Part shown: in pieces, positions 1 through 64,000 of the stretch
Numbering within the stretch: the stretch's first letter is position 1
Layout: the number at the start of each line of letters is the position of its first letter
NCBI GenBank assembly: GCA_964617625.1
Contig: CAZTZL010000001.1
Coordinates: 9,783 to 73,782, forward strand
Direction: 5' to 3'
Origin: an uncultured bacterium
Lineage (GTDB): Bacteria > Zhuqueibacterota > QNDG01 > DSAB01
DNA length: 64,000 bases
Translations under genes and position numbers: made by a program
The notes under the pieces: generated by a model
The model's input: only the letters and a program-made list of their open reading frames with translations
Databases searched by the model: none
Told to the model about the DNA's origin: nothing

Positions 1-441
1 AAATGTGGCGATGATAACGATAGCAAGCATGAAACCGAAACCCATGCCGAGTCCATCCAGTATTGAGTATATTGACCCATGCTTGCTGGCGAAAGCTTCG
101 GCGCGTCCCAGTATAATGCAATTCACAACGATCAGAGGAATGAAAAGTCCTAGAGATTTGTGCAGCGCAGGAAAAAATCCCGCCATCACAAGATCCACAA
201 TTGTCACAAATGTGGCAATAATCATGATAAAAATTGGAATTCTGATTTTTGGGTGAACCCATCGGTTGATCAAAGAGATGATGAAGTTTGAGCAAACCAG
301 AACAAAAATAACGGAAGCTCCCATACCGACGGCATTGTTTACTGAAGATGAAGTTGCCAGCGTAGGACAAAGTCCCAGCATTAGACGAAATACTGGATTT
401 TCCTTGTATACACCTTTGATGAATTCTTTTCCGGCGGACAT
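1..441 (-). CDS. rnfE: Rnf electron-transport complex subunit E (partial; the 3' end runs off the window start)
   Basis: The minus-strand translation from the ATG at 441 reads MSAGKEFIKGVYKENPVFRLMLGLCPTLATSSSVNNAVGMG..., a classic RnfE/NqrD N-terminus with its polytopic membrane pattern. It is in frame to position 1, and it is absent from the ORF track because it has no stop in the window. The gene order rnfC-D-G-E matches the canonical operon. Confidence 0.85.
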   Translation of the reverse strand, partial: MSAGKEFIKGVYKENPVFRLMLGLCPTLATSSSVNNAVGMGASVIFVLVCSNFIISLINRWVHPKIRIPIFIMIIATFVTIVDLVMAGFFPALHKSLGLFIPLIVVNCIILGRAEAFASKHGSIYSILDGLGMGFGFMLAIVIIATF

Positions 442-458
442 TTTTTCCTCATTCGTTT

Positions 459-1061
459 CTATTTGTCTATGTCGTTTGAACCGGGCTGTTCAAATAAACG
501 GTTCACGGACTCAGCAATGGAATTGGTAATTGCCCGGGATGTGATCGTCGCTCCTGTAATAGATACAATCTCCCCCTTGTCTTTATCTACTGCGATTCCT
601 TTTGCAGTTTTTCCTGTAAATTGTGCTTGCCACCACGGTTTGGTTTCACCAGACCGAACTTCCTCGCAAATACTTCCCAATCCGGGAGTTTCCTGTTGTG
701 ACAGAATTTTTATTGCATAAATGGTGCAGGATGTGTCCATTCCAACAAGTGTTCTGATCGTACTAGAATAACCCCTGCCTTCCGCAAGAAATGCATATCC
801 GATGAGTCGGGTTTGTTCTTTGTCACGATATCCGAGATAATATAAAATATGATCATTTTCCTTAACGGGAACAATAGACCCATCGATACAATCGGGCAGA
901 ACTGAAGAAAGCGCTTCTGTGAGTTCATTTTTCTGCTGCTCGACGATTTTAGGTTTTGTGATTTTATTCACCCAGGCAAGAGATCCGGCTGTAATTAAAG
1001 CCACGAGCGTCAATGTTGCCGCAAATTGGGCGATGTCTTTCATGATTTTATCTTCCTCCAA
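459..1061 (-). CDS. rnfG: Rnf complex subunit G (FMN-binding, NqrC family)
   Basis: 200 aa with an N-terminal TM anchor and the FMN_bind signature ...SITGATITSRAITNS.... It overlaps rnfD by 14 nt, consistent with translational coupling. Confidence 0.85.
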   Translation of the reverse strand: MEEDKIMKDIAQFAATLTLVALITAGSLAWVNKITKPKIVEQQKNELTEALSSVLPDCIDGSIVPVKENDHILYYLGYRDKEQTRLIGYAFLAEGRGYSSTIRTLVGMDTSCTIYAIKILSQQETPGLGSICEEVRSGETKPWWQAQFTGKTAKGIAVDKDKGEIVSITGATITSRAITNSIAESVNRLFEQPGSNDIDK

Positions 1062-2094
1062 AGATTCTGGATCTTGTATATTTATCGATAAGAGGAGTTG
1101 TCAAATTCATCAATAATATTGCATAACTCACGCCTTCGGGATAGCCTCCCCAGAGGCGGATAATTACTGTAATAATTCCACAGCCGATACCAAAAATAAA
1201 CCGGCCTTTAAATGTTACCGGCGAAGTAACCATATCAGTAGCCATGTAAAAGGCGCCCAAGATCAGACCGCCTGAAAGAATATGAAAAAGAAAATTCCCT
1301 GTGGTCAGGCCTTCTGTTCCTCCAAAAAACCATGTGAGCAGCGCGACTGTTGCTATATAAGAAAAAGGAATTTTCCATCCGATGATTCTTTTATACATTA
1401 AAAAGACAGCGCCGATCAGAAGAAGAAAGGCCGATGTTTCGCCGAGGCACCCGCCGATTCTTCCAAAAAAAAGGTCTGCTTGGGCATTATACAACTGAGA
1501 AATTGTATCCTGGGCCTGAATGACTTGATCGGTTGAATAAGCTGTGCTGTGAGAAATAATTTCGCGGGCATGACGAAAAACAGCCAGTGGTGTGGCGGAA
1601 GTGATGATATCAATTCCAGAGATCGTGCCGTTTTTAGGAACGGCATGAAACACGGTCATGTATGTCGGCCAGGAGGCCATAAGAAAAGCGCGGCCGATCA
1701 GAGCGGGATTCATCGGATTATATCCCAGGCCGCCGAAAAGCTGTTTGCCCACAAGAACACCAAAAAATGCGCCTATCGCTGGCAGCCACAACGGAATATC
1801 AGAAGGAAGGTTGTACGCAAGGAGGATGCCCGTGAGCCAGGCGCTTCCATCCGAAATAGTCACGGGCCGTTTCATGATCAACTGACAAAGCAGTTCGGTC
1901 AAAATGGATGCCGCCGAAGCAATTAAAATAATCCACAATGCCTGAATTCCAAAGAAATAAACAGCACCCATGCCTGCGGGGACAAGCGCTGCAATTACGG
2001 AATACATAATTTTGGGTATTGAGTCCCGGTCTTTAATATGGGGTGAAGAAGAGAGGTAAAATTTATCTATCATTCGGTATGCTCCTTCGTTCAT
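1048..2094 (-). CDS. rnfD: Rnf complex subunit D (NqrB family membrane subunit)
   Basis: A 348-aa polytopic membrane protein that sits between rnfC and rnfG. It carries the RnfD/NqrB-like Gly-rich conserved segments. It overlaps rnfC by 4 nt. Confidence 0.85.
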   Translation of the reverse strand: MNEGAYRMIDKFYLSSSPHIKDRDSIPKIMYSVIAALVPAGMGAVYFFGIQALWIILIASAASILTELLCQLIMKRPVTISDGSAWLTGILLAYNLPSDIPLWLPAIGAFFGVLVGKQLFGGLGYNPMNPALIGRAFLMASWPTYMTVFHAVPKNGTISGIDIITSATPLAVFRHAREIISHSTAYSTDQVIQAQDTISQLYNAQADLFFGRIGGCLGETSAFLLLIGAVFLMYKRIIGWKIPFSYIATVALLTWFFGGTEGLTTGNFLFHILSGGLILGAFYMATDMVTSPVTFKGRFIFGIGCGIITVIIRLWGGYPEGVSYAILLMNLTTPLIDKYTRSRIFGGR

Positions 2095-3428
2095 GCCGAT
2101 TGTTCAGATATTTTTTGTTTTTCATGTAAGATGGCTTTTCCCAATTTGATATAGTGAACAAGCTGAATATTCGCAGGGCAGACAAATCCGCAGGTCCCGC
2201 ATTCAATGCAATCGTATAATCCAATACGGGCTGCCTGGTCGTATTTTTCATGTTTGACAAGCGATGCCAGTTCAGTGGGCACCAGATGCATTGGACAGGT
2301 ATCAATGCACCGGGCGCAGCGGATACACGGGTGTTCATCGCGATGAAAGGCAGTTTTTGAATCCAGAACCAGTATTCCGGAAGTGCCTTTGATAACAGGG
2401 ACGTCATCGCTGTATTGGGCAATTCCCATCATAGGTCCGCCATTGATCAACTTTACAGCTGAATTACTATACCCGCCGCAGTATTCGATAAGAGATTTAA
2501 AAGGTGTTCCAATACGGACCCTGAGATTCCTTGGCTCTTTAACGCCAGGTCCGGCTACTGTAATCACTCTTTCGATTAATGGTTTGTTTGATGAAACTGC
2601 CTCGTAAATTGCAAAAGCGGTACCCACATTCTGCACAAGGCACCCCACATCCATGGGTAGACCGCCTGAAGGAATTTCCCGTCCTGTAGCAGCGCGAATG
2701 AGCTGTTTTTCCGCTCCCTGAGGATATTTAACTTTCAAAGGCAGTACCGATATTTTTTTTCTGGATTTGATCTTTTTCTGGAACAGGCGAATTGCATCGA
2801 GTTTGTTTTTCTCGATTCCGATAATGGCTCGTTTTGCATTTAAAATCTTCATTAAAATTCGCAGTCCGTTAAGTATTTCATCCGGATTTTCCAACATGAG
2901 ACGATGATCCGCAGTCAAATAGGGTTCGCATTCCACGCCGTTGAGAATTAAAATTTCAATGGGTTTTTCCGGAGGGGGGGATAGTTTGACATGAGTCGGA
3001 AAGGCGGCTCCGCCCATGCCTGCAATACCTGCTTTTTGAATACGGTTTTTCATTTTATCGACGGGAAGATCAAGATAATCGGGATTTTGTTTGATCGTGT
3101 TCATCCAGGAGTCATTGCCGTTGCCTTCAATAATCACAGAGAGCATGTCTGTTCCAAGCGGATGGGGATGTTTGTCAATTGCAGTTACGGTGCCGGAAAT
3201 AGTCGCATGAACAGGAACGGATACGAATTTGGTCGCTTTTGCGACTATCTGTCCCGTCTGGACTGTATCTCCTTTTTCAACTAAAATTTCTGCCGGGCTT
3301 CCAATGTGTTGTTGAAGGGGAATAATTACTTTTTCGGGAACAGGAAAATTGTCAATGGCCTTTCCTTCTGTATGATGTTTGTTTTCCGGAGGATGCGCTC
3401 CTCCTTTAAAAGTTTTATTGACTGCCAT
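2091..3428 (-). CDS. rnfC: Rnf complex subunit C (NADH-binding, 2x[4Fe-4S])
   Basis: 445 aa with two ferredoxin-type CxxCxxCxxxCP motifs (CIRCARCIDTCP and CIECGTCGFVCP) and a Gly-rich nucleotide-binding region (GIAGMGGAAFPTHVKL). Confidence 0.9.
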   Translation of the reverse strand: MAVNKTFKGGAHPPENKHHTEGKAIDNFPVPEKVIIPLQQHIGSPAEILVEKGDTVQTGQIVAKATKFVSVPVHATISGTVTAIDKHPHPLGTDMLSVIIEGNGNDSWMNTIKQNPDYLDLPVDKMKNRIQKAGIAGMGGAAFPTHVKLSPPPEKPIEILILNGVECEPYLTADHRLMLENPDEILNGLRILMKILNAKRAIIGIEKNKLDAIRLFQKKIKSRKKISVLPLKVKYPQGAEKQLIRAATGREIPSGGLPMDVGCLVQNVGTAFAIYEAVSSNKPLIERVITVAGPGVKEPRNLRVRIGTPFKSLIEYCGGYSNSAVKLINGGPMMGIAQYSDDVPVIKGTSGILVLDSKTAFHRDEHPCIRCARCIDTCPMHLVPTELASLVKHEKYDQAARIGLYDCIECGTCGFVCPANIQLVHYIKLGKAILHEKQKISEQSA

Positions 3429-3471
3429 TTATTCTCCGTTGAAAATCCAATCGTTTAAAGGGTATCCATTG

Positions 3472-3924
3472 TCATTTCTTTTTCAGCTGTTTGAGCTCTT
3501 TCAGAAATTCTTCTTTGTCTTCAAATTTACGATAGACTGAAGCAAATCGGACGTATGCAACTTCATCCAGTTTCTTTAAATATTTGGATACAAGTTCTCC
3601 GATTTTTCTGCATTCGATCTCTTTAACAAAATCGGCTTCGATGTCCGATTCGATTTTTTCAACAAGCGATTCGATTTGATCTATTGAAACCGGGCGTTTG
3701 ATGCAGGCGATTTGAATGCCCCGCATTATTTTGTCCCGATCATAAGGTTCTCTTCGTCCGTCTGATTTGATGACAGAAATTGATTTGTTCTCTATTTGTT
3801 CAACAGTAATAAACCGTTTGCTGCAGTTTAAACACTGCCGTCGTCTGCGAATCACTTTATTGTTATTCCGGGATCGGGTGTCGATCACTTTATCGTCACT
3901 TTGACCGCAGAAAGGACATCTCAA
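3472..3924 (-). CDS. nrdR: Transcriptional repressor NrdR
   Basis: An N-terminal Zn-ribbon ([38 protein letters not shown]) is followed by an ATP-cone. 150 aa. Confidence 0.9.
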
Positions 3925-4391
3925 TTGGATCCGTCCTTATTCAATTTTGACTGGATCATTTCCAGCCCGGCTTCCCCGCTCAGTGTTTTGGCCAGATCAT
4001 CCGGGTAGCCTTCGAGGTAAAATATTTTACGAATCCCAGAATTGATAATCATTTTAATGCAAAGTGAACAAGGGAAGTGTGTGGAATAAAGAATACTGTT
4101 ATCAATATTGGTTCCGGATGTGGCCGCTTGAATAATGGCGTTTTGTTCGGCATGGATTCCCCTGCAAAGCTCGTGGCGCTCACCGTGCGGAATATTCAGC
4201 TTTTCCCGCAAACAGCCAATATCCAAACAATGAGCAAGCCCCTGTGGAGCGCCGTTGTATCCTGTTGCGAGAATGCGTTTGTCCTTGACAATGACCGCGC
4301 CTACCTTTCGTCTCAGACAGGTGGAGCGTGTCGAGACGAGATTGGCAATTTCCAAAAAGTAATCATCCCACGAAGGACGTGAGTGTTTCAT
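3921..4391 (-). CDS. dCMP/cytidine deaminase family protein (ComEB-like)
   Basis: The zinc-binding motifs HAEQNAI and PCSLC identify a CMP/dCMP deaminase fold. 156 aa. It overlaps nrdR by 4 nt. Confidence 0.8.
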
Positions 4392-4429
4392 TGAGGTGTC
4401 CGGTTCACTCTATATTTAAAATCAATTGT

Positions 4430-5731
4430 TTATCGAAGTTCCTTGTAAATCGGGAAATGTTCACACAATTCAATCACTTCGGTTTTTATGTTCGAGATCG
4501 CATCTTCATTTTCAATATCGGATAATGTGCGATGGATCAATTCCGCAATCAGGGACATTTCGTTTTCCTTCATTCCTCTTGTGGTCATGGCAGGCGTTCC
4601 GATTCTGATGCCGCTTGTAATGAAAGGACTTTTTTTGTCGAAGGGCACCATGTTTTTATTGACGGTAATTCCTGCAAGTTCAAGTGCTTTTTCAGCAGCT
4701 TTACCAGAAATTCCCCTGGACGAGAGATCCAGAAGTATTAAATGATTGTCTGTGCCGCCGGACACAAGATGATATCCGTACGAGGCAAGCCTTTCTGCCA
4801 AAACTTTGGCATTTTTTATGATTTGCTCACAATAGGATTTGTATGAGGGATTCAAATTTTCGAGAAATCCGACTGCTTTTGCAGCGATAACATGCATCAG
4901 CGGTCCGCCCTGCATGCCAGGCATGACTTTGCTGTCAATGACTTCCGACAGCATTTTTGTCCTTCCGGTTTTCGGCGCCTGAATTCCCATCGGGTTTTCC
5001 CGGTCTTTTCCCACAAGAATCATTCCTCCCCGGGGGCCGCGAAGCGTCTTATGCGTCGTGGTTGTTACAATATCGCAGTAGGGGAGCGGGTCCGGATGAA
5101 GTCCGACAGCTACAAGCCCCGCAGGATGAGCAATATCAGCCATGAGATACGCCCCGGTTTTATCGGCGATTTCTCTGAATTTTTCAAAATCGATAAAACG
5201 AGGGTAGGCACTGGCTCCGGTAACAATGAGTTTGGGTTTGTGCTGTTGTGCCATCCGATACGCCTGATCGTAATCGATTGTGCCGGTTTCCTGTTTTACT
5301 CCATAAGAGACAAAATTATACAGCTGGCCGGAAAAATTCACCGGACTGCCGTGGGTCAAATGTCCGCCGTGAGCCAGATCCATACCGAGCACTGTATCTC
5401 CTGGTTCAATAAAAGTCATATAGGCGGCCATATTTGCCTGGGAACCGGCATGCGGCTGAACATTGGCATAGTCACATTTGAAAAGCTGTTTTGCCCTTTC
5501 CCTTGCCAGGTTTTCCGCCTGATCGACAAATTCACAACCACCGTAATATCTATGTTCAGGGTAACCTTCCGCGTATTTATTGGTCATAACACTTCCAAGG
5601 GCCTCAAGAACCGCCATGCTCACAAAATTTTCAGAGGCAATCAGCTCAATCTTGTCGTTTTGACGAGCAATTTCGGATTGAATCGATTGATATATCTCCG
5701 GATCCATTTTTTTTAAATTCTCCACAACCAT
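4430..5731 (-). CDS. glyA: Serine hydroxymethyltransferase
   Basis: 433 aa with an SHMT N-terminus ([30 protein letters not shown]) and the PLP-lysine region [14 protein letters not shown]. Confidence 0.95.
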
Positions 5732-5825
5732 TCCTCATGTTATAAGGGTTACTAATATAATGTGCCAAATGGGATATACGTCCCATTTGGCCTGGAATTC
5801 TGGAATTCTATTTTAAAATATAAGA

Positions 5826-6269
5826 CTAAACACCGGTCAAGTCGTGTATCTTTTTGACCCTTCTCTCGTGTCGTCCGCCTTTTTCGAATGGAGTTTCGAG
5901 AAAGTTTTTTACAATTTCATCAATGTGTTGTTGATCGGTTTCGAGACTTCCCAACGCGAGAATGTTGGCATCGTTATGAACTCTTGCGAGTTTGGCGATC
6001 TCCGGCGAAATACAAAGAGCTGCACGAATATGTGGAACTTTGTTTGCAACCAGCGACATACCTATTCCCGTATAGCAGATCAGGATGCCCCGTTCCGATT
6101 TTCCTTCTGAAACGTTTTTTGCAACCTGAATCGCAATATCCGGGTAATCTACCGATTCTGTTGAATAGGTGCCGAAATCCTTATATTCGATATGAGATTG
6201 ATCGAGATATTTTTTTATTCGTTCTTTTAATTGATAACCTGCATGATCAGAGCCGATTGCAACGCTCAT
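5826..6269 (-). CDS. rpiB: Ribose-5-phosphate isomerase B
   Basis: 147 aa that begins MSVAIGSDHAGYQLKE... and contains ...CYTGIGMSLVANK..., which is RpiB/LacAB-like. Confidence 0.85.
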   Translation of the reverse strand: MSVAIGSDHAGYQLKERIKKYLDQSHIEYKDFGTYSTESVDYPDIAIQVAKNVSEGKSERGILICYTGIGMSLVANKVPHIRAALCISPEIAKLARVHNDANILALGSLETDQQHIDEIVKNFLETPFEKGGRHERRVKKIHDLTGV

Positions 6270-6284
6270 TTTTTATTTTCCTCA

Positions 6285-7571
6285 CTACTGAATCCAGTTA
6301 TAACATTCACCACGTGGTTTGGTCTGGTTTTTATGCATGAAATAATCTTCTCTTTTAGGTATGCTTAATTCCACATATTCGATCCGTTTGTTGGCATCAA
6401 ATTTCCATTGCATATCTTTTTTAGCTTTTTGATATTCGTCGTAAGCCATTTTATAAACGAGTTTGTCGTCAAAAGAAATTTTGCCGTCTCTCTTTGCAAC
6501 GCATTTATCCGCAGCATTTTCGTATATCATACCCTTGGTTAAATAGGCAAGACCGTAACCGGGATCGATAGACAGTGCTTTTTGAACCTGAGTTAGTGCG
6601 GTTGTATACTGTTCGGCACCAGAATAGCTCATGGCCAGATTGCATAGATTTTTTTTATCGTTTATCTGGATCCCTAAAATCTTTTTGTAGGTTGAAATAG
6701 CATTGCTGTATTGTTTTAGATTCTGATAGGCATCACCAATAAGTTCAAGAGCAGGAATATTTTCAGGTTCTTTTGAGATGACAAATTGCAGTTGTTCGAC
6801 AGCTTTTGTATATTCACCGATCTGTGTGTATGCTTTTGCCAGTTCGATTCGCTTGTTTGTATTGTCTGATATCTGTTCGACAACTTTTTCCAGCGTAGCG
6901 ATCAATTCGGTGATGTCCCCCCGTTGCTTATAAAGGTCACTCAATATTTGCTGAGTTTCCTGATCTTTCGGGTTCAATTCGGAAGCTTTGTTGTACGAAT
7001 CAACGGCGCTTTCAATGTCCTGGTTCAGTCTGTAAAGCTCACCCCGTATTTTATAACTGGAAGCTGAATCGGGCTGTAATTCGATCAGTGTTTTAGAAAG
7101 TGAGAGTCCTTCATCAAGTCGACCCTGAATTTTATACAGGTGAATCAGAGCTGTATAATAATAGGCGTGATCGGGAGAAAAATCCAAACCCCGGCTGTAA
7201 GCCCATTCGGCACTGTCGGGTTGGTTGAGCATCGCATAACAGGTTCCCAGCCACTGATAGAGATATTTGGCTTTGATTCCGGAAGTATCTATTTCGGATG
7301 CTTTAAGGAAGAAATTTTTGGCTTTTTCCCAGTTTTGCTGCTTGTAACGTTCGTATCCCAGACTCAAATTCAAATTGATTTGATGCTCATGCGCCTGCCG
7401 TAAAGAATCATCAATTGCCTTTTGCTGCTCTATTGTTAGTTGCCGGGGTTGTGTTCCGGCACATCCAATGAGATACATTATAGCAATTGAAATTGAAAAC
7501 AGCAATAATGCATAAACAATAAAAATCCTTGGTTTTAAATTCACTTGTTTTCCTCCTTGAAATCTAAACAA
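6285..7571 (-). CDS. TPR-repeat lipoprotein
   Basis: It has a signal peptide with the lipobox LIGC|AG. Multiple 34-aa TPR units follow (AEWAYSRGLDF..., AYYYTALIHLYKIQGRLDEG... and others). Confidence 0.6.
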   Translation of the reverse strand: MFRFQGGKQVNLKPRIFIVYALLLFSISIAIMYLIGCAGTQPRQLTIEQQKAIDDSLRQAHEHQINLNLSLGYERYKQQNWEKAKNFFLKASEIDTSGIKAKYLYQWLGTCYAMLNQPDSAEWAYSRGLDFSPDHAYYYTALIHLYKIQGRLDEGLSLSKTLIELQPDSASSYKIRGELYRLNQDIESAVDSYNKASELNPKDQETQQILSDLYKQRGDITELIATLEKVVEQISDNTNKRIELAKAYTQIGEYTKAVEQLQFVISKEPENIPALELIGDAYQNLKQYSNAISTYKKILGIQINDKKNLCNLAMSYSGAEQYTTALTQVQKALSIDPGYGLAYLTKGMIYENAADKCVAKRDGKISFDDKLVYKMAYDEYQKAKKDMQWKFDANKRIEYVELSIPKREDYFMHKNQTKPRGECYNWIQ

Positions 7572-7710
7572 TGAAATTTTTGATTAATAAAGTCTTATTT
7601 TAAAGAATCTGATATTCAAAATCAAGAAAAATTTTATAATAGCAACTCGTTTGCACCTTATAAAAACGGGCAGTGCAGACGGTAAGCGAATAACGAAAAT
7701 TCAATTTCGA

Positions 7711-8913
7711 TCAATAGCGTCGAATGAACCATTTCTCACTGCCCGAAACAGAAAGAGTAATTCTGAATAAATTTTCAGAAAGGCCGTTTTTCTTCAGGGA
7801 ACCACGCTGGCCAAATCCCAGTGCAATGTCGATTTGTGAGATATTCAAGAGCAGGGGTAATCCGACACCAAAAGTCAGCCATTTTTCCATTATCGACTGA
7901 TCATCAAAATCATTTACGAAGAATGGTTGATAGCAGATCCCAAAGCGGTAACTCATTCGTTTTAAATATGGATCAAACGCATCTTCCGAGGGGTGAACTT
8001 CTGTACCCAGTGCAACACGATATGTATCCCGGATCTGCTGAACCGTTTGACCATTGATTTCCAGTTGTGACCAACTCTGTTTATTAAAATCCAAACCGAT
8101 CAATCCGATTTGACCAATTCCATATGAAATTCCCACTCCCCAGGAAGAAGGCAATTTGATTGAACCGCGATGTACAAGTGCATTCGTTGTATAATTATAA
8201 TAGGTATCGGTTTTACTGTCCAAGTCGGTTTTGGGCCGATATATTGCGCCCACTTGCAATGCGGATATTGGATGAATCAAAATCCCCGCAGTGAAGCCAT
8301 ATCCATTATTTTTAGTTGAAAGCAAATCGCTTGTCGAGACAAAGTCTGTATTCTCATAGGTGACTTTCCAATCTTCATTTATTTTTCCGAAGATATAATC
8401 ACCGGAAAGACCAAGCGCTATTTTCGGAGTAATCCCAAAAAACATTGAAAATGAAAAGGTGTTCAGTCCTCCATTTCCCTGCACGGATTTTATAAATAAT
8501 TCTTCGGATTGTTCCTGTTGAAAACTGAGATAATAATCGACACGGGTATATGGACTCATTGAAGCCGAGAATCCCAATCCTTTTCCGACGGGCAATACGA
8601 ATGTGAATCCATCAAAGTTGGCATATTGTGAGGTTGCTTTTCCCGATTCATCTTTGTATTTATTCTGTTCATAAAAATACTGGAGGCTCAATGTGGTTTT
8701 ATGAATTTGCTGCAGCCCGGCAGGATTTAACCGGGATACTGCGTATTGAGAGGGAACAGCAATTGCCACACCTCCCATACTCATTGACCTGGCGTTTGGA
8801 AACGCAAAAGGAATACCCACACCATATGATGAAAGTACGCTTCCTCCCATGATTTGAGAAGAGAATAGAAAAAAAATTAATAAAACAAAATAAAATTGAA
8901 GGGTACGTCTCAT
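7711..8913 (-). CDS. Outer-membrane beta-barrel protein, FadL/PorV-like
   Basis: 400 aa with a signal peptide and an N-terminal ...NARSMSMGGVAIAV... motif that is typical of FadL-family hatch regions. Amphipathic beta-strands alternate through the body of the protein. An aromatic-rich C-terminus (WFIRRY) is present. Assignment to PorV versus FadL is uncertain. Confidence 0.5.
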   Translation of the reverse strand: MRRTLQFYFVLLIFFLFSSQIMGGSVLSSYGVGIPFAFPNARSMSMGGVAIAVPSQYAVSRLNPAGLQQIHKTTLSLQYFYEQNKYKDESGKATSQYANFDGFTFVLPVGKGLGFSASMSPYTRVDYYLSFQQEQSEELFIKSVQGNGGLNTFSFSMFFGITPKIALGLSGDYIFGKINEDWKVTYENTDFVSTSDLLSTKNNGYGFTAGILIHPISALQVGAIYRPKTDLDSKTDTYYNYTTNALVHRGSIKLPSSWGVGISYGIGQIGLIGLDFNKQSWSQLEINGQTVQQIRDTYRVALGTEVHPSEDAFDPYLKRMSYRFGICYQPFFVNDFDDQSIMEKWLTFGVGLPLLLNISQIDIALGFGQRGSLKKNGLSENLFRITLSVSGSEKWFIRRY

Positions 8914-8946
8914 GCTGATTTCTCCAAATAATCACGTGCTTTGTGT

Positions 8947-10113
8947 TTAAAGCCGGCTTGATGGCGGCAATGTATAGTAAACTTCCAGATGAGGCTGTAA
9001 AAGGGAATCGGATTCCGTGCTGAAAAATCCCCTCTGATGAAGATTGTACACTTCGTTGCTGCCTTTTAATATAAGGCCATAATTTTCCGATTTTCCGGAT
9101 GTCCAATTCTGCATAATCGAGGTGATATTGAAGGTAGCAGAATCACCGCTCACTGTTCCAAGTGCAGATATTGTTGAATCCAGCTCGACGGATGAAATGG
9201 GCCATATTACACTGTTTTTGATCGGGTAGGTATAGATATAAAAGGATGTGCTGTTGTCCGGGACCGATAGAAGTGTATCCACATGCAAAACAATCAGTGC
9301 TCTGTTTATCGTAGCGTCTTCCTGAATAGATGTTACGTCAAAGTTTAAAAAAGACCGGAGAGCGGAACCATTTGTAACAAAAATGCGGTCGGAACGCTCG
9401 GTTTGCTTGGAAGTAGCAATAAATGCATCTTGTATTGGAGAGATTGTCTCGTGGAACTGGGTAGTGTCCTGTGTGGCGTAAATATCCAGTTTGGGACCAC
9501 CCGACAGCGCCCGGCTGTCAAATCCAACAACAAAATCAGATAAATCATAAGAGATAAGTATTCCGTAATTATTATCTGCAGTAGCAGTATCTATCCAGGA
9601 CTGGACAGTGAGAATTGGAATCCGAAAAGTGATTTTTAAGGAATCCAGATTGGCGGCGATTTCGGCTGCATTGAGTTCAAAGGTTGTAATTTCTTCTCCG
9701 ACCTGATCTTGTTTGAAAGTTTCCCAGGTAGTTTCGTATTCATCCCAGTCATTTTGAATTAGATGAACCGATGCTGTAAACACTCCGGTCGATGGTCCGA
9801 TGATTTCATCTGGTGTCAATGTCACAACGGCGCTGTCCAAAGTACCACTGTCAGGCAGATTTGAAAACCATATCAGCGTTTTTGCTTTAACGTATTCGGT
9901 TTCACCCAGATACAGATAAGAAGAGATACCGCATTCAGTATCATTATGATAAAATGTATCGAGGGGGGAGGCGTAGAATACGGTATCTTTTTCAGCCCCG
10001 CGTGGTTCGATATACTTTGATCCGACCGGATTTTTACTGTTTTTACCACATTCAACAAACGCAATCAACAATCCGAGAATTACAATAAAATTGAAAATAG
10101 ATTTATATTTCAT
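8947..10113 (-). CDS. Secreted protein with two internal paralogous domains (uncharacterised)
   Basis: 388 aa with an N-terminal signal and TM anchor (FNFIVILGLLIAFVEC). It is internally duplicated: (1) ...DNNYGILISYDLSDFVVGFDSRALSGGPKLDIY; (2) ...SENYGLILKGSNEVYNLHQRGFFSTESDSLLQPHLEVYY. No catalytic motif was recognised. Confidence 0.4.
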   Translation of the reverse strand: MKYKSIFNFIVILGLLIAFVECGKNSKNPVGSKYIEPRGAEKDTVFYASPLDTFYHNDTECGISSYLYLGETEYVKAKTLIWFSNLPDSGTLDSAVVTLTPDEIIGPSTGVFTASVHLIQNDWDEYETTWETFKQDQVGEEITTFELNAAEIAANLDSLKITFRIPILTVQSWIDTATADNNYGILISYDLSDFVVGFDSRALSGGPKLDIYATQDTTQFHETISPIQDAFIATSKQTERSDRIFVTNGSALRSFLNFDVTSIQEDATINRALIVLHVDTLLSVPDNSTSFYIYTYPIKNSVIWPISSVELDSTISALGTVSGDSATFNITSIMQNWTSGKSENYGLILKGSNEVYNLHQRGFFSTESDSLLQPHLEVYYTLPPSSRL

Positions 10114-10455
10114 GTATGTCCTTTTATTTTGTAAATCTTAAGATTCAACAATACTAACCTGATTTGGTTCCGAATTGTAATTTATTTTAAAGATTTAGTT
10201 TACGATATTTTTCGCACTTTGTCAAGTGAGATAAAGCGCTTTTTAAAAGTGATAGGCGTATTGTTTTTGACGATCTTAAAATGAATTTTTAAAGGTTGAT
10301 CTTCATCCCGACAAGTTGAGGTTCGTTTTTAAACTGAGTGGTGCTAAAAGGTGATGCCCGAATTATATTCAACTGTTTTGGAGTGAGTAAAAAAATCACC
10401 CTGATTATTCGGAATAGTTATTGATATAAATATCGGACTCATTCAATGTCAAGTT

Positions 10456-12516
10456 TTAAAAAAATTGTCTGGGCTGCAATTTTTGTCTTGGTTTTCCACC
10501 CAGCCGGATTCCTTTCAGATAACACTGCCTGGCTTTTTCTTTTTGATTTAAAATGGTATAAAGGCATGACATGTCAATAAAAATATCGCCTTTTCTGGGA
10601 TCATATTTGGATAATTGATGCAGATGTTGAAGCGCTTTCGTGTACGATTTCTGTTTATATGCAAGTGTATATAGGATACGATGTGCCTCAATTGCATTTG
10701 CATTTAATGTTAATGCCTGTTTGGCCAGCTGGGAGGCTTGCTTGTAAAATCCTCCTGTGGCAAGGACGTAAGCCGTGTTACTCGCATGCAAAGCTCCCTC
10801 GAAAGTAAAGTCATCCAATTGAAAAGCGTATTGGAACGATTTAAGCGACTCTTGATAATAATGGGTCTTCAATGGATTTTTATCCATGACAAACTGTCGA
10901 TACCGATAAAGGCAGGCGATTCCTCTTTTTGACCATAGTCTTGCCAGGCTAAGTCGATCAATCCGGCTTAAATTATTCAAAACAAGTTTTTCAGGGGAAA
11001 ATTGTCGACAGAATTCATCATCCAAACGTCGTGATATAGAGGAGTCTTTTGGAGAAGTAAGGAAGGGACCGGCAATTTGATAATTCAGTTTAGATAACAA
11101 TGTATTGAGATAGGGTACCTGTATTTCAATCAGTATATGATCATTTTTGGAAAAATTGATTTTATTGAAATCATCAACATTATTTTTGAATCCAAGTATT
11201 GAAAAATCTTTGTCGTTGTTTCCGGTAAAAATCAGATAAAATAAATGATAAGCGATTTCATCTGAAACAGGATAAATTAGATAATGATCCGGGATATTGG
11301 ATAAAAGATATGAGGAGAATACTTCTGATGTGTTCTTTTTTGAAATATCCATATGAGGAATATGCAGGATGATAAGAAGGAATACAGGAATCAGAATGAA
11401 AGGTCTCATCCAATTTTTTAATAGTAAAATTAGTTGACCTGTTCCGGCAGTAAGTGGAGCAATAAAAAGGATGAGGCACGGGACAAAATAGGCATCCATA
11501 TTCACCATTTGTTTGAAATTGAGATTCATTGGAATTAAAATACCGAATAGGATTGTGCACAACAAAGCTGCCAATAATAGCTGGTAAATTGAAGATTTGT
11601 TTTTTGATTTCAATAATTTCCAGCCGGCAATTATTGAAAGAAGAATACCTGGTATCCCAAGATTTAAAATTATGATCTTGAATGTCTGGACGATCGAAAT
11701 GCCAATTGCGTAACTGCCTGCCGAATCCTGAGATTTATATTTTGCTCTTGTCAGATAGTTAAAAAACGTTTTAAACGAATGAATATCATATCTGGCCAAT
11801 ATGGGTGAAAGCGCGGATCGTATCGGTAAGTAAGCAAAAATTGAAAGACCTAAAAAAACAAAAAGCAGACAAAGGAAAAAATCTCGTTTAATAAAAGAAG
11901 GACGGGAGAGTAATCTTTTTAAAGTTAGTATTGGAAAAATTAATATAACAACAATGTAATATCCCAGTGTGAGTGCAATTCCAAAAAAATATGCTGAAGC
12001 ATATAGGTGAGATATTTTTTCTCCTCGATCCAAATACGCATTGAAGAAATAGATAGAAAGAGCGATAAAAAAAGCCTGGAAATTATAGACCTCAGTAAAT
12101 GTTGCATATGTCCAGACAGTGGAGGCGGTTCCATAAATTACAGTGACGATGAAAATGATTATTAGCCGTGATAATTTCGATATATGCACCGTAATAAATT
12201 GACTCGAGATCATTGCCACAATAATGCATGTGAGTGAGGAGAAGACTGCGGTCAGATGATTCATCGCCGAAGCAGGATTTGAAGGATTCAATAAAATTGC
12301 GATTCGTCCAACAAGCCAAAAAAGGGGATGTCCATATGCATGTCCAATGCCGAGCGAGTTCGAAACAGTGATAAATTCACCGGAATCTCCCCAGTAAATA
12401 CCTTTTGCATTTGTTAATTCATACAGGATGAATATAAATAGGCCACAAAACAGTGGAAAGAGTGAAGCGAAAAAATTATTAAATCGGTTATGTTTATTCA
12501 AAAAAGTTGTTTCCAT
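10456..12516 (-). CDS. DUF2723/TMEM260-like GT-C fold membrane glycosyltransferase with C-terminal TPR domain
   Basis: 686 aa. The N-terminal signature YWGDSGEFITVSNSLGIGHAYGHPLFWLVGRI matches the DUF2723 consensus (DSGEl...lGiaHPPGYPLf). At least 10 predicted TM helices follow. The C-terminal ~150 aa form TPR repeats. Confidence 0.65.
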   Translation of the reverse strand: METTFLNKHNRFNNFFASLFPLFCGLFIFILYELTNAKGIYWGDSGEFITVSNSLGIGHAYGHPLFWLVGRIAILLNPSNPASAMNHLTAVFSSLTCIIVAMISSQFITVHISKLSRLIIIFIVTVIYGTASTVWTYATFTEVYNFQAFFIALSIYFFNAYLDRGEKISHLYASAYFFGIALTLGYYIVVILIFPILTLKRLLSRPSFIKRDFFLCLLFVFLGLSIFAYLPIRSALSPILARYDIHSFKTFFNYLTRAKYKSQDSAGSYAIGISIVQTFKIIILNLGIPGILLSIIAGWKLLKSKNKSSIYQLLLAALLCTILFGILIPMNLNFKQMVNMDAYFVPCLILFIAPLTAGTGQLILLLKNWMRPFILIPVFLLIILHIPHMDISKKNTSEVFSSYLLSNIPDHYLIYPVSDEIAYHLFYLIFTGNNDKDFSILGFKNNVDDFNKINFSKNDHILIEIQVPYLNTLLSKLNYQIAGPFLTSPKDSSISRRLDDEFCRQFSPEKLVLNNLSRIDRLSLARLWSKRGIACLYRYRQFVMDKNPLKTHYYQESLKSFQYAFQLDDFTFEGALHASNTAYVLATGGFYKQASQLAKQALTLNANAIEAHRILYTLAYKQKSYTKALQHLHQLSKYDPRKGDIFIDMSCLYTILNQKEKARQCYLKGIRLGGKPRQKLQPRQFF

Positions 12517-12904
12517 TTTATAATTCTTTTATTTCCGATATAGGAATTCTGGCAGAAGATAAAACCGGGGATTTCCTAAATATTCTTTGCTAATTTAATT
12601 TATTAAAAAATAAAAGTCAAGAAAGGTTTCACGTCCCCTTTATAAACGCTCCCCATTTTTTAAGGAAAAAAGGTTCAATGAGACGGTAGGAAAGTTTTTC
12701 CTTAAACTTAAAACTTACGATAAACATCAAATTTATAACTAATATAAATACAATATCTTATATAATACTGTTTCTATATGGTATGCAGTTTGCATAAAAG
12801 CTTATCGAGCAATAGTAACCATAAGAGTTAACGATCCAATTTATAGTGGACGAAAGGATAAAAAATTGGTGAATTTGTTTTTGATTATGCCAAAGGGGAT
12901 ATCG

Positions 12905-15900
12905 ATGCATAGACTAACACAATTCTTGAAACCAAGCGTTCGGATTTTATCAATCCTGATTATTTTCTTTATCCCTGTCTTGCTGCACAGTGCATCAGTC
13001 TCAGTGTCCTGGAACAGTAACACAGAACCGGATTTGGCCGGGTATCAGGTTTATTACGGAACGCAATCCGGGAATTATGGTGTCGTCATTGATGTCGGTA
13101 ATGTCACAGAATATACGGTTAGTGGCCTTGAAGTAGGTAAATCCTACTATTTCGCCGTTACTGCCTATGATGAAAACTGGAACGAAAGCGATTATTCTGA
13201 TGAAGTGATCTATCAAGTTGCCGACACCCAAAAACCCATGATTACATCTGTCTCCTGTTTACAAAGTGACAGAATTCGAGTTGTGTTTAATGAGCCGGTC
13301 GAAAAATTATCTGCCGAGCTGATTACCAATTATCGTATCAATACGGGAACCCAGGTTATTATACAAAATGCGGAACTTGGCACAGACCTGATTACCGTGA
13401 CGCTGACAACAACCCAGCACAGCAATGGCACCTATATGCTTACTGTCAACAATGTCCGGGACAGGGCAACTGTTCCCAATACAATGGATCAGTCTCAGAT
13501 AAATTACACATGGCAGGGAACAGATCAGACTCCGCCCGCAATAGTCAGTGCAGAATTGAAAACACGCGATTTTCTTTTGGTTACATTCAGCGAGCCATTG
13601 AATCAAACCACTGCACTTCAGACGTCAAACTATAATATTTCTCCATCAATCGCGATCAATTTTCTCAGTATCGATCAAACTTTTACAAAAATAACGATTA
13701 ATACAGCCGAACACGCTTCCGGTTTGGAATATACATTGACTGTAAATAATGTCCAGGATGGGGCGGGAAATACGATTACCGCCAACAGTCAGAAAAAATA
13801 TCAATGGATTTCGGAGGATACAACTCCGCCCGATTTAATTGCTGCAAGACTCAACAATATTACCTCGCTGGAGCTGGAATTCAGTGAACCGCTTGATCAA
13901 ACCTCAGCACAAAATGTACAAAATTATTCGATCTCTCCCTCCGTAAATATAACACAAGTCAGTCTCGATGTTACCCGGACAATTGTTACTTTGACCACTG
14001 CGGCACATTCGGGGGGAACATATGTCGTTACAGTCAGTAATATCGGCGATGATGAAAATCCTCCAAATGTAATTTCGACACCTCAGCACAAGGAATATGT
14101 CTATACGCCTCCAGACCAGACACCTCCCACGCTCGTGGCTGCAGAGGTAACGAGCGGCAATTTGTTGCGTGTCACATTTAGTGAGCCGTTGGATGACGTC
14201 AGTTCGACAAACATCAATAATTATACAATTAGTCCCAGTCTTTCAATAGAGAGTGCTTCCCTGGATGTGACGAGAAAGATTGTTCTTCTTGTCACAACGC
14301 AATCCCATGTTGCCGGTACTTATCGTCTTACAGTTAGCAATATCAAGGATCGGGCCACGACTCCCAACACGATACAGGCTAATTCCTTTGTTGATTATTC
14401 GTACAATCCTCCGGATATCACTCCTCCCGTATTGACGAAAGCGGTCCTGCACGGAGCCAATGTACTGGAACTTTTCTTCAGCGAATCTCTGGATCGCGTT
14501 TCCAGTGAAACTGAAAGTAATTATCTGATTACGCCCTCTGTTGCAATACAGAATGCCACTCTTGTGGGAGATTCATTGAACCGGGTATATCTGGCTACCG
14601 GAAATCATCAGCAGGGAGTCTCCTATACAATCAAAGTTACCAATGTTTTTGACAAGGCGACTGTACCCAATGTGATTGTTTCAGGAACAAAAGGATACGA
14701 TTTACCATCAATGGATACGACCCCTCCTGCGCTCGTGAATGTAAAATTGCAGGGTGACAGTTTTCTCGAACTGGAGTTCAGCGAACCCCTGGATCAAGTT
14801 TCTGCTACTAATATTGGATGCTATGCCATTACTCCAGCTATTTCTATAACCGAAGCGAGCATAGACAACTCATTAAAAAAAGTTTTTCTCAAGACCGGAA
14901 CACATGTACATGGCATGCAATATACACTCACAGTGAACAATGTTAAGGATATTGCCACTCCGGCAAACAGCATCCAGCAAAATACGCAGCGAACCTATAC
15001 CTGTGGCGAAACCGACAACATTCCTCCCAGACTGATTATGGCAGACCTTCATGGAACGCAGATGCTTGAACTTTCTTTTAGCGAAGCCCTGGATGCGAGT
15101 TCGGCACTGGATAAAAGCCATTATAGCATTTCAAACGGAATAGCAGTTTACAATGTGAGTATCAGCCAATCCCAGATGCAGGTCTTTCTTGAAACATCGG
15201 TTCATCAGCAGGGAAGCTATACAGTTACTGTGACCGGAGTTAAAGATCTTTCTGTAACACCCAATGTGATTGGTTCCGAGAATAAATATGTTTATACATA
15301 TACACCCGTCGATACGGAAAGACCGGTTCTTCTTAGTGTTGAATTGTTAAATACAACCATGTTGAAATTGAGATTCAGCGAAGCGCTGAACCGTATTTCC
15401 GCTGAAGATACATCCAATTATTCTATTAACAACGGTGTGAAAGTGGTGCGGGCTATTCTTGATGTCGAAATGACAAATGTAATTCTGCAGACCACGGTTC
15501 ATCAAATCGGCAGCTTTACCCTTCTTGTGAAAAATATTCAAGATGGATCCCAGGCCAAGAATGTGATTTTGCCAAATACATACATTCAGTATGATTATCT
15601 GCCTGAGGACAACAGTTCTCCGAAAATAGTTTCCAGTATTCTTCATACGGATCAGATGCTGGTAGTCACTTTTAGTGAACCTCTCGATTCGGCAAGTGCA
15701 CAGGAAAAGAGCAACTATTTCATCAATAACAATATTCAGATTCATGATATTTTTCTTTCTTCATCCGAAGGACAGGTTGTTCTTGAAACATCTCCGCATG
15801 CTGCAGGAGAATATGAATTAACTGTTAATGGTATTAAAGATTGCTCTGTAAACAAGAATCCCATTGCAGCCTATACAAAGCAGAAGTATACATGGAGTCC

Positions 15901-18256
15901 TATCGATACAATCAGTCCTGCGTTAATATCGGCAAAACTGCAGACCAATCAATTACTGGAATTGACTTTCAGTGAACCTGTGGGGGATACCGAAGCCCGG
16001 AACAAAGAGAATTATGTGATTGATCCACCGGTAAATATCCTCATGGCTACACTGGATGCCAATTTTAAGACTGTATGGCTGACCACGGCTGCTCACGAGG
16101 CGCAGACATACACAATCACTGTGAGTAATATCAAGGACAGGGCATTTAATCCAAATACCATTAAACTGTCCAATAATAGTTACAATTATACATACATGCC
16201 TCCTGACACAGTTGCACCGGAATTGGTTACCGCAAAATTGCAAACTTATATGTCTTTGTCAATTGTCTTTAATGAGCCGGTATCGAGATCGAGTGCTGAG
16301 AATGCAACGAATTATACGATAACACCGAACATCAAAGTAAACAATGCCTATCTGAGAGCGTCGTTGACAGAAGTTCTTTTGGAGACTGACGCACATCAGA
16401 GTGGGATTACTTACACAATCTCGGTCGCTGGAATCACGGACCGGGCCCCCATACCCAATATATTGAAACAGCCGATAGAAAAAACGTATACATACTCACC
16501 TCCGGATACAACCAGACCAAAATTGCTTTCTGTCAAACTTCAGGGTGCAAATGCATTGGAATTGAGATTTGACGAAGCGCTGGAAAAGACCTCCGCACAG
16601 GACAGAAAAAATTATTATATCGAGCCGGGTGTTGAAGTTTATGAAGCCGTGTTGGATCCGAGCAACACTAAAAATGTATATTTATCCACAAGCGATCACC
16701 GCCCGAGTGTCAGTTACAGTATTAATGTGCAGCATATCAAAGACAGAGCAGCTGTACCCAATGTCATCAGTCCGGATACATGGTTTGTTTATACAATGCA
16801 GAGTTCAGGCAGTTCGGCAGACAACACACCTCCTGTCCTGGCAAGAGTGGAAATCTTGTCACCGATTCTTGTGGATTTGGTTTTTTCTGAACAACTTGAG
16901 AAAACAAGCGCTGAAAATAAAAACAATTATACTATCAACGACAGTATTGTGGTTAATTCGGCCCAGCTTGATTCAAATGGAGTACGTGTTCATTTGTCGA
17001 CTTCGCCTCATCGAAGAGAAAAAGCCTATCAGATTCATGTGTCCAATATTTCTGACAGGGCCTTACACCCAAACATTATGGCTTCGGGTAACGGTGTGAA
17101 TTATCTTCTGTCCGAATGGGCATCTGTGAGCGGTATCAGCCAAACTGGATATCAATTCAGCACATTCAGATCAGGAGAAGCCGGATACGTAGATCGGAAT
17201 TATACAATTGATCAGGCCCCCCAGGAGATTCAGGGTGCGATCCAGATTCTTACTGCAAATAATGACAAAGCCACAAAAGGGGAAAATTTTCTATCTTTTC
17301 AATTGCGTGGAGAGGCGACAATCTATGTCGCCTATGACAACAGTATTTCACAAACCCCCACATGGCTTCAGGAATGGACCGTCACAGGGAAGCAGGTGAT
17401 TGATTCACGATCCAAAGCCTATCATCTGTTCTCGGAGGAAATTACGGAAGGCCAGATTATTCTGGGTGCGAATTATGGAACAATGGATGATGATATGTAC
17501 CTCGTATTTATCGTTCCGCACAAAGGGAGCCGGGCAGTTTTGGCGAATCTGAATAAAAGCGCTTATCAGATCAATTATATCTCGGTGGGAGACGTCTACT
17601 ATATCGACAGAGATTATAGGCTTTCTTCGGTTCCGGATACACTGAAGCATCTGATGTGGATTCAAACTGCAAATGATGACAAAGTTAATCGGGATACGGA
17701 TTTCCTTCAATTTTATCTGAATCAAACCGCTGTGATCTATGTTGCATACGATGCGCAAATTGCTTCGTTGCCCAAATGGCTGATCGATTGGGAATTGATG
17801 GATGAACAGATTGTGGATTCTCGAGGAAAAAAATTTGATGTTCTCTATAAACAGTATGAAGAAGGAGAAGTGACCCTGGGTGGAAACTGCGGTTCGGTCG
17901 ATGACAACATGTATCTCGTTATCATTCGTCCTCTGGGCAATGGTGATGGTTCGGAATATGAGGGCCTGCTTCCAGGTAAATTCGATCTCGGACAAAATTA
18001 TCCCAATCCATTCAATCCGGAAACATCCATTGAATTTGCAGTACAAAAGCCGGGTCGTGTGACGTTGACGGTATACAATATTTTAGGGCAGAGGGTTCGG
18101 GTGTTGGTCGATGAGTATTTCCCGGGAGCGGCTCAACATACGGCGGTGTGGGACGGAAAGAATGAATGCGGCAATATCGTGGCAAGCGGTGTTTATATTT
18201 ATCGCGTTCAGCAAAATCAATTTGCAAAAACAAAACGAATGTTATTCTTGAGATAA
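12905..18256 (+). CDS. Giant secreted cell-surface protein: Fn3 + 13 tandem Ig-like (SbsA/Big_5-like) repeats + 2 paralogous ~140-aa domains + T9SS C-terminal sorting domain
   Basis: The ATG at 12905 follows the SD aaagggga and starts the signal peptide MHRLTQFLKPSVRILSILIIFFIPVLLHSASVSV. The track ORF begins upstream at 12866. An Fn3-like module is at ~12995-13219. Thirteen ~97-aa repeats, each opening with D-T-x-P-P, span ~13223-17120. Two related domains (YVDRNYTIDQAP...ANNDKATKG... and YYIDRDYRLSSVP...ANDDKVNRD...) span ~17128-17930. The C-terminus GQNYPNPFNPETSIEF...VYNILGQRV...AVWDGKNECGNIVASGVYIYRV...KRMLFLR matches the T9SS Por_Secre_tail type. Confidence 0.85.
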   Translation: MHRLTQFLKPSVRILSILIIFFIPVLLHSASVSVSWNSNTEPDLAGYQVYYGTQSGNYGVVIDVGNVTEYTVSGLEVGKSYYFAVTAYDENWNESDYSDEVIYQVADTQKPMITSVSCLQSDRIRVVFNEPVEKLSAELITNYRINTGTQVIIQNAELGTDLITVTLTTTQHSNGTYMLTVNNVRDRATVPNTMDQSQINYTWQGTDQTPPAIVSAELKTRDFLLVTFSEPLNQTTALQTSNYNISPSIAINFLSIDQTFTKITINTAEHASGLEYTLTVNNVQDGAGNTITANSQKKYQWISEDTTPPDLIAARLNNITSLELEFSEPLDQTSAQNVQNYSISPSVNITQVSLDVTRTIVTLTTAAHSGGTYVVTVSNIGDDENPPNVISTPQHKEYVYTPPDQTPPTLVAAEVTSGNLLRVTFSEPLDDVSSTNINNYTISPSLSIESASLDVTRKIVLLVTTQSHVAGTYRLTVSNIKDRATTPNTIQANSFVDYSYNPPDITPPVLTKAVLHGANVLELFFSESLDRVSSETESNYLITPSVAIQNATLVGDSLNRVYLATGNHQQGVSYTIKVTNVFDKATVPNVIVSGTKGYDLPSMDTTPPALVNVKLQGDSFLELEFSEPLDQVSATNIGCYAITPAISITEASIDNSLKKVFLKTGTHVHGMQYTLTVNNVKDIATPANSIQQNTQRTYTCGETDNIPPRLIMADLHGTQMLELSFSEALDASSALDKSHYSISNGIAVYNVSISQSQMQVFLETSVHQQGSYTVTVTGVKDLSVTPNVIGSENKYVYTYTPVDTERPVLLSVELLNTTMLKLRFSEALNRISAEDTSNYSINNGVKVVRAILDVEMTNVILQTTVHQIGSFTLLVKNIQDGSQAKNVILPNTYIQYDYLPEDNSSPKIVSSILHTDQMLVVTFSEPLDSASAQEKSNYFINNNIQIHDIFLSSSEGQVVLETSPHAAGEYELTVNGIKDCSVNKNPIAAYTKQKYTWSPIDTISPALISAKLQTNQLLELTFSEPVGDTEARNKENYVIDPPVNILMATLDANFKTVWLTTAAHEAQTYTITVSNIKDRAFNPNTIKLSNNSYNYTYMPPDTVAPELVTAKLQTYMSLSIVFNEPVSRSSAENATNYTITPNIKVNNAYLRASLTEVLLETDAHQSGITYTISVAGITDRAPIPNILKQPIEKTYTYSPPDTTRPKLLSVKLQGANALELRFDEALEKTSAQDRKNYYIEPGVEVYEAVLDPSNTKNVYLSTSDHRPSVSYSINVQHIKDRAAVPNVISPDTWFVYTMQSSGSSADNTPPVLARVEILSPILVDLVFSEQLEKTSAENKNNYTINDSIVVNSAQLDSNGVRVHLSTSPHRREKAYQIHVSNISDRALHPNIMASGNGVNYLLSEWASVSGISQTGYQFSTFRSGEAGYVDRNYTIDQAPQEIQGAIQILTANNDKATKGENFLSFQLRGEATIYVAYDNSISQTPTWLQEWTVTGKQVIDSRSKAYHLFSEEITEGQIILGANYGTMDDDMYLVFIVPHKGSRAVLANLNKSAYQINYISVGDVYYIDRDYRLSSVPDTLKHLMWIQTANDDKVNRDTDFLQFYLNQTAVIYVAYDAQIASLPKWLIDWELMDEQIVDSRGKKFDVLYKQYEEGEVTLGGNCGSVDDNMYLVIIRPLGNGDGSEYEGLLPGKFDLGQNYPNPFNPETSIEFAVQKPGRVTLTVYNILGQRVRVLVDEYFPGAAQHTAVWDGKNECGNIVASGVYIYRVQQNQFAKTKRMLFLR

Positions 18257-18261
18257 AGAAA

Positions 18262-19032
18262 ATGATGGTAATGGAAATAATCGTAGTCGGTACATTGGGT
18301 TTGATTTTAGGAAGTTTTTTCAATGTACTAATTTACAGAATGCCAAAAGGTCTTTCAATTGTTCGACCTGGATCGCATTGCACCTCGTGTGGTCAGCCTG
18401 TAAAATTCTATGACAATATTCCGGTGTTAAGTTATATTTTGCTTAAAGGGCGATGCCGATCCTGTCATGCATCTTTTTCCTGGCGTTATCCAGCAGTTGA
18501 ATTGTTGACTGCATTTTGTCTTGTATCTGTGTTTTTAAAATACGGGTGGTCCAATCAAACCATTGCTTATGGTGTGCTTGTCCTATTTTTAATTCCAATC
18601 AGTTTTATCGATATCGATAATGGATTGATATTAAACAGATTGACGATTCCCGGTTTCATTTTGGGGATGGTTCTCATGATAGGGTTACAAATTGAAATAT
18701 GGTATATGGTTATAGCGGGGGCGCTGTTTGGAGGATTTTTGATTTTGGCGATTTCTTTTCTCGGGAAATTGTTATTTCGCAAGGAAAGCATGGGAATGGG
18801 GGATTTGAAACTCCTTGTTATGATTGGTGTTTACGTTGGATTTCCGAAAACAGCTCTGTGTTTGTTTTATGGAGTTTTTATAGCAGCACTGTTTATTTTT
18901 TACGGAATAATTTTTAAAAAAGTACGTATTGGTGACACAATCCCATTTGGTCCGTTTATTGCAATAGGCACTCTCGTGCATTTGCTGTTTGGTGAGCTCA
19001 TTATTAGCAAATATTTGGAGCTTTTTAGATAA
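18262..19032 (+). CDS. pilD: Prepilin peptidase (A24 family)
   Basis: It carries the Zn-binding tetracysteine CTSCGQP...CRSC and two Asp boxes (IDIDNGLILN and GMGDLKLL), with a polytopic membrane profile. A likely start ATG at 18262 lies just after the upstream stop at 18254-18256. The track ORF starts at 18166 inside the previous gene. Confidence 0.85.
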   Translation: MMVMEIIVVGTLGLILGSFFNVLIYRMPKGLSIVRPGSHCTSCGQPVKFYDNIPVLSYILLKGRCRSCHASFSWRYPAVELLTAFCLVSVFLKYGWSNQTIAYGVLVLFLIPISFIDIDNGLILNRLTIPGFILGMVLMIGLQIEIWYMVIAGALFGGFLILAISFLGKLLFRKESMGMGDLKLLVMIGVYVGFPKTALCLFYGVFIAALFIFYGIIFKKVRIGDTIPFGPFIAIGTLVHLLFGELIISKYLELFR

Positions 19033-19040
19033 ACAGTGAT

Positions 19041-19511
19041 GTGCAGGGAGGCTGGAGGGTCAGCCCAGAGATGGAAATTCAGGATGAAGTAAAAGATGCT
19101 CTTGTAACAAATACTCTACAAAGTGATGTTTTGGAAGGCGACGGAAGAAAGCAAATACTGGTTGTGGATGATGATCCTTTGATTGTTAAAATTCTTCGAG
19201 AACCTTTGGAAAGAGAGGGGTACAGTGTTCGAGTAGCTTCTCACGGTCTGGAAGCTCTCCAGGAAGTAAAAACTAATCGTCCGGATTTGATTATTCTCGA
19301 TATTTTAATGCCGATGCTCGATGGATTTAAAGTGGCTCGATTATTAAAATTTGATAAACGTTTCAAAGATATTCCAATCATTGTATTGACTTCACGTGCG
19401 ACAGAAGGAGAACGGAAAATGGGGCAACAGGTAGGGGCGAATGAATTCCTCTATAAGCCATTCCGTTATCCTCAGGTTTTGGACGTGGTAAGAAGGTATT
19501 TGGATGCCTGA
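19041..19511 (+). CDS. Single-domain response regulator (CheY/PilH-like receiver)
   Basis: Receiver motifs include ILVVDDDP, the phospho-accepting D in IILDILMP and LTSRAT...K. No output domain is present. It sits between pilD and pilB. Confidence 0.8.
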   Translation: MQGGWRVSPEMEIQDEVKDALVTNTLQSDVLEGDGRKQILVVDDDPLIVKILREPLEREGYSVRVASHGLEALQEVKTNRPDLIILDILMPMLDGFKVARLLKFDKRFKDIPIIVLTSRATEGERKMGQQVGANEFLYKPFRYPQVLDVVRRYLDA

Positions 19512-21282
19512 TCATGTAAAAACAGTCGCGAAGGTGACAACTCAAAAAAGCGATAACGATCGTGCATTGGCCCGTGCGTTGGTGGAGCGAAAAATTCTGA
19601 CGCTTCAGCAGGCAAAAGCCATTCTTGGGCAGATCAAAAACGGGAAAGCCCATATGTCATTCGAAGAACTTCTTCTAGAATCCGAATTGGCCACAGAAGA
19701 GGTTATTTTAGAAACGAAAGCATCCATACTGCATGTACCCTATATTGATCTGAAAAATTATGAAATAGATCCCGAAGTGCTCGAACTGATTCCCGGGAAT
19801 ATTGCACGTCAGTTCAATTTCTTCCCATTATTCAAGATCGACAGCACGCTTCTTTTGGCGATGATAGATCCCAAAGATGTGAAGGCGATTGACAAAGTAA
19901 CGCGGATCACCCAGCTTGAAATTTCTCCAGCACTTTCTTCCAGAGAAGCAGTCGAATCGGCCATTGATCGATATTACGGAAAGACCTCTGAACAATCGGT
20001 GAAAGTCTCGAACGAAGAAATGCAGGATATTTTAGAAGGCATTGAATCGGAAGAGACCAAAAGTGAAGAAGCTCATGAATCCATTCAGGATCTGGAGAAG
20101 CTGGCCGAAGAAGCTCCTGTCGTTAAAATGGCAAATATGATATTGACTCAAGCAATCATCGAAGGGGCTTCGGATATCCATATCAATCCTGAAGAAGATG
20201 AGCTCCGTGTTCGGTTTCGTCAGGACGGAATTTTACGTGAGACATTTCAACTGCCCAAAAACTTGCAGTCAGCAATTATTTCCAGAATAAAAATTCTGTC
20301 CAATCTGGATATAGCGGAACACCGGATACCGCAGGACGGGCAATTGCGTATAAAATTGAAAGACGGAAGACAGATTGATATCCGAGTTTCCACACTTCCT
20401 TCGGTGAACGGCGAGAATCTTGTACTTAGAGTCCTGGATAAAAGCGCGGCTTTGATGAGCCTCGACAATCTTGGTTATGAAGAAGATGTTTTGAACGGGA
20501 TCAAATCGCTTCTCAGCAATTCTTATGGCATCATCCTGGTGACCGGACCTACCGGAAGCGGTAAAACAACGACTCTATACGCCGCTTTGAATCATCTTGA
20601 TGCCATTTCACAGAACATTATCACGCTCGAAGATCCCGTCGAGTTTCGATTACCCCGAATCCGGCAATCCCAGGTCAATGTAAAAGCGGGAATGACTTTT
20701 GCCAAGGGATTACGGGCAATTTTGCGTCAGGACCCGGATATTGTTCTGGTAGGTGAAATTCGCGATGCAGAGACGGCTAATATTGCTGTTCAGGCAGCGC
20801 TGACCGGACATTTGGTTCTTTCTACTCTGCATACCAATGATGCTGCGGGCGGTATTACCCGATTGGCAGAAATGGAAATCGAGCCTTTTCTTGTTTCATC
20901 GGCCGTGCTTGGCATTATGGCCCAGCGTCTTGTCAGGAAAATTTGTCCGGAATGTAAAACAGAGTACAAGCCGAATTATCAGATTCCGAAAGATGTTTTC
21001 GAAAGTTTTGGCATCGAACATACGGATTCGATCAAATTTTTTCATGGAACCGGGTGCAAACATTGCCGCGATACCGGATATCAGGGACGAATGGCAATTA
21101 TGGAAGTCATTCAAATGAGTGAAAAAATTCGAGCGTGTGTATTGAAAGATGCACCTGCAGATCAAATTCGAAAGGTGGCCATGGAGGAGGGAATGCGGCC
21201 GCTGGCACATGATGGATGGGCAAAAGTGTTCAAAGGAATTACAACTGTTGATGAAGTGCTAAGAGTAACGAATATTGTATAA
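19504..21282 (+). CDS. pilB: Type IV pilus assembly ATPase PilB (GspE family)
   Basis: 592 aa with an N-terminal T2SE_N-like domain and the Walker A motif GPTGSGKTTT. The tetracysteine Zn motif CPECK...GCKHC is present. It overlaps the preceding gene by 8 nt. Confidence 0.9.
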   Translation: MPDHVKTVAKVTTQKSDNDRALARALVERKILTLQQAKAILGQIKNGKAHMSFEELLLESELATEEVILETKASILHVPYIDLKNYEIDPEVLELIPGNIARQFNFFPLFKIDSTLLLAMIDPKDVKAIDKVTRITQLEISPALSSREAVESAIDRYYGKTSEQSVKVSNEEMQDILEGIESEETKSEEAHESIQDLEKLAEEAPVVKMANMILTQAIIEGASDIHINPEEDELRVRFRQDGILRETFQLPKNLQSAIISRIKILSNLDIAEHRIPQDGQLRIKLKDGRQIDIRVSTLPSVNGENLVLRVLDKSAALMSLDNLGYEEDVLNGIKSLLSNSYGIILVTGPTGSGKTTTLYAALNHLDAISQNIITLEDPVEFRLPRIRQSQVNVKAGMTFAKGLRAILRQDPDIVLVGEIRDAETANIAVQAALTGHLVLSTLHTNDAAGGITRLAEMEIEPFLVSSAVLGIMAQRLVRKICPECKTEYKPNYQIPKDVFESFGIEHTDSIKFFHGTGCKHCRDTGYQGRMAIMEVIQMSEKIRACVLKDAPADQIRKVAMEEGMRPLAHDGWAKVFKGITTVDEVLRVTNIV

Positions 21283-21306
21283 ACAGAACAAAGGATAAAC
21301 CGAACA

Positions 21307-22512
21307 ATGCCATCTTATGAATACAAAGCTGTCACACCGACAGGAGAAATTGTTAACGAAGTACTGGAAGCAGCCAACGAACAGACCGTTTCCAAAGAAA
21401 TTTACCATAAGGGATACCGGCCGGTTTCGATAAAAATGCGAAAAGAGGGAAAGTCGGAGAGCAGCGGACTTTTTACAAAAAAAATCAAAGCCGATGAAAT
21501 CATTCTTTTCACACGTGAACTGGTTACGCTTCTGCGTGCCGGCGTTCCCATGCTCACCGCACTGGAAGCGCTCAGCTCCCAGAGCAGCAAAATGATGGGG
21601 GATGTGCTGAATCAGGTTTATGTCGATGTCATGTCGGGTAAAAGTTTTTCCCAGGCGCTGGACAAACATCCCAAGGTTTTTTCGAAACTTTATGTAAACT
21701 CGGTGTATGCCGGCGAAATGAGTGGTGCCCTTGATGAGGTTCTGGAGCGAATGGCATCTGTATTGAAACATGATGAGGAAACCAGTAAAAAAGTAAAGTC
21801 GGCCATGAAGTATCCGATCTTTGTTCTCAGTGCGATGGTTGTCGCGTTTATTGTGATCATGGCGGTGGTTGTTCCCAAGTTTACTACGATTTTCGATAGT
21901 ATGAATATGGAACTGCCCCTGCCAACAAAGATGCTTCTGGGAACGAGTAATTTTATCAAAAGTAATGTGATCGCCATTTTTGTGGTTGTGGTAGGGGGTG
22001 TTATCGGAATGACTACGTTTGTCAAGACCAAGAAGGGACGGTTCTGGTGGGACGGTTTTATCATGAAAATTCCTCTCATCGGTCCTCTCGCCTCCAAGAG
22101 TTCCATGGCCCGTTTCACAAAAATGTTCGAGACGCTGAACCGAAGCGGCCTCCCTATTCTCCAGACACTCACGACGGTATCAACCGCGGTAGGCAACACG
22201 GTTATAGAAAAAAGTATCAGGAATGTGGCAGTTGGTGTTGAGAAAGGTGGAGGTATTGCCGGTTCCATGAAAAAATTCGATCTGTTTCCTCCAATGGTTA
22301 TTCGCATGATTTCAATCGGGGAACAGTCAGGTTCGCTGGACGATATGCTGAAAAGCATTGCGAACCATTATGACATGGAAGTGGAATATGCGATTAAAGG
22401 GTTGACTACGATGATCGAACCACTGCTCACTATCGTTATGGCCGCAGCGGTGACCGTCCTGGCACTTGGTATTTTTCTGCCCATGTGGGGTATGGTGGGA
22501 GTGCTGAAATGA
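21307..22512 (+). CDS. pilC: Type IV pilus inner-membrane platform protein PilC (GspF family)
   Basis: 401 aa with duplicated GspF domains and three TM segments. The N-terminus reads MPSYEYKAVTPTGEIVNEVLEAANEQ. Confidence 0.9.
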   Translation: MPSYEYKAVTPTGEIVNEVLEAANEQTVSKEIYHKGYRPVSIKMRKEGKSESSGLFTKKIKADEIILFTRELVTLLRAGVPMLTALEALSSQSSKMMGDVLNQVYVDVMSGKSFSQALDKHPKVFSKLYVNSVYAGEMSGALDEVLERMASVLKHDEETSKKVKSAMKYPIFVLSAMVVAFIVIMAVVVPKFTTIFDSMNMELPLPTKMLLGTSNFIKSNVIAIFVVVVGGVIGMTTFVKTKKGRFWWDGFIMKIPLIGPLASKSSMARFTKMFETLNRSGLPILQTLTTVSTAVGNTVIEKSIRNVAVGVEKGGGIAGSMKKFDLFPPMVIRMISIGEQSGSLDDMLKSIANHYDMEVEYAIKGLTTMIEPLLTIVMAAAVTVLALGIFLPMWGMVGVLK

Positions 22513-22680
22513 TCAGCTGATGGATAAACTTTTTTACAATACAGGAATTTGTAAAATATCAGAATGTAAAGAAAATACAGGAAGGTGGTGATAGTAAAAA
22601 TCGGTTAAACAAAGAAGGATGAGTGTTTAAAGAAGGAAATTTTATACAACTTGCAAATTCTCATGAAAGGAGAAGAAATC

Positions 22681-23019
22681 ATGAAAACACGTTCCCAAAG
22701 AGGCTTTACACTGGTCGAACTGATCGTTGTGATCGTCATCATCGGCATTCTGGCCGCAGTGGCTATTCCAAAGTTTATCAGTGCGACGGGTGCAGCGAAA
22801 GTGGCTGCCTGCCGGTCCAATCAGATGAACATCGAAACAGCCGTTAAATTCAAGCTGGCCGTGGATACGGCAGCAGATCCTGCAGCCACACCGGAAACCA
22901 GTCTTGCTAATCTTGTACCGGCCTATCTGCCTACAACGCCGGCTTGTCCGGAGAGCGGGACCTATTCACTGGGTTCCGATGGCGCCTGTTCCTGTTCGGT
23001 TGCAGCACATTCAAGATAA
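22681..23019 (+). CDS. pilA: Type IVa major pilin
   Basis: A class III signal peptide with an 8-aa leader reads MKTRSQRG|FTLVELIVVIVIIGILAAVAIP, with Glu at +5. The SD aaaggagaag lies 5 nt upstream. The C-terminal region is Cys-rich (4 Cys). The track ORF is longer, starting at 22651. Confidence 0.85.
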   Translation: MKTRSQRGFTLVELIVVIVIIGILAAVAIPKFISATGAAKVAACRSNQMNIETAVKFKLAVDTAADPAATPETSLANLVPAYLPTTPACPESGTYSLGSDGACSCSVAAHSR

Positions 23020-23080
23020 TATCTTGAAATCAGAAAAATGACCTGGAATGGGTTTTTACATTCCGGGTTGTCTGGATCAT

Positions 23081-23130
23081 TTTACGGAGAGGGTGAGATG
23101 CAGAACCGCCCTCTCCGTAAAGATTTTTTG
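23081..23130 (+). terminator. Rho-independent terminator downstream of pilA
   Basis: TTTACGGAGAGGG-(15 nt loop)-CCCTCTCCGTAAA forms a 13-bp perfect stem. It is followed by GATTTTTTGG. Confidence 0.8.
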
Positions 23131-23186
23131 GAGTTATCCAATTTAGGAAATGAGTAAAGTGAATTGGTCTTTCAAGGAGAGTATCG

Positions 23187-23738
23187 ATGAAAATCAGTAA
23201 GGAAAAAAAGTCTCTCCGTTCAAGAAAAGGATTTACACTCATTGAATTGATTGTCGTGATTACGGCTGTGGCCTTTTTGACCGGTGTGGTCGGGGTGAAT
23301 GTGCAGCATACAAATCAGCAGACAACGATATTCAATGCAGCCAATAAAGCACTTGCCGATTTGCGATATGCGGAAGAAGTGGCCATGACCACACACCGCA
23401 GGGTCGATTTCATTGTTAATCAGGGTGCGAATAAGTACGAAGTAAAATACCACTCTGATGGAACATATGTCAAATCATCGACTTCGGATGATGACGACCT
23501 GATCGTACAACTGGGTTCAGGAATATCCAGCGGTGTTACGATTACGTCTTCGGCAACCGGCAATACATTGTCGTTTATGGAATGGGGCGAACCGGCTTTG
23601 AATGGAGCCACTTTTACAGGCGAACGGTCTGTAGCGCGTTTTAACTCGCATATGCATCTCATTATTGTAGAATCGGGATATGCCTATCTGGCTGAAGAAG
23701 TCGGGGGTTCAGGATGCGGATTTACAATATGCCATTAA
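23187..23738 (+). CDS. Minor pilin / pseudopilin (FimT/GspH-like)
   Basis: A prepilin leader reads MKISKEKKSLRSRKG|FTLIELIVVITAVAFLTGVV, with Glu at +5. Confidence 0.7.
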   Translation: MKISKEKKSLRSRKGFTLIELIVVITAVAFLTGVVGVNVQHTNQQTTIFNAANKALADLRYAEEVAMTTHRRVDFIVNQGANKYEVKYHSDGTYVKSSTSDDDDLIVQLGSGISSGVTITSSATGNTLSFMEWGEPALNGATFTGERSVARFNSHMHLIIVESGYAYLAEEVGGSGCGFTICH

Positions 23739-24157
23739 AAAAACAGATTTGTCAATGTGCCGGCGAGAAGGGTTTTTCACTTGTCGAAGTGATTGTCATT
23801 ATTCTGATTCTCAGTATTGCGATTATTCCTTTGAGTCGGCTTGCAATCGGCAACATAGATGCCGGTCGTACTTATAGTCTGATTTCGCGGGGCACATTAT
23901 ACGCACAGGAAATCATGGAGAGAATCATTGCCGATTATGTTGCAGAATTGGAAGACAGCCAGGGGTACGACTGGGTAAAAAGCAACTGGCCCGGTACTGT
24001 TTCCGGCTCCCCCACAGGATTCACAGGCAATGTCGATATTTCAAGTGAAACAACGGTCAACAGCGTGACGTATGTCACGGTTACGGTTACTGTGAGCGCG
24101 AACGATATGCCGGATATCGTTCTGTCCACATGGCTGGTTGATCATGTCTTTGAATAA
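23729..24157 (+). CDS. Minor pilin (PilV-like)
   Basis: A prepilin leader reads MPLKKQICQCAGEKG|FSLVEVIVIILILSIAIIPL. The track ORF starts at 23714. It overlaps the preceding gene. Confidence 0.65.
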   Translation: MPLKKQICQCAGEKGFSLVEVIVIILILSIAIIPLSRLAIGNIDAGRTYSLISRGTLYAQEIMERIIADYVAELEDSQGYDWVKSNWPGTVSGSPTGFTGNVDISSETTVNSVTYVTVTVTVSANDMPDIVLSTWLVDHVFE

Positions 24158-24173
24158 CACAGCGGAGAGGATC

Positions 24174-24686
24174 ATGCCATCCGAATTAAAAAACAAGCAA
24201 TCCGGCTACACGCTGATCGAACTGGTTGTCGTTCTTCTTTTGACCGGTATTCTGATTGCAGCCGTTACGCCTTTTGTTGCCACCAATGTGGAGGCCTATA
24301 TGAAAATGAGGGTGGCAAAAAATATTGCACAGGGAGCGCGTGTGGGACTGCTTCGCATGACTGAAGAATTAAAAAGAGCGACCACTATCACTCGCTGCCG
24401 TTCGGACGAAATTGGATTTCGTTTTCAACCCCCAACTGGGTCCAATCGCGCTGTTACATACAGTGAATATCATGGCGCTCTCATGCGGGATGACGGCGGG
24501 GGCGATCAGCCGATGATTTACCCGATACAGAGTTTTAATCTCACGTATTATGATTCCAACGACAATACGACGTCTACTAAATCATATGTCAGGCGTATTC
24601 GAATAAAAATGGATGTAGGTCCCCCAGAATTCATGACCAGTATCCAAACCCAGGTTACTTTGCGAAATATATTTACAGGTAGTTAA
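24174..24686 (+). CDS. Minor pilin (PilW/GspJ-like)
   Basis: A prepilin leader reads MPSELKNKQSG|YTLIELVVVLLLTGILIAAV. The track ORF starts at 24138. Confidence 0.65.
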   Translation: MPSELKNKQSGYTLIELVVVLLLTGILIAAVTPFVATNVEAYMKMRVAKNIAQGARVGLLRMTEELKRATTITRCRSDEIGFRFQPPTGSNRAVTYSEYHGALMRDDGGGDQPMIYPIQSFNLTYYDSNDNTTSTKSYVRRIRIKMDVGPPEFMTSIQTQVTLRNIFTGS

Positions 24687-24891
24687 TAGTAAACAGGTGA
24701 ATGTATTTGGATTCAATATAAGTTTGGTTTTTAATATTCACTACTACACCGAACCTTGTAAAGAAACTGTTCCCATATTGAATTACCATTTCATTATTTG
24801 ATAGATCCGGAATCACATTTAAGATGGCAGGCCAATATTGAAATTGGAAATATTTAGAAGGTTAACTTTTTTAGCATAGAAGGAGGCGGCA

Positions 24892-25821
24892 ATGAAGAAG
24901 CAGACACTAAAAAGGCTGAGAAAGGAAGAGGGCTTTTTCTCCGCTTTCGTGCTGGTTTTTCTGGTGACACTGGGTCTCATGGGGATTGGAGCCTCCATGT
25001 TGTTACAGAGTGAAAGCAAGAATGTCATTAATCAAATGAACTCCGTAAGAGCCGATTATTTGATGGAAAGCGCCGCTTTTTACAGCACGGCCGCCCTCTC
25101 GGCAGGAACACTGACGAGCGACACAAGTTTTACAATCGGAAGTATCGATGTGGAAGTGGATACATTTTATGACGCCGGGACAATGATCATGGAAGTAACG
25201 GTGACTATTGATGAAGGACGTACCAGAACAATTCTGTTTGAAATGAAAGAAAATCCGATCTGGAGAAGGTCGATTTTCGTATCTGGATCTATCGACGCCA
25301 ATGTCACTACGAAAGATTCCAATAATGTTGTTGATGACGACTTGAAGGTCGCCAATAGGAGCCCCATGCCGCAAGTGAACAATTCGACATTAACCAGTAT
25401 GGCCGCTTCTCAGGGCCACGAAAAAGGCGGGCCGTGGACTGCAACAGATGATTATCCAAGTACCAGTTTTTACCGGTCTGGAAATACACCCAATGTCACA
25501 CATGTTTATGGAGATATGTATGTGAATGCCAATATAGATATCCACGGCATTTTTATAGTGGATGGGAATGTATATCTGGACAGAAGAGCACATGTTCAAG
25601 CCGTGCTCTATCTTCCCAATTCAGGTACAAAGGTAGAGGCTAACAGTAGTAGTTCAAATCGATTTGATCCGAATGTTCTGGGCGGCATTTACGGATTCGG
25701 GGAAGTGACTGTAGTCAGTTCCAAAACATTATATGTCCGGCATGAACCGGAATGGATGCGTGTTTTTTCACAATATGTGAATGGCGGTGATGGTACAAAA
25801 ATTGCACATTGGTCTTATTAG
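24892..25821 (+). CDS. PilX-like pilus assembly protein (non-canonical pseudopilin)
   Basis: A basic leader and hydrophobic helix read MKKQTLKRLRKEEG|FFSAFVLVFLVTLGLMGIGASML. 309 aa. No Glu at +5. Position and length match PilX/GspK-like. Confidence 0.45.
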   Translation: MKKQTLKRLRKEEGFFSAFVLVFLVTLGLMGIGASMLLQSESKNVINQMNSVRADYLMESAAFYSTAALSAGTLTSDTSFTIGSIDVEVDTFYDAGTMIMEVTVTIDEGRTRTILFEMKENPIWRRSIFVSGSIDANVTTKDSNNVVDDDLKVANRSPMPQVNNSTLTSMAASQGHEKGGPWTATDDYPSTSFYRSGNTPNVTHVYGDMYVNANIDIHGIFIVDGNVYLDRRAHVQAVLYLPNSGTKVEANSSSSNRFDPNVLGGIYGFGEVTVVSSKTLYVRHEPEWMRVFSQYVNGGDGTKIAHWSY

Positions 25822-25849
25822 TGAAATTTAGGTTAAAACTATTGCAAAA

Positions 25850-27589
25850 ATGAAAAGTTTTACATTAAATACATCAAAACCGTGGGTCAATGTTCTTGGG
25901 CTCGATATGGGCCTCGACAACATGAAGTATGTCCTGCTGAACCGCAAAGGCTCCAAGCTCATTGTCGAGGGATTCGGTCGCGCTTCTTTTACAACAAAAG
26001 GATCTGAATTTTCAGAAGACGCTGTCTACCAGGCTTTGCGGCATCTATTTCAAAAAGGAACGAAACTCAAACAGACTAAAATTGTGCTCGGGATTGACGG
26101 CTCCAGAGTTGTGGTCCACCGGGACAGTTTCCCGCAGCTTGCAAAAAAAGATTTGCTTCAGTCCATTCTTTTCGAATTGAAAAGAGAAATGGGGAAAGAG
26201 AATGAAGATACAGGCGAGATTGTATATAATTACAAAACCATAGGGAACGATCCCAAAACCCCCGGCAATATCGAATATCTGACAATGGGTATGCCGGCTG
26301 ATGAAATCGAAGGCAGAATTCAGTATTTTATCCACGAAAGAGTTGTTCCTCATAAAGTTGTGCCCAATATCGTGGGAATGAAAAACTTTCTGGAATTGAT
26401 ACCCAAAAAGGAAAGAGCCGGTACGATCGGTATTCTGGATATTGGCGCACAGCGAAGTATGCTTGTCATTTTCCGAAATGGACAATTGGATTTCTTTCGT
26501 GAAATTGTTGTCGGCGGTGAAGATTTTACAAAGGCCATCACCGGGACGATTTTTCATGAGGGACGGGCAATTCAGTTTACAGAAGATGAAGCCCTCGAAT
26601 TCAAAGTGAAATACGGATATCCGCTTGGGTTTTCAGAAGGAATGACTTATCGGGGTGCTCCGCTTACTGAAGTAGGCGCAATGATGCGCCCTGTCCTCGA
26701 ACGTTTGGCGGGTGAAATTCACCGTTCGATTGGATTCTACGGAGATAAAACGGCTGGTGACAAGGTGCAGAATATCTATCTTATTGGCGGCGGTTCCCGA
26801 ATGAAGCATCTTTCGCAAGTGTTAATGGAAAAAATTGAGATCCCCGTCGCTTCATTGCCCTATTTCAAAAATATCCGGGTTGTCGGAAGCAAAGAACAGC
26901 AAAATACTTTTCAAAAAAGATATCTTGAACAGGCGGCCAGTCTTGCAATGGCAATGGAAACCAATACGGAAGGAAGCCTGCTGCCTCTTCCCTATAAAAG
27001 GATTCATACATTCAATTCGTTAAACAAAACCTTCCAGTTTGTTGCAGGCATTATTTTTATAATCATACTGTCCGTTTATTGGAATGCAAGCCATGAACTT
27101 GGTTCTCTTAAAAAACGTCTGGGTATGATGGAAGCCAGGGCATTAAAATCGAAGAACAGCGGTAAAATGTATGCCACTTTGCAAACACAGAAAAATATTT
27201 TGGAAAATAAAATTAACAATATGGAAGGCAAAATACAACAGGATGAATATTTGATTCCAGTTCTTCGACTTGTTTCGCATTCGATTCCTGAAAAGTTGGC
27301 TCTTCTTTCTTTTACATATGAACAGGAGAAAGTTGATCAAAAAAATGAACCCGTTTCAAGGAAAAAAGGGAAGAAAGAAGTCGAAGAAACACCCCAGCAG
27401 CCAAAATGGGTTGTTGAGATGAAGGGTATGAGTGATGTAAAAACACCGGATGTAAAAATTTATCTCGCACAATTTATCCTCAAGCTTGAGAGTTCTGCCT
27501 ATTTCGATGACATCAAACTGGTCAACGAAGTCGACGCGAGTGAAGAAAATCCGTATGAATTTGAACTTGTGGGATATTTAAATCGGTAA
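25850..27589 (+). CDS. pilMN: Fused PilM-PilN (actin-like cytoplasmic ATPase-fold domain + TM + coiled-coil/periplasmic PilN-like domain)
   Basis: 579 aa. The N-terminal ~380 aa show PilM/FtsA-like motifs (LGLDMGLDNMKY...; ILDIGAQRSMLVIF...; IYLIGGGSRM). A TM helix (FQFVAGIIFIIILSVYWNA) sits at residue ~400. A coiled-coil and ~150-aa domain follow, typical of PilN. Confidence 0.75.
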   Translation: MKSFTLNTSKPWVNVLGLDMGLDNMKYVLLNRKGSKLIVEGFGRASFTTKGSEFSEDAVYQALRHLFQKGTKLKQTKIVLGIDGSRVVVHRDSFPQLAKKDLLQSILFELKREMGKENEDTGEIVYNYKTIGNDPKTPGNIEYLTMGMPADEIEGRIQYFIHERVVPHKVVPNIVGMKNFLELIPKKERAGTIGILDIGAQRSMLVIFRNGQLDFFREIVVGGEDFTKAITGTIFHEGRAIQFTEDEALEFKVKYGYPLGFSEGMTYRGAPLTEVGAMMRPVLERLAGEIHRSIGFYGDKTAGDKVQNIYLIGGGSRMKHLSQVLMEKIEIPVASLPYFKNIRVVGSKEQQNTFQKRYLEQAASLAMAMETNTEGSLLPLPYKRIHTFNSLNKTFQFVAGIIFIIILSVYWNASHELGSLKKRLGMMEARALKSKNSGKMYATLQTQKNILENKINNMEGKIQQDEYLIPVLRLVSHSIPEKLALLSFTYEQEKVDQKNEPVSRKKGKKEVEETPQQPKWVVEMKGMSDVKTPDVKIYLAQFILKLESSAYFDDIKLVNEVDASEENPYEFELVGYLNR

Positions 27590-27594
27590 CGAAT

Positions 27595-28194
27595 ATGAAT
27601 AAATCTCAGTTAAAAATATTTGTTTTGCCTTTGGCAACCATTATTCTTTTTTTTGTATGGCTGGGTGTTTTCTATATGCCCGTGACCCGTGATAAAAAAC
27701 AATTAGAGAAAAAATGGGAATTACTGCAAAATCAGATCAAAAGTGAAGTTCCTGAATCCCGATTGGAAAGCATGAAAACATTTGTAGACAGCCTGTTCGC
27801 ATACATCGACGTTCGCGAAGAACACTTTTATCCTGTAGAAAATTTATTGGATCTTGGACGCTCGATTGATAAAATCGGAAAACAATATGGTCTTACGCTT
27901 ATTTCAATTTCACCTGGTTATGAAAGTCTCGCATTAATACAGAAAGCAGATGAGGGCGTAATAGAGTTGCCGCTTACCTTGGAATTTTCCGGGTCTTTTA
28001 TTCAGTTTGCAAAATTTATAGAATCAGTTCCGGATTTTCCGTATGTCATGAGAATCAACGAAGTATCTCTATATAAAGAATCAGAGGAACAACTTACTCT
28101 TACCGCGAATGCCAAAGGGGTAATTGTATTGAGGAAGGAGAGCATCAATGAAGATGCCATAAAAAACAAGAAAGAGATTCATAACAAGGTCTAA
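27595..28194 (+). CDS. pilO: Type IV pilus alignment protein PilO
   Basis: 199 aa with an N-terminal TM helix, a coiled-coil and a periplasmic domain. It lies immediately after pilMN. Confidence 0.65.
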   Translation: MNKSQLKIFVLPLATIILFFVWLGVFYMPVTRDKKQLEKKWELLQNQIKSEVPESRLESMKTFVDSLFAYIDVREEHFYPVENLLDLGRSIDKIGKQYGLTLISISPGYESLALIQKADEGVIELPLTLEFSGSFIQFAKFIESVPDFPYVMRINEVSLYKESEEQLTLTANAKGVIVLRKESINEDAIKNKKEIHNKV

Positions 28195-28233
28195 TCAATA
28201 AATTGATATTGATAATGGCCTACGGAGGACTTT

Positions 28234-31200
28234 ATGCGAAATCTGAGCCCAGCGAATAAACTGCTGATCTCATTCTGTGTTATACTCCCGGTGCTGTGTC
28301 TTTTTTGGTGTACATGCTCACAAAAAAGTCCGATGGATCCCACCAGTTCCCTACATAAAGATATCCCCATTTTGGTCGATATTCAGGCTTCTCCAAGTCA
28401 AATTGCTGTAGGTGAATCCCAATCTATCATACGTGTTCGTTTATTGGATAAAGATGGCAAACCTCTTGTCAATGAAGTTATTACATTCAGCACTTCCCTG
28501 GGAACGGTAACTACTGAAGCAACAACCGATGCCAATGGCTGGGCGCAATCGGTTTTTATCAGCGGGCAGGAAGTCGGAAATGCAAAAATTACTGCACAAT
28601 ATTCTGACAGGGCCTCTTCTGCCGTTATCGTGAATGTTATTTCACAATTGGATGCAAGGATCCGGCTTAGTGCGCAATTCGATGCAATTTATGCAAACGG
28701 AGTTGATGGAACCGATATTTATATTACGCTTTCGCCCGATGCAATGGACAGCAGCGGAGTGGTATCGCTCACAACATCGGCAGGTGTGATCGATTCTTAT
28801 ATAGAAATCAATGGCGAAACCAATTCTGTCAAGCTGATCAGTATCGCGAGTTCAAGAGATACCACCGCTGTAGTCACAGCCACATGGGGCGCATACTCGG
28901 CAGTGGTGACGGTTAAATTTAAGGGCATTCAGTTTTTTGTCGAATCACAATACAGTGAGCTTCCTCCTGACGGGAAAAGCAAAACCGCCATTATGGCGTA
29001 TGTAAAAGAAACAACAACACAAATAGGAGTCGAAGATCAGGAAATACGTTTTGGGACCTCAATCGGAAGCATCCCTTCTTCGGGAAAAACAGAGAATACA
29101 GGAATTGCCAGTGTAGATTTAACAAGTGGAACGATCGAAGGGATAGCGAATATTGTTGCGCGATATGGCGCCACATTTTTAGATACGGTGCAAGTGGAAT
29201 TTACGAGATCAAAATACTATTTTGACATCACAAGTGCATCAAACGCAATCCGTGCTAACGGCGAAGAAAGCAGCACAATTTCTGTTTCTGTGAAAGACCA
29301 GAACGGATATCCGGTCAGTGATGCTATGGTCCGGTTTGGAACCACAGTCGGAAGTATTGATTCCATTAAATTAACCAATAGTTCAGGAACAGCGGAAGCC
29401 ACTCTGATGAGTGCACCAAGTACTGCGGACCAGTGGGCGATAGTATCAGCCGTTGTGGATAGTGCCAGTAAAACAACCCAGGTATTGATGAAAGGTATTT
29501 TATTTGACCTTCAGGCGACGCCGACATATATAATTGCAGATGGTAAAAGCAAATCTGATGTCAAAGTGTTTTTAAAAGAGGTAACGACAGGTATCGGGAT
29601 TCCTGGTGCTTCTATTCGACTGGGTACGAATCTGGGTTCTATTCCCTCTGCAGTTACAACGGACCAGCAAGGTTTTGTGCAGATTCAATTAACCAGCAGT
29701 ACAACTCAGGGTCTGTCCAGGGTGCTTGGAGAGTATGGAAATATTCTCAAAGATTCTGTGTTTGTTCAATTTGGATCGATGGTTTCCCACAAATTAAAGC
29801 AGATCAAGGTTGAACCATCATCCTTGCTCGCCAATGGCGTGGATCAATCTTCAGTGAGCGCCTATGTGGAAGATGGAAATGGAGATCCGGTTTCCAAGGT
29901 GATTGTATCGTTTCAGACAAATTCAGGCAAAATTGAAAGTCAAGCCTTGACAGATGCAAACGGGCTGGCCACAGTTAAATTTACACCTCATGCGAGTCCC
30001 TTTGACAGCATCGCATCTGTTGCGGCTATTCTCGATACACAGATGGTTTCTACAATAATTAGAAGTGTCGGGGTTCAAGTGGATTTGTCGGCAACACCGG
30101 AAAGTATACTGGCTGACGGAAAAAGCACATCAAAAATAAAAGCCGTTTTGAAAGAGACCACCAGAAAGATAGCTATTCCCGAAGCGACTGTTTATTTCGG
30201 AACGGATCTGGGAACGATTGCCTATCAGGCGCAAACCAATACGCAGGGAGTGGCTACTGTCGATTTGACGAGTGGTACTCAGACAGGAACGGCACATGTG
30301 AAAGTTCGTTACGGTCAGGTCCTTGAAGACAGTGTCGAAGTTGTTTTTCAGGAATCCCAGCCGACCTATATCACTCTTTCAGCAACGCCTGCATTTATAA
30401 CGGCAGACAATCAGAGCCAAGCCACAATCAAAGCAGTTGTTTCCGATGCCAGTTGGAACCCGGTTGCGGATGGAACCATGGTTCAGTTTATTATTGTAGA
30501 AGGCACCGGCTCGATAGGCTCACAACAAATTACACAAAATGGGATTGCATTTACTTATTTGACAAGCGGCTCTTCTCCGGATACAGCTAAAATTATTGCC
30601 CGTGTCGGCAGTTTAATCTCGGATACTGTGAAAGTAATCTATACAATCGGCAATGTGGAAAATGTAGCTGTTTCTGTGAATCCCAATACAATTCCTGCGG
30701 ATGGTGTCACAAAAAGCGCCGTACAAGCTTCCGTAACGGATGCTTTGGGCCATCCCGTTGAAAATGTGTCCGTCAATTTTACGGCTACAATCGGCAAGAT
30801 CGGAATCAGCGCCAGAACCGATGAAAATGGGATTGCCAGTGTAGAATTTTCAAGTACGGTGATTGGATTATCGACTATCACAGCACAGGTCCTGTCGGAT
30901 GGTAAGACGATATCAGGTACTTCAATTATTCAGATACTTCCCGGCAGTCCCTATTATGTTATTGTCTCTTATTCACCATTATTTGTCTACGTCCGGGACT
31001 GCGGTAAACATCAAACCGTGTCGGTTTACGCGGATATCCGGGATGAAAAGAACAATCCCGTTGCAGACGGCACCTATGTCAAGTTTTCAATAATCGCATC
31101 GCCGGGATACGGAGATTCTCTCAGTACGGTCGAACCAGTGCCAACCGTGGGCGGTATCTCTCAGGTTTCGTACACCAGCGGGACACGGTCAGGGACAGCC

Positions 31201-32136
31201 CGGATCAAAGCCCAGGTCACAGACGGAGACGGCAATCCGCTCATTCCGGAAGTCGCCGGGACATCCACTGAATTCGTGATTTATTCAGGGCCGCCGTATA
31301 TCGAAGATATTTACGATCCATCATCGACCCATTTGACAATAACGGCTTCAAGTTTAAATACCTGGTCATGGCTGGGCTCGGACAGTATCTCCATTCTTGT
31401 CGGGGATAAGTACAACAATCCTGTTCAAAAAGGAACGGCCGTTTATCTGACCGCTTCTAGCGGTGTTGTGACCACGACGGCCTATACGGATACCAATGGT
31501 ATCGCGAATGTAATTTGGACTGGTGGCAATCCGACTCCGACCATCGACCGGTTTTACAATTATACGGGAATGCAGGATCCGAATACAGGCGCACAGATTG
31601 GTGACCATGTTTCTGATCCGCGCATACCGAATATGGAATATGATCCGGAACTTGGCAGAGGACGTGTGATCAATACCAAAGGAGATTATGGCGAGAATGA
31701 TGGTATAGCACGATTAATTGCCTGGACACAAGGAGTCGATGAAAACAATCAGTCGGCAAAACCCTGGGCCGAACTCCAGGTGATCTGGTCGAAAACCATT
31801 GCTCATTTTGAACAGACCACGTACAAGGATACGATCTGGCCCGGAGAATATGCCCGTATACGTTTTGAATTGTGGGACGCAAACGGCAATCCTGTTGTCA
31901 GCGGATCCGAGCTGACCGCCAGTGTCGAACCAAGCACTGCCAAAGCCGAACTTTCCTGGACGAGCCAGATAACTTATGATCCGGGTCAGTGCTATTACAA
32001 TTTATATGTTTATAATGTGATAGATATCACCAAGGATGAAGATCGGCCGGGATGGATGCGTGTGATGATCAGTGTATCCAGTGTGAATGGAGGCGGATAC
32101 ATTTATTCTGATGAAATTTATCTGGCCAAAGATTAA
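28234..32136 (+). CDS. Large secreted/lipoprotein with ~10 tandem Big_1 (invasin/intimin-type Ig-like) domains, embedded in the pilus operon
   Basis: 1300 aa. The signal peptide with Cys reads LLISFCVILPVLCLFWCTCS. Repeats of ~95 aa match the Big_1 pattern (A.P..I.ADG.S.S.I.A.V.D..GNPV....V.F....G......T.TD.NG.A.V.L.S....G...V.A). A non-repeat C-terminal region of ~400 aa follows. Confidence 0.8.
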   Translation: MRNLSPANKLLISFCVILPVLCLFWCTCSQKSPMDPTSSLHKDIPILVDIQASPSQIAVGESQSIIRVRLLDKDGKPLVNEVITFSTSLGTVTTEATTDANGWAQSVFISGQEVGNAKITAQYSDRASSAVIVNVISQLDARIRLSAQFDAIYANGVDGTDIYITLSPDAMDSSGVVSLTTSAGVIDSYIEINGETNSVKLISIASSRDTTAVVTATWGAYSAVVTVKFKGIQFFVESQYSELPPDGKSKTAIMAYVKETTTQIGVEDQEIRFGTSIGSIPSSGKTENTGIASVDLTSGTIEGIANIVARYGATFLDTVQVEFTRSKYYFDITSASNAIRANGEESSTISVSVKDQNGYPVSDAMVRFGTTVGSIDSIKLTNSSGTAEATLMSAPSTADQWAIVSAVVDSASKTTQVLMKGILFDLQATPTYIIADGKSKSDVKVFLKEVTTGIGIPGASIRLGTNLGSIPSAVTTDQQGFVQIQLTSSTTQGLSRVLGEYGNILKDSVFVQFGSMVSHKLKQIKVEPSSLLANGVDQSSVSAYVEDGNGDPVSKVIVSFQTNSGKIESQALTDANGLATVKFTPHASPFDSIASVAAILDTQMVSTIIRSVGVQVDLSATPESILADGKSTSKIKAVLKETTRKIAIPEATVYFGTDLGTIAYQAQTNTQGVATVDLTSGTQTGTAHVKVRYGQVLEDSVEVVFQESQPTYITLSATPAFITADNQSQATIKAVVSDASWNPVADGTMVQFIIVEGTGSIGSQQITQNGIAFTYLTSGSSPDTAKIIARVGSLISDTVKVIYTIGNVENVAVSVNPNTIPADGVTKSAVQASVTDALGHPVENVSVNFTATIGKIGISARTDENGIASVEFSSTVIGLSTITAQVLSDGKTISGTSIIQILPGSPYYVIVSYSPLFVYVRDCGKHQTVSVYADIRDEKNNPVADGTYVKFSIIASPGYGDSLSTVEPVPTVGGISQVSYTSGTRSGTARIKAQVTDGDGNPLIPEVAGTSTEFVIYSGPPYIEDIYDPSSTHLTITASSLNTWSWLGSDSISILVGDKYNNPVQKGTAVYLTASSGVVTTTAYTDTNGIANVIWTGGNPTPTIDRFYNYTGMQDPNTGAQIGDHVSDPRIPNMEYDPELGRGRVINTKGDYGENDGIARLIAWTQGVDENNQSAKPWAELQVIWSKTIAHFEQTTYKDTIWPGEYARIRFELWDANGNPVVSGSELTASVEPSTAKAELSWTSQITYDPGQCYYNLYVYNVIDITKDEDRPGWMRVMISVSSVNGGGYIYSDEIYLAKD

Positions 32137-32157
32137 AAATCCTAATGGAGTTTTGAA

Positions 32158-32922
32158 ATGAAAATAGTAAAATGGATGTTTTGTCTGCTTTGGATTGTTA
32201 CTTTCTCCTATTTGCATGCCCAAATTGCGGGTAATCCAGTCGAAGCAAAAGGCGAAAGCGAATGGACCATCAGCGCTGCCGGCAGTTATGTCGATATGGG
32301 ATTGGGTCAGGAACAAGTGTCTTCTCATCGTATTTTGATTAAAAGCAGCTGGGGAATCACCGATCGGATCGATATTTATGGACTCATCGGAATGGTTCAT
32401 TTGCATATGGGGATCAATCAGGAAAATGTATCGGATTATGAAGGGGAATATGAATTTGGCTATGGAGTGGGTTTTAATATGATTTTAAAACCTGTCTCGG
32501 ATATAAATCGAATGGGGTTCTGGTGCGGAGCACAAGTATTGCGGTTTCCTTCAAATGGAAAATTTGTCGAATCGACTCAATTGGCCAACTATGAATATGA
32601 TATGAAATATGACTGGAAGGAAGTTCATGTCTATCTCGGCATCGTCTATCCTTATCAGCATTTCCGTTTTTATGCAGCGGCTGCCGGCTATTTGATTCAG
32701 AGAAATGATACGAAACAGGAATTCATTGTGTATGGCGATGAGAGAACATACTGGGGTGAAGTTAAAGATGTCTATCGAAGCGGATTATGGACAGGAGCCA
32801 TTCTGGGAGTTGAACTTAATCTGGCGAATCGATTTGCTCTCAGCCTCGAGGGGCTCATTTTTAATACTCAAAATTATCAAATAAAAATAGGAATTTGTCA
32901 GACTGGGAGTGAAGGATGGTAG
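32158..32922 (+). CDS. Small outer-membrane beta-barrel protein (OmpW/OmpA-like 8-10 strand barrel)
   Basis: 254 aa with a signal peptide (...FSYLHA|QIAG). Hydrophobic and polar residues alternate in strands, and aromatic girdle residues are present. The C-terminal residue is aromatic (W). Confidence 0.55.
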   Translation: MKIVKWMFCLLWIVTFSYLHAQIAGNPVEAKGESEWTISAAGSYVDMGLGQEQVSSHRILIKSSWGITDRIDIYGLIGMVHLHMGINQENVSDYEGEYEFGYGVGFNMILKPVSDINRMGFWCGAQVLRFPSNGKFVESTQLANYEYDMKYDWKEVHVYLGIVYPYQHFRFYAAAAGYLIQRNDTKQEFIVYGDERTYWGEVKDVYRSGLWTGAILGVELNLANRFALSLEGLIFNTQNYQIKIGICQTGSEGW

Positions 32923-33040
32923 CATCCAATTTATATTGTATGTGGAACAAAAATTCATCAATAAAGATCGATCTTGTCCATTCTGGACCGAAGATTATGA
33001 TAAAGTGGATTGAATTGTTTGTGAAATGAGGTTTTAATTA

Positions 33041-33520
33041 ATGGCGCTGAAAAAAAGCGAAAAACGTATGCTAATCATCCTTGCGGGCGTCGTGGCTGTT
33101 GCCGGGATATTCAAGCTGATTGATAAGCCAAAAAATGTGAAGCCGGTTCCGGCAATTAATCAAAACCATCCGATCCAGACTCCCGGACAAGTGCTCCCGC
33201 CGCAAACCCAGGTACAATCTGCCAATGCAAACAGCAGTAAAAAAATTGTTAAATTTAAAAAATATGATTCATGGGGAAGGGATCCGTTTACGATTGTGAA
33301 GCCGCCTCCGCCGCCTAAAAAGATACCCCCGATGAAAATCGATGTGGTATTGAAAGGCATATTTTGGGAAGCAGGTAAAGCCTATGTATTAATCGATGAC
33401 TATGTGCTGAGTGAAGGTGAAGAGGAGGGTGGTATCAAAGTTGAAAAAATAGAAGGGAAGAATGTTATTTGTCGAAAAGGAGGCCGTCAATTCACTTTAC
33501 AATGGAGAGAAACATCATGA
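33041..33520 (+). CDS. pilP: Type IV pilus assembly protein PilP-like
   Basis: 159 aa with an N-terminal TM/signal anchor and a Pro-rich linker (PPPPKKIPP). An RDPF motif is present. The C-terminal beta-domain reads LKGIFWEAGKAYVLIDDYVLSEGEEEGGIKVEKIEGKNVI. Its stop overlaps the pilQ start (ATGA). Confidence 0.65.
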   Translation: MALKKSEKRMLIILAGVVAVAGIFKLIDKPKNVKPVPAINQNHPIQTPGQVLPPQTQVQSANANSSKKIVKFKKYDSWGRDPFTIVKPPPPPKKIPPMKIDVVLKGIFWEAGKAYVLIDDYVLSEGEEEGGIKVEKIEGKNVICRKGGRQFTLQWRETS

Positions 33521-35760
33521 AATGGAAAAATAGTCCTTTGAGACGAATAGCTCTGTTGGGATGGCTTTTCCTCTTTATTCCAATGCTTTTTGGTGAAGCC
33601 AACCTGCTTTCAATTAAAAAGGGAAAAGAAGGAGATAAGTGCTGGGCTATTTTCTCTTTTAACGAAAATGCACAATGGATTGGTATCTCCCAAAAAGAGG
33701 GTGAAAAGTTATGCCTCTATTTTTCAGGAATGGCAGGTCAAATGGATGGTCAAACCATTCAATTGGATGCATCCAAAGGGAAAATGATTACCATTAAGCA
33801 GATGACGAAAAATCCCCCCATTTTTAGAGCAGATCTGCACTATGATGGTGAGGAACCACTGGCTGTTTTAAAAAAGAATAAAAACCTGGTAATAGGTTTA
33901 AACGATCAGCAATTGCTTGAAGGGAAAATGACCGGGTTTGATGAAACCATCCAGCCTCCAGGCCGCTTGGTTAAAGTCACTCCGGAATATTCTGGTAAAA
34001 AAGTAACGACTTCTCTTCAGTTTGACGGAACGTATGATTGGGTAGGATATATCAGACCGTCCATTGATGAAGCCTTTCTGCTTATCCGGGGTGCAAAACT
34101 GTTTACGGGCGACCATGATTTTTCATTTGAAGAAGGGCCGCTTCAAACCATGAAATTATCTTCACAGAATGATGGAGATAAAGGTGTTAAGGCGGCAATG
34201 TACTTTGCTCCCCTTTCTTCATTTTCAATTGTACAGAAAGATGAAAATCTGATGATACAAACACCACATGTAAAAACAAGCGTGCCTGAAAAAGAAGAAG
34301 AATCATTCGCAACGGTTGAAAAAGAAGAATCAACACCGCCGGCAGACGTTCCGTCCGTTCCGGTTGTTGGTGAAGTCCCAGCTGAAATAAAAAAAGAAAT
34401 TGAACCGGAAAAACAAGCTGAAAATAATCAATCCTTTCAGGAAGAAAAACCTCTACAAATTCAAACGACAAATGAACAGGAATCAAAAGAAATCTCTCCT
34501 CAAGAGGAAGAATCAACGGATCAAATTAACTGGGACAGACGAGTATCATTTAAATTTCATTCAACCCCGATAAAAAGCGCGCTTCGGCTTTTGGCTTCCT
34601 CCAACAATTTGAATATGGTCATTGGAGAAGGTGTAGACGGACAGGTTACGATGAATTTGGAAAATGTGACACTGAAACAAGCGCTTGATATGATTGTTCA
34701 TGTGAATAATTGTGATTATGTCATGGATGATAATATCATCACCATCCGACCTGTTGCAATGGCTTTTACGGGAGGACGGATTACAAAAGTCTATCGGTTA
34801 AAATATGCGGATGCATTTAATGTAGCCGGCGTTGTAAGAAAAATTGTAACCAACGACACGCTGGTCGAAGTATTTCATCCGGAATTTCTGAATTTTCTTG
34901 AGGCGGGCAAGAATCGGATGCAAACCAATAAAGTTGCTGTGCAGGGAATTCGAAGATCAAGTACACTGGTGGTAACAGACCGGCCCGAAAAAATCAGGGA
35001 GGTGGATGTTGTTATTGCTGAACTTGATCGTGCTCCCATTCAAATTATGATAGAATCCAAACTGGTCGAGTTGGCACCCAATTCCAGTGATAAAATGGGA
35101 ATTGATTGGGATAAGACATTGTCAGCTCAATTGTGGAATCAGATGAAAGTCGGAGATGATAAACTGGATTATTCGCTGATTAATAGGGGTACTGACAAGT
35201 TAGGTGATTGGAAAATGGGTTATCTTTCAGCGGGACAGTACAATGTTATTCTTGATTTTCTGAAATCAAAAACAGATTCCAAACTTGTTTCCAATCCGCG
35301 TATTCTTGCTCTGGATAATGAGGAATCTTCGATCAGTGTCGGAACCACCGTTCCCGTGCCGCAAATTCAGAGAGGATCGGCAGGAAATTCCGATATGGTC
35401 ACTTTTGAGTATAAGGAAGTGAATATCCAGTTAAATGTGACGCCGCATGCTGATGATAATGATAAAATCACCATGTATGTAAATCCGGTCATCGAAGAAA
35501 TTACCGGATGGGTTGAATATGATCAGAACAGAGCGCCTGTTACCGACAAGAGATCTGTGAACAGTATTGTCACTGTAAAGAATGGTGAAACTGTCGTCAT
35601 AGGCGGGCTTATTAAAACTCAGAGAATCGAAACGGTTAGAAAAGTCTGGCTGCTTGGCAGTTTGCCTCTTTTTGGAAAGCTGTTTCAGCATAAAGAAGTT
35701 GATGACAGGCAAACAGATCTGATGATCTTCATTACACCAACAATAATAAATATGGGATAG
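33517..35760 (+). CDS. pilQ: Type IV pilus secretin PilQ
   Basis: The secretin C-domain reads ...VVIGGLIKTQRIETVRKVWLLGSLPLFGKLFQHKEVDDRQTDLMIFITPTII. Upstream it has N0/N1-type domains (VYRLKYADAFNVAGVVRKIV) and AMIN-like N-terminal domains. An E/P-rich linker is present. The start ATG at 33517 overlaps the pilP stop. The track ORF starts at 33469. Confidence 0.9.
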   Translation: MKWKNSPLRRIALLGWLFLFIPMLFGEANLLSIKKGKEGDKCWAIFSFNENAQWIGISQKEGEKLCLYFSGMAGQMDGQTIQLDASKGKMITIKQMTKNPPIFRADLHYDGEEPLAVLKKNKNLVIGLNDQQLLEGKMTGFDETIQPPGRLVKVTPEYSGKKVTTSLQFDGTYDWVGYIRPSIDEAFLLIRGAKLFTGDHDFSFEEGPLQTMKLSSQNDGDKGVKAAMYFAPLSSFSIVQKDENLMIQTPHVKTSVPEKEEESFATVEKEESTPPADVPSVPVVGEVPAEIKKEIEPEKQAENNQSFQEEKPLQIQTTNEQESKEISPQEEESTDQINWDRRVSFKFHSTPIKSALRLLASSNNLNMVIGEGVDGQVTMNLENVTLKQALDMIVHVNNCDYVMDDNIITIRPVAMAFTGGRITKVYRLKYADAFNVAGVVRKIVTNDTLVEVFHPEFLNFLEAGKNRMQTNKVAVQGIRRSSTLVVTDRPEKIREVDVVIAELDRAPIQIMIESKLVELAPNSSDKMGIDWDKTLSAQLWNQMKVGDDKLDYSLINRGTDKLGDWKMGYLSAGQYNVILDFLKSKTDSKLVSNPRILALDNEESSISVGTTVPVPQIQRGSAGNSDMVTFEYKEVNIQLNVTPHADDNDKITMYVNPVIEEITGWVEYDQNRAPVTDKRSVNSIVTVKNGETVVIGGLIKTQRIETVRKVWLLGSLPLFGKLFQHKEVDDRQTDLMIFITPTIINMG

Positions 35761-35763
35761 AAT

Positions 35764-36867
35764 ATGATTGGAAGGGAGCAGATCAATCAATTACTTGCAC
35801 ATGCAGTAAAGAATAACGCATCCGATATTCATTTATGTGAGGCCTATCCACCAATCGTCCGGATCGACGGCAAATTGGTTCCACTGAAAGGCAAAATCCT
35901 GACCAAACAGGATATGGAAGATATAATCGTTCAGCTGTTGGATGATTATCAAATGGAGAGATTCAGGAAAGATCTCGAAATTGATTTTGGATATGCCGTA
36001 CCCGGACTGGCTCATTTCAGAACAAATGCTTTTACAAAATTGGGAGGATTTGGCCTCGCTTTTCGAATTATTCCCGATCAAATACGAAGTTTGGAAGAGC
36101 TGGGTATGCCCGAAGGTGTGATTCGTCTTGCAAAGGAATTCGAGGGTCTTGTACTGGTTACCGGACCGACAGGGCACGGTAAATCAACGACTTTGGCCGG
36201 AATGATCAAGCTTATGAACGATGAACGTCATTCGCATATCATTACTGTAGAAGATCCTATTGAATATAGTTACAAACGCAAAAACTGTTTGATTCAACAA
36301 AGAGAATTGGGACATCATACAAGATCTTTTGCAGCTGCTTTAAAGAGTGCACTCAGGGAAGATCCTGATGTCATCCTGGTCGGAGAAATGAGAGATTTGG
36401 AAACAATATCGTTGGCACTCACCGCTGCAGAAACCGGGCATTTGGTTCTTTCCACATTGCATACAAGAGATGCTCCGGATACAGTGAATCGAATTATTGA
36501 TGTTTTTCCTGCGGGACAACAAGGGCAGGTTTTGGCACAAATTGCAGGTTCATTGCTGGGAGTGGTTTCACAACGATTGCTTCCTACTGCTTCTGGTTCT
36601 GGAAGAGTGGCTGCGGTTGAAGTTTTGTTGGCGAATTCGGCGGTTAGAAATCTTATTCGTGAGAAAAAGATACATCAAATTCCATCGATCATGCAAACAG
36701 CAACGACAGTGGGAATGCAGACAATGGATGACAGTCTTCTGCAATTGGTACGAGACAATAAAATAACGCGGCAAATTGCCATTAAATATGCTAAAGAACC
36801 CGAGAGATTCCTGCCAAAATTTAATACCGAAAATAAAAAACGTTTCGTAAAAAAAGAAACGATTTAA
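35764..36867 (+). CDS. pilT: Twitching motility retraction ATPase PilT
   Basis: 367 aa with no N-terminal T2SE_N domain. Walker A reads GPTGHGKSTT. The N-terminus is PilT-like (...DIHLCEAYPPIVRIDGKLVPL). Confidence 0.9.
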   Translation: MIGREQINQLLAHAVKNNASDIHLCEAYPPIVRIDGKLVPLKGKILTKQDMEDIIVQLLDDYQMERFRKDLEIDFGYAVPGLAHFRTNAFTKLGGFGLAFRIIPDQIRSLEELGMPEGVIRLAKEFEGLVLVTGPTGHGKSTTLAGMIKLMNDERHSHIITVEDPIEYSYKRKNCLIQQRELGHHTRSFAAALKSALREDPDVILVGEMRDLETISLALTAAETGHLVLSTLHTRDAPDTVNRIIDVFPAGQQGQVLAQIAGSLLGVVSQRLLPTASGSGRVAAVEVLLANSAVRNLIREKKIHQIPSIMQTATTVGMQTMDDSLLQLVRDNKITRQIAIKYAKEPERFLPKFNTENKKRFVKKETI

Positions 36868-36889
36868 TTAATAAAACTTTATGAAGAAT

Positions 36890-36934
36890 AAAATGTGAGT
36901 GTAAGAAAACACTTGCATTTTATTTTTTATTTTG
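36890..36934 (+). terminator. Putative rho-independent terminator after pilT
   Basis: The imperfect hairpin AAAATGTGAGTG-(8 nt)-CACTTGCATTTT has 2 mismatches. A T-run ATTTTTTATTTTG follows. Confidence 0.45.
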
Positions 36935-36986
36935 TATATTCAATTATGCGAATATGTTAATAAACAGATATAGCTGGAGGTTCTTT

Positions 36987-37904
36987 ATGGATAATTATGA
37001 TCTTATAATCATTGGCGGTGGACCTGCAGGATTGACTGCCGGAATTTATGCAAGCAGGGCTCAGCTTCGAGTCGGAATGATTGAAAGATTAATGCCTGGC
37101 GGGCAGGTTGCCAGTACGGAATGGGTCGAAAATTATCCTGGTTTTGAAAATGGAATCAGTGGATTTGATTTAATGCAAAATATGGAAAAGCAGGCAAGGA
37201 AATTTGGATTGGAGATTATTTCCGGAAAAGTGGAGGATATTTATTTAAATGATAGTATCAAAAAAATTGTTGCCAATGGAACCGAATATAAGACAAAGAC
37301 AGTTGTCATCGCGACGGGCAGTGACCCGAGGCTTTTAAATATACCGGGTGAGAAAGAATTTAAAGGCCGGGGTGTATCTTATTGCGCAACTTGTGACGGG
37401 CCGTTTTTTAAGGATAAAAATGTCGTTGTCGTCGGAGGAGGGAGTTCAGGATTACAAGAAAGCCTATATTTAAGCCGATTCGTTAAATCGATAAAGCTTG
37501 TGGAAATTATGACCTATCTCAATGCAGAAAAAATACTTCAAAAACGGGCAAGAGAAAATCCTAAATTTTCTTTCTATTTAAATCATGAAGTCCTCTCGAT
37601 AAACGGAGAACAAAAAGTCGAATCTGTGTCTGTTCTGGATCGTGATTCAGGAAAGCAAACAGAAATTGAAGCGGACGGTATTTTTATCTGGGTGGGGCTG
37701 AATCCCAACACCCAATTTTTAAAAGATAAAATTGAATTGGACAAATGGGGATACGTTGTAACGAATAAAAATATGGAAACATCCGTTCCCGGTGTTTTTG
37801 CGGCTGGGGATGTTTGTTCCAAAACAATCCGGCAGATATCCACGGCAGTCGGCGATGGAACCGTTGCGGCTGAATTGGCTCTAAAATTTATCGAGAATTA
37901 TTGA
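36987..37904 (+). CDS. trxB: Thioredoxin reductase
   Basis: The FAD motif is IIIGGGPAGLTAG and the redox-active site is CATCDG. An NADPH-binding GGGSSG motif is present. The track ORF starts at 36954. The Rossmann start suggests the ATG at 36987. Confidence 0.9.
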   Translation: MDNYDLIIIGGGPAGLTAGIYASRAQLRVGMIERLMPGGQVASTEWVENYPGFENGISGFDLMQNMEKQARKFGLEIISGKVEDIYLNDSIKKIVANGTEYKTKTVVIATGSDPRLLNIPGEKEFKGRGVSYCATCDGPFFKDKNVVVVGGGSSGLQESLYLSRFVKSIKLVEIMTYLNAEKILQKRARENPKFSFYLNHEVLSINGEQKVESVSVLDRDSGKQTEIEADGIFIWVGLNPNTQFLKDKIELDKWGYVVTNKNMETSVPGVFAAGDVCSKTIRQISTAVGDGTVAAELALKFIENY

Positions 37905-37905
37905 A

Positions 37906-38205
37906 ATGATGAAAACTGTACAACAGTTCGACTATGATGAAAGAGCGCTTATATTGAAAGCGCTTGCGCATCCAACACGATTGCGCATTGTCAATTTAAT
38001 ACGAGGGCAGAAGCCATGCGTCAGGGGAATCGAAGAGGCCCTGGGTTTGGCTCAACCCAACATTTCACAGCATTTGTCTCTTTTAAGAAATATCGGAATT
38101 GTTGAGGCGGAAAGAGAAGGGAATCAGGTTTGTTATCGTATTAAAAATCCACTCGTTTTAAAATTACTGGATGTTCTATCTGACCAAAAAACAAATTCTA
38201 CTTAA
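37906..38205 (+). CDS. ArsR/SmtB-family transcriptional regulator
   Basis: 99 aa with a winged HTH (ALAHPTRLRIVNLIRGQKPCVRGIEEALGLAQPNISQHLSLLRNIGIV). Confidence 0.8.
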   Translation: MMKTVQQFDYDERALILKALAHPTRLRIVNLIRGQKPCVRGIEEALGLAQPNISQHLSLLRNIGIVEAEREGNQVCYRIKNPLVLKLLDVLSDQKTNST

Positions 38206-38229
38206 CCATATCAAAAGGAGGAATACTTT

Positions 38230-38562
38230 ATGGGCAGTGAAATCACTTTTACAGATGCAAATTTTCAGAATGAAGTATTGGAATCGGACATTCCCGTACT
38301 TGTCGATTTCTGGGCCACATGGTGTCACCCCTGCAGGATGTTAACGCCTGTCATCGAAGAGATCGCAGAGGAATATAAGGGAAAAGCAAAAATAGGTAAA
38401 CTGAATGCAGAAGAGAATCCAAACATGACGGGTCAGTATGGAGTCATCAGCATTCCTACCCTGATCATATTTAAAAACGGAAAGCCAATCGATCAAATTA
38501 CAGGTGCAGTACCCAAGGATATGATTATAAAAAAGCTGGATAATGTGCTTTCCAAGGAATGA
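38230..38562 (+). CDS. trxA: Thioredoxin with atypical CHPC active site
   Basis: 110 aa. The active site WATWCHPC sits where the canonical WCGPC occurs. The cis-Pro region [14 protein letters not shown] is conserved. Confidence 0.85.
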
Positions 38563-38634
38563 AAAAAAGGATTTTTATTTTTCTATTTATAGAACTTGTT
38601 TTTTCGTTAGGGATTAAAAATAACTCAATGAGGA

Positions 38635-39159
38635 ATGTTTATGAAACGGTTATTTTTTTATGTATTGCATATTGGTTTGATTTTTATTTTTCTGACAGGG
38701 TGCAACCAGGGGCAGAAGAGCTCAGGTCAGCGAAAAACGGAACAGGTCACTGCACCGGATTTCAAACTTATCAGTCTTCAGGGTGATTCATTGCATCTAT
38801 CTGATTATCAGGGAAAAATTATTATACTCGATATCTGGGACACCTGGTGTCCGCCCTGCCGTAAAGGGATTCCCGATTTTGTTGAGCTGTACCAGAAATA
38901 TCAACAGAAAAATTTTGTCATTATTGGTCTCGCACTCGGAAGAGAAGGGAAAGAAAAGGTGAAAAGCTTTGTGGCGGAACAAAACATTTCGTATCCTATC
39001 GCCATTGCGGACTCAAATGTACTTGAGGCATACGGTCCGATTGAGGGAATCCCCACAACTTTTATTATTAACCAGAATGGCAAAATTGTAAACCGTTATA
39101 CCGGATACAGAGAAAAAAATGTATTTGAAAAAACAATACAAACCCTGTTAGAAGAGTGA
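38635..39159 (+). CDS. TlpA/ResA-like thiol:disulfide oxidoreductase lipoprotein
   Basis: Lipobox FLTGC. The thioredoxin-fold active site reads WDTWCPPCRKGIPDF. Confidence 0.8.
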   Translation: MFMKRLFFYVLHIGLIFIFLTGCNQGQKSSGQRKTEQVTAPDFKLISLQGDSLHLSDYQGKIIILDIWDTWCPPCRKGIPDFVELYQKYQQKNFVIIGLALGREGKEKVKSFVAEQNISYPIAIADSNVLEAYGPIEGIPTTFIINQNGKIVNRYTGYREKNVFEKTIQTLLEE

Positions 39160-39257
39160 TCTTATTTAAAATGAAACATAATCAGAATAATCGGGGCTTT
39201 TAAATCTGTCAGGATGCAATGGTCTTTGTTTTTCGTTTGAGATCAGGAGAAAGCGAT

Positions 39258-39674
39258 ATGGAAGTAATGATTCGACAAATCAAGGGACTTTCTTTGGCCG
39301 CGAAAGGAAATACGAATCACTGGGTAACGATGGATACAGAAGAAAAACACGGTGGCGAATACGCAGCATCCAAACCGATGGAATTGATTCTCATGGGTTT
39401 GGGTGGTTGCACGGGAATGGATGTACTATCCATTCTCACAAAGATGAAAGTTCATCTGGACAATATTAGTATTAATGTCAGCGCAGAACAGGCAGAAGAT
39501 TATCCAAAGGTGTTTACTAAAATTCATATTTTATATCAGTTTTTCGGAAAACAAATTAATGAGGAAAATGTGAAAAAAGCGATCGAGCTTTCCAGGACGA
39601 AATACTGTTCCGTATATGCCATGCTGATTAAGTCGGTTCAAATAGATCATTCCTATCAAATTATTTCGGAATAA
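39258..39674 (+). CDS. OsmC/Ohr-family peroxiredoxin-like protein
   Basis: It has OsmC-like conserved Cys (GLGGCTGMD and KYCSVYAML). The ATG at 39258 is preferred. The track ORF starts at 39219. Confidence 0.65.
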   Translation: MEVMIRQIKGLSLAAKGNTNHWVTMDTEEKHGGEYAASKPMELILMGLGGCTGMDVLSILTKMKVHLDNISINVSAEQAEDYPKVFTKIHILYQFFGKQINEENVKKAIELSRTKYCSVYAMLIKSVQIDHSYQIISE

Positions 39675-39695
39675 AAATCATTTAGGAGTTTAAAA

Positions 39696-40337
39696 ATGCT
39701 GAGAGAAGAAGATAAAAAAGAAATTCAAGAAAGGCTCAAGCAGATGGTTGGGCCGGTCAAATTAAAACTTTTTACACAGAAAGTTGCGGGCACCTGTCAA
39801 TACTGTGCCGAAACAGAACAATTGTTGAAAGAAGTGTCTGATCTAACAGATCAATTGTCCCTCGAAATTTACAATTTTGTGAATGACACAAACGAGGTTA
39901 AACAGTACGGTATTGATAAAATACCCGCAACGGTGATTGAAGGGAAAGAGGATTATGGAATGCGTTTTTACGGTATACCGACTGGATATGAATTTGCTAC
40001 TTTTTTAGAATCGATTTTAAAAGTCTCCAGTCAAAAATCGGCTTTATCCAAGGACGCAGTTCAAAAACTCAGCCAGATCGACAAATCTGTTCATATTCAG
40101 GTCTTTGTCACGCCGACCTGTCCGTACTGTCAAAGTGCCGCTCTAACGGCCTATCAGTTGGCCATGGAGAACGGAAATATCCGGAGTGATGTTGTGGAAG
40201 TCACTGAATTTCCGCATCTTGCCCAGAAATATGGTGTGATGGGTGTCCCGAAAATTGTGATCAACGAAGAGCATTCATTCGAAGGGGCGCTTCCGGGAAA
40301 TCTTTTTCTTGAACAGGTGATCAATGCCGTCGAATAA
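39696..40337 (+). CDS. Glutaredoxin-like protein disulfide oxidoreductase (two thioredoxin-fold units, CQYC and CPYC)
   Basis: 213 aa. The N-terminal unit has CQYC and the C-terminal unit has CPYC followed by ...GVMGVPKIVINE.... This is the PDO/Thioredoxin_3-type architecture. Confidence 0.75.
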   Translation: MLREEDKKEIQERLKQMVGPVKLKLFTQKVAGTCQYCAETEQLLKEVSDLTDQLSLEIYNFVNDTNEVKQYGIDKIPATVIEGKEDYGMRFYGIPTGYEFATFLESILKVSSQKSALSKDAVQKLSQIDKSVHIQVFVTPTCPYCQSAALTAYQLAMENGNIRSDVVEVTEFPHLAQKYGVMGVPKIVINEEHSFEGALPGNLFLEQVINAVE

Positions 40338-40591
40338 ATTATCTTCTTAATAATCTTTGGTAAAAATTTAAGATGAACAACGTTTTTTAAATTTCCAAAT
40401 GATAAAATCCAAAATCCTTTGCCATTGGCGGACCCGCCTTTGGCGGGAAATAAAGCACAAATGCCAAATATCAAAAATATTCATTTGAATTTTTTGATTT
40501 GGAATTTAATTGTCATTTGGATTTTGATATTTGGTATTTTTATTATAAAGACGGAAATTTGTAACAGTTTGGTTTCTAAAGGAATAAGGAG

Positions 40592-42199
40592 TTGGCAATG
40601 AAAAAGATTATCTCCATGATCATGTTGATGTCGATGCATTTATCCGGTGCTCCAGGTGACGTGATCCAGCAGCATGCAACGCCAGGAAGGTGCCCGACGG
40701 GGTTGACCTATGCCAATTCCACGCTCTGGGTAGCTGACCGAAAAACCGATTCTCTCTATCAAATCGATCCTGAAACAGGAAAACTTATGAAATCGTTTAC
40801 TGCTCCGGGGTATTTTATTACCGATCTGGCCTGGGATGGAAAAACGCTTTGGGCAGTCGATGTCGATCTGGAGGGAATGAATTCGGGATCAATCTATCAG
40901 ATCTGTCCCGAAACTGGAACGACATTGAAAATGATTTATGCACCTACCATGCTGCCTGAAGGACTTACATGGGATGGGATGTTTTTATGGCTGTCGGACA
41001 GCCGTGAAGGCCGGATTTATCAAATCAGCCATGATGACGGTACGACTATCAAATCGTTCAAATCTCCGGCTGCAGACCCGCAGGGACTGGCCTGGGATGG
41101 CGAGTATCTCTGGATTGCTGATCGGAAAAAGGACGAGATTTACCGTGTCGATCCGCAAACCGGATGTGTGGTGATGATACTGTCTTCTCCGGGACCTTAT
41201 CCGAGAGGACTTGCCTGGGGAGAAAATGCACTCTGGAATGTGGATTATCAAAATGACAACATCTATGAAATCAAAATATTTGACGATCAGCTTTTTTCAA
41301 GAAAGAACGAGCGTGATGCAGAAATTGTATATTCCCACGAAATTGTCAATTACGGACCGGGTGTGTTGAAAGATGTTGCGATCTTTTTTGCAATACCTGA
41401 AAATTTGGACAACCAGGATATTCTTGACATCCGGTATTCCGTTGCGCCAACACGATTTGATAAAGACCAATGGAAACAGCGGTTCGCTGTTTTTCATGCG
41501 GATACACTTAAAACAGGAGAGTCGTTGAGTCCTGAGATGACAATACACGCAAAAGTGTATGATATCATGTACCACATTTTTCCGGAAAAAGTAGGCAGTT
41601 TGAAGGAGATACCCGGGGAAATACGCAGTGATTATTTAAAGGATGACTTAAAATACTGGATCCATGATCCGGTTATTCAGGATGCAGTGAAAAAGGCTGT
41701 GGGGCAGACGAAAAATCCATACTGGATTGCACGTTCTATTTATAGCTATATCCAAGAAGCAATGCACTATGAACTGGCAGGGGGCTGGAATGTCGCTCCG
41801 ACCGTGCTGAAACGCGGTTCCGGATCCTGCTCAGAGTATACATTTGTCTACATTGCCATGTGCCGGGCTGCAGGATTGCCCGCTCGATACGCCGGTTCGG
41901 TCGTTGTTCGCGGGGATGATGCAAGTCTCGATTACGTTTTTCACAGATGGGTGGAGGTTTATCTTCCTCGATACGGCTGGGTTCCAGTGGATCCAAGCGG
42001 TGGAGACAAGGATTGGCCGAGAGATCAGGCGATGTGCTTCGGACATCTGGAAAATCGTTTTTTAATAACCACAATTGGTGGTGGTGGTTCTGCATTTTTA
42101 GGCTGGGATTACAATTCATCTGAAAGATGGAAGGCGGATGGTCCGGTCAAATTAAAGATAGAAAAATTGGGAGAGTGGAATCCGATTGTTCAAAAATAA
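40592..42199 (+). CDS. Secreted transglutaminase-like cysteine protease domain protein with N-terminal glutaminyl-cyclase-like beta-propeller repeats
   Basis: 535 aa with a signal peptide. Five or six repeats of the ...LW.aDr..d.iYqIdp.tG... type are present (glutamine cyclotransferase-like). The C-terminal transglutaminase core has the catalytic Cys in GSGSCSEYTFVYIAMCRAAGLPARY, followed by HRWVEVYL...GWVPVDPS. Confidence 0.7.
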   Translation: MAMKKIISMIMLMSMHLSGAPGDVIQQHATPGRCPTGLTYANSTLWVADRKTDSLYQIDPETGKLMKSFTAPGYFITDLAWDGKTLWAVDVDLEGMNSGSIYQICPETGTTLKMIYAPTMLPEGLTWDGMFLWLSDSREGRIYQISHDDGTTIKSFKSPAADPQGLAWDGEYLWIADRKKDEIYRVDPQTGCVVMILSSPGPYPRGLAWGENALWNVDYQNDNIYEIKIFDDQLFSRKNERDAEIVYSHEIVNYGPGVLKDVAIFFAIPENLDNQDILDIRYSVAPTRFDKDQWKQRFAVFHADTLKTGESLSPEMTIHAKVYDIMYHIFPEKVGSLKEIPGEIRSDYLKDDLKYWIHDPVIQDAVKKAVGQTKNPYWIARSIYSYIQEAMHYELAGGWNVAPTVLKRGSGSCSEYTFVYIAMCRAAGLPARYAGSVVVRGDDASLDYVFHRWVEVYLPRYGWVPVDPSGGDKDWPRDQAMCFGHLENRFLITTIGGGGSAFLGWDYNSSERWKADGPVKLKIEKLGEWNPIVQK

Positions 42200-42224
42200 A
42201 TCATAAATTCAATTTTGTCTGTTA

Positions 42225-42262
42225 AAGGCCCCGGAATTATTTATTTCGGGGCCTTTTCTTTG
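42225..42262 (+). terminator. Rho-independent terminator
   Basis: AAGGCCCCG-(loop gaattatttattt)-CGGGGCCTT is followed by TTCTTTG. Confidence 0.8.
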
Positions 42263-42411
42263 AAATAATTGAAATTAAACGGATTGGCATAGCTTTTGTA
42301 GAAACTGATATGGATTTAATTTTAAGTGTTTCAGACAGGAATTTTTTCCTTTTGAAATTTGAAATAGCAATGCTGATTCATATTGAAAGCCGTTAAGTTC
42401 ACGTTGATTAT

Positions 42412-42804
42412 ATGGAGGACAAAATATTGTCAAAAATATTGATTGTGGATGATGATGGCGGCATCCGTATGCTGCTTTCCAAATTCCTGGAAAGAGAGGG
42501 ATTTGAAATTGTCGTGGCAGAGGATGGATTGGAAGGTGTTGAAATTGCGAAGAAGACGCAGCCTGATATCATCATTCTTGATGTTGTCATGCCCAGAATG
42601 GATGGCATCACAGCAGCCAGATTGATCAAGTTTTATAAACCACTTGCCGAGGTGCCTATTATTTTCCTGACTGCAAAAGACGCGGACAAAGAGATTGAAC
42701 TGGCGCAGGAAGCACGAGCCGAGGTTTATATTACAAAGCCCTTTGATGTCCATCAGGTGATCCATGTGGTCAAAGAAATTTTATCAACTTCTGCAAAAGT
42801 ATAG
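42412..42804 (+). CDS. Single-domain response regulator (CheY/PilG-like), paralog of the 19041 receiver
   Basis: Receiver motifs include ILIVDDDGG, the D in IILDVVMP and LTAKDA...K. Confidence 0.8.
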   Translation: MEDKILSKILIVDDDGGIRMLLSKFLEREGFEIVVAEDGLEGVEIAKKTQPDIIILDVVMPRMDGITAARLIKFYKPLAEVPIIFLTAKDADKEIELAQEARAEVYITKPFDVHQVIHVVKEILSTSAKV

Positions 42805-42893
42805 TAAATATTCACAAAATGTAACCATGCATGGATTTATGAAATTGAAATCATTCCCTGAATTTAATATAACTATATATATGGTGTAATTGT

Positions 42894-43442
42894 ATGAACA
42901 ATACCCAATCTTTTGTTGTATTTACTCTTGACAACCAAAAATTTGCCTTACATCTGGGAGCTGTTGAGAAAATTGCACAAGCCGCTGAAATTATTCCTTT
43001 GCCCAAGGCGCCGGAGATTGTGATGGGCGTTATCAACGTTCAGGGGCGTGTTGTACCTGTTGTGAACATCCGCAGACGATTTCAGCTGCCTGAACATGAC
43101 ATCAATGTTAAGGACCATTTCATTGTCTGTCGAACGAACCAAATAAATGTGGCCATCTTGGTGGATGCCGTTTTGGATATCATTGAATGTTCCGAAAAAG
43201 ATATTATTGAGAAGTCAAATATTTTGACCGATATAGAATATATCGAAGGTGTGGTCAAATCAGCGGACGGAATGATATTGATTCATGATCTAAATAAATT
43301 TCTGTCCAACAAGGAATCGAATATAATCAATGAAGTGATTAAAGACAGCGATAAACTGTTAAAAGCAAAAGAAATTTCAAAAAGTCAAACGAAACCAAAA
43401 ACATCTGAAAAAAAGAAAAAAGCATTAAAAAAACGGGATTGA
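42894..43442 (+). CDS. cheW: CheW-like coupling protein
   Basis: The CheW domain is recognisable (FVVFTLDNQKFALHLGAVEKI...VMGVINVQGRVVPVVNIRRRF). A Lys-rich tail follows. Confidence 0.8.
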   Translation: MNNTQSFVVFTLDNQKFALHLGAVEKIAQAAEIIPLPKAPEIVMGVINVQGRVVPVVNIRRRFQLPEHDINVKDHFIVCRTNQINVAILVDAVLDIIECSEKDIIEKSNILTDIEYIEGVVKSADGMILIHDLNKFLSNKESNIINEVIKDSDKLLKAKEISKSQTKPKTSEKKKKALKKRD

Positions 43443-43450
43443 GCTACAAC

Positions 43451-44986
43451 ATGAATAAAAGAATTCCGAACGCTCTTTTGTCAAAATTCAGCCGTTTTAT
43501 CAATCAGCAAATGGGCATCTATTTTCCAAAGAACAGGTGGCTGGATCTTCTCAGAGGTATTTCTTCTGCAGCTCGTGAATTCGGATTTGATGATGTTGAA
43601 GAATGTATTCAGTGGTTGATTTCTTCGCCGCTAAAAAAGAACCAGGTCGAGATTCTGGCATGTCACCTTACGGTCGGAGAGACCTATTTTTTCAGAGAAA
43701 CCAAAATAATCGAAGCAATGGAACAGTATGTTCTTCCTGAAATAATCAAATCACAAAGGCAGAATGGAAAGCGATTGCGGCTCTGGAGTGCGGGATGTTG
43801 TACAGGAGAAGAACCTTATACTCTGGCGATACTCCTTTCTCGAATGATTCCTGATATCAAGGACTGGAATATCACGATATTGGCTACCGATATCAATCCC
43901 TTGTTTTTACAGAAAGCGGCAGAAGGTGTCTATCGTGAATGGTCTTTCAGAGGCACTCCGTACTGGATAAAAGACACTTATTTTAAAAAGTTGGCTGACG
44001 GGAATTTTGAAATTCTACCCAACATTAAACGGATGGTAAAATTTTCCTATCTTAATTTGGTTGAAGATTTGTATCCGTCTATTTTTAGCGATACAAATGC
44101 AATGGATGTTATTTTCTGCCGTAATGTGCTAATGTATTTTTCTCCAGATATCGTGAAAAAGATTGTAGGTAAACTGCATGATGCACTGTTGGATGATCGA
44201 TGGCTTATCGTGGGTTCGAGCGAAACATCACAGTTCTATTTTCCCCAATATATTACTGTCAATTTCCCGGGAGCGATTCTATATAAGAAAATCGATAAAG
44301 AAATGAAAAAAAGCTCCCGAGTTGAAAACTATATTCCGAATATTTTCTCTGAAGATAATAAAAGCCAGATTGGCTTTCTAGATTCTAACATTCATTTTAT
44401 TCCGAATCCAGAATTGGAAACAAAAAACAAAGAAGATGAAGTAGAAAAGGAGAAGTGGCAAAATATCGAGGAAGCGGATCAATCTTTAACGCCAATAGAA
44501 GCGATAGAAATTTTATACCAATCCGGTGATTACAAAGGTACAATTCAAAAAATTGAAGAGAACATTGGTGATTATAATGAAAATCCGAAGGCAATGAAAT
44601 ATTTGGCAAAGGCCTGTGCAAATCAGGGAAATTTGAACGACGCTCTTGTCTGGTGCGAAAAGGCGATCATTCTGGATAAATTAAATCCTCAGTTTTATCA
44701 TCTTCGGGCAGCCATTCTTGAAGAACAGGGATTTATTGAAAAAGCACTGGGAGAATTGAAGAGGGCTTTGTATTTGGACCCCAATTTTGTGCTGGCGCAT
44801 TTTATGTTGGGCAACCTGACACGCAAGCAGGGGAATCTGCAGGAATCAAGAAAGTATTTTGAAAATGCACTGTCCATTTTAAAAACCCATGATCGTGAAG
44901 AAATATTGCCCGAATCCGAAGGAATGAATGCAGGAAGATTGATGGAGCTTATTCAGCTCTCCATGAATGGGGAGTTAAATGCATAA
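43451..44986 (+). CDS. cheR: Chemotaxis methyltransferase CheR fused to C-terminal TPR repeats
   Basis: The CheR SAM-methyltransferase core includes TVGETYFFRE, LRLWSAGCCTGEEPYTLA and FCRNVLMYF. A C-terminal ~150-aa TPR region follows. The track ORF starts at TTG 43439, overlapping the cheW stop. Confidence 0.85.
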   Translation: MNKRIPNALLSKFSRFINQQMGIYFPKNRWLDLLRGISSAAREFGFDDVEECIQWLISSPLKKNQVEILACHLTVGETYFFRETKIIEAMEQYVLPEIIKSQRQNGKRLRLWSAGCCTGEEPYTLAILLSRMIPDIKDWNITILATDINPLFLQKAAEGVYREWSFRGTPYWIKDTYFKKLADGNFEILPNIKRMVKFSYLNLVEDLYPSIFSDTNAMDVIFCRNVLMYFSPDIVKKIVGKLHDALLDDRWLIVGSSETSQFYFPQYITVNFPGAILYKKIDKEMKKSSRVENYIPNIFSEDNKSQIGFLDSNIHFIPNPELETKNKEDEVEKEKWQNIEEADQSLTPIEAIEILYQSGDYKGTIQKIEENIGDYNENPKAMKYLAKACANQGNLNDALVWCEKAIILDKLNPQFYHLRAAILEEQGFIEKALGELKRALYLDPNFVLAHFMLGNLTRKQGNLQESRKYFENALSILKTHDREEILPESEGMNAGRLMELIQLSMNGELNA

Positions 44987-45049
44987 TAGGAGCACGTATG
45001 GTTTTTTAAATTATTAAAATGAAGATGCAAATAAAGAGAGGGTTACGGT

Positions 45050-45580
45050 TTGGGTAAAAATGATAAGAAATTAACGATACTGAAAAATAGGGCCAGGGAA
45101 CTTTCTGAAGAACTGAAAGAGAACGGTGCGATTGAAAATCAGGTCGAGATCATAGAATTTGTTCTGGCATACGAAAAGTATGGCGTAGAATCCTGTTTTG
45201 TACGGGAAGTTTATCCGATGAAAGAGTTTACACCGATTCCTGGAACTCCGAATTTTGTCATGGGAATTATCAATATCAGGGGACAGATTATATCAATTAT
45301 TGACATAAAGAAATTCTTCGGATTACCGGAGAAAGGGTTGACAGATTTAAACCGTGTTATTATTGCTGATTATAATGACATGGAAGTGGGCATTTTGGCG
45401 GATATTATACTGGGTGTCCGCAATATTGCCATCAACGAGATCCAACCCTCTCTTCCCACATTAACAGAAATTCGTTCAAAATATCTGAAAGGAATTACGA
45501 GAGACGGAGTTGTCATTCTGGATATTGTGAAGCTATTGTCTGATCCGAAGCTGATTATTTCCAGTGAAGTGGAAATTTAG
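45050..45580 (+). CDS. cheW: CheW-like coupling protein (second copy)
   Basis: The CheW domain reads ...IEFVLAYEKYGVESCFVREVYPMKEFTPIPGTPNFVMGIINIRGQIISIIDI.... A TTG start is inferred. Confidence 0.75.
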   Translation: MGKNDKKLTILKNRARELSEELKENGAIENQVEIIEFVLAYEKYGVESCFVREVYPMKEFTPIPGTPNFVMGIINIRGQIISIIDIKKFFGLPEKGLTDLNRVIIADYNDMEVGILADIILGVRNIAINEIQPSLPTLTEIRSKYLKGITRDGVVILDIVKLLSDPKLIISSEVEI

Positions 45581-45637
45581 GAAAACAGGGATTACTGTAA
45601 AATTGAATTATATTGTAAAAAAAACGAAAGGTGAATC

Positions 45638-46081
45638 ATGAAAAAGCGCTCTTTTCTACTCGTATCAATAACCATTCTAATTGTCTTTATGATCAGTGAT
45701 GCACAGTTGAGCAGCAATTATAAAATCATTGTGCATTCATCGAATCCTGTTTCAAAAATTACACGCGATGACCTTTCAAAAATATTTCTGAAGAAGATAA
45801 AAATTTGGGAGGACGGAAATGAAATTCATCCGGTTGATCTTGTATACGATTCTCCGGTGCGGAAGGGATTTTCGAATGAAATTCATCACAGACCTGTATC
45901 CAAAATTAAAGCATATTGGCAAATGCAAATTTTCTCGGGTAAGGATGTTCCTCCGCCACAGCTTGATTATGAAGATGATGTGATGTCATTTGTAAAATCG
46001 GATCCAGGGGCAATCGGATATCTTTCCTCCGGTACATCCTTGAATCAGGGTCACATTAAAATTATATCAATTACAGAATAG
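45638..46081 (+). CDS. Small secreted PBP-like (PstS-type periplasmic-binding fold) protein, truncated single lobe
   Basis: 147 aa with a signal peptide. PBP_like_2-type motifs are present (KITRDDLSKIFLKKIKIWEDG ... AIGYLSSG). Confidence 0.5.
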   Translation: MKKRSFLLVSITILIVFMISDAQLSSNYKIIVHSSNPVSKITRDDLSKIFLKKIKIWEDGNEIHPVDLVYDSPVRKGFSNEIHHRPVSKIKAYWQMQIFSGKDVPPPQLDYEDDVMSFVKSDPGAIGYLSSGTSLNQGHIKIISITE

Positions 46082-46125
46082 TCTTTTGAGCCGTTTTCAT
46101 AACACAGTAAGGATTGGAGTCTGTT

Positions 46126-47733
46126 ATGTTAAGAAAATTGAAATTTCAGTATAAGATTTTTCTGATTCCCGGTCTTGCGATACTGGCATTTATTATCAGT
46201 TTGATAATAACCAGATCATACACAACGAGGAATGAGAAAGTAATCGGCCAGATTGTGAATGGCTATGCGCCTGCCTGGGAATTGAATCGTGATTTGGTAG
46301 AATTTTTGGATTTTATCCAGCGAGATATGCAGGACGCAGTGATTTCGCAGGATGAAGAAAAATTGGTTGAAACAGAAAATTATCGAAACCGGTTTCTTGC
46401 GAGGATAGAAAGTGAAAAAGATAATTTTGTCTTCATTACAGATGAACTTGATGTACTGATCAGGGACTTCAAAGAGTATTACACATTTTCCAAGAAAGTT
46501 TCCCTGAGTATGATTAAAGGTACTTCTGATGAACAGATATTACATGATGCGGATACGATGAGAGAGATGGGAAAAGTGATCAGAGATAAACTGGATCAAA
46601 ATATTATCCGTAATAAAAACAATATGTCTGCCGCTCTTTCTATCGCGAGACAAAACAACAGGATGATGTTGATAACCAGTATTATAACAATCATTGTTTT
46701 TATCTTTTTACTTTGTGCTTTAACATTTCTTATTGTTGCATCGATTTCAGGTCCTTTAAATTCCGCCATTCAAATTGCAGGACAAGTGGCAAACGGAGAT
46801 CTCACTGTTGAAGTCCCGGATAACGACTCCAAAGATGAAGCAGGCACATTGCTGCGGACATTTCAGAAAATGGTAAAAAATCTGCGTAGTTTGACAATTC
46901 AAATAAAAGAAGGCGCCAATGCACTTGCTTCTGCGGCCAGTGAAATTTCGGCTTCTGTGACACAGATTGCAGCAGGCGCGACACAAACTGCAACTGCAGC
47001 GAATCAGACAAGTGCCACAGTTGAGGAAGTTAGGCAGACTGCTCAGGATTCAAACCGGAAAGCAAAACATGTTTCTGAGAGTTCGCAAAAAGCGGTTCAG
47101 ATATCACAGGCAGGAGAAAAGGCTGTTACTGAAACGATCAATGGAATGCACAGAATCCAGTCTCAAATGGAATCCATTGCTGAAAGCATTATGAAGCTCA
47201 GTGAGCACGGACAGGCGATAGGAGGCATTATCGCAACGGTGGAAGATGTCGCCGAACAATCCAACCTGCTGGCGGTGAATGCTTCGATAGAAGCAGCCAA
47301 GGCAGGAGAACAGGGTAAAGGGTTTGCCGTAGTTGCCCAGGAAGTCAAGAATCTGGCGGAACAATCACGGCAGTCCACATCCAGGGTCAGAAATATTTTG
47401 GATGATATTCAGAAAGCAACTGGCGGTTCGGTCATGACAACCGAACAGGGGAGCAAAGCAGTAGAAGCCGGAGTCAAGCAATCCATGGAAGCCGGTGAAT
47501 CCATTCAGCGGCTGGCAAACAGTGTAGCGGAAGCGGCACAGGCGACAACCCAGATTGCGGTTTCAAGTCAGGAGCAGCTTGTCGGCATGGATCAGATGGT
47601 TTCGGCCATGGAAAGCATCAAGCAGGCCAGTACACAGAATGTGGCGGCGACAAAGCAGGTTGAAACAGCAGCCCGTGACCTTGGAGAGCTGGGACAAAAA
47701 TTGAAAAATATTGTTGAACAATATAAGGTGTAG
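46126..47733 (+). CDS. Methyl-accepting chemotaxis protein
   Basis: Two TM helices bracket a ~150-aa periplasmic region. A HAMP domain ([16 protein letters not shown]) and a methyl-accepting signalling domain with the highly conserved hairpin (...[37 protein letters not shown]...) follow. The track ORF starts at TTG 46114. Confidence 0.9.
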
Positions 47734-47818
47734 CCAAGTCTATATCGGTGTACTGATGCTTCGATCGGAGTGAATAGGATTACAAATTTAATATTAAAAA
47801 ATATACTGGAGAATTGAA

Positions 47819-48247
47819 ATGAATCAGTCAGACAATGATTTCTTTAGGGAGTTGATCTCGGTATTCAAATTGGAATCTGAAGAGCATATCCAGATGATCA
47901 AAAAGGGGCTGGATGAGTTTGAAAGCGATTCGCCAGAGGGTGCCGCTCTGGATGATATTCTTGAGCGTGTACATCGTGCGGCTCACAGTTTGAAAGGGGC
48001 AGCCCGCACCATTGGTCTTACTGATATAGAACCTGTTTGCCAGGCAATGGAAAGTGTTTTCAGTGTTTATAAAAGAAAAAAAATCGCACCTGCTTCAGAG
48101 ATTATTGTGCTTATGCAGCAGGCTGTGGATCAATTAGGCAAGATTTTGTTGTCAATTAACGAAGAGGGACAAGTATCGGGAGATAAAAGCGGGCTGGTCC
48201 GTCTCATGGATGAAATGAATAAACAACTCTCTGTAATGAGTGAATAG
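47819..48247 (+). CDS. Stand-alone Hpt (histidine phosphotransfer) protein, paralog of CheA P1
   Basis: 142 aa. The Hpt motif HRAAHSLKGAARTIGL is present. The N-terminus MNQSDNDFFRELISVFKLESEEHI closely parallels the N-terminus of the downstream CheA. Confidence 0.8.
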   Translation: MNQSDNDFFRELISVFKLESEEHIQMIKKGLDEFESDSPEGAALDDILERVHRAAHSLKGAARTIGLTDIEPVCQAMESVFSVYKRKKIAPASEIIVLMQQAVDQLGKILLSINEEGQVSGDKSGLVRLMDEMNKQLSVMSE

Positions 48248-48292
48248 AATTTTTAATATCATGTGCGTTATACCGATAGTTTTGGAGCAAAG

Positions 48293-50683
48293 ATGCAATT
48301 AAAAGAAGATGATTTCTATCGAGAACTTCTGTCGATGTTTAAAATCGAAGCGGAAGAACATATAAAGAATATGTCTTCCGGATTGCTTGATCTTGAAAAA
48401 ATTACGGATCAGAAAGAAAAGGCTGGAATTATTGAAACAGTTTATCGGGAGGCGCACAGTCTAAAAGGAGCGGCCAGAGCTGTCAATATCAATGATATAG
48501 AATCTCTTTGTCAAGTTCTGGAAAGTATATTTGCAAAACTGAAGCATCAAAATATGGTATTATCGCCTCAATTATTCGATGTTATGCATCGTGCAGTGGA
48601 TACACTTAACGATCTGATTACAGATCCGGATAAAACCGATATTAAGGAAATATTAAAGAAACTCATAAAATTGGAAGATGGGGGAACAGTAGAGAAAGAA
48701 AAAAAGGAAGAAAACCAGCAGGAAAAATCTGAAAATGTGACCAATATAGAAAAGACAAAACCGGTTGAATCAGCCAATGAATTGGATGAACATAGTGAAG
48801 AAGTTGCTATAGAGAAATCCGAAGAAAAAATAGAAGAAAAAATAGAAGAAAAAGAAAAAACACCCGACAGAAAAGTATCGGCAGAGCAGGACAAGTCTTT
48901 ATTGTCGGATACGGTCCGGATTTCTACTAAAAAACTGGATTCGCTTCTTCTTGAAGCTGAAGAAATGTTGGCCGTCAAATTAACTGCGAGACAGTATTCC
49001 ACTGATTTACGGGAATTGGTTTCGACCTTTGATACATGGAAAAAAGTGTGGGAGGGGCAATATCCCGATATCAAACTGGCAAAACAGTTTTTGGAAAAGA
49101 TTGAGAAAGAGGGTGAAGACGGCAAAACAGGATCCTCTTTTTATCAGCTGATTGAATTTCTTTACTGGAACAGCGAATATATTAAATCGCTCGAAACACG
49201 GATCGTCAATCTTTCCAAATTGGCAGAGGGAAATGCTTACTTGCTCAGCGGGATGGTGGATAACTTGCTTGAGGACATGAAATCGGTTCTTATGCTTCCC
49301 TTTTCGACGCTTTTGAAAATATTCCCCAAGATGGTGCGGGATATTTCACGTGATCAGGAAAAAAATGTGGATTTGTTGATAAGAGGAAGTACGATTGAAG
49401 TGGATAGACGCATTTTGGAAGAACTCAAAGATCCTTTTATTCATTTGATTCGAAATTGCATTGATCATGGAATTGAAAAACCCGATGTACGGAAAAAAAT
49501 CAAGAAATCTTCGGTCGCGACTATTTCAATTGGTGTTTCTGAGTTGAGCGGCAACAAAGTCGAAATTATTATTTCTGATGACGGCGGTGGAATCGATTTG
49601 GAAAGAGTGACACAGGTTGCCGTTAAAAAGGGGATCATTAAAAAAGAAGAAGCCGGGAGATTATCCGAACAGGAAAAATTAGCTCTCATTTTTCAATCGG
49701 ATGTTTCAACAAGTCCAATCATTACGGAAATGTCCGGAAGAGGATTGGGTATGGCGATTGTCCGTGAGAAGATTGAAAAATTGGGTGGTATGATTACACT
49801 TGAAACAGAGCTTCATGTCGGAACGACTTTCAGAATTACTTTGCCCGTTACTCTTGCTACATTTCGAGGTATTTTGGTTCAGGCAGGAGAACAAATGTAC
49901 GTTGTACCGACATCGAGTGTGGAACGTGTTGTTCGCGTCGAAAAAAATGATATTAAAACTGTGGAAAATCGAGAGACAATCAAAGTAGATGATCAGGTGC
50001 TGTCCTTTGTGCAACTCGCAGATATTCTAAGACTGGGAAACACAAGAGGCAGACGTAATTTTGAATTTATAAACGCGTTGATCTTGGAAGTGGCTGACAG
50101 AAAAATTTCTTTTGGGGTCGATCGCGTCATCAATGAACAGGAAGTTTTGGTCAAAGATCTTGGACGACAACTCACAAGGGTGCCCAATGTTGCAGGAGCA
50201 ACAATTTTGGGGTCGGGCAAGGTTGTTACAATTTTAAATGTATCTGATTTGATGAAATCAGCTATCAGACTTGCTATCGATTCGACAAAGGCCACCTTAA
50301 CGGAGGAAGGTACAGTGAAAACAAAATCGATTTTAATTGCCGAAGATTCCATTACGTCAAGAACCCTGTTGAAAAATATCTTAGAATCAGCAGGATATAA
50401 GGTTAGGACAACAGTGGATGGTGTTGATGCTTATACTGCATTGAAGTCCGATAATTACGACTTGGTGGTTTCGGATATTGAAATGCCCAGGATGAATGGT
50501 TTCGAGCTTGTTTCGAAGATAAGGGGCGACAAAGATGTGGCTGAACTGCCTGTCGTTTTGGTAACCGCCCTTGAATCGAAAGAGGACCGTGAAAAGGGAA
50601 TCGATGTAGGTGCGAATGCCTACATTGTAAAAAGGAGTTTTGACCAAAGCAATTTGCTCGACGTGATTCAGAAGCTCATATAG
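48293..50683 (+). CDS. cheA: Chemotaxis histidine kinase CheA with C-terminal receiver domain (CheA-REC hybrid; ChpA/FrzE-like)
   Basis: The domains are P1 Hpt (HSLKGAARAVNI), an acidic/Lys-rich linker, P3/P4 HATPase (IRNCIDHGIE; SDDGGGIDL; GRGLGMAIV), P5 CheW-like and a C-terminal REC (ILIAEDS...VVSDIEMP). The ATG at 48293 has SD ggag 5 nt upstream. The track ORF starts at GTG 48263. Confidence 0.9.
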   Translation: MQLKEDDFYRELLSMFKIEAEEHIKNMSSGLLDLEKITDQKEKAGIIETVYREAHSLKGAARAVNINDIESLCQVLESIFAKLKHQNMVLSPQLFDVMHRAVDTLNDLITDPDKTDIKEILKKLIKLEDGGTVEKEKKEENQQEKSENVTNIEKTKPVESANELDEHSEEVAIEKSEEKIEEKIEEKEKTPDRKVSAEQDKSLLSDTVRISTKKLDSLLLEAEEMLAVKLTARQYSTDLRELVSTFDTWKKVWEGQYPDIKLAKQFLEKIEKEGEDGKTGSSFYQLIEFLYWNSEYIKSLETRIVNLSKLAEGNAYLLSGMVDNLLEDMKSVLMLPFSTLLKIFPKMVRDISRDQEKNVDLLIRGSTIEVDRRILEELKDPFIHLIRNCIDHGIEKPDVRKKIKKSSVATISIGVSELSGNKVEIIISDDGGGIDLERVTQVAVKKGIIKKEEAGRLSEQEKLALIFQSDVSTSPIITEMSGRGLGMAIVREKIEKLGGMITLETELHVGTTFRITLPVTLATFRGILVQAGEQMYVVPTSSVERVVRVEKNDIKTVENRETIKVDDQVLSFVQLADILRLGNTRGRRNFEFINALILEVADRKISFGVDRVINEQEVLVKDLGRQLTRVPNVAGATILGSGKVVTILNVSDLMKSAIRLAIDSTKATLTEEGTVKTKSILIAEDSITSRTLLKNILESAGYKVRTTVDGVDAYTALKSDNYDLVVSDIEMPRMNGFELVSKIRGDKDVAELPVVLVTALESKEDREKGIDVGANAYIVKRSFDQSNLLDVIQKLI

Positions 50684-50702
50684 CTCTCTGGGGAAAATAA
50701 TA

Positions 50703-51758
50703 ATGATTAAAGTATTGATTACAGAAGATTCACCGGTTGTCCGCGGATATTTAAAGCACATTTTGGATTCCGATCCGGATATACAGGTTGTTGGGACGGC
50801 AAAAGACGGAGAAGAGGCAGTTCGTATGGCTCCGGTCAGTAAACCGGACGTCATTACAATGGATATTCATATGCCCAAAATGGACGGTTTTGAGGCGACT
50901 CGTAAAATTATGGAAACCAGTCCGATTCCGATTGTGATTGTCAGTGCAAGCTGGAATCCTGAAGAAGTGGATAAAACATTCCGCACGATGGAAGCGGGGG
51001 CCGTAGCGGCCCTTGAAAAACCCAGGGGAATGGGACACGCTGATTCTGAATCGTCCGTTAAGGAGCTGATTCAAACTGTAAAATTGATGTCCGATGTCAA
51101 AGTAGTAAGAAGATGGAGTCCAAAGGCAAAGGCGGATAAAAGTGAAAAATGTAAGATAAAACCTGTAGAGGAATCTCTTCGAAAGGATTTGGATATTCAA
51201 ATTGTGGCCGTTGGTGCTTCTACGGGCGGTCCCGTTGTTCTGCAACAAATTCTATCAGGATTGCCGAGTCAGTTTAAAGTTCCGATTGTTATTGTCCAGC
51301 ACATCGCACCTGGTTTTTTGCCTGGTCTTGCAGATTGGCTTACCAAGACAACCAATTTTTCCGTTACAATTGCGAAAAAAGGAGAAAAATTAAAACCAGG
51401 AATGGCATATTTGGCCCCTGACGGATTTCAAATGGCCATTGACAGTAAATTCCATGTTCAGTTGGATGAAGAAGCGCCGGAATACCATTTGTGTCCGTCT
51501 GTTTCCTATCTCTTTCGATCTGTCGCTCATATTTATGGTAAAAGGGCTATAGGCGTGCTGTTAACCGGCATGGGAAAAGATGGGGCCAGTGAATTAAAAA
51601 TGATGAATGATAAAGGAGCCATTACGATTGCACAGGATAAAGAGAGCTCGGTTATTCATGGGATGCCCGGCGAAGCAATCAAATTGGGGGCAGCTTCGTA
51701 TGTGCTTTCAACGACTCAGATTCCAGAGAAATTGATAGAACTTGTGCCGATCAATTAA
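50703..51758 (+). CDS. cheB: Chemotaxis methylesterase CheB (REC + methylesterase)
   Basis: The N-terminal REC reads VLITEDSPVVRG...ITMDIHMP. The C-terminal CheB methylesterase reads IVAVGASTGGP ... HGMPGEA. Confidence 0.9.
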   Translation: MIKVLITEDSPVVRGYLKHILDSDPDIQVVGTAKDGEEAVRMAPVSKPDVITMDIHMPKMDGFEATRKIMETSPIPIVIVSASWNPEEVDKTFRTMEAGAVAALEKPRGMGHADSESSVKELIQTVKLMSDVKVVRRWSPKAKADKSEKCKIKPVEESLRKDLDIQIVAVGASTGGPVVLQQILSGLPSQFKVPIVIVQHIAPGFLPGLADWLTKTTNFSVTIAKKGEKLKPGMAYLAPDGFQMAIDSKFHVQLDEEAPEYHLCPSVSYLFRSVAHIYGKRAIGVLLTGMGKDGASELKMMNDKGAITIAQDKESSVIHGMPGEAIKLGAASYVLSTTQIPEKLIELVPIN

Positions 51759-51808
51759 TAAATGAATGGCCATAACTATTCTGATTTATAAAAAAGGAAG
51801 TGAAAATC

Positions 51809-54800
51809 GTGGAAAGGCAGAGAAAAAACATCAATATTGGAATTGAAATTCTGGTGGTCGAGGATAGCCCGACTCAGGCGATGCATCTTAAATATACGCT
51901 CGAGCAGCACGATTACCACGTGATCATCGCCAAAGACGGAAAAGATGCGCTTTTGCAGATGAAAACCCGTAAACCCACAATTGTGATAAGCGATATTATT
52001 ATGCCGGAAATGGACGGATACGAACTCTGCCGTCAAATCCGTTCCGATGAAAATCTGAAATATATTCCGGTGATTTTACTGACCCAGTTAGTCGATCCCA
52101 GAGATGTCATTCGCGGGCTTTTGAGCGGCGCGGATAATTTTGTGACAAAACCATATAGTGAGCAATTTCTCATTTCGAGAATTCAATACATTCTGGCCAA
52201 TCAGGAACTGAGAAGAAATGCCATAACAGAGATGGGGATCGAAATCTTTTTTGCGGGCCAGAAACATTTTATTACATCGGACAGGATGCAGATTCTGGAT
52301 CTTCTTTTCTCGACGTTTGAAAACGCAGTTCAGCGAAATCAGGAATTGGAACAGGCGAACAAAGAACTTCGGAACGCGCTTGAAACAATCGAGACGATCA
52401 ATGAAGTATCCGAAAAGTTGAACCGGTCTTTGATGCCTGCGGACGTTGCCGAAGCGGTGGCAGTGGGAATCAAAAAATTGATCGATTACGATGACTGTAC
52501 GATCTACCGAATCAGCGACGAAGAGCAATATCTTGTCCCTGTGTATTTTGGGAAAAGCAAAATAGAGGATGACAAGGATGTTCAGATCGATCGCCTTAAA
52601 CTTGAAGTAGGGGAAGGAATTACTGGTTATGTTTTTGCCAAAGGCAAAGCCGAGATGATCAGCGATGTTTCCAAACATCCAAAAGTAAGTTATCCCGACG
52701 GTACTGTGCCTCCCAAAGAATCCATACTTGCCGTCCCACTGCAGTACGAAAACCAAACAAAGGGTGTTATCACGCTTCTGAAAAAGGGATTGCATCAGTT
52801 TGCAGATGCCCATTTACGCATACTGACAATACTGGCAGGTCAGGCTGCTGTTGCAATGGAAAATGCCCGTCTCATGCAGGAGGAAAGAAGAAGAACTTCC
52901 CAGCTTTCATTGATCAATGAAATCTCCATGAAAACCGCATCTACTCTGGATATCGAGGAATTGTGCCGTATTGTGGTTGATTCGGTTCGCAGCGGTTTTG
53001 GATATGCCCATATTATTTTAATGTTAATGGACGAAGAAGCTGGAGATTTGTTTCTCCAGGTTCAATCCGGACCTTATTCGGAATCCTATACTGACAATTT
53101 CCGGCAGAAACTGAATGAGGGACTGATTGGAAAAGCAGTGACGACCGGAGAGACTGTCGTACAGGGAAGAGCTTCAGAAAATCCAGACTACGTGCCTGTT
53201 AATTCCGAAATACAATCGGAACTGGCGATTCCAATCAAAAAAGGCCAGAAACTGTTGGGTGTTCTGGATATGGTCAGCAATAAAATCCGCGCTTTTGACG
53301 AAATTGATATTGCCATGATGAAAACACTGGCGGATCAGGTTGCGATGGGAATCGAAAATGCCAGACTATACGAGAGTGAAAAGAAAAGCAAGGAACTTGC
53401 CCAGGCGGCAAGCCGGGCCAAGAGTGAGTTTCTGGCAAACATGAGTCATGAAATACGTACGCCGATGAACAGTATCATCGGATTCTCGGACCTGCTTATT
53501 CAGGAACATCTTCCAGAAGAATTGGGAGATTTTGTCCGCACAATTAAAATGAATGGTGAAGAACTTCTTCATATCATCAATCAGATTCTCGATCTGGCTA
53601 AAGTGGAAACAGGTCGAATGGAAGTGGAGTGCATTGAATTCGATCTTCAGAAGTTGACCAAAGATATCTATCAGTTGATGCGTCCGCGCGTTCTCGATAA
53701 AGGGCTGGCATTTAAAGTCGTTTCCAATCCAGAACCGTTGCCGTTAATTGACAGTGACCGGACCAAGATTCGTCAGATTCTTGTCAATCTGATCGGGAAT
53801 GCAGTGAAATTTACCGAGGAAGGTCAGATTCAGCTTGAAATCAATATCGAAAAGACAAAAGGCGCAAAAGGCATATTAAACGCTTGCGTCAGTGATACGG
53901 GGATTGGCATTCCTCCTGAAAAAAGAACACATATCTTCGAAGCATTCACCCAGGCCGATGCATCCATGACAAGAAGATTCGGAGGAACGGGACTCGGTTT
54001 GACGCTCTGTAAAAAAATGATCGAACTGCTTGACGGGAAATTATGGGTCGAATCTGAAGAAAAAAAGGGGAGTAAATTTTCTTTCTCGATCCCGGTAAAA
54101 ATTCTTACCCAGAAAGAAAAAGAAACTTACGAACCTGAAGAGGTTATTTCAGATGAAAATCGATCTACGTTGGATTCAGTCAATTCGATAATTAAAAACA
54201 GGCCTGTCTCTGTGGAATGGGGACCAGGGGGCAAGAAAAAACGGTCTCCGCTCGTTCTTCTGATTGAAGACAATGCCAGCACGGTGGATTTGCTGAGACG
54301 GTATCTGGAAAAGGACGGATATCAGGTTCAATGCAGCACGAATGGTGAAGATGGTGTCATGAAGGCAAAATTCTATCGGCCGGATGCCATTGTTCTGGAA
54401 ATTCTGCTTCCGGGAAAGATGGATGGATGGGAAGTCTTGCGGATGTTAAAGTCGAGCAAGCTGACGAAAGATATTCCTGTTATTGTGTGTTCGGTTCTTT
54501 CGAATCAGAAGAAGGCATTCAGCCTCGGAGCCGTGGAATATTTTGAGAAACCGGCAAGAGAGAAGGCCATACTTGACACATTGCACCGGTCCATAGGAAT
54601 GCCCACAGACAAGAAGAAAGAGATACTGGTTGTTGATGATGACAAGAGTGTCCTTATGCTTTTTGAAAAACTTCTTAACCAGCAGGGATTTAAAGTTAAA
54701 ACATTCGACAGCGGACTTGCTGTTATCGACTATTTGAAGGAAGACAGAAATATCGCATTGATGATTCTGGATCTATTGATGCCGGATATAGATGGTTTTG

Positions 54801-55693
54801 AAGTTCTGGAAACATTAAAAAGATCAAAGAAAACCAAAGACATTCCAGTCGTCATTTATACAGGCAAAAAATTGACTTCAAAGGATCGTTCAAGGCTGAG
54901 TTCGCGTTACGAATTACTGCTTCAGAAAACTCGTGAAACGCCGGATACTTTATTGAAACAGTTGAACAGCCTGGTCAATAAGAAAATCGAAGTTGAACAA
55001 AAGGCACTTCCGAAATCCCGAGGGGAAATTCTTCTTGCAGAAGATGATCCGTCCGGACAAAAACTAATGAAACATTTATTGAACCGCATGGGGTATCAGG
55101 CAGATCTGGCTTCGACCGGCAAGCAGGTTTTGGACAAACTTCAGAAGAAAGACTATCATGTCGTATTGATGGACATGGAAATGCCGGAGATGGATGGTTT
55201 TACTGCAACACGAGAAATCAGGAAAGAGAATCGATATCAAGATCTTCCTATTATTGCATTGACCGCCCATGCAATGAAAGAACATAAAGAAAAAACACTC
55301 AATGCAGGCTGTACGGATTATCTGTCCAAGCCGGTCAACAGCACAAAACTCGAAAAAATGTTGGAAAAATATATGCCGCCGGTTCCTGTTGAAAAAACGG
55401 AGACAGTCCAGCAGAGCAAAGAGGAAGATGAGATGATGGCTGAACTGGCGAAATTTTTCGTTTCTGATCTGGGACAACGTATTCAACAGTTTGATTTGGA
55501 CGTGACCAGTCGAAATAAGGATGAGGTTGTCCGATTTGGGCATTCCTTAAAAGGTACAGCCGGATCTTATGGATTTCCAAAATTTTCGAATATCGGAAGC
55601 CACATCGAAAAGGAAGGCATGGCAGAACATTGGGAAAAAATAACTGTTTTACAAAAGCAGTTAATTGATGAATATAAACTTCTGGGACAATAA
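51809..55693 (+). CDS. Multidomain hybrid sensor histidine kinase: REC-GAF-GAF-HisKA-HATPase-REC-REC-REC-Hpt
   Basis: REC1 carries the D in [12 protein letters not shown]. Two GAF-like domains follow (e.g. ...[19 protein letters not shown]...; ...[24 protein letters not shown]...). The HisKA H-box is [21 protein letters not shown], and the HATPase has [37 protein letters not shown]. Three further receivers carry the D residues ...[11 protein letters not shown], ...[10 protein letters not shown] and ...[11 protein letters not shown]. The C-terminal Hpt reads [15 protein letters not shown]. The GTG start at 51809 has SD aggaag 8 nt upstream. The track ORF starts at GTG 51800. Confidence 0.85.
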
Positions 55694-55694
55694 G

Positions 55695-56819
55695 ATGAAA
55701 CCGGAAAATATGACTATTTTGACTGTGGATGATACACCGGCCAATATTCGCTTGTTGACACATTATCTGGAAAAACAGGGATACCATGTGATCACGGCTG
55801 AAGACGGTTTTGAAGGATTCAAGGCAGCTATTCTTTATCATCCTGATCTGGTTCTTCTGGACATTATGATGCCGGGTACAGATGGATACGAAGTCTGTGA
55901 ATTACTCAAAGCGGAAGAGGAGACCAAAGATATTCCAGTCGTATTTCTGACAGCAAAAACCGATGTCGAAGATAAAATTCGCGGTTTTGAACTGGGAGCA
56001 GTTGATTATATTACCAAACCTTTTAATTTGGTTGAAATATCAACACGTGTTCAAACACAGCTTCATTATAAACATCTTCAGGGTCAGACACAGCGCTTCT
56101 ATCAAATATTTTCTCAAACGAAGAATATTGCCAACACGGACATTTCGTTCAATCTAACAGAAAAAAAACTAAATATTATTCTTGATGATGCACGGAAAAA
56201 TTTGAAAAAAATTGAAAAAAATGATACCGATGGGTCACTGGTTAAAAAAGAATATGAAAAGACACTTCACGATATTAAAAACGTTGTTAATTTTATCCAC
56301 TCGGAAAAGCCATTTTGGGATGATATGGAACATCCGTTCGATTCAATTAATCTAAACATGCTGATGGAAGATATTGTTGATATTCTGCAGAATCAGGATG
56401 ATGGTCCTATATGGGACATTGAATGTACAAGGCTTGACCGGCCGGCTGTCATATCGGGAAATCTTGCCAAACTTCAATTCGGACTGCTTAATTTTTTCAC
56501 ACATGAAATCAATACCGATATGCAACCCTGTACGGTTGAAATTGCTTTAAAGGATATCGAATTACCGGAATCTATTCTTCAGAAAACAGATTATAAAACG
56601 GATGAAAATTTTTACTGTCTGGATATTATTTCCAAACATATACATGCGAAACAGGATGATCTCCAAGACGATCCAAATATTTTGTCAGGGAAAGGGAATA
56701 AATCAAGTCTCCCAATAATCAATCTTCAATCTGTGATCCAGATGCACAATGGTCTGTTCGATATCAAAACGGAAGAGGGTGACAAAACGAAAGTTTCGAT
56801 CTATCTACCCAAAGCCTGA
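55695..56819 (+). CDS. Response-regulator receiver fused to a degenerate histidine-kinase-like domain
   Basis: The REC reads ILTVDDTPANIRL...LLDIMMPGTDG...LTAKTD...K. The C-terminal ~230 aa carry an H-box-like HDIKNVVNF and an HATPase-like end (...GDKTKVSIYLPKA), but no clear G1/G2 ATP-binding boxes. The ATG at 55695 lies directly after the upstream stop. Confidence 0.6.
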   Translation: MKPENMTILTVDDTPANIRLLTHYLEKQGYHVITAEDGFEGFKAAILYHPDLVLLDIMMPGTDGYEVCELLKAEEETKDIPVVFLTAKTDVEDKIRGFELGAVDYITKPFNLVEISTRVQTQLHYKHLQGQTQRFYQIFSQTKNIANTDISFNLTEKKLNIILDDARKNLKKIEKNDTDGSLVKKEYEKTLHDIKNVVNFIHSEKPFWDDMEHPFDSINLNMLMEDIVDILQNQDDGPIWDIECTRLDRPAVISGNLAKLQFGLLNFFTHEINTDMQPCTVEIALKDIELPESILQKTDYKTDENFYCLDIISKHIHAKQDDLQDDPNILSGKGNKSSLPIINLQSVIQMHNGLFDIKTEEGDKTKVSIYLPKA

Positions 56820-57009
56820 TTATCTTTTTACTTATACCAACCGCTCTATACTGTTTCCTTTATGTGCCAGAATTAATCGAATAAGCTATTTTCCGTAAAA
56901 ATCGGAAAGCTCTATTGGATTTTTACGAAAATATTTATTATATTTTCAATGGATTAACTATAGAGTCCCATTCTCTATTTATTTGATTTATCAAAAGGAG
57001 CAACTATTT

Positions 57010-58299
57010 GTGGAATTGATGCGCGAAGCAAAAAAGGGAAACGTTACAGAGGCAATGCAAATTGTTGCAACCGACGAGCTTATCGATGTCTATTTGCTGA
57101 TGGAGCGCATCGCCGATGGCGAAGCTGTCATCTTAAAAAACAACTTGCATAAGAGTGTACAGCCGGTCGGGATTGGCAAAGGATTGAGAACCAAAGTCAA
57201 TGCCAATATCGGAACTTCAACGGATTCCACGGATATTCATTTGGAAATCGAAAAGGCAAGAACGGCTGTCCATGCGGGCGCTGATACGATTATGGACCTT
57301 TCAACAGGCGGGGATATCAATCAAATTCGGAAAACCATACTTGATCAGATTCCTGTTGTACTTGGGACAGTTCCAATTTATCAGTCTGCAATTCAGTCGA
57401 TTCAAACAAGCGGCGCATTGGTTAAAATGGATGCCGATGACATTTTCTCTGTACTCGAAAAACAGGCAGAAGAAGGCGTCGATTTCTTTACGGTGCATTG
57501 CGGTGTGACATTGCGAAGTATCGAAAGGCTCAGGCGGGAAGACCGATTAATGGATATTGTCAGCCGGGGCGGATCGTTTTTAGTCACATGGATGATTGCA
57601 AATGAGAAAGAAAATCCACTATATGAACAATACGACCGTGTTCTCGAAATTGCCGCAAAATATGACATTGTTCTCAGTCTGGGTGACGGATTGAGACCCG
57701 GATCGATCCTGGATGCAACAGACCGCGCCCAGGTTGAGGAATTGATTATTTTAGGAGAACTGACAGAACGGGCACGGGATAGGAATGTTCAGGTAATAAT
57801 CGAAGGCCCCGGACATGTGCCCCTTAATCAAATAAAAATGAATGTACAGCTTGAAAAGGAAATTTGTCACAATGCGCCTTTCTATGTTCTAGGCCCGCTG
57901 GTAACGGATGTTGCTCCCGGATATGATCACATCACTTCTGCAATCGGCGGTGCGATTGCTGCGGCTGAAGGTGCAGATTTTCTCTGTTATGTCACTCCAG
58001 GAGAGCATCTTAAATTGCCCGATTGTGAGGATGTCAGGCAAGGTGTTATCGCCACCCGGATTGCAGGCCATGCTGCCGATATCGTGAAAGGAATTCCAAA
58101 TGCAATCGATTGGGATATTGAGATGTCCAAGGCGCGGAAACAACTGGATTGGGACACACAAATCAGTCACGCGATTGATCCGGAACATGCAAGGAAATTA
58201 AGAGAAATGTGTAAAAGCAACGACGATGATATATGTTCCATGTGTGGAGAGTATTGTGCCATCAAAATGGTTCAGGAAACATTGAGACATGTGAAGTAA
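57010..58299 (+). CDS. thiC: ThiC-family radical-SAM-like enzyme (phosphomethylpyrimidine synthase ThiC, or the paralog BzaF)
   Basis: This is a ~430-aa short-form ThiC. The N-terminus reads ...MREAKKGNVTEAMQIVA.... The C-terminal Fe-S motif is CSMCGEYCA. The GTG at 57010 has SD aaaggag 9 nt upstream. The track ORF starts at TTG 56983. Confidence 0.8.
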   Translation: MELMREAKKGNVTEAMQIVATDELIDVYLLMERIADGEAVILKNNLHKSVQPVGIGKGLRTKVNANIGTSTDSTDIHLEIEKARTAVHAGADTIMDLSTGGDINQIRKTILDQIPVVLGTVPIYQSAIQSIQTSGALVKMDADDIFSVLEKQAEEGVDFFTVHCGVTLRSIERLRREDRLMDIVSRGGSFLVTWMIANEKENPLYEQYDRVLEIAAKYDIVLSLGDGLRPGSILDATDRAQVEELIILGELTERARDRNVQVIIEGPGHVPLNQIKMNVQLEKEICHNAPFYVLGPLVTDVAPGYDHITSAIGGAIAAAEGADFLCYVTPGEHLKLPDCEDVRQGVIATRIAGHAADIVKGIPNAIDWDIEMSKARKQLDWDTQISHAIDPEHARKLREMCKSNDDDICSMCGEYCAIKMVQETLRHVK

Positions 58300-58383
58300 T
58301 TTCCCACAAGGAACTTATCTTTTGTTTGATCGTAAGAATTTGATAATCTGAAAAATATTTTAATAGGAATGTAAAGCTAAAAC

Positions 58384-58875
58384 ATGTTGGAAGTGAAGAT
58401 ATATCCAAATCCTGTTTTAAGAAAGGAAGCGGAAACAGTAAAGGAAATAGACGATTCGTTTCTTGATTTTGCCGATGCCATGACCAAAGTAATGTATGAG
58501 AAAGATGGTGTCGGATTGGCCGCCAATCAAGTGGGTGTTTTAAAGCGCTTTATCGTTGTGGATGCAGGGGATGGCCCCATTAAAATCATTAATCCGGAAA
58601 TTGTTCATCAAAGCGAAGAAACTGCCTCTTTTGAGGAAGGCTGTTTGAGTTTGCCCGATATCCAAATTAAACTCAACAGGCCAGTTTCCGTACTTGTCAA
58701 GGGGCGTAACCTTCAGAATCAACCCGTAGAGTATCGTGCGGAGGGGCTGTTGGCACGTGTTTTCCAGCATGAAATCGATCATTTGAATGGTGTGCTTATC
58801 ATCGATCGTGCTTCATCCATTCAGCGTTCACTGTTAAAATCAAAATTAAAAAGGCTAGAAAAACAAGTCGGATAA
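58384..58875 (+). CDS. def: Peptide deformylase
   Basis: Motifs GVGLAANQVG, EGCLS and HEIDHLNG are present. Confidence 0.95.
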   Translation: MLEVKIYPNPVLRKEAETVKEIDDSFLDFADAMTKVMYEKDGVGLAANQVGVLKRFIVVDAGDGPIKIINPEIVHQSEETASFEEGCLSLPDIQIKLNRPVSVLVKGRNLQNQPVEYRAEGLLARVFQHEIDHLNGVLIIDRASSIQRSLLKSKLKRLEKQVG

Positions 58876-58898
58876 ATTCATCCATTCCATATTATGGA

Positions 58899-60737
58899 GT
58901 GATACACTTGTCGCCTCAAAAAACACTTTCCGAAAGATTATTAAAAGGCATTCCGGTTTCGGAAGGAATTGCCATTGGCCGAATATGGATACTGGAGAGT
59001 CCCTGGGATGAGGTGATTCCCCTGTCTCTTGAATCCAATAGTATTGATCAGGAAACCAAAAGATATGAAAATGCAATCAATGAAGTAGAAAAACAACTTA
59101 ATGATTGCTATCATCGCGTACACAAAGAAATTGGAGAAGACGAAGCCAATATATTTAAGGCCCATCTCTATATTTTACAAGATCCTTTTTTCCAGACTGA
59201 AATCAAAGATTCGATTAAAATACAGAAAAAAAATGCCGAATACCTGCTGAAAGAAGCCATTGAACGCTGGAGCCAATCTCTTCTGAAAAGTGGGAATGAA
59301 TATTTCCGTTACCGTATTGACGATATCAGGGATGTTGGCATTCGATTATTAAGGGTTCTGCTTCAAACTGAGGAAATCAAGTTTCATCTGGATGAACCGG
59401 CCATTTTGGTTGCTCACAATTTAACACCTTCAGATACCGCGCGGATGGATCGAAAAATGATTCTGGGTTTTGTTTCCGAGCTTGGAGGCAAAACATCCCA
59501 CGTGTCCATCCTTGCACGATCCATGGGATTACCCGCCGTCGTTGGTATCGAACGTCTTATGAGAAAAGCAAAGGCGGGACAAAAAATTATCGTTGATGGG
59601 AATACAGGAATTGTCTATATCGATCCTCCTGAAAATATTATTCAAAATTACGAAAAGCGAAAAAAACAATTTTCCAATTATTGGAAGCAGCTCGCGAAAG
59701 AGATTAAACTTGATGCTGTTACAACTGATCATGAACCTATTTCCCTTCAGGCCAACGTTTCCATGATTGCAGATGTCAGCTTGGCAGTGCAGTATGCAGC
59801 CGATGGTATCGGATTGTTCAGAACCGAACTGCCTTTTTTGATGGCGGGAAAACTTCTTTCCGAGGAAGAGCAATTTGATATCTACCGGACTGTGGTCGAA
59901 GCCATGAAAGGGAAGGTGGTAACGATCCGGACACTGGATTTAGGAGGAGACAAATTTTTACCCTTCCAGGGGGTGGAAAAAGAGAGCAATCCATTTATGG
60001 GATGGCGGTCGATTCGTATATTTCTTCAGGAGAAAGAAATTTTTAAAACACAGTTACGGGCCATTCTAAGAGCCAGTCAATTCGGGAAGATTAAAATTCT
60101 TTATCCTATGATATCCAGTCTCGAAGAGATCATCGAAATTCAAAAGATAATGAAGCAGACGCAAAATGAATTGAAAAAGAAGGGGATTCCGTTTGATCCA
60201 TCGATTCAATGCGGCATTATGGTTGAAGTTCCATCCATAGCAATTATTGCGGATCGGGTAATCGAGCATACGGATTTTTTCAGTATTGGCACAAACGATC
60301 TTATTCAATATACATTGGCTGTAGATCGCAATAATGAAAAGGTGGCCAAATTTTATCAGCCATTGAATCCGGCCATTGTTCAATTGCTGTACCGAACTAT
60401 TCAGGCAGCTATCAAAGCGCAAAAACCGGTATCCATTTGCGGAGAAATGGCAGGAAATCCATTATATACAGGCATGTTGCTTGGGTTTGGTTTGAAACAG
60501 TTCAGCATGAGTCCGCTGATGATTCCTGAAATCAAGGAGAGGATAAGGGCTCTTTCAATTAAGGAATGTGAAAATATTGCCGCTGAAATTCTTCAAATGA
60601 ATTCGACGGAAATGATAGAGAAATTCTTATGGAAGTTCCATAATCAAATCAATCAACAGCAAACTGTGCCTTATTTTGAAAAAGCGGATGTTCAGACTTC
60701 CGAGGAAAGCCTGGATCATTATTTAAGTGAAGATTGA
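58899..60737 (+). CDS. ptsI: Phosphoenolpyruvate-protein phosphotransferase (PTS enzyme I)
   Basis: It shares the PEP-utilising enzyme architecture. The phosphohistidine region reads GGKTSHVSILARSMGLPAVVG. A C-terminal TIM-barrel PEP-binding domain has the catalytic Cys in ICGEMAG. The start is ambiguous (GTG 58899 or TTG 58908). Confidence 0.85.
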   Translation: MIHLSPQKTLSERLLKGIPVSEGIAIGRIWILESPWDEVIPLSLESNSIDQETKRYENAINEVEKQLNDCYHRVHKEIGEDEANIFKAHLYILQDPFFQTEIKDSIKIQKKNAEYLLKEAIERWSQSLLKSGNEYFRYRIDDIRDVGIRLLRVLLQTEEIKFHLDEPAILVAHNLTPSDTARMDRKMILGFVSELGGKTSHVSILARSMGLPAVVGIERLMRKAKAGQKIIVDGNTGIVYIDPPENIIQNYEKRKKQFSNYWKQLAKEIKLDAVTTDHEPISLQANVSMIADVSLAVQYAADGIGLFRTELPFLMAGKLLSEEEQFDIYRTVVEAMKGKVVTIRTLDLGGDKFLPFQGVEKESNPFMGWRSIRIFLQEKEIFKTQLRAILRASQFGKIKILYPMISSLEEIIEIQKIMKQTQNELKKKGIPFDPSIQCGIMVEVPSIAIIADRVIEHTDFFSIGTNDLIQYTLAVDRNNEKVAKFYQPLNPAIVQLLYRTIQAAIKAQKPVSICGEMAGNPLYTGMLLGFGLKQFSMSPLMIPEIKERIRALSIKECENIAAEILQMNSTEMIEKFLWKFHNQINQQQTVPYFEKADVQTSEESLDHYLSED

Positions 60738-60786
60738 AAACACTTGATTTTAAGATTGAATATAATTAAATTTGTTTCCGTTTAGA

Positions 60787-60862
60787 GGCGGTGTAGCTCA
60801 GCTGGTAGAGCAGCGGAATCATAATCCGCGTGTCCGGGGTTCGAGTCCCTGCACCGCTACCA
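60787..60862 (+). tRNA. tRNA with anticodon CAU (elongator Met or, given the tilS neighbour, tRNA-Ile2 LAU)
   Basis: This is a 76-nt cloverleaf. The acceptor GGCGGTG/CACCGCT has G1-U72, followed by a D-arm, anticodon stem GCGGA/TCCGC and loop aTCATAa, a T-arm with TTCGAGT, and encoded CCA. The anticodon stem lacks the 3 consecutive G-C pairs of initiator tRNA. Confidence 0.85.
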
Positions 60863-60926
60863 GGTATGATCGAATTTTTTCAACCAGGATGACCTTTCAA
60901 TGATACTATGGAAGGTTATTTTTTTT

Positions 60927-62318
60927 ATGAATGAAATTTTAAAAAAATGGATTCAATTTGTGAATGATCACCGGTTATTCACACGTGGGGATAAAATTCT
61001 ACTTGGTGTATCCGGCGGCATTGATTCTGTTGTGATGCTGGATTTATTTCTGCAAATCTCCAATTACCGGAATTTAAAACTGGCAGTAATTCATGTCAAT
61101 CATTCTCTGCGGGGACGATCCGCTGATGCGGATGAACAATTTGTAAGAAATCTTGCGAGGAATTTCCGTCTGTCTTTTTTTGGACTGAAAAGCGATGTTA
61201 AATATTATTGTAAAAAACACCGGCTATCGATTGAAACAGGCGCAAGAGAAGTCCGGTTTCGCTTTTTCAATCAAATGCGTAAGCGACTCGGTTATGATTC
61301 TGTTTCCCTGGCACATCATGCAGACGACCAGGCAGAAACCGTTTTAATGCATTTGATGCAGGGAAGTGGGTTGCGCGGCTTGCGGGGTATGCTGCCCAAA
61401 AGGGATAGTATTATCCATCCCTTGCTTTCTATAACTAAAAATGAAATTGAGAAATACTCCGTTGAGAGAAAATTGAATTATGTCGTTGATAAGTCCAATT
61501 ATGGAACTCGCTATACCAGAAATAAAATTAGACTGGAAGTTATTCAGCCTCTTAAAAAGCAAATGGGTGAATCTGTGATTCATTCGATTTGCCGGTCTGC
61601 TTCTATTGTTTCGGAATCGGAATTGTATCTCGAATATGAAGTCAATAAAATCCGAAAGAATGTGATCGTTTCCTGTTCGGAAGGGGAAATTGTTCTTGAT
61701 ATTGATCGATTTTTGCATTATTTTAAAATGATTCAGAAGACCTTGTTAATTCAAATTTTCGAAGAGTTTTTTCACTTTAAGCGAAAACTGCGTGTGAATG
61801 AGTTCGATAGAATACTCAATCTCGCAAAATCCGGAAAAAGTGGCAGTTATATCGAAATTGGAAAACAGTATCGAATTGTTAGAACGAAAAAAAAATTATC
61901 TTTGATTCGTAATATCGATGAGTGGCCATCCATTTCGGTTGAGATAAATCGGGAAGTTGCTTTGCCGGAATGTCATTTGAAATTTCGCGCCGAAACAGTC
62001 AATCTAAAACAATCGGCAATTTCTTTTGTCGGGAATAAAAAAGTAGAGTATCTGGATTTACAGAAAGTATCATTGCCCTTGGTCATTCGTCCTATGAAGC
62101 CGGGAGACTGGTTTGTTCCTCTGGGAATGCAGGGGAGGAAAAAACTGCAAGATTTTTTTGTCGATGAAAAAGTGCCTTTTTATAAACGTTCATCTATTCC
62201 CCTGCTGGTGGGGGGTAATTCGATTATTTGGGTGATGGGGCATAGGCTCGATGGGCGTTTTAGATTGGATGAAACTACTAAAAAAATACTCAAGGTGGAA
62301 ATTGAAGAGGTTGCATGA
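60927..62318 (+). CDS. tilS: tRNA(Ile)-lysidine synthetase
   Basis: The PP-loop SGGIDS sits at the N-terminus (ILLGVSGGIDSVVM). Conserved ...HVNHSLRG...HHADDQAETVL... motifs follow. The track ORF starts at 60900. The ATG at 60927 is preferred. Confidence 0.9.
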   Translation: MNEILKKWIQFVNDHRLFTRGDKILLGVSGGIDSVVMLDLFLQISNYRNLKLAVIHVNHSLRGRSADADEQFVRNLARNFRLSFFGLKSDVKYYCKKHRLSIETGAREVRFRFFNQMRKRLGYDSVSLAHHADDQAETVLMHLMQGSGLRGLRGMLPKRDSIIHPLLSITKNEIEKYSVERKLNYVVDKSNYGTRYTRNKIRLEVIQPLKKQMGESVIHSICRSASIVSESELYLEYEVNKIRKNVIVSCSEGEIVLDIDRFLHYFKMIQKTLLIQIFEEFFHFKRKLRVNEFDRILNLAKSGKSGSYIEIGKQYRIVRTKKKLSLIRNIDEWPSISVEINREVALPECHLKFRAETVNLKQSAISFVGNKKVEYLDLQKVSLPLVIRPMKPGDWFVPLGMQGRKKLQDFFVDEKVPFYKRSSIPLLVGGNSIIWVMGHRLDGRFRLDETTKKILKVEIEEVA

Positions 62319-62432
62319 AAAATAGAATTTCATCCATTCAAACATCTGGTATAAATAGGAATGATGAACTTTTATTGAATTGAATCGTTCAAGAACAGGG
62401 TAGTTTAAATTATGTAAGGAATTGTATTTATC

Positions 62433-64000
62433 ATGGATAATAAAAAACAGCAGACACCTAAAGAAAACAACTTTCAGTGGAAGCGTGCAACAAGGACGTT
62501 GATATTTTGGGTGCTTCTTTTCCTGGGAACCATTTATGTGATTCAGGTTTTCAATCTTCGAAAAACAAAAGAAGCCGAAATTACTTATACCGAGTATCAA
62601 CAGTTTTTAGAAAACGGATCCATTGAAAAAGCCAATATCCAGGAAAATATTTTTCACGGTATTCTCAAATTCGACGAGACGGTTGTCCGTGACGGAAAAA
62701 TGATCAAGTTTCGCCGGTTCAAGACGGTCATGCCCTTCATAGACAGGGATATGGTTAACGAATGGGATCGAATCGGGCTTCGCTATGAATTTCAAAAGAG
62801 AGGGACGGAATGGTGGGGGTATCTACTCAGCATGCTGCCATGGATCATTTTGATTCTTCTCTATCTTTTCTTTTTGAAGAGACTGCAGGGAGGGGGAGGG
62901 GGAAAAGGGATATTCAGTTTTGGAAAAAGCAGGGCACGCCTGCTCACTGAAGACCGAACCAAAGTAACCTTTAAAGATGTGGCCGGTGCCGATGAAGCAA
63001 AGCAGGAACTGAGCGAAATCATCGAATTTCTCAAAGCGCCTGAAAAATTTCAGGTCCTTGGAGGCAGGATTCCGAAAGGGGTACTATTGCTCGGGCCACC
63101 GGGAACCGGGAAAACTTTGCTGGCAAAAGCAGTGGCCGGTGAAGCCGGTGTTTCATTTTTCAGTCTTTCAGGTGCGGATTTTGTTGAAATGTTTGTGGGT
63201 GTTGGCGCTTCCCGTGTTCGCGATCTTTTTGAACAGGGCAAAAAAAATGCTCCATGCATCATTTTCATTGATGAGATCGATGCAGTGGGCCGTCATCGAG
63301 GAGCCGGATTGGGAGGCGGACACGATGAAAGGGAGCAGACATTGAATCAGCTGCTTGTCGAAATGGACGGATTCGAGACCAACGATGGCGTGATTTTGCT
63401 TGCCGCCACGAATCGCCCCGATGTACTGGATCATGCACTGCTTCGTCCAGGCCGGTTTGACAGACAGGTCGTTGTGGATCGCCCGGATGTGAGAGGAAGA
63501 GAAGGAATTCTGAAAGTGCATACCCAGAAAAAACCTCTTGCATCGAATGTAGATACGAACATACTTGCAAAAGGGACTCCCGGATTTTCGGGAGCGGATC
63601 TGGCCAATCTTGTGAACGAAGCTGCATTGCTTGCGGCCAGAAGAAATCAAAAACAAATTGAAATGGAAGATTTTGAAGATGCCAAAGATAAAGTGATGAT
63701 GGGCGTGGAACGCAAAAGTCTCATTATTACAGAAGACGAAAAGAGGAGTACGGCCTATCATGAATCCGGTCACGTTCTTGTCTCCAAGCTTATCCCGGAA
63801 TCCGATCCTGTCCATAAGGTAACAATTATACCGCGGGGACGTGCATTGGGTGTCACATCGTTTCTTCCAATCGATGAAAAACATAATTATACAAAGAATT
63901 ACTGCAATGCGATGATGGCCTATCTTTTGGGTGGACGAGTTGCTGAAATGCTGGTTCTCGATGAATTAAGCACGGGTGCCGGAAATGATATCGAAAGAGC
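62433..64000 (+). CDS. ftsH: ATP-dependent zinc metalloprotease FtsH (partial; runs off the window end)
   Basis: Two N-terminal TM helices flank a periplasmic domain. The AAA+ module has Walker [19 protein letters not shown], Walker [11 protein letters not shown] and the SRH region. It is absent from the ORF track because it has no stop in the window. Confidence 0.9.

Follow-up and report, generated by a model that had tools for sequence, protein, structure and literature searches.

A surface protein of 13 Ig-like units encoded at the head of a type IV pilus operon in an uncultured bacterium

The window, a stretch of 64,000 nucleotides from an uncultured bacterium, encodes a surface protein of 1,783 amino acids in the first position of a type IV pilus operon, directly upstream of pilD. 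This adjacency is the key conserved feature of the gene (12905..18256; plus strand, as are all features below unless stated otherwise). The original prediction mentioned the location upstream of pilD, but missed its conservation. The number of Ig-like units is constant among orthologs. With somewhat better than even confidence, the protein is regarded as a fixed-length, glycan-binding surface fibril or adhesin of a KSB1-related lineage in the FCB group, co-expressed with type IV pili and acting together with them. The invariable lead position suggests that a T9SS-type cargo and a pilus machine may work together, hinting at a so far unrecognised partnership of the surface protein with type IV pili. 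Operon position by itself is no proof of a functional link to pili. No published description of a T9SS-type cargo coupled to a pilus machine was found, and pili, secretion systems and adhesins are not mentioned in the KSB1 genomics papers.

The prepilin peptidase gene pilD (18263..19032; domains A24_N_bact and Peptidase_A24) starts 6 nt past the stop codon of the surface-protein gene (TAA, 18254-18256), and no terminator is present in the gap. The remaining pilus cluster on the same strand (19071..36867) opens with a receiver-only response regulator. It comprises pilB (19504-21282), pilC (21307-22512), pilins (22663-24686), pilM (25850-27589), pilO (27595-28194), a gene for a Big_1 protein of 1,300 amino acids (28234-32136), the secretin gene pilQ (33502-35760) and pilT for the retraction ATPase (35764-36867). 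A GspH-like pseudopilin is also encoded in the cluster, and a Che-type chemosensory cluster is located downstream of the pilus genes. PilB, PilC, PilD, PilM, PilO, PilQ, PilT and N-methyl pilins in the window identify a type IVa pilus. The surface-protein gene is located 3-16 nt upstream of pilD, followed by the response regulator, pilB and pilC, in seven of seven loci with downstream sequence (window, L004, L005, L006, L008, L030 and L031). The upstream neighbours change from locus to locus, while the pilD junction is kept. Gene spacing and the missing terminator suggest a co-transcription of the surface-protein gene with the pil genes.

The surface protein is encoded by one uninterrupted reading frame. 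The start codon ATG at 12905 is backed by the N-termini of orthologs. An alternative TTG at 12866 would yield 1,796 amino acids and is used in the public record P0309; an exact-sequence look-up with the ATG version gave 0 public matches. The protein (~184 kDa) is acidic, rich in Ser, Thr and Asn, and rod-like in overall shape. A putative Sec-type signal peptide (12905..12994) was read by eye as MHRLTQFLKPSVR-ILSILIIFFIPVLL-HSA↓S, with a basic n-region, the hydrophobic core ILSILIIFFIPVLL and a cleavage-type site HSA↓S. Equivalent n-, h- and c-regions are present in all orthologs. An N-terminal fibronectin type III domain follows (12995..13222, residues 29-98), scoring 25.2 bits in the whole protein and 32.7 bits in the isolated N-terminus (Pfam fn3, cutoff 25). 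The domain layout proposed from the sequence, with 13 units, two tail domains and a C-terminal sorting domain (CTD), was confirmed, and the models Big_5, fn3 and TIGR04183 all matched above their cutoffs. Rfam and tRNA scans in and around the gene gave no matches.

The array of 13 Big_5 or S-layer-type Ig-like units (13223..17110) consists of units of about 99 amino acids. They start at 13223, 13523, 13817, 14114, 14414, 14714, 15014, 15311, 15608, 15905, 16205, 16505 and 16820, corresponding to residues 107, 207, 305, 404, 504, 604, 704, 803, 902, 1001, 1101, 1201 and 1306, respectively. Pfam Big_5 (PF13205) scored 110.9 bits (cutoff 23.6), the unit has an Ig-like beta-sandwich fold, and the consensus motifs described earlier, LELxFSEPLD..SA.N..NY.I.P and YTLTVNNVKD.A..PN, were found in the units. 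Pairwise identity between units is 24-52% on the protein level (mean 37%) and 39-56% in codon-threaded DNA. Tandem Repeats Finder detected no DNA-level repeat over the gene. Exactly 13 units, two tail domains and a CTD are present in 58 of 58 full-length orthologs, which are sequence clusters of 42-100% identity, and ortholog matrices are diagonal-dominant, showing position-wise orthology of the units. MAGs with orthologs include CAZIAH01, JAUCQC01 and DSAP01. The array had been considered old, and these data support that age more strongly. Copy-number variation, for which a count of units in orthologs had been proposed, is absent. A recent slippage expansion or copy-number change is ruled out by the lack of a DNA repeat, the diagonal-dominant matrices and the constant count. 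Strong purifying selection maintains the architecture of 13 units, two tail domains and one CTD, with a dN/dS of 0.08 for the coding sequence in comparison to the L005 ortholog. Tandem-Ig surface proteins are commonly regarded as flexible stalks of variable length. A domain count that is constant in at least 58 clusters down to 42% identity points to a role dependent on length.

The closest solved relatives of the Ig unit are the S-layer proteins SbsC, SbsB, Sap and EA1, so that the S-layer likeness originally suggested holds for the repeat unit, and it is limited to this unit. The S-layer proteins of Geobacillus and Bacillus (SbsC, SbsB, SbsA, Sap, EA1) have Ig domains of the same Big_5 or SbsA_Ig type. 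They belong to Gram-positive hosts, carry SLH or SCWP-binding anchors and contain 6-9 heterogeneous domains, whereas the surface protein comes from a diderm host, and its 13 homologous units are capped by fn3 and followed by lectin-like modules and a T9SS-type CTD. Neither SLH nor any other anchoring family matched the surface protein at E<=0.1. The S-layer kinship of the Ig unit, together with the acidic, Ser/Thr/Asn-rich composition, the generic public annotations and the sister subfamilies in non-pilus contexts, would also fit a generic adhesin or S-layer-like coat protein exported by a T9SS. Such a protein would have no mechanistic tie to the pilus and would merely share a strong conserved promoter. 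It is a possible explanation of rather low probability: orthologs down to 42% identity retain the pilD junction, with upstream neighbours that vary, the form with 13 units and two tail domains occurs only in the pilus context among the loci examined, and a known S-layer anchoring domain was not detected. A true S-layer, a self-assembling two-dimensional lattice crossed by pili in which the fixed length reflects lattice geometry, is improbable. A linear chain of 13 domains with terminal lectin-like modules resembles a fibril more than a lattice subunit, and the 1-26 units of sister subfamilies are hard to fit to one lattice geometry. The Bacteroidota O-glycosylation sequon D[ST][AILMTV] is not enriched at the linkers, with 9 occurrences versus 7.5±2.6 in shuffled sequences.

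Two tail domains of about 140 amino acids, lectin-like modules of the beta-sandwich type, follow the array: domain A (17111..17533, residues 1403-1543; YVDRNY...TANNDK...VAYD...LGAN...MYLV) and domain B (17534..17941, residues 1544-1679; YIDRDY...TANDDK...VAYD...LGGN...MYLV). Their proposed paralogy and the shared motifs Y(V/I)DR(N/D)Y and TAN(N/D)DK were verified; the domains are 38% identical over 133 amino acids (E=1e-38), and residues D25, D49, D73 and N118 are invariant. Domain B is the ancestral copy and the most constrained region of the protein (dN/dS 0.024). Domain A, 76% identical to its L005 counterpart, is a duplicate confined to the pilus-linked subfamily. The domains had been called novel. 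This is correct in so far as neither Pfam (E<=10, each copy) nor NCBIfam contains a matching model, but the domains are part of a large family (5,113 cluster representatives) in which a homolog, the C-terminal domain of the GH2 enzyme 6HPD, has a solved structure. Homologs occur as fusions with peptidases, dockerins, GH-type domains and a kinase. Fold matches are limited to accessory domains of 6HPD, a beta-glucuronidase, and of the GH138 enzyme BPa0997 (6HZE/6HZF), which has a domain of the same fold. In both enzymes a single domain is appended to a catalytic module, whereas the surface protein has two copies with no catalytic module beside them, placed ahead of a signal for secretion or anchoring. 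The tail domains match none of the described CBM families; carbohydrate binding, suggested earlier, is plausible. The ligand would most likely be a polysaccharide of an acidic surface or extracellular kind, since the sole solved relatives come from two enzymes whose names refer to uronic-acid substrates, and sister subfamilies adjoin Wza/Wzc capsule-export genes. The unnamed family is now delimited by more than 5,000 cluster representatives. A relative from a GH2 enzyme already has a crystal structure, and the family merits its own definition and ligand screening.

The protein ends with a T9SS type-A-like sorting domain (17999..18253, residues 1699-1783). This assignment of the original prediction is supported by TIGR04183 (33.0 bits, cutoff 23) and, for the isolated domain, by Pfam Por_Secre_tail (PF18962; 28.1 bits, in the whole protein 19.2 bits and below the cutoff of 27). 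The CTD is 56-62% identical in orthologs of 47-49% overall identity. The surface protein shares with T9SS type-A cargo of Bacteroidota a Sec signal peptide, a long extracellular region of multiple Ig domains, an FCB-group host and a C-terminal Ig-like sorting domain of ~85 amino acids that reaches the TIGR04183 cutoff. It differs in the host, a KSB1-related uncultured lineage outside the Bacteroidota with a predicted T9SS, the operonic association with type IV pilus genes, the strict count of 13 units and the pair of unnamed lectin-like modules that precede the CTD. In Tannerella forsythia, the S-layer proteins TfsA and TfsB are T9SS type-A CTD cargo. None of porK/L/M/N, sov (SprA), porU and porV is located within the 64-kb window, and T9SS secretion is predicted from the CTD and the FCB affiliation. 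In L003, a PorV/PorQ-family gene (161 bits, cutoff 90) was found at a distance of 8 kb from a member of the surface-protein family; the protein encoded upstream of it, considered as a candidate PorU, gave a match for its CTD only. A divergent FadL-like outer membrane protein was rejected as PorV (PorV_fam 22 bits, cutoff 90). It scores 249.3 for BamG, marginally below the cutoff of 250, and is considered BamG-like. BamG has been reported across the whole FCB group (PMC12611786), and T9SS only from FCB phyla (PMC11285876). The best reading of the host is a KSB1-related lineage of the FCB group. It is based on the BamG-like protein, SHMT neighbours from Marinimicrobia and Fidelibacter, surface-protein homologs labelled KSB1 or Calditrichaeota, and the placement of KSB1 inside the FCB group.

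The isolated CTD also matched FlgD_ig with 27.1 bits. This match and the GspH-like pseudopilin of the pilus cluster would accord with a surface protein that is a substrate or accessory of a pilus or T2SS-like machine and leaves the cell through the PilQ secretin, the CTD being an anchor or a FlgD-like module. Genes for substrates of type II secretion often adjoin those of the machinery, and the T9SS of the host is a prediction. This exit is very improbable: PilT, PilM and PilO are hallmarks of type IVa pili, the CTD exceeds the curated TIGR04183 cutoff and is common to many unrelated cargo-like proteins, and relatives adjoining EPS clusters have the same CTD without pil genes alongside.

A sigma54-type -24/-12 promoter-like element, TGGTAT-GCAGT-TTGCA (12779..12794), precedes the surface-protein gene, as judged from the consensus and from conservation. 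It agrees with GG-N10-GC and has flanks like TGGCAC-N5-TTGCW. TGGTAT-N5-TTGC is present upstream of all seven pilus-linked orthologs (window, L005, L006, L008, L030, L031 and L032), against a background of 0.05 per 400 nt. About 90 nt upstream of the element in the window, the palindrome AGGAAA-GTT-TTTCCT (12688..12702) is a candidate enhancer (UAS). GG[AC]AA-N3-TTTCC occurs four times in the 505 kb examined, each time upstream of an ortholog (window, L005, L006 and L008; four of seven loci) and 90-100 nt ahead of the -24/-12 element. A promoter and terminator consensus scan of the surface-protein region remained at chance level, and no rpoN or sigma54 activator gene is located in the 64-kb window. 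The type IV pilus genes of Pseudomonas and Myxococcus are sigma54/PilR-dependent, and their pili are coupled to EPS. The -24/-12-type element before pilus genes, the Che-type cluster and, on the family level, the EPS-export association are shared with these systems. Sigma54 acts there on the pilin gene, whereas in the window the element is located ahead of the surface-protein gene and pilD-pilB-pilC. We know of no Pseudomonas or Myxococcus pilus operon headed by a giant CTD-bearing Ig-repeat protein.

For a fibril or adhesin cooperating with pili, the following pathway is proposed. An enhancer-binding protein and sigma54 would switch on the surface protein jointly with the pilus machinery. After Sec export, the CTD would direct the protein across the outer membrane via a T9SS, and the C-terminus would probably be attached to the surface. 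Such an attachment would place the two tail modules beside the membrane and let the Ig stalk and the fn3 tip point outward. Membrane-proximal lectin-like modules are unusual for a substrate-binding adhesin. The tail modules would hold a polysaccharide, likely an acidic one. This binding and the co-induction with pili would make the protein a fibril or adhesin of fixed length that supports attachment or surface motility together with type IV pili. The lineage has no cultured members.

Distant relatives have one tail domain and 1-26 units and are located upstream of Wza/Wzc-type capsule-export clusters, with Wzi in two of three. In L003, in L033 and on the contig of P0347, related genes of the family are directly preceded by sigma54 activator genes. 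Tentatively, and with more doubt than conviction, a wider undescribed family may be delineated, in which fn3 is followed by n S-layer-type Ig units, a lectin-like module without a name and a CTD. Under sigma54 control, its members would be coupled genetically to pili where n=13 and two modules are present, and to Wza/Wzc export where n=1-26 and one module is present. In KSB1-related FCB bacteria, the 13-domain fibril would then be a built-in, co-transcribed part of the type IV pilus system and serve as a polysaccharide-binding spacer or ruler on the cell surface. If true, two envelope machines, T9SS and T4P, would be functionally linked. The ties of one protein family to pili on the one hand and capsule export on the other, with control of the sigma54 type, provide hypotheses that are testable in metatranscriptomes and by heterologous expression.

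A divergent upstream gene for a GT-C glycosyltransferase had been noted and is present in the window (minus strand, 10456-12516); it encodes a GT-C/TPR protein similar to the TMEM260-like O-mannosyltransferase (78.6 bits). It is not a conserved neighbour. The gene is carried on a genome-specific insertion of 2.4 kb (10190..12591, minus strand) outside the conserved unit, and tblastn gave no match in L004-L009. A role as dedicated glycosyltransferase of the Ig repeats was rejected as a conserved feature, the insertion being absent from L005, L006 and L008. Homology to L005 ends at 10189 and restarts at 12592, and the GC content of the insertion is 0.34 compared to ~0.42 nearby.

The surface-protein gene is a single long open reading frame on the + strand, starting at 12866 (TTG) or 12905 (ATG) and ending with TAA at 18254-18256. 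The ATG, chosen in the original prediction, is favoured by aligned ortholog N-termini and yields 1,783 aa; the public record of an identical protein (P0309) uses the TTG (1,796 aa). Inspection of the N-terminus identified a Sec-type signal peptide (MHRLTQFLKPSVR / ILSILIIFFIPVLL / HSA|S). An fn3 domain is located near it (Pfam, 32.7 bits in a scan of the isolated N-terminus). The 13 Ig-like units, each of about 99 aa, start at residues 107, 207, 305, 404, 504, 604, 704, 803, 902, 1001, 1101, 1201 and 1306. Between units, protein identity is 24-52% (mean 37%) and DNA identity 39-56%, and Tandem Repeats Finder detected no DNA-level tandem repeat in the gene. Two tail domains of about 140 aa, A (residues 1403-1543) and B (1544-1679), are 38% identical to each other (E=1e-38). 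The C-terminal sorting domain (CTD) matches TIGR04183 with 33.0 bits (curated cutoff 23) and, scanned alone, Pfam Por_Secre_tail with 28.1 bits (cutoff 27). The predicted architecture of 13 diverged units, two paralogous tail domains and a CTD was confirmed in every particular, including the fn3 and TIGR04183 matches for which profile searches had been proposed.

Ortholog loci were sought in species-representative genomes with the neighbouring PilB as probe. The recovered loci from uncultured MAGs had PilB identities of 94% (L005), 73% (L009), 69% (L006) and 66% (L007 and L008). A full-length ortholog lies directly upstream of pilD in L005 (1,783 aa, 84% identical), L006 (1,814 aa, 49%) and L008 (1,815 aa, 47%), each with 13 units and two tail domains. 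When units are compared with units, the diagonal of the identity matrix dominates in 13/13 rows for L005 and in 10/13 each for L006 and L008; hence, the units are orthologous position by position, with no homogenisation. Full-length protein and representative searches added further orthologs. Copy-number variation, proposed as a test in the original prediction, was not observed: all 58 full-length colinear orthologs, one sequence per 90% cluster with 42-100% identity, contain exactly 13 units, two tail domains and one CTD. The protein is under strong constraint, with a dN/dS against L005 of 0.08 for the whole protein and 0.024 for tail domain B, approximate values with dS near saturation. Unit 1 (13223-13522) is only 69% identical to that of L005 (pN 0.19; units 2-13, 83-94%), which suggests that recombination or faster change has acted locally, close to the distal end. 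Its divergence in distant orthologs is not unusual.

The gene lies directly upstream of pilD, as originally described. The pilD start follows 6 nt after the stop codon, no terminator-like structure was found between the two genes, and the junction measures 3-16 nt in six further loci (L004, L005, L006, L008, L030, L031), of which L030 and L031 hold the most divergent orthologs (42-44% identity). The upstream neighbours are a DNRLRE protein and a BamG-like outer membrane protein in the window, L005 and L006, an amino-acid kinase and DHDPS in L030, and NAD synthase in L031. With a constant pilD junction and variable upstream neighbours, the conserved property is the place at the head of the type IV pilus operon. 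A true S-layer protein is unlikely.

Downstream of pilD, the same strand encodes a receiver-only response regulator, pilB, pilC, four pilin-like genes, pilM and pilO, then a 1,300-aa Big_1/invasin-like protein, the secretin pilQ and pilT. The 1,300-aa protein (28234-32136, +) combines seven Big_1/Invasin_D3 repeats with a CarboxypepD_reg domain, is devoid of a T9SS CTD, and sits between pilO and pilQ, about where pilP would be expected. The PilM homolog (25850-27589, +) has 579 aa, far more than the roughly 350 covered by the PilM_2 match (residues 17-367). A PilM-PilN fusion is possible, because no separate pilN was recognised. A Che-type chemosensory system (43451-56819, +) downstream of the pilus genes comprises CheR-TPR, an MCP, a CheA-CheW-receiver fusion, CheB, a response regulator and a 1,270-aa GAF hybrid kinase that has four receiver domains. 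The system may be a Pil-Chp/Dif-like control module.

A sigma54-type element, TGGTAT-GCAGT-TTGCA (12779-12794), shows the GG-N10-GC geometry of sigma54 promoters. TGGTAT-N5-TTGC precedes 7/7 pilus-linked orthologs, given realistic start codons, against a background expectation of 0.05 per 400 nt. The palindrome AGGAAA-N3-TTTCCT (12688-12702) lies 90-100 nt upstream of the element in the window, L005, L006 and L008, its only occurrences in the 505 kb examined. Together, both elements have the geometry of an enhancer-dependent promoter, a function assigned from sequence. No rpoN or activator gene is present within the 64-kb window. The surface protein would be co-expressed with the pilus machinery in a sigma54-dependent manner. 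The main rival to the favoured reading, a generic surface coat or adhesin protein that shares no more than a promoter with the pil genes, appears possible, though less likely.

The divergent TMEM260-like (DUF2723, GT-C) protein O-mannosyltransferase gene with C-terminal TPRs (10456-12516, -), a neighbour stressed in the original prediction, proved to be part of a 2.4-kb low-GC insertion (about 10190-12591; GC 0.34, nearby about 0.42) that is missing at the syntenic site in L005, L006 and L008. Short TAATTTATT-like repeats flank it.

Neither tail-domain copy has a Pfam match, even at E<=10, and NCBIfam gave none in the region at E<=0.1. The domains are, however, no orphans, which qualifies the label "novel". 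With a profile built from 38 instances (A1), a search of 1.84 billion proteins retrieved 5,113 cluster representatives at E<=1e-3, of which 1,118 reached E<=1e-30. Up to seven copies occur per protein, fused to M28, C1 and M4 peptidases, dockerins, glycosidase-type domains, fn3 arrays or a Ser/Thr kinase, a range typical of a mobile binding module. Solved relatives are domains of two enzymes named after uronic-acid-containing substrates, the GH2 beta-glucuronidase 6HPD and the GH138 enzyme BPa0997 'targeting pectin rhamnogalacturonan II'. The residues that never vary, D25, D49, D73, N118, Y127 and P80, are acidic or polar. Carbohydrate binding by the tail domains is a reasonable, putative assignment, and the modules would bind glycan.

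Database labels assign surface-protein homologs to candidate division KSB1 or Calditrichaeota; KSB1 is Candidatus Zhuqueibacterota, a member of the FCB group. The window SHMT is closest to bacterial MAG proteins (72-79%), the first named neighbours being Marinimicrobia and Fidelibacter (70-71%). A FadL-family outer membrane protein (7711-8913, -), divergent to the surface-protein gene, scored 249.3 bits against NCBIfam BamG (cutoff 250). The adjacent DNRLRE/CBM96-domain protein (8947-10113, -) has a lipoprotein-like N-terminus (…AFVEC). This pair, kept in L005 and L006, could be BamG/BamH-like within an FCB-type BAM complex. Conservation of BamG throughout the FCB superphylum has been reported (PMC12611786), as has the restriction of T9SS genes to FCB phyla (PMC11285876). 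The 64-kb window contains no T9SS machinery genes; a PorV/PorQ-family gene (161 bits vs 90) lies 8 kb from a miniature family member. Affiliation, BamG score, phyletic restriction and the PorV/PorQ-family gene make T9SS export plausible. Export via the pilus secretin, encoded by pilQ in the same operon, is very improbable for this CTD-bearing protein. The protein would be exported by Sec, translocated across the outer membrane in a CTD-dependent manner and attached to the surface, as a fixed-length fibril or adhesin working with type IV pili. This whole reading, including sigma54-dependent co-expression and glycan binding, is given slightly better than even chances. In L008, a 551-aa protein (172-1827, +) with the same CTD type (TIGR04183, 35.4 bits) immediately precedes the ortholog; such proteins seem common in the lineage.

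At 30-37% identity, more distant homologs share the general layout (fn3, n units, a single tail domain, CTD), with n in classes of about 9, 11-12, 16, 20 and 25-26; the miniature (P0013, 445 aa) has a single unit. Unit number varies between subfamilies and is fixed within the pilus-linked one. The single tail domain is closer to B in 45/49 relatives, indicating that B is ancestral and A a duplication in the pilus-linked subfamily. Three relatives, of 9, 16 and 26 units, are each immediately followed by a capsule-export cluster with Wza-type Poly_export, Wzz/Wzc and a 2-epimerase; Wzi comes next for the 9- and 16-unit relatives. A sigma54 activator gene directly precedes two of these three and the miniature, at whose start TGGAAC-N5-TTGCA occurs. 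By its neighbourhoods, the whole family is tied either to pili or to the export of envelope polysaccharide.

CTD-bearing multi-Ig surface proteins are known as a kind. Public names of the orthologs are only 'Ig-like', 'fibronectin type III' or 'T9SS type A sorting domain-containing protein', and the two KSB1 genomics papers mention neither pilus nor secretion. New, as far as the searches reach, are the constant unit number, the obligatory place heading a pilus operon, the capsule-export sister link and the unnamed tail-domain family.

A conserved 'ABC ATPase - sigma54 activator' pair precedes relatives that have a single tail domain and between 1 and 26 units at L033 (5004-10807), L003 (6801-9294) and the P0347 contig; at the first and last of these loci, Wza/Wzc capsule-export genes come after the family gene. 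In L033, a 205-aa fn3+CTD mini-protein is also encoded between activator and family gene. Housekeeping genes upstream of the surface-protein gene comprise rnfG, rnfD, rnfC, nrdR, a dCMP-deaminase-like gene and glyA (459-5731, -), the Rnf complex suggesting anaerobic energy metabolism. The window has a single tRNA-Met (60787-60862).

Follow-up and report, generated by a model that had tools for sequence, protein, structure and literature searches.

The locus analysed here raises two questions, namely which machine its row of pilus-like genes encodes and whether all of the genes in that row belong to it. It lies within a window of 64,000 nucleotides, this being the whole stretch of DNA that was analysed, and the host is an uncultured sediment bacterium of an FCB-group lineage related to candidate division KSB1, a label carried by two related MAGs. 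An earlier note on this DNA had described a complete type IVa pilus (T4aP) system encoded contiguously between positions 18262 and 36867. The row of co-oriented ORFs and most of the named families could be confirmed, but the inventory was incomplete, with the ORFs of a Big_1 lipoprotein and of an outer-membrane barrel having been missed. The locus is best read as a conserved super-operon in which all core genes of a retractile type IV pilus stand in a single row and share one orientation, and from sequence comparison we consider it quite likely to encode a T4aP-class retractile machine with embedded genes of putative adhesins.

Layout and conservation of the locus

ORF calling placed 17 co-oriented plus-strand ORFs in the region 18262–36867, with gaps of no more than 205 bp and several overlaps (Table 1). 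Spacing is particularly tight between the receiver gene and pilB (8 bp overlap), between the genes of the PilP analogue and pilQ (4 bp overlap) and between pilQ and pilT (3 bp gap). Denise et al. (2019; PMC6668835) bear out the contrast that had been drawn with the scattered pilus loci of proteobacteria. The whole gene order was found to be kept in related species-level genomes with sufficient contig reach, down to a PilMN identity of 37%; with this conservation across relatives, the genes are not clustered by chance. The GC content is even, both within the locus and in its flanks, and the neighbouring trxB gene is conserved in relatives, which argue for vertical inheritance of the locus. A chemosensory cluster also neighbours the pilus locus.

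Table 1. Features of the locus, with positions in the window, strand and the evidence for each assignment.
Position	Strand	Feature	Evidence and remarks
12866–18256	+	Giant T9SS-sorted surface protein, 1796 aa	Big_5 110.8 bits; TIGR04183 Por_Secre_tail 33 bits (cut-off 23)
18262–19032	+	Prepilin peptidase/N-methyltransferase PilD	A24_N_bact 115.7 bits and Peptidase_A24 56 bits, both above cut-off
19041–19511	+	Stand-alone CheY-like receiver	Response_reg 98.5 bits; overlaps pilB by 8 bp
19504–21282	+	Extension ATPase PilB	T2SSE 457.6 bits; MshEN
21307–22512	+	Inner-membrane platform protein PilC/GspF	T2SSF twice, 187 bits
22681–23019	+	Major pilin	N_methyl 39.3 bits; mechanical ORF begins at TTG 22651
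23062–23076	+	Short terminator-like hairpin behind pilin gene	Consensus scan, weak evidence
23187–23738	+	Minor pilin, GspH/FimU type	N_methyl 26.6 bits; GspH 27.2 bits, above cut-off of 21
23714–24157	+	Minor pilin, PilV/GspI position	N_methyl 24.7 bits; TIGR02523 PilV 30 bits, below cut-off of 52
24174–24686	+	Minor pilin, PilW/GspJ position	N_methyl 33 bits; ComGF sub-threshold; mechanical ORF begins at 24138
24892–25821	+	Pilin-like protein, 309 aa, PilX/GspK position	Position and N-terminus only
25850–27589	+	PilM-PilN fusion, 579 aa	PilM_2 80 bits (cut-off 27)
27595–28194	+	PilO	Pfam PilO PF04350, 35.9 bits (cut-off 22)
28234–32136	+	Lipoprotein, 1300 aa	Big_1 276 bits; Invasin_D3 269.5 bits
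32158–32922	+	Outer-membrane beta-barrel, 254 aa, ~10 strands, signal peptide	Structure model
33041–33520	+	PilP analogue, 159 aa	HR-domain fold; overlaps pilQ ATG by 4 bp
33517–35760	+	Secretin PilQ	Secretin 152.6, STN 39.6 and one Secretin_N 34.1 bits; mechanical ORF begins at TTG 33469
35764–36867	+	Retraction ATPase PilT	TIGR01420 466.9 bits (cut-off 319.1)
36882–36929	+	Long terminator-like hairpin	20-pair stem and T tail, 15 bp past pilT stop; consensus scan

Both neighbours that had been named as flanks were identified by family models, the upstream gene by the T9SS sorting model and the downstream one by TrxB TIGR01292 (381 bits against a cut-off of 343), but the T9SS cargo gene probably belongs to the operon and not to its flank. 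Its product combines an fn3 domain, many Big_5 repeats, two repeats of ~140 aa and, at the C-terminus, a sorting domain of type A (residues 1712–1792), and its likely ATG start is near 12905. The operon probably begins at 12866 with this gene as its first, because its stop lies 5 bp before the ATG of pilD and because it immediately precedes pilD in 11 related loci as well (44–84% identity). The long hairpin behind pilT probably marks the 3' end of the operon, and the short one behind the pilin gene may be an attenuator.

Components of the probable pilus machine

Family searches identified a prepilin peptidase, a PilB-type ATPase, PilC/GspF, a major pilin, PilM, PilO, a secretin and PilT, all as previously claimed. 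The families scoring above their curated cut-offs were PilT, PilM, PilO, prepilin peptidase, N_methyl, GspH, Secretin and STN, while PilB, PilC, PilQ and the pilin all scored below the NCBIfam equivalog cut-offs. Translations of the PilD and PilT genes show the motifs GMGDLK and AVRNLIRE, respectively. A receiver-only regulator was indeed found between pilD and pilB; a family search of this ORF returned no output domain, and with 65–93% identity across relatives it is among the best-conserved genes of the locus. For the PilB ORF the best model was TIGR02538 PilB (626 bits, cut-off 676), followed by GspE (602 bits, cut-off 630), both falling below cut-off. Against solved structures it matched PilBs over their full length with 480, 451 and 450 bits and GspE with at most 420 bits, Thermus PilF being among its best matches. 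The PilC ORF scored 345 bits with GspF (cut-off 424), 334 with Thermus-type PilC and 298 with Myxococcus-type PilC, again all below cut-off.

The major pilin carries an 8-residue leader, MKTRSQRG, followed by FTLVE, which gives a cleavage site between G and F and a Glu at position 5. Its mature length is ~104 aa, and three Cys are invariant in the alignment. The profile of this pilin family matched Thermus PilA5 (6xxe/8qqj) over positions 9–104 with E = 1e-14, compared with just 1.8e-6 for GspG, and the best NCBIfam match of the pilin itself was GspG (45 bits, cut-off 89). As regards the four minor pilins claimed previously, three are prepilins with an N_methyl match. Profiles of the second and third matched pilin N-termini only in the PDB, and their PilV/GspI and PilW/GspJ subtypes are candidate assignments made from position only. 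The fourth matched no family and is pilin-like at its N-terminus only, where EEGF(W/F)SA precedes a hydrophobic helix and there is no Glu at position 5, an arrangement conserved in at least 16 homologues. This 309-aa protein had no match in Pfam, NCBIfam or the PDB, and it is a candidate for a non-canonical fourth pilin-like component.

The gene described as pilMN encodes a fusion, the PilM half of which was confirmed and the PilN half weakly supported. It comprises a cytoplasmic actin-like domain, a transmembrane helix, a coiled coil and a periplasmic domain. Its profile matched Myxococcus PilM in the PDB with E = 5e-40, positions 375–496 matched Myxococcus PilN weakly (E = 0.0023), and a weak Amuc_1101-family match covers both halves. 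There was no match to GspL in the profile search of the PDB nor to PilN in Pfam. The ORF previously called pilP matched no PilP model, and Pfam PilP PF04351 was matched neither by this ORF nor by its 17 homologues. It does have the fold of an HR domain, placed at the C-terminus behind a disordered linker and an N-terminal transmembrane helix that serves as the anchor; it has no lipobox, PilP itself being a lipoprotein whose HR domain binds N0 of the secretin. The AF2 model reaches a pLDDT of >90 at residues 100–155, and its top Foldseek matches were the GspC HR domain (3oss_C, TMt 0.70), Dickeya GspB and the PilP proteins of Myxococcus, Neisseria and Pseudomonas, followed by the HR domains of LspC and PulC. 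The model thus supports a GspC/GspB/PilP-type HR domain. Among the homologues, weak T2SSB matches were obtained for 9 of the 17 and weak, sub-threshold T2SSM matches for 3.

The secretin consists of a signal peptide, an N-terminal region of ~330 aa, an acidic linker, N0 (STN), one N1 and the secretin domain; no AMIN domain was matched in a family search of the ORF. The set of STN, a single Secretin_N and Secretin agrees with the architecture of a PilQ. TIGR02515 PilQ was its best model (233 bits, cut-off 284), with GspD at 203 bits (cut-off 351). Residues 356–760 align with Neisseria and Vibrio PilQ, and in the comparison with solved structures GspD and PilQ scored about equally. Family searches of the ORFs of the locus matched no PilY1, TPR or LysM/TsaP-type domain and found no PilF/Tgl pilotin, in agreement with the earlier note, which had listed pilY1, a pilF/tgl-type TPR pilotin and tsaP as missing from the locus. 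The opposite strand encodes a TPR protein 11 kb upstream, which scored just 83 bits with the PilW model (cut-off 154) and 30 bits with that of Tgl (cut-off 225).

From the domain identities, folds, gene order and synteny described above we infer T4aP assembly and retraction. PilD would cleave the short leaders of the PilA5-like major pilin and of the three minor prepilins and probably methylate the new N-termini. The 309-aa protein, together with the minor pilins, would prime the filament, which PilB would polymerise on the PilC platform. The PilM-PilN fusion, PilO and the bitopic HR-domain protein would form an alignment complex docked on the N0 domain of the PilQ secretin, and depolymerisation by PilT would then retract the filament for adhesion, twitching or uptake. 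The highly conserved receiver, whose translation is coupled to that of pilB, would probably supply the motors with sensory signals. Embedded in the operon are the genes of the Big_1 lipoprotein with its 11 Ig-like domains and of its ~10-strand barrel, and the gene of the T9SS-sorted giant Big_5 protein directly precedes pilD. The signalling role of the receiver, the surface exposure of the Big_1 protein and its coupling to the pilus are predictions made from the sequence.

The Big_1 lipoprotein and barrel genes

The locus had been taken to be filled by pil genes only. This did not hold, as the Big_1 lipoprotein and barrel genes, lying between pilO and the gene of the PilP analogue, take up 4.7 kb (28234–32922), or one quarter of the locus. 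The lipoprotein has 11 Big_1/Invasin_D3 Ig-like repeats at residues 50–1104, followed by a beta-rich C-terminal module of ~196 aa. Its homologues have 5–15 repeats, and both the lipobox Cys and the C-terminal module are conserved in them. The model of the barrel, built from 10 sequences, is of moderate confidence (pLDDT 76). The barrel gene is an obligate neighbour of the lipoprotein gene, and the C-terminal module and the barrel are paired in distant lineages also; judged by this linkage, the two genes are a fixed two-gene module.

It could be argued that the two genes are an unrelated adhesin cassette which was inserted in the pil operon and has no functional tie to the pilus. The pair does behave as a self-contained module, since in three other loci (L033, L038 and L039) it is followed by an unrelated gene, a Peptidase_M23, and its architecture matches no known pilus component. 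However, every one of the 19 related loci that reach that far (the count being that of the related genomes whose contigs extend far enough from pilO to pilQ) has the pair inserted between pilO and the gene of the PilP analogue, down to the 37% PilMN identity given above and despite the splitting of an otherwise universal pilMNOPQ block. One distant lineage (L037) has the pair again beside pilus genes, directly after pilC, the pilin, the minor pilins and a T9SS-type cargo gene, although in a different arrangement. The gaps of 39 bp before the lipoprotein gene and 21 bp before the barrel gene further imply that the pair is co-transcribed. Such an insertion is on this evidence unlikely.

We favour instead a tie between the pair and the pilus, in which the Big_1/barrel pair and the T9SS Big_5 protein are putative cell-surface adhesins working with the pilus, the role of the pair being read from gene linkage only. 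The pair may take the role of a PilY1-type adhesin. A more far-reaching proposal, which we put forward tentatively and regard as possible but doubtful, is that the two genes form a previously undescribed adhesin system, a split and lipid-anchored analogue of an autotransporter that acts as an integral pilus accessory and as a stand-in for PilY1, and that together with the T9SS giant protein it links pilus retraction to T9SS-delivered adhesins. If this were true, pilus retraction would be tied to T9SS-delivered surface adhesins across the whole candidate lineage.

Secretion, DNA uptake and comparison with known systems

The locus could also encode a secretion system derived from a T4aP, like the Bacteroidetes "T2SS". 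A short pseudopilus would then push periplasmic cargo through the secretin, and the Big_1 lipoprotein would be surface cargo held by the 254-aa barrel. Delivery of a lipoprotein to the cell surface by a T2SS has a precedent in the pullulanase of Klebsiella, and here a candidate lipoprotein cargo is encoded within the operon itself. The gene order E-F-G-H-I-J-K-(L-like fusion)-M is the canonical gsp order, the PilM-PilN fusion is GspL-like in architecture, and the pilin is small. PilC scores best on GspF, the top NCBIfam match of the pilin is GspG, and the best structural matches of the HR-domain protein are GspC and GspB. The Bacteroidetes "T2SS" was found always to cluster with T4aP and may be an independent, T4aP-derived secretion system (PMC6668835), its phylogenetic placement being with T4aP and not with T2SS (PMC6668835; PMC5553014), and the present lineage is of the superphylum of the Bacteroidetes (PMC11683472).

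Against this stands PilT, with a score above its curated cut-off and a gene 3 bp behind pilQ that is syntenic, at 64–96% identity, in every relative whose contig extends to it. PilT has no occurrence in the paper on the Cytophaga cluster (PMC5553014). In addition, all Gsp equivalog cut-offs were missed (GspD, GspE, GspF and GspG), the T2SSM signals among the PilP-analogue homologues were just weak, PilA5, a true pilus subunit, is by far a better match to the pilin profile than GspG, and PilB ranks above GspE. Secretion as the function of the locus thus appears improbable. The T4aP assignment also withstood the possibility of reassignment to T2SS or competence families, as no ORF reaches any curated T2SS or Com family cut-off. 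A ComG pilus, the monoderm-type locus of which has no secretin, was considered separately and rejected, with ComGA at 275 of 300, ComGB at 149 of 240 and ComGC at 30 of 75 bits and with a secretin and PilT present.

A main role in DNA uptake, with the pilus serving competence like the diderm T4aP of Thermus and Neisseria and not motility or adhesion, seems very improbable. Several diderms do transform by means of T4aP machines that include PilT and PilQ (Denise et al., 2019; PMC6668835), HofQ is among the matches of the secretin (159.5 bits, below cut-off), and weak ComGD and ComGF matches were obtained for two of the minor pilins. But the scores of all five ComG families concerned (ComGA, ComGB, ComGC, ComGD and ComGF) lie below their cut-offs, no ComEA, ComEC or DprA domain was matched in the scanned ORFs of the window, and adhesion or motility is the better fit for the adhesin-like genes within the operon and for the chemosensory cluster beside it. 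Thermus PilA5, to which the pilin is similar, is moreover the subunit of the narrow pilus according to the PDB. We take PilA5 to form the twitching pilus of Thermus, with the transformation pilus being made of PilA4.

Returning to the retractile T4aP that we prefer, single-cluster T4aP systems are already known, and in Myxococcus xanthus, as here, most core genes lie in one chromosomal cluster. The Myxococcus machine (3jc8) supplies the best PDB matches of the fusion, PilM and PilN, and its PilP is among the top folds of the 159-aa protein. The ABC ATPase and ABC-2 permease found within the locus in two relatives (L020 and, by spacing, L026) recall Myxococcus pilGHI. Myxococcus makes PilM and PilN as two proteins, encodes its minor pilins and PilY1 elsewhere in the genome, and further relies on a TPR pilotin (Tgl) and on PilS/PilR; the present locus, in contrast, has its minor pilins inside, in a gsp-like order, a fused PilM-PilN and the embedded Big_1/barrel genes, with neither PilY1 nor Tgl in the locus. 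The narrow pilus of Thermus thermophilus is similar in its subunit, as PilA5 (111 aa) is matched almost end to end by the major pilin family. Thermus has its genes distributed over several loci, a PilF with extra N-terminal domains and a secretin with additional periplasmic rings, and we know of no Big_1/barrel module in it.

The proteobacterial T2SS (Gsp/Pul/Eps) has in common with the locus the order E to M and a small filament subunit. GspL is likewise one polypeptide with a cytoplasmic actin-like domain and a bitopic periplasmic part, and the HR-domain protein is nearest in fold to GspC and GspB. A T2SS identity was nevertheless rejected: the actin-like domain is PilM_2 and not GspL, the protein in the PilO position matches PilO and not GspM, no GspL or GspC PDZ match was obtained, and of the GspL, GspM and GspC platform only the HR fold is shared. 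The secretin here has one N1 and not N1–N3, and PilT is present above its cut-off. The Bacteroidetes "T2SS" of Cytophaga hutchinsonii (CHU_3191–3201) is similar by description, being a single cluster from the same superphylum with very divergent PilM/N/O/P-like parts. That cluster has been implicated in secretion and not in motility, and no PilT was described in it (PMC5553014).

The embedded pair has its own counterparts. The Big_1/Invasin_D3 rod is of the passenger type of intimin and invasin, and intimin was its sole sequence match in the PDB (5e-4). Fold neighbours of the barrel include the autotransporter translocator domains of BrkA, NalP, Hbp, EstA and AIDA-I. Here, unlike in autotransporters, the rod, a lipoprotein, and the barrel have a gene each, with that of the barrel on the downstream side. 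An inverse autotransporter, in which a single polypeptide has an IAT beta-barrel ahead of the Big_1 passenger, was considered and rejected, there being no IAT_beta match, neither an intimin nor an invasin barrel in the top structural matches, and a barrel encoded by a separate gene. As for the tip adhesins PilY1/PilC, the C-terminal strand of PilY1 has been described to complement a PilX/GspK-like protein (bioRxiv 10.64898/2026.02.14.705861). The Big_1 protein differs from these adhesins in having no PilY1/PilC domain match, in being lipid-anchored and in its beta-rich C-terminus of ~196 aa in place of a large propeller. It is likewise a large non-pilin protein encoded beside the machine in a system otherwise without an adhesin, which makes it a candidate functional substitute for PilY1/PilC.

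Gene content, limits and neighbours of the pilus locus

ORF calling in the window gave 17 ORFs lying back to back on the forward strand and filling 18262-36867, and these were identified using Pfam and NCBIfam models (see table). The genes named in the earlier note, which had described a complete type IVa pilus (T4aP) system, are present by these models, as are the flanking genes it had proposed: upstream, a gene that satisfies the T9SS type A sorting-domain model, and downstream, one that satisfies the TrxB model. That description had however left out two ORFs (4.7 kb), and the names "pilP" and "fourth minor pilin" had been given to ORFs (159 and 309 aa) without any family match. Profile searches against PDB sequences gave nothing meaningful for the 309-aa protein, and for the two minor pilins without a subtype they matched the shared pilin N-terminus only.

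Features of the pilus locus and its surroundings (window positions)
Feature	Position	Strand	Models or contents
Rnf/Nqr-type complex genes (left edge)	459-3428	-	FMN_bind, RnfD/NqrB family, RnfC
TPR protein	6285-7571	-	Generic TPR scores; PilW and Tgl models far below cut-off
TPR protein with adjoining genes	6285-10113	-	BamG-family barrel protein (249.3 bits, cut-off 250); DNRLRE/CBM96-domain protein
686-aa TMEM260-like protein	10456-12516	-	Protein O-mannosyltransferase family
Divergent intergenic region, 349 bp	12517-12865
T9SS cargo gene	12866-18256		T9SS type A sorting domain
Prepilin peptidase (PilD)	18262-19032	+	A24_N_bact and Peptidase_A24
Receiver-only response regulator	19041-19511	+	Response_reg
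PilB/GspE-family ATPase	19504-21282	+	T2SSE (458 bits), MshEN
PilC/GspF platform protein	21307-22512	+	T2SSF
Prepilin, 112 aa	22681-23019	+	N_methyl
Three further prepilins	23187-24686	+	N_methyl; first also passes GspH
309-aa ORF	24892-25821	+	No family match (Pfam, NCBIfam)
579-aa PilM-domain protein	25850-27589	+	PilM_2
PilO	27595-28194	+	PF04350
1300-aa Big_1 protein	28234-32136	+	Nine Big_1 and eight Invasin_D3 stretches
254-aa ORF	32158-32922	+	OMP_b-brl, sub-threshold only
159-aa ORF	33041-33520	+	No family match (Pfam, NCBIfam)
Secretin (PilQ)	33517-35760	+	STN, one Secretin_N, Secretin
PilT	35764-36867	+	TIGR01420 (467 bits, cut-off 319)
Thiol/redox row	36954-40337	+	TrxB, ArsR-type regulator, thioredoxin, AhpC/TSA-Redoxin, OsmC, Thioredoxin_3 protein
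Chemosensory cluster	42894-56819	+	CheW, CheR with TPR repeats, CheW, MCP with HAMP, CheA-CheW-REC hybrid, CheB; 1297-aa hybrid kinase (GAF, HisKA, four REC, Hpt); 384-aa REC protein
thiC	56983-58299	+
tRNA-Met	60787-60862
238-aa ORF, unmatched	63168-63884

Only 5 bp separate the end of the T9SS cargo gene from pilD, and this adjacency is conserved, so that the transcription unit probably starts after the divergent intergenic region. At the other end, a hairpin of 20 pairs with a T-run lies 3' of pilT. No regulatory RNA was found within the locus using Rfam, and no TPP riboswitch was found upstream of thiC at the Rfam gathering threshold; a tRNA-Met is the sole RNA gene found in the window. 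The canonical acidic pocket, Thr and Lys are all present in the receiver; its gene and pilB overlap by 8 bp, and its identity over the clade is 65-93%.

A chemosensory cluster occurs 6 kb downstream of pilT, with a layout similar to that of Wsp- or Frz-type systems; a link between it and the pilus receiver is conjecture. Flagellar families had no match among the scanned window ORFs, which were the larger ones other than the unmatched 238-aa ORF. The TMEM260-like protein, encoded divergently from the cargo/pilus operon, is a putative glycosylator that may act on surface proteins or pilins. With its generic scores, the TPR protein was not adopted as a PilF/Tgl-type pilotin. The Rnf/Nqr-type genes are followed by nrdR, dCMP deaminase and serine hydroxymethyltransferase, an ordinary housekeeping context.

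Assignment to the type IVa pilus class

The T4aP call withstood comparison with the type II secretion (T2SS) and competence-pilus (Com) families, as no ORF reached a T2SS or Com equivalog cut-off in NCBIfam. PilT lies above its own cut-off and carries the AVRNLIRE motif. Solved T4aP PilBs, among them those of Myxococcus (PilB) and Thermus (PilF), gave PilB scores of 480, 451 and 450 bits, compared with 420 bits or less for GspE; in NCBIfam the PilB model (626 bits) likewise exceeded the GspE model (602), both being just under cut-off. In the alignment of the pilin family, a short leader precedes a G|FTL(V/I)E cleavage site and three Cys are invariant; the family matches Thermus PilA5 nearly end to end (1e-14), with GspG reaching only 1.8e-6. 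The secretin has a single N1 domain and can be aligned from N0 to the C-terminus with the PilQ proteins of Neisseria and Vibrio, its raw scores against GspD and PilQ being about equal.

Among PDB sequences, the family profile of the 579-aa protein matches PilM of Myxococcus at 5e-40 and PilM of Thermus and Pseudomonas at about 1e-25, indicating a PilM-type actin-like domain. Profile positions 375-496 match Myxococcus PilN at 0.0023, and GspL had no match. The protein is therefore a PilM-PilN fusion in which support for the PilN half is weak. Both halves are also covered by a weak Amuc_1101-family match, suggesting that such fusions have a precedent. The protein in the PilO position matches PilO and not GspM.

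Homologs of the 159-aa protein start with a transmembrane helix, continue through a variable linker and end in a conserved C-terminal domain; a WGRDPF motif is also common to them. Its PDB sequence profile search gave nothing meaningful, and weak T2SSB matches were found in 9 of 17 homologs. An AlphaFold2 model (53 sequences) contains a six-stranded domain (residues 100-155, pLDDT above 90), for which the first-ranked Foldseek match in the PDB was the GspC HR domain in complex with GspD (3oss_C, TMt 0.70), followed by Dickeya GspB (rank 2), PilP of Myxococcus, Neisseria and Pseudomonas (ranks 3, 4 and 7) and the HR domains of LspC and PulC (ranks 13 and 16). The E-values are weak (best 0.015) on account of the small domain, and the top specific matches all share one secretin-N0-binding fold. 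The protein is a predicted PilP analogue with an HR domain, outside the Pfam PilP family. The stop codon of its gene overlaps the pilQ ATG by 4 bp.

A secretion system is the minority reading of this machine. PilC scores slightly higher with the GspF model than with the PilC model, the best NCBIfam match of the pilin is GspG, and the gene order of the locus is that of gspE-F-G-H-I-J-K-L-M. The "T2SS" of Bacteroidetes is reported to group with T4aP, from which it may have been derived independently as a secretion system (Denise et al., 2019; PMC6668835). PilT passes its cut-off here, and none is mentioned in the paper describing the Cytophaga cluster (PMC5553014). The secretion reading is therefore retained as a minority one. 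On balance, the machine is of the T4aP class with a T2SS-like layout.

The Big_1 lipoprotein and its predicted outer-membrane barrel partner

The 1300-aa Big_1 protein has a lipobox Cys that is kept in all homologs, 11 Ig-like repeats recurring about every 96 aa (residues 50-1104) and a C-terminal module of about 196 aa carrying conserved motifs. Relatives have 5-15 repeats and retain this module, and the only PDB sequence match was intimin. The protein was rejected as a PilY1 homolog, having no PilY1 domain and too small a C-terminal module, but by analogy it could possibly be a functional counterpart of PilY1. We infer that its rod is a surface adhesin acting with the pilus.

In the 254-aa protein encoded next, a signal peptide is followed by a mature N-terminus that is conserved. 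Its model, which is of moderate confidence as it comes from an alignment of only 10 sequences, shows about 10 strands forming a barrel (pTM 0.71). The closest folds were pOmpT, Pla, a Legionella T4SS-associated porin, OpcA, FapF and autotransporter translocators, with no intimin or invasin barrel among them, and a PDB sequence profile search gave nothing meaningful. Despite the similar fold, an omptin protease was rejected (identity 6-12%, Omptin family unmatched).

The barrel family is small, with 143 representatives among 1.84 billion proteins. Nine distant members were inspected, and in seven of the eight where the upstream gene was readable it ends in the Big_1 C-terminal module (loci L033, L036, L037, L038, L039, L040 and L041); in the eighth (L034) it has weak Ig-repeat similarity only. 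In L037 (1-10795), PilC and a pilin are followed by four small ORFs, then by a DUF4900 protein and by a beta-helix protein whose C-terminal domain is T9SS-like, and finally by the Big_1 protein, the barrel and unrelated genes; PilMNOPQ and PilT are not adjacent. Its pilin is 46% identical to that of the present locus and three of its four small ORFs match the minor pilins here, the 189-aa ORF matching no window protein. Given these distant pairings and the L037 arrangement, Big_1 and barrel form a fixed module, and its linkage to pilus genes takes at least two forms. The barrel would be the dedicated outer-membrane partner of the lipoprotein, with the C-terminal module probably mediating. In L033, L038 and L039 a Peptidase_M23 gene takes the place of the PilP analogue and PilQ downstream of the pair.

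Conservation in the clade and comparison with known systems

There is an identical JGI metagenome contig of 16.8 kb. The PilM-fusion family has about 100 homologs, every one of them from a MAG labelled "bacterium" or "candidate division KSB1"; PMC11683472 assigns Zhuqueibacterota, the phylum derived from KSB1, to the FCB superphylum. A scan of species-representative genomes gave 28 loci, onto which all window proteins were mapped by BLASTP. The full order (T9SS cargo, PilD, receiver, PilB, PilC, pilin, four small ORFs, PilMN, PilO, Big_1 protein, barrel, 159-aa protein, PilQ, PilT, TrxB) was seen again wherever the contig was long enough. Big_1 and barrel genes occur in all 19 loci reaching that far, the cargo gene abuts pilD in 11 and TrxB lies 3' of pilT in 8. 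In one related locus (L016), however, the 10 kb upstream of pilMN (1-10000) hold no pilD, pilB, pilC or pilin homolog; part of the clade therefore has the system divided over two or more loci, and the single-locus state is typical of the clade, not universal. GC content is even over the locus and flanks; this evenness and the conserved housekeeping neighbour favour vertical inheritance over a mobile island.

Another relative, L020, carries an ABC ATPase, an ABC-2-type permease and a 320-aa protein (16193-18884) between the barrel gene and the PilP analogue, and L026 has a gap of about 2.7 kb of the same size and place. This insert is reminiscent of pilGHI, which encode an ABC transporter in the pil cluster of Myxococcus.

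Mechanistic understanding of T4aP comes almost entirely from Proteobacteria, Myxococcus and Thermus, and nothing specific was found in the literature on pili of KSB1 or Zhuqueibacterota. The present locus is a compact, vertically inherited, all-in-one version from a poorly known uncultured FCB lineage, spanning 18.6 kb within the limits of the earlier note and about 24 kb with the cargo gene. As it is compact, heterologous expression of the complete machine may be feasible. T4aP genes are usually multi-locus (Denise et al., 2019; PMC6668835).

The core machine is of a known kind. New are the compact organisation with its gsp-like order and PilM-PilN fusion in this lineage, the conserved Big_1 lipoprotein/barrel module within the pilMNOPQ block, and the coupling of a T9SS cargo gene to pilD; the last two suggest still unknown ways to equip pili with adhesins. 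With its gsp order, GspL-like PilM-PilN fusion and GspC/GspB-like HR protein, yet with PilT and a true pilin, the layout is intermediate between T4aP and T2SS, and useful for reconstructing the origin of secretion systems from pili.

Follow-up and report, generated by a model that had tools for sequence, protein, structure and literature searches.

PilM and PilN encoded as one polypeptide in a type IVa pilus operon of an uncultured bacterium

Is the long open reading frame that lies between the pilin genes and pilO in this gene cluster a real fusion of PilM and PilN, and of which machine is its product a part? We analyzed a 64 kb stretch of DNA from an uncultured bacterium (hereafter the window), in which a 579-aa reading frame had been predicted to combine a PilM fold with a membrane-spanning helix near residue 400 and a PilN-like tail. 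Our analysis makes it very probable that this frame encodes a genuine and selectively maintained PilM-PilN fusion (here called PilMN), an inner-membrane assembly and alignment component of the type IVa pilus of an uncultured diderm.

Anatomy of the fused reading frame

The frame starts with ATG and contains 579 codons and zero internal stops. Around the junction (codons ~300-465), many stops interrupt the remaining two frames. The protein and its parts are located as follows (positions in the window):

25850..27589, + strand: pilMN, a single open reading frame with PilM joined to PilN (579 aa, from the reading frame and its translation)
25850..26959, + strand: PilM domain, residues ~1-370, cytoplasmic, with the actin-like ASKHA ATPase fold (from PilM_2, Foldseek, and the PDB profile search)
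26972..27001, + strand: PilN N-terminal signature G375-S-L-L-P-L-P-Y-K-R384, the equivalent of the 'INLLPxxxR' of free PilN, which binds PilM
27032..27088, + strand: single transmembrane (TM) helix, residues 395-413, the sole 19-residue window with a mean hydropathy >1.6
27089..27235, + strand: periplasmic coiled-coil helix, residues 414-462 (predicted helices; aligns to the coiled coil of M. xanthus PilN)
27251..27586, + strand: periplasmic ferredoxin-like alpha-beta-beta-alpha-beta-beta core, residues 468-579

Both profile and structure searches identified the N-terminal half as PilM, as had been predicted. Residues 17-367 matched positions 1-335 of the 340 positions in the Pfam profile PF11104 (PilM_2) with 80 bits (cut-off 27). 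The match to the NCBIfam model TIGR01175 (pilM) reached 78.7 bits, which is under its cut-off of 133; PilMN is a divergent PilM that falls outside this narrower model. In a Foldseek search with the model of PilMN, the top 10 matches were all PilM structures (5eou, 5eox, 5eoy, 5eq6, 3jc8_M, and 2ych) with TM-scores on target between 0.69 and 0.83, and FtsA came next. The best match was P. aeruginosa PilM:PilN1-12 (5eou; E 1e-23, TM-score 0.83 on target); this structure and T. thermophilus PilM-PilN (2ych, TM-score 0.80) outranked both FtsA and MreB. A profile of PilMN matched the PilMs in the PDB with E values from 3e-40 to 2e-25. One segment of the PilM half (residues ~231-278) is near-invariant in the fused family and does not align to the PDB PilMs. 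In an alignment of 43 homologues, D19 and D197 are each retained in at least 90% of the sequences, G199 and S203 in all of them, and the residues of G313-G314-G315 are either invariant or conserved to at least 90%. These positions may correspond to the phosphate-1, phosphate-2, and adenosine motifs of the ASKHA fold, and the PilM half presumably binds ATP.

The only hydrophobic segment of PilMN comprises residues 395-413 (FQFVAGIIFIIILSVYWNA; Kyte-Doolittle mean 1.9 in a 19-residue window), and the N-terminal, cytoplasmic side of this TM helix carries K383, R384, H386, and K393. The AlphaFold2 model, calculated from an alignment of 43 sequences, has a mean pLDDT of 82.9. It predicts a long helix (residues 380-462, in the pieces H380-436 and H438-462) that corresponds to the TM helix and the coiled coil, followed by the elements H468-478, E484-492, E520-528, H534-548, E552-561, and E569-577. 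Within this C-terminal core, a Lys/Glu-rich loop (496-516) is disordered, and its length differs among the homologues. PilMN thus has the bitopic topology of PilN: a short cytoplasmic stretch, one TM helix, a coiled coil, and a ferredoxin-like core. The PilM_2 match, the single TM segment, and the AlphaFold2 model together therefore place the anatomy where the original prediction had put it.

Directly ahead of the TM helix, PilMN contains the motif S376-L-L-P379 (the LLP motif). Across the 43 homologues (consensus GNLLPxxYxKIH), L378 and P379 never vary and L377 is conserved to at least 90%; conservation of the motif and of the residues on either side of the junction is seen in all 43 aligned sequences. 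The motif is in register with the INLLP of PilN in 3jc8 (residues 5-9) and with the N-termini of standalone PilNs; in the free PilNs that we examined, it is found within residues 3-8. The PilM_2 match ends at about residue 367, so that the gap between PilM and the LLP motif is only ~6-8 residues long. In effect, PilMN is a PilM with an entire PilN attached to its end, as the loss of a stop codon between adjacent genes would give. Such a loss between neighbouring pilM and pilN is probably how the fusion originated.

In crystal structures, a pocket of PilM binds the conserved N-terminal motif of PilN (PMC5805733). One of the structures recovered above, 5eou, carries both in a single chain: the PDB names it 'PilM,PilN', and it has 15 residues more than PilM alone. 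This engineered P. aeruginosa chimera resembles PilMN in that the N-terminal motif of PilN follows PilM covalently; unlike PilMN, it is artificial, includes just 12 residues of PilN, and has neither a membrane nor a periplasmic part. For residues 371-380 of PilMN, the pLDDT is 88 in the full-length model versus 65 in a model that omits PilM. The contrast between the two models is indirect evidence that the LLP motif may be docked on PilM. The LLP segment would reach into the groove of PilM, most likely in cis, and the crystallized PilM-PilN(1-12) chimera provides the analogue. The motif has remained invariant although it is no longer needed for tethering, which suggests that docking serves PilM structurally or allosterically and does not act as an anchor alone. 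Natural fusions with an invariant LLP motif are thus an evolutionary experiment on whether PilN binding acts as a membrane anchor or tunes the conformation and partner choice of PilM.

Two further readings of the fused protein were considered in place of a trivial, repeated loss of a stop codon. GspL/PulL of type II secretion is, by the accepted description, a PilM+PilN fusion (PMC4471445, PMC10191384). Judged from its sequence, with a full PilM, ATP binding suggested by the motifs, the LLP motif kept, and both parts already fused, PilMN could be an intermediate in the origin of GspL. Alternatively, the LLP motif could dock on a neighbouring subunit in trans, daisy-chaining the cytoplasmic ring. 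We consider it unlikely that one of these readings applies; were either of them true, an invariant motif within a fusion would mean that the docking of the PilN peptide is an allosteric switch of PilM, not a mere anchor.

The pilus operon and the type II secretion system

The genes around pilMN form a compact, co-directional operon. In the order in which they occur in the window, they are:

18166-19032, + strand: prepilin peptidase (PilD; Pfam/NCBIfam)
19041-19511, + strand: response regulator (Pfam/NCBIfam)
19504-21282, + strand: PilB extension ATPase with an MshEN domain (Pfam/NCBIfam)
21307-22512, + strand: PilC platform protein (Pfam/NCBIfam)
22651-23019, + strand: major pilin, with the processing site ...RGFTLVELIVV...
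23187-24686, + strand: three minor pilins
24892-25821, + strand: 309-aa protein with no family match; position kept in L001-L005
27595..28194, + strand: pilO, 199 aa, 5 nt downstream of pilMN (Pfam PilO 35.9 bits, cut-off 22)
from 28234, + strand: 1300-aa lipoprotein with nine Big_1/invasin-D3 repeats
from 32158, + strand: 254-aa beta-barrel-like protein
from 33041, + strand: 159-aa bitopic protein, a candidate PilP-like linker
33469-35760, + strand: PilQ-type secretin (Secretin, STN, and Secretin_N domains; best NCBIfam match TIGR02515 PilQ)
35764-36867, + strand: PilT/PilU retraction ATPase (TIGR01420, 467 bits, cut-off 319)

The family matches in the pilin region are N_methyl, GspH, PilV, and ComGF. 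When the six-frame reading frames of the 64 kb window were searched with family HMMs for the N half and the C half, no second pilM or pilN was found. A PilP equivalent had no match in any of the family libraries searched, and the 159-aa reading frame at 33041 is a candidate only; sequence searches of the PDB with the 159-aa and 309-aa neighbours gave nothing useful. The gene order is shared with loci (L001-L005) in which PilMN is 87% (L001), 48% (L004/L005), or 38% (L002/L003) identical to the protein studied here: minor pilins, a 310-aa gene, PilMN, PilO, and the Big_1 giant, followed by the 256-aa and 150-aa genes, the secretin, PilT, and thioredoxin reductase. In all syntenic loci, pilO occupies the same position; its product is the periplasmic protein with which the PilN part would be expected to pair.

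The PilMNOP model, which is well established (PMC4471445, PMC6916266, PMC5805733), suggests where PilMN would sit in the machine. By analogy with this model, the PilM part would be a cytoplasmic ring element under the membrane that binds ATP and contacts the motors PilB and PilT as well as PilC. The TM helix and the coiled coil would lead the chain into the periplasm, where coiled coils and core domains would bring the PilN part together with PilO. The PilN-PilO pair would then connect, through a PilP-like linker (the candidate at 33041), to the secretin. Fusion sets the ratio of PilM to PilN at 1:1, a consequence that the original prediction had drawn and that is true by construction, and would keep PilM permanently attached to the membrane.

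With PilB, PilC, PilD, pilins, PilM, PilN, PilO, a secretin, and PilT all encoded together, the locus has the gene content of a type IVa pilus. The protein itself could nevertheless be read as the GspL of a type II secretion system (T2SS) instead of a pilus component. No GspL family was found for the window's protein in Pfam or NCBIfam at E<=0.01; the feature that PilMN has in common with GspL, PulL, EpsL, and XcpY is only the periplasmic fold. The N half of PilMN, in contrast to that of GspL, is a full PilM in which the positions of the putative ASKHA motifs are conserved; it matches PilM_2, and the structures closest to it are those of PilM and not the cytoplasmic domains of GspL. The LLP motif of diderm PilNs is invariant in the PilMN family, and the gene downstream of pilMN matches PilO, not GspM. 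The secretin has PilQ as its top NCBIfam match, and the operon closes with a PilT/PilU above the curated cut-off. The T2SS is defined by the loss of PilT (PMC10191384); by this criterion, the presence of PilT identifies the locus as that of a type IVa pilus rather than a T2SS. The GspL reading was rejected on account of the missing family match, the PilT, and the PilQ-like secretin, and we regard it as very improbable.

Assignment of the C-terminal half to PilN

When the C half of PilMN (residues 371-579) was scanned alone against the Pfam profile PF05137 (PilN), it scored 15.1 bits (E 0.024), below the cut-off of 22.8. Among 32 C halves from the family, PilN was the only family that recurred, with weak matches in 19 of them (best E 2.4e-5). 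A profile built from these 32 C halves matched M. xanthus PilN in the PDB (3jc8 chain N, E 0.0019). In this alignment, position 5 of the profile falls on residue 5 of PilN, so that the GNLLP of the family coincides with the INLLP of PilN; the alignment runs on across the TM helix and the coiled coil and reaches the first part of the core domain.

The C-half profile (HMMER) had 2200 matches at E<=1e-3 among 1.84 billion representative proteins. The best 150 of the 2200 include standalone proteins of 176-260 aa (E 1e-12 to 1e-17), which begin with 'MIEINLLPKEYRKK', 'MIRINLLPVQE', and similar sequences (pattern 'MIxINLLPKEYR'), and whose alignment to the profile starts at residue 3-5. Each of the ten standalone matches tested on PF05137 was above the gathering score (38-73 bits). 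Similarity of the C half to PilN in profile searches had been set beforehand as a point on which the fusion would stand or fall; it was found, both to M. xanthus PilN and to the standalone PilNs.

A comparison of the fold of the C half gave the following matches (protein, PDB entry, score):

PilO, 2rjz, 9.6
XcpY (GspL periplasmic domain), 6ghu, 8.9
EpsL (GspL periplasmic domain), 2w7v, 8.4
PulL (GspL periplasmic domain), 8a9w, 7.5
T. thermophilus PilN, 4bhq, 7.0
EpsM (GspM), 1uv7, 7.0

PilO, GspL, PilN, and GspM are exactly the set of related folds that would be expected of a PilN. PilN and PilO are inseparable by fold alone, and PilO heads the list. The C half might be another bitopic partner with a ferredoxin fold, either PilO-like or specific to the lineage. 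The profile, the LLP motif, and the distinct PilO gene downstream do separate the two. The motif falls exactly where PilN has its N-terminus, the family profile retrieves PilNs verified with Pfam and not PilOs, and a separate PilO gene follows, to which the C-half profile has no significant match (E 1.4). A C half other than PilN is therefore hardly credible, and the assignment to PilN draws on four lines of evidence: the family profile, the LLP motif, the fold, and the order of the genes.

Conservation, spread, and precedents of the fusion

When 5.8 billion proteins were searched, ~100 homologues of PilMN were recovered from assemblies in ENA, JGI, NCBI, and Logan. Of these, ~85 are full-length (540-596 aa, at least 93% query coverage), are 35-50% identical to PilMN, and have the same architecture, which answers the call for homologues with the same fusion. 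A scan of genome contigs found one locus only, on CAZIAH010000001.1. The PilMN copy in this metagenome-assembled genome is 87% identical to that in the window, equal in length, and aligns to it with zero indels. The two copies differ at 283 nucleotides, 198 of which are at codon position 3; the bias towards third positions holds for the PilM part, the junction (codons 355-420), and the C-terminal part alike. This pattern and the lack of indels show that purifying selection has acted on a single reading frame along its whole length.

The long frame might have arisen through a sequencing or assembly error that erased the stop between separate pilM and pilN genes; these are normally neighbours, and at the short distance given above between the PilM domain and the PilN motif, one error could join both, but the ~85 homologues are fused in independent assemblies from four repositories, the 87% identical copy shows neither an indel nor a difference in length, its differences concentrate at third positions even across the junction, and both alternative frames are closed there, so that the conservation and the codon-position pattern lead us to reject such a read-through with near certainty.

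Fusions of this kind extend beyond the immediate family. Among 134 additional representatives from the top C-half matches, 91 combine a PilM-like part with a PilN-like part in a single polypeptide, and at least 91 further clusters at 50% identity are therefore fused. These 91 representatives are 276-960 aa long, the shortest probably being fragments, and Pfam PilM_2 was found in all nine of the full-length ones that were scanned. Many have an N-terminal extension of 60-400 residues that is acidic and apparently disordered. Two more distant long PilMs (P0104 and P0108) have 'INLLPEE' after the PilM domain.

Compared with the separate PilM and PilN of P. aeruginosa, T. thermophilus, and M. xanthus (5eou, 2ych, and 3jc8), PilMN consists of the same modules in the same order. 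It also shares with canonical type IVa pili the INLLP-type motif, the one TM helix, the coiled coil, the ferredoxin-like core, and the company of PilO as the next gene, a secretin, and PilT. In canonical systems, however, PilM and PilN are separate and joined through a reversible protein-peptide interaction. PilMN is one polypeptide, so that the contact between its PilM and PilN parts is intramolecular, or at least permanently tethered.

A natural PilM-PilN fusion in C. difficile has been reported by Melville and Craig (2013), as cited in PMC6916266. The C. difficile protein resembles PilMN in being a natural covalent fusion within a type IVa pilus operon. The two differ in that C. difficile is a monoderm without a secretin, whereas PilMN is found in a secretin-containing diderm system. 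The PilNs of monoderms may bind PilM through a different, C-terminal motif (PMC6916266); PilMN, in contrast, keeps the N-terminal LLP motif of the diderm type. Another possible parallel is the Amuc_1101 family of Akkermansia (NF045709), an NCBIfam model of long, PilM-like pilus complex proteins. PilMN is not a member of this family, scoring 73.3 bits against a cut-off of 650. Nevertheless, residues 59-517 of PilMN align to positions 54-499 of the 608 positions in the profile (E 1.9e-20), that is, through PilM and past it, and this match suggests that Amuc_1101 has a similar architecture of PilM plus a membrane tail. A literature search on Amuc_1101 returned nothing on its architecture.

The fusion has already been reported and is not rare, and the novelty implied by the original prediction was therefore overstated: C. 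difficile and GspL/PulL are precedents, in addition to the clusters counted above. What is specific to the present case is that the fusion occurs in a system with a secretin and PilT and retains the N-terminal motif of the diderm type. Known from C. difficile and, in a degenerate form, as GspL, the fusion also occurs widely among uncultured lineages, in the type IVa pilus systems of diderms. Members of the PilMN family in NCBI nr are named 'pilus assembly protein PilM'. Public annotation refers to PilM only; therefore, automated inventories will score such systems as having no PilN.

The nearest named relatives are a 'candidate division KSB1 bacterium', which has a partial homologue, and a 'Calditrichia bacterium', which has a related longer fusion. 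A T9SS-type sorting domain encoded nearby leads us to infer that the host is an FCB-group diderm. Upstream of pilD, the window encodes a 1796-aa protein, whose homologue in L004 has a weak match to Pfam Por_Secre_tail (the T9SS sorting domain). The protein in the window ends in a C-terminal tail that resembles that of the L004 copy.

Conserved PilM segment and N-terminal extensions

Across the whole family, conservation is highest in a stretch within the PilM domain of the PilMN fusion:

26540-26690: PilM-domain segment, residues ~231-278 of the PilMN ORF

In the family alignment this segment (TGTIFHEGRAIQF...KYGYPLGFSEGM...GAPL) contains numerous invariant residues, and the profile alignments to solved PilMs stop exactly there, leaving profile positions 231-278 unaligned. 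Residues ~231-278 may form a lineage-specific interaction surface. Many of the related PilM-PilN fusions (P0120-P0244, proteins recovered in the profile search with the C-terminal half) reach 600-960 aa because they carry, ahead of the PilM domain, an N-terminal extension that is acidic, of low complexity, and 60-400 residues long. These extensions had no match in Pfam.

Genes between pilO and the secretin

Two genes were inspected upstream of the secretin ORF:

28234-32136, + strand: 1300-aa predicted lipoprotein (N-terminus ...LCLFWCTCSQ)
33041-33520, + strand: 159-aa protein, directly 5' of the secretin ORF and overlapping it

The lipoprotein gene lies between pilO and the secretin gene, a slot that belongs to pilP in canonical operons. 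Its product carries about nine Ig-like repeats of the Big_1/invasin-D3 type, and a protein of this type (941-1370 aa) occupies the same position in all of the syntenic loci (L001-L005). Machine component, adhesin, and cargo are candidate roles for this predicted lipoprotein.

In the 159-aa protein, a TM segment at the N-terminus is followed by a linker rich in Pro and Gln and by a small, beta-rich domain at the C-terminus; the position of its gene is likewise kept in L001-L005. Searches of Pfam and PDB sequences returned no match for this protein, which looks like a linker of the PilP/GspC-HR type. The secretin ORF as listed begins with a TTG (33469-33530 region, + strand), creating an apparent overlap of 52 nt with the preceding gene. 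A signal-peptide-like sequence (MKWKNSPLRRIALLGWLFLF...) starts 17 codons into the listed ORF; from this sequence, the true start is probably downstream of the listed TTG, and with a start 17 codons further in, the apparent overlap would vanish.

Other genes of the pilus operon and its surroundings

Four further features were recorded:

12866-18256, + strand: 1796-aa protein with fn3, Big_5, and FlgD_ig domains, encoded immediately 5' of the prepilin peptidase gene
19041-19511, + strand: stand-alone response-regulator receiver gene between pilD and pilB
24892-25821, + strand: 309-aa protein that has a hydrophobic segment at its N-terminus, following the minor pilins
43439-56819, + strand: chemosensory-type cluster downstream of the pilus operon

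The 309-aa protein had no match in Pfam, NCBIfam, or PDB. Counterparts of 307-322 aa are present in all syntenic loci, and the place after the minor pilins is that of PilX/GspK. A homolog of the 1796-aa protein is found in the same place in L004, where it has a weak match to the Pfam domain Por_Secre_tail (a T9SS sorting domain).

The receiver gene overlaps the start of pilB by 8 nt and is conserved in L004 and L005. The encoded PilB contains an MshEN domain, a module that binds c-di-GMP. The chemosensory-type cluster encodes a CheR-TPR fusion, a methyl-accepting protein, a CheA that carries a receiver at its C-terminus, a hybrid kinase of 1297 aa that contains several receiver domains, and another response regulator. 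This cluster may regulate the pilus in a Pil-Chp/Frz-like manner.

Follow-up and report, generated by a model that had tools for sequence, protein, structure and literature searches.

Few envelope nanomachines have been studied as thoroughly as those of T4P, and the pilMNOPQ core is generally taken to be complete. The locus described here raises the question of why one such operon carries two further structural genes between pilO and the gene preceding pilQ, and what they do there. It lies in a 64,000-nucleotide stretch of DNA (the window) from an uncultured, KSB1-related sediment bacterium; the KSB1 assignment is based on two related loci labelled as candidate division KSB1. Canonical T4aP operons are not known to have Big_1 or barrel genes inserted. 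The features are, by window position:

18166-19032, + strand, prepilin peptidase (Pfam A24_N_bact/Peptidase_A24)
19041-19511, + strand, REC-only response regulator (Pfam Response_reg)
19504-21282, + strand, PilB (Pfam T2SSE and MshEN)
21307-22512, + strand, PilC (Pfam T2SSF)
22651-23019, + strand, major pilin
23187-24686, + strand, three minor pilins
24892-25821, + strand, PilX-like minor pilin, 309 aa, with a pilin-like hydrophobic N-terminus
25850-27589, + strand, PilM-PilN fusion, 579 aa (PilM_2 E 2e-22, residues 17-367; TIGR01175 pilM)
27595-28194, + strand, PilO, 199 aa (Pfam PilO E 1e-8, exceeding the gathering score)
28234-32136, + strand, Big_1-repeat protein, 1300 aa, probable lipoprotein
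32158-32922, + strand, predicted outer-membrane (OM) beta-barrel, 254 aa
33041-33520, + strand, PilP-like protein, 159 aa (called by position, before and overlapping pilQ)
33517-35760, + strand, PilQ secretin, 747 aa (Secretin E 1e-44, STN, Secretin_N; TIGR02515 IV_pilus_PilQ E 5e-69)
35764-36867, + strand, PilT retraction ATPase, 367 aa (TIGR01420 pilT_fam E 4e-140, above cutoff; T2SSE)
36882-36929, + strand, terminator-like hairpin and T tract (20-pair stem, then TTTTGT)

The order on the + strand is thus pilO, the 1300-aa Big_1 gene, the 254-aa barrel gene, the PilP-like gene, pilQ and pilT. Re-measuring the coordinates, lengths and gaps given in the first-pass annotation returned identical values, with 39, 21 and 118 nt separating pilO, the Big_1 gene, the barrel gene and the PilP-like gene. 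The upstream half of the cluster (18166-25821) also has Pfam N_methyl and GspH matches, and a homologue of the 309-aa minor pilin in a related locus (L032) matches PilX_N weakly. The PilM-PilN fusion has a GspL-like architecture, and the fused form is kept in 18 related loci. The JGI gene call for pilQ likewise gives a 747-aa product.

The 159-aa gene had been called pilP. Its place before pilQ fits that name, and its stop overlaps the pilQ start as described (ATGA, with the pilQ ATG at 33517), but its product has no Pfam family above threshold, no PilP match and a transmembrane anchor in place of a lipobox. In an alignment of 12 orthologues this N-terminal anchor leads into a linker rich in Pro, and the C-terminus is a small beta domain that is conserved. 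Weak T2SSB matches occur in 6 of the 12 (best E 0.004) and a T2SSC match in one; a PDB sequence search with the profile returned nothing. The positional equivalent in a second lineage, described below, has a weak PilP match (E 0.0019).

The first inserted gene encodes a chain of Ig-like domains. Pfam finds nine Big_1 and eight Invasin_D3 stretches in it (E about 1e-83), a repeat HMM built for this protein finds 12 Ig domains, and the last 400 aa are also Ig-like in the AlphaFold2 model. The tandem invasin/intimin-type domains proposed earlier are present, although they number about 12-13 instead of about 10. Among orthologues the number ranges from 3 to 16 (479 to 1696 aa). The C-terminal end forms a conserved four-domain head with a roughly 55-aa structured insertion. 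We looked for a lectin-like tip domain and rejected it, the modelled C-terminus being Ig-like throughout. Its folds are those of surface-adhesin passengers (intimin, FdeC, invasin and InvD). Pfam gave sub-threshold MG4 and bMG3 matches. The protein has no LysM, vWA, beta-propeller, TPR or pilotin-family match and no pilin-like N-terminus. NCBIfam has no significant match for it or for the barrel, apart from one spurious hit (FxLYD_dom, E 0.009). The gene is slightly richer in GC than its flanks (0.476 versus 0.40-0.43).

A Cys-containing signal peptide had also been predicted, and it is borne out by conservation: C28 lies in a lipobox-like W-x-[AT]-C-[ST] context that every orthologue keeps (16/16 compared). 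Because of this motif, the Big_1 protein is probably a lipoprotein. Cys28 is followed by SQKSPMDP, and the post-Cys motif CSQKSPMDPTSS is conserved.

The second inserted gene was thought to encode an OM barrel, and the AlphaFold2 model agrees: a signal peptide precedes a closed, antiparallel, 10-stranded barrel, as in OM beta-barrel proteins of the Pfam MBB clan. OmpT is the nearest structure to the model, followed by Legionella MOMP and autotransporter beta-domains. An assignment to the intimin/invasin type was rejected, given 10 predicted strands and no IAT_beta similarity. The mature N-terminus (Q-I-A-G-N-P) and the C-terminus (G-I-C-Q-T-G) are conserved, and the GNP motif is common to the whole family. 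That family is small and unannotated, with 143 cluster representatives, and with such distinctive termini it is well suited as a marker in searches for similar modules.

Is the insertion incidental? The first-pass annotation had proposed comparing gene order across related genomes. Twelve related loci, counted at species level, extend far enough, and in every one the Big_1 and barrel genes lie between pilO and pilP, over a span of 37-87% PilM-N identity and 33-61% GC. Divergence of the two proteins roughly keeps pace with that of PilM-N, PilO, PilP and PilQ, which indicates vertical co-inheritance of pair and machine. Recent insertion or horizontal transfer was accordingly rejected, because synteny over this GC range comes together with divergence parallel to that of the machine genes.

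Two further T4P-linked gene orders were found. In a second lineage, which has a high GC content and separate pilM and pilN genes, a distantly related pair lies downstream of pilM-pilN-pilO-pilP-pilQ in four loci (L033, L036, L037, L038); a fifth contig begins inside its Big_1 gene and shows the adjacent pair only. The barrel homologue of this lineage is 19% identical (profile E 5e-51) and directly follows a Big_1 lipoprotein. In L032, the pair comes directly after the PilX-like minor pilin gene, with no pilQ nearby. The association of barrel and Big_1 genes is drawn from about 18 distinct loci, of 143 barrel-family representatives. Recurrence in every related locus examined puts the arrangement far beyond chance. 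Since the two genes accompany pilus genes in many species, they make up a genuine accessory module, so far uncharacterised, and did not land there by accident. We searched the literature for such a Big_1/barrel arrangement in pilus operons and found no description.

Transcription signals are consistent with this. The only strong + strand terminator in 18000-37500 is the hairpin at 36882-36929, 3' of pilT, which probably marks the operon end. No strong terminator or convincing promoter lies between the pair and the neighbouring pilus genes; internal + strand terminator-like hairpins are weak only, their stems having 5-6 pairs. Promoter-like sites show no enrichment over shuffled sequence (51 observed versus 43.6 +/- 6.1). 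With the promoter scan at noise level and the internal hairpins weak, we rejected a separate transcription unit for the pair. Shine-Dalgarno-like motifs lie upstream of each start. The gap from Big_1 to barrel is short in every locus, and that from barrel to pilP varies from -35 to +235 nt. The pair is probably co-transcribed with pilMN-pilO and pilP-pilQ-pilT. The earlier view that both genes belong with the pilus machinery is thereby upheld, by the 12 of 12 loci, the two further gene orders and the lack of a separating signal. A weak 5-bp hairpin lies at the stop of the barrel gene.

The closest precedents for the pair are InvL, which like PulA and SslE is a surface lipoprotein exported by a T2SS, and the two-partner inverse autotransporters. 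InvL of Acinetobacter baumannii resembles invasin but is a lipoprotein and has no barrel of its own; to be displayed at the surface it requires the T2SS secretin GspD (PMC9245377) together with a sorting motif directly behind the lipobox Cys (PMC12802150). The Big_1 protein is likewise invasin-like, with a lipobox signal on an otherwise soluble, barrel-less protein as in InvL and PulA; its gene lies within a T2SS-like T4P operon, and the motif that follows its lipobox Cys is conserved. It differs in length (1300 aa and about 13 Ig domains versus 492 aa in InvL), in its post-Cys sequence (SQKSPMDP versus the G/S-rich or N/D-rich T2SS lipoprotein sorting motifs at P2'-P4', GGG or ND(N/D); PMC12802150), and in that no cluster gene matched an AsmA-like family of the GspN type. 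The pair also always includes a dedicated OM barrel, and the machine is of T4aP type (PilT, PilM-N-O).

Passenger-type Ig domains of the Big_1/Invasin_D3 kind are also found in inverse autotransporters (type Ve: intimin, invasin, FdeC). Some barrels of this class have Ig-like substrates that are encoded by a separate gene, and in two-partner variants such as ZirT/ZirS an OM barrel gene adjoins an Ig-repeat gene, as here (PMC4943183). However, inverse autotransporters have an N-terminal 12-stranded IAT barrel in the same polypeptide, whereas here a separate 254-aa, 10-stranded barrel lacks IAT_beta similarity, and the Ig protein is a probable lipoprotein embedded in a pilus operon. We rejected membership in this class: the Big_1 passenger is present, and the fused barrel, C-terminal lectin tip and periplasmic LysM domain, the last two being common but not universal features, are absent.

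The pilus genes themselves follow the core order of canonical T4aP pilMNOPQ (Pseudomonas, Myxococcus, Neisseria) and Thermus pilMNOWQ operons, with PilT adjacent, and differ from them in the PilM-PilN fusion, the transmembrane anchor of the PilP-like protein and the two inserted genes. In the T4P-like Akkermansia cluster Amuc_1098-1102, too, lineage-specific envelope proteins are encoded between the secretin and a PilM-like gene. NCBIfam matches PilM-N and PilQ to the Amuc_1101 and Amuc_1098 families below threshold; the Big_1 protein and barrel lack significant NCBIfam matches. The OM protein Amuc_1100 of that cluster is not known to contain Big_1 repeats or to form a barrel.

What might the module do? 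With a rough probability of 0.5, we read it as a conserved accessory module of a T4aP (T2SS-like) machine, in which the lipoprotein most likely serves as a surface stalk or adhesin and the barrel is its dedicated partner. Varying in length between species, the lipoprotein would project from the cell surface, where its N-terminal lipid and the barrel would hold it. As membrane partner, the barrel would act either as an anchor or as a translocator for the conserved N-terminal linker. Two routes to the surface are conceivable: through the barrel, in the manner of a split or two-partner inverse autotransporter, or through the PilQ secretin encoded next to it, much as InvL uses the T2SS. Both conserved N-terminal segments would face the periplasmic side of the OM, which suggests that the two proteins may make contact there.

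Surface exposure and an adhesive role seem most likely because the Ig-domain number varies as in surface stalks and the folds are of the adhesin passenger type. Several points count against the surface reading. Some periplasmic lipoproteins, bacterial alpha-2-macroglobulins among them, are likewise built of serial Ig-like domains, and the sub-threshold MG4 and bMG3 matches are noted in this connection. The lumen of a 10-stranded barrel is narrow for polypeptide threading, the modelled protein has no lectin-like tip, and the sequence after Cys28 does not match T2SS sorting motifs. Finally, conservation is machine-like, unlike that of many exposed antigens. The best reading of the Big_1 protein nevertheless appears to be an OM-anchored, adhesin-like stalk.

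The leading competitor, which we hold to be unlikely though not negligibly so, is that the pair is a periplasmic or OM accessory of the secretin (a pilotin, stabiliser, cage or envelope tether) and the Ig chain stays periplasmic. The genes sit between those of the alignment complex and pilP-pilQ, or right after pilQ in the second lineage, and a related Big_1/CarboxypepD_reg lipoprotein follows the secretin gene in a Bacteroidota T2SS/T4P-like cluster. Pfam finds no TPR-type pilotin among the pilus cluster genes, among the structures most similar to the barrel is a Legionella porin whose PDB title makes it part of the Dot/Icm machine, and the Big_1 protein matches machine parts in its degree of conservation (85% for the closest pair of genomes). 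However, a chain of 3-16 domains ill fits a fixed periplasmic distance or a ring geometry, and the periplasm-spanning scaffold suggested by the first-pass annotation is disfavoured on the same ground. The established pilotins (PilF/PilW/Tgl, GspS/AspS) are small lipoproteins with a TPR or alpha/beta fold and do not consist of Ig domains; the 1300-aa protein shares the lipoprotein signal with them but has neither the small size nor a TPR/pilotin fold. The pair in L032, beside minor pilin genes and away from any pilQ, also speaks against a secretin role.

Less probable again is that the pilus machine itself serves as the export route. The Ig-repeat lipoprotein would then be a built-in cargo taken through PilQ, just as T2SS secretins pass InvL and PulA, and the barrel a novel type of cofactor that receives or holds its acylated N-terminus at the surface, functionally replacing GspN. 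The T4aP operon would in that case encode both its own surface-lipoprotein cargo and a barrel receptor dedicated to it.

We give little credence to an unrelated, self-contained adhesin operon kept inside the pilus operon by co-regulation or chance. Distant Big_1 lipoproteins of like build do occur alone, away from pilus genes (for example in Balneolales, L028), a borderline barrel homologue (P0182, E 1e-4) is solitary, without such neighbours, and the hairpin at the barrel stop and the 118-nt gap before pilP, which could hold a promoter, would suit such an operon. Yet chance does not explain T4P linkage in three gene orders across very divergent lineages, promoter-like sites are at shuffle level, and the length of the pre-pilP gap is not conserved.

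It is most improbable that the Big_1 protein is a pilus-tip adhesin loaded with minor pilins in place of PilY1, as had been suggested: the cluster and the other large window ORFs scanned have no PilY1-type gene and the L032 pair adjoins a PilX-like gene, but the conserved lipoprotein signal and dedicated barrel point to membrane anchoring and not to a fibre, and neither protein matches the C-terminal beta-propeller (Neisseria_PilC) of PilY1/PilC adhesins or the N-terminal vWA domain that many of them have.

A module kept across an uncultured KSB1-related lineage, and re-placed in a second one, points to an accessory function of T4P machines that is absent from model organisms. If the lipoprotein is displayed at the surface, the module would bear on how lipoproteins get to the cell surface. 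It would do so with a compact set of parts, an Ig-repeat lipoprotein and a 10-stranded barrel beside a secretin, and would link inverse autotransporters, T2SS-dependent lipoproteins and T4P.

The window holds a T4aP operon carrying a conserved, uncharacterised two-gene envelope module that is apparently undescribed. No account of this gene arrangement turned up in literature searches, and NCBI annotation says nothing more than 'invasin domain 3-containing protein' for the first gene (Big_1) and 'hypothetical protein' for the second (barrel). Exact copies of the genes are present in the sediment datasets JGI 3300031552, JGI 3300031699, SRR9700623 and SRR9700626. Both belong to a single complete pilus cluster on the + strand (window 18166–36867). 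On rechecking, the gene coordinates and gaps (39, 21 and 118 nt) in the first-pass annotation were exact.

Pilus cluster of the window, in gene order
From 18166, +, prepilin peptidase, first gene of the cluster
19041–19511, +, REC-only (stand-alone receiver-domain) response regulator, wedged between prepilin peptidase and PilB
Within the cluster, +, PilB and PilC
Within the cluster, +, major pilin and three minor pilins, one of them GspH-like
Within the cluster, +, PilX-like minor pilin, 309 aa
25850–27589, +, PilM-PilN fusion, 579 aa, GspL-like architecture
Within the cluster, +, PilO
28234–32136, +, Big_1 protein, 1300 aa
32158–32922, +, barrel protein, 254 aa
33041–33520, +, PilP-like protein, 159 aa
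From 33517 to the 3' end of the cluster at 36867, +, PilQ and PilT
36882–36929, +, strong terminator, after pilT

The Big_1, barrel and 159-aa genes each have a purine-rich Shine-Dalgarno-like motif 4–9 nt 5' of the ATG, and pilQ, with its ATG at 33517, overlaps the end of the 159-aa gene as ATGA. Because the terminator after pilT is the only strong one on the + strand in 18000–37500 and promoter-like matches are at background (51 versus 43.6 ± 6.1 in shuffles), co-transcription of Big_1, barrel and the pilus genes is likely. The major pilin gene is directly followed by a weak hairpin ending in T-rich sequence (23062–23076), possibly an attenuator raising pilin expression over that of downstream genes.

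To see whether the module recurs elsewhere, the PilM-N alignment was scanned against one genome per species, and gene order was determined by tblastn and ORF mapping. The 18 matching loci are all from uncultured MAGs, two of them labelled candidate division KSB1. Together with the T9SS sorting domain of the protein encoded upstream of the cluster, this places the source bacterium as a KSB1-related member of the FCB group; KSB1 has been named Zhuqueibacterota (PMC11683472). Every locus on a long enough contig has the order PilX-like, PilM-N, PilO, Big_1, barrel, PilP-like, PilQ, PilT. All 12 loci whose sequence extends to the barrel position carry both genes, and a thirteenth ends within its Big_1 gene; among PilM-N loci extending to that position, none was found without the pair. 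Co-occurrence of a Big_1 gene and a small OMP between pilO and pilP had been proposed as the test of the insertion, and with 12/12 loci carrying both, the insertion is not incidental. The lowest identities to the window are 37% (PilM-N) and 32% (barrel), and locus GC spans 33–61%. Against the nearest relative, identities are 87% (PilM-N), 79% (PilO), 85% (Big_1), 75% (barrel), 82% (PilP-like) and 82% (PilQ), so divergence of Big_1 and barrel keeps pace with that of the machine proteins. Two loci have irregular gene calls. At L015 (= L005; 7251–9709) gene calling divides the secretin into products of 206 aa and 613 aa, either because the N-terminal region is truly encoded apart from the secretin core or because of an assembly frameshift; at L020 (7487–11580) the Big_1 reading frame shifts near 8965–9070, the result of either misassembly or pseudogene formation.

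Few proteins belong to the barrel family: when 1.84 billion cluster representatives were searched in full with HMMER, 143 matched at E<=1e-3, almost all of them close to 250 aa long. One subgroup, 19% identical to the window barrel (profile E about 1e-50), occurs in high-GC genomes of a second lineage with the order pilM, pilN (unfused), pilO, PilP-like, pilQ, Big_1 lipoprotein (479–1018 aa), barrel. This order is seen at L033, L036, L037 (where the Big_1 protein has 479 aa) and L038/L039, and a further contig of this lineage, starting inside its Big_1 gene, shows just the adjacent pair. The PilM-PilN fusion itself is kept in 18/18 loci related to the window, and the second lineage has the pair with separate PilM and PilN. 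In a MAG with a third order (L032), the pair comes directly after the gene for the PilX-like minor pilin, with pilMNOPQ absent nearby. Thus, among the minority of barrel-family loci with context examined, the two genes are always adjacent and accompany T4P genes in three gene orders (between pilO and pilP, after pilQ, after PilX-like), with marginal exceptions. These are a solitary Balneolales Big_1 lipoprotein, a solitary borderline barrel match (E 1e-4), and Bacteroidota MAG locus L030 (1228–11998), where a 665-aa Big_1-type lipoprotein, its C-terminal Ig domains similar to those of the window protein, lies right after the secretin and is not followed by a barrel gene. L030 is a compact T2SS/T4P-like cluster with T2SSF, two T2SSE ATPases, 530-aa and 294-aa proteins without Pfam match, and a 416-aa secretin.

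A Cys in lipobox-like context is kept in 16/16 Big_1 orthologues compared, followed by C-[ST]-Q-K-x-P-x-D-P-T in loci related to the window and C-x-x-x-G-x-V-N-P in the second lineage. By a custom repeat HMM the window protein has 12 Ig domains; orthologues have between 3 and 16, and their total length ranges from 479 to 1696 aa. Since shorter orthologues match the C-terminal part of the window protein, this is its conserved end; AlphaFold2 models the last 400 aa confidently (pLDDT 93.8, pTM 0.79) as all beta with a structured insertion of about 55 aa. Between residues about 230 and 900 (window 29100–31000), two Ig sequence types, 'ADGKS...LKETT' and 'ANGVD...D.NG.PV', apparently alternate, which suggests that the stalk grew by duplication of two-domain units.

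The AlphaFold2 model of the barrel has 10 strands, several of them 20–28 residues long (pLDDT 76, pTM 0.71). Pfam gives weak matches to OMP_b-brl and Legionella_OMP and nothing else, and IAT_beta matches no family member. Both ends of the mature protein are conserved throughout the family, A-Q-x-x-G-N-P at the N-terminus and G-[IV]-[CS]-Q-T-G at the C-terminus, which is unusual among small barrels and suggests contact with a partner. In the 159-aa protein, a Pro-rich linker joins a transmembrane anchor to a C-terminal beta domain that is conserved among orthologues. Its Pfam matches are weak and limited to T2SSB/T2SSC, so the label 'PilP' is positional and a PilP or GspC/GspB-like role is tentative.

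Several neighbouring genes were also noted. Directly upstream of the cluster is the ORF of a 1796-aa protein (12866–18256) with Big_5/fn3 domains and, at its C-terminus, a T9SS sorting domain. This ORF shares about 90 nt with the prepilin peptidase ORF as listed, so the peptidase may in fact start later. Downstream, a 535-aa protein with SGL/beta-propeller-like repeats and a transglutaminase-core domain (40592–42199) separates the pilus operon from a chemosensory cluster (43439–56819) encoding CheR-TPR, MCP, a CheA-CheW-REC hybrid, CheB, a 1297-aa hybrid kinase (GAF domains, four REC domains) and a further REC protein. Since no flagellar genes were found among the window ORFs scanned, this cluster might control the pilus as a system of the Pil-Chp/Frz type.

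The module thus combines a lipoprotein of adhesin-type Ig domains and variable stalk length with a dedicated barrel and conserved T4aP co-location. The main rival reading, a structural role in the periplasm at the secretin, is weakened by the 3-to-16 range in Ig-domain number. Replacement of PilY1, also suggested in the first-pass annotation, is at odds with a protein that is lipid-anchored and has a barrel as partner. We favour a reading in which the Big_1 lipoprotein and the barrel would form an outer-membrane complex, with the Ig chain projecting outward from the cell surface. As in a split inverse autotransporter, the barrel might convey the conserved linker at the N-terminus of the lipoprotein through the membrane; inverse-autotransporter barrels whose Ig-like substrates come from a separate gene have been described (PMC4943183). 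Alternatively, the lipoprotein might travel through PilQ in the manner of InvL, an invasin-like lipoprotein without a barrel that needs GspD for surface display (PMC9245377), as well as a sorting motif that follows its lipobox Cys (PMC12802150). Neither the sorting motif of T2SS lipoprotein substrates nor GspN is present here, so membership in that group is not supported. The module falls outside the inverse autotransporters too, its barrel being a separate protein without IAT_beta similarity. The likeness to these substrates and to inverse autotransporters may lie in the working mode. The Big_1 protein would be produced along with the pilus and would serve as an adhesin or spacer.
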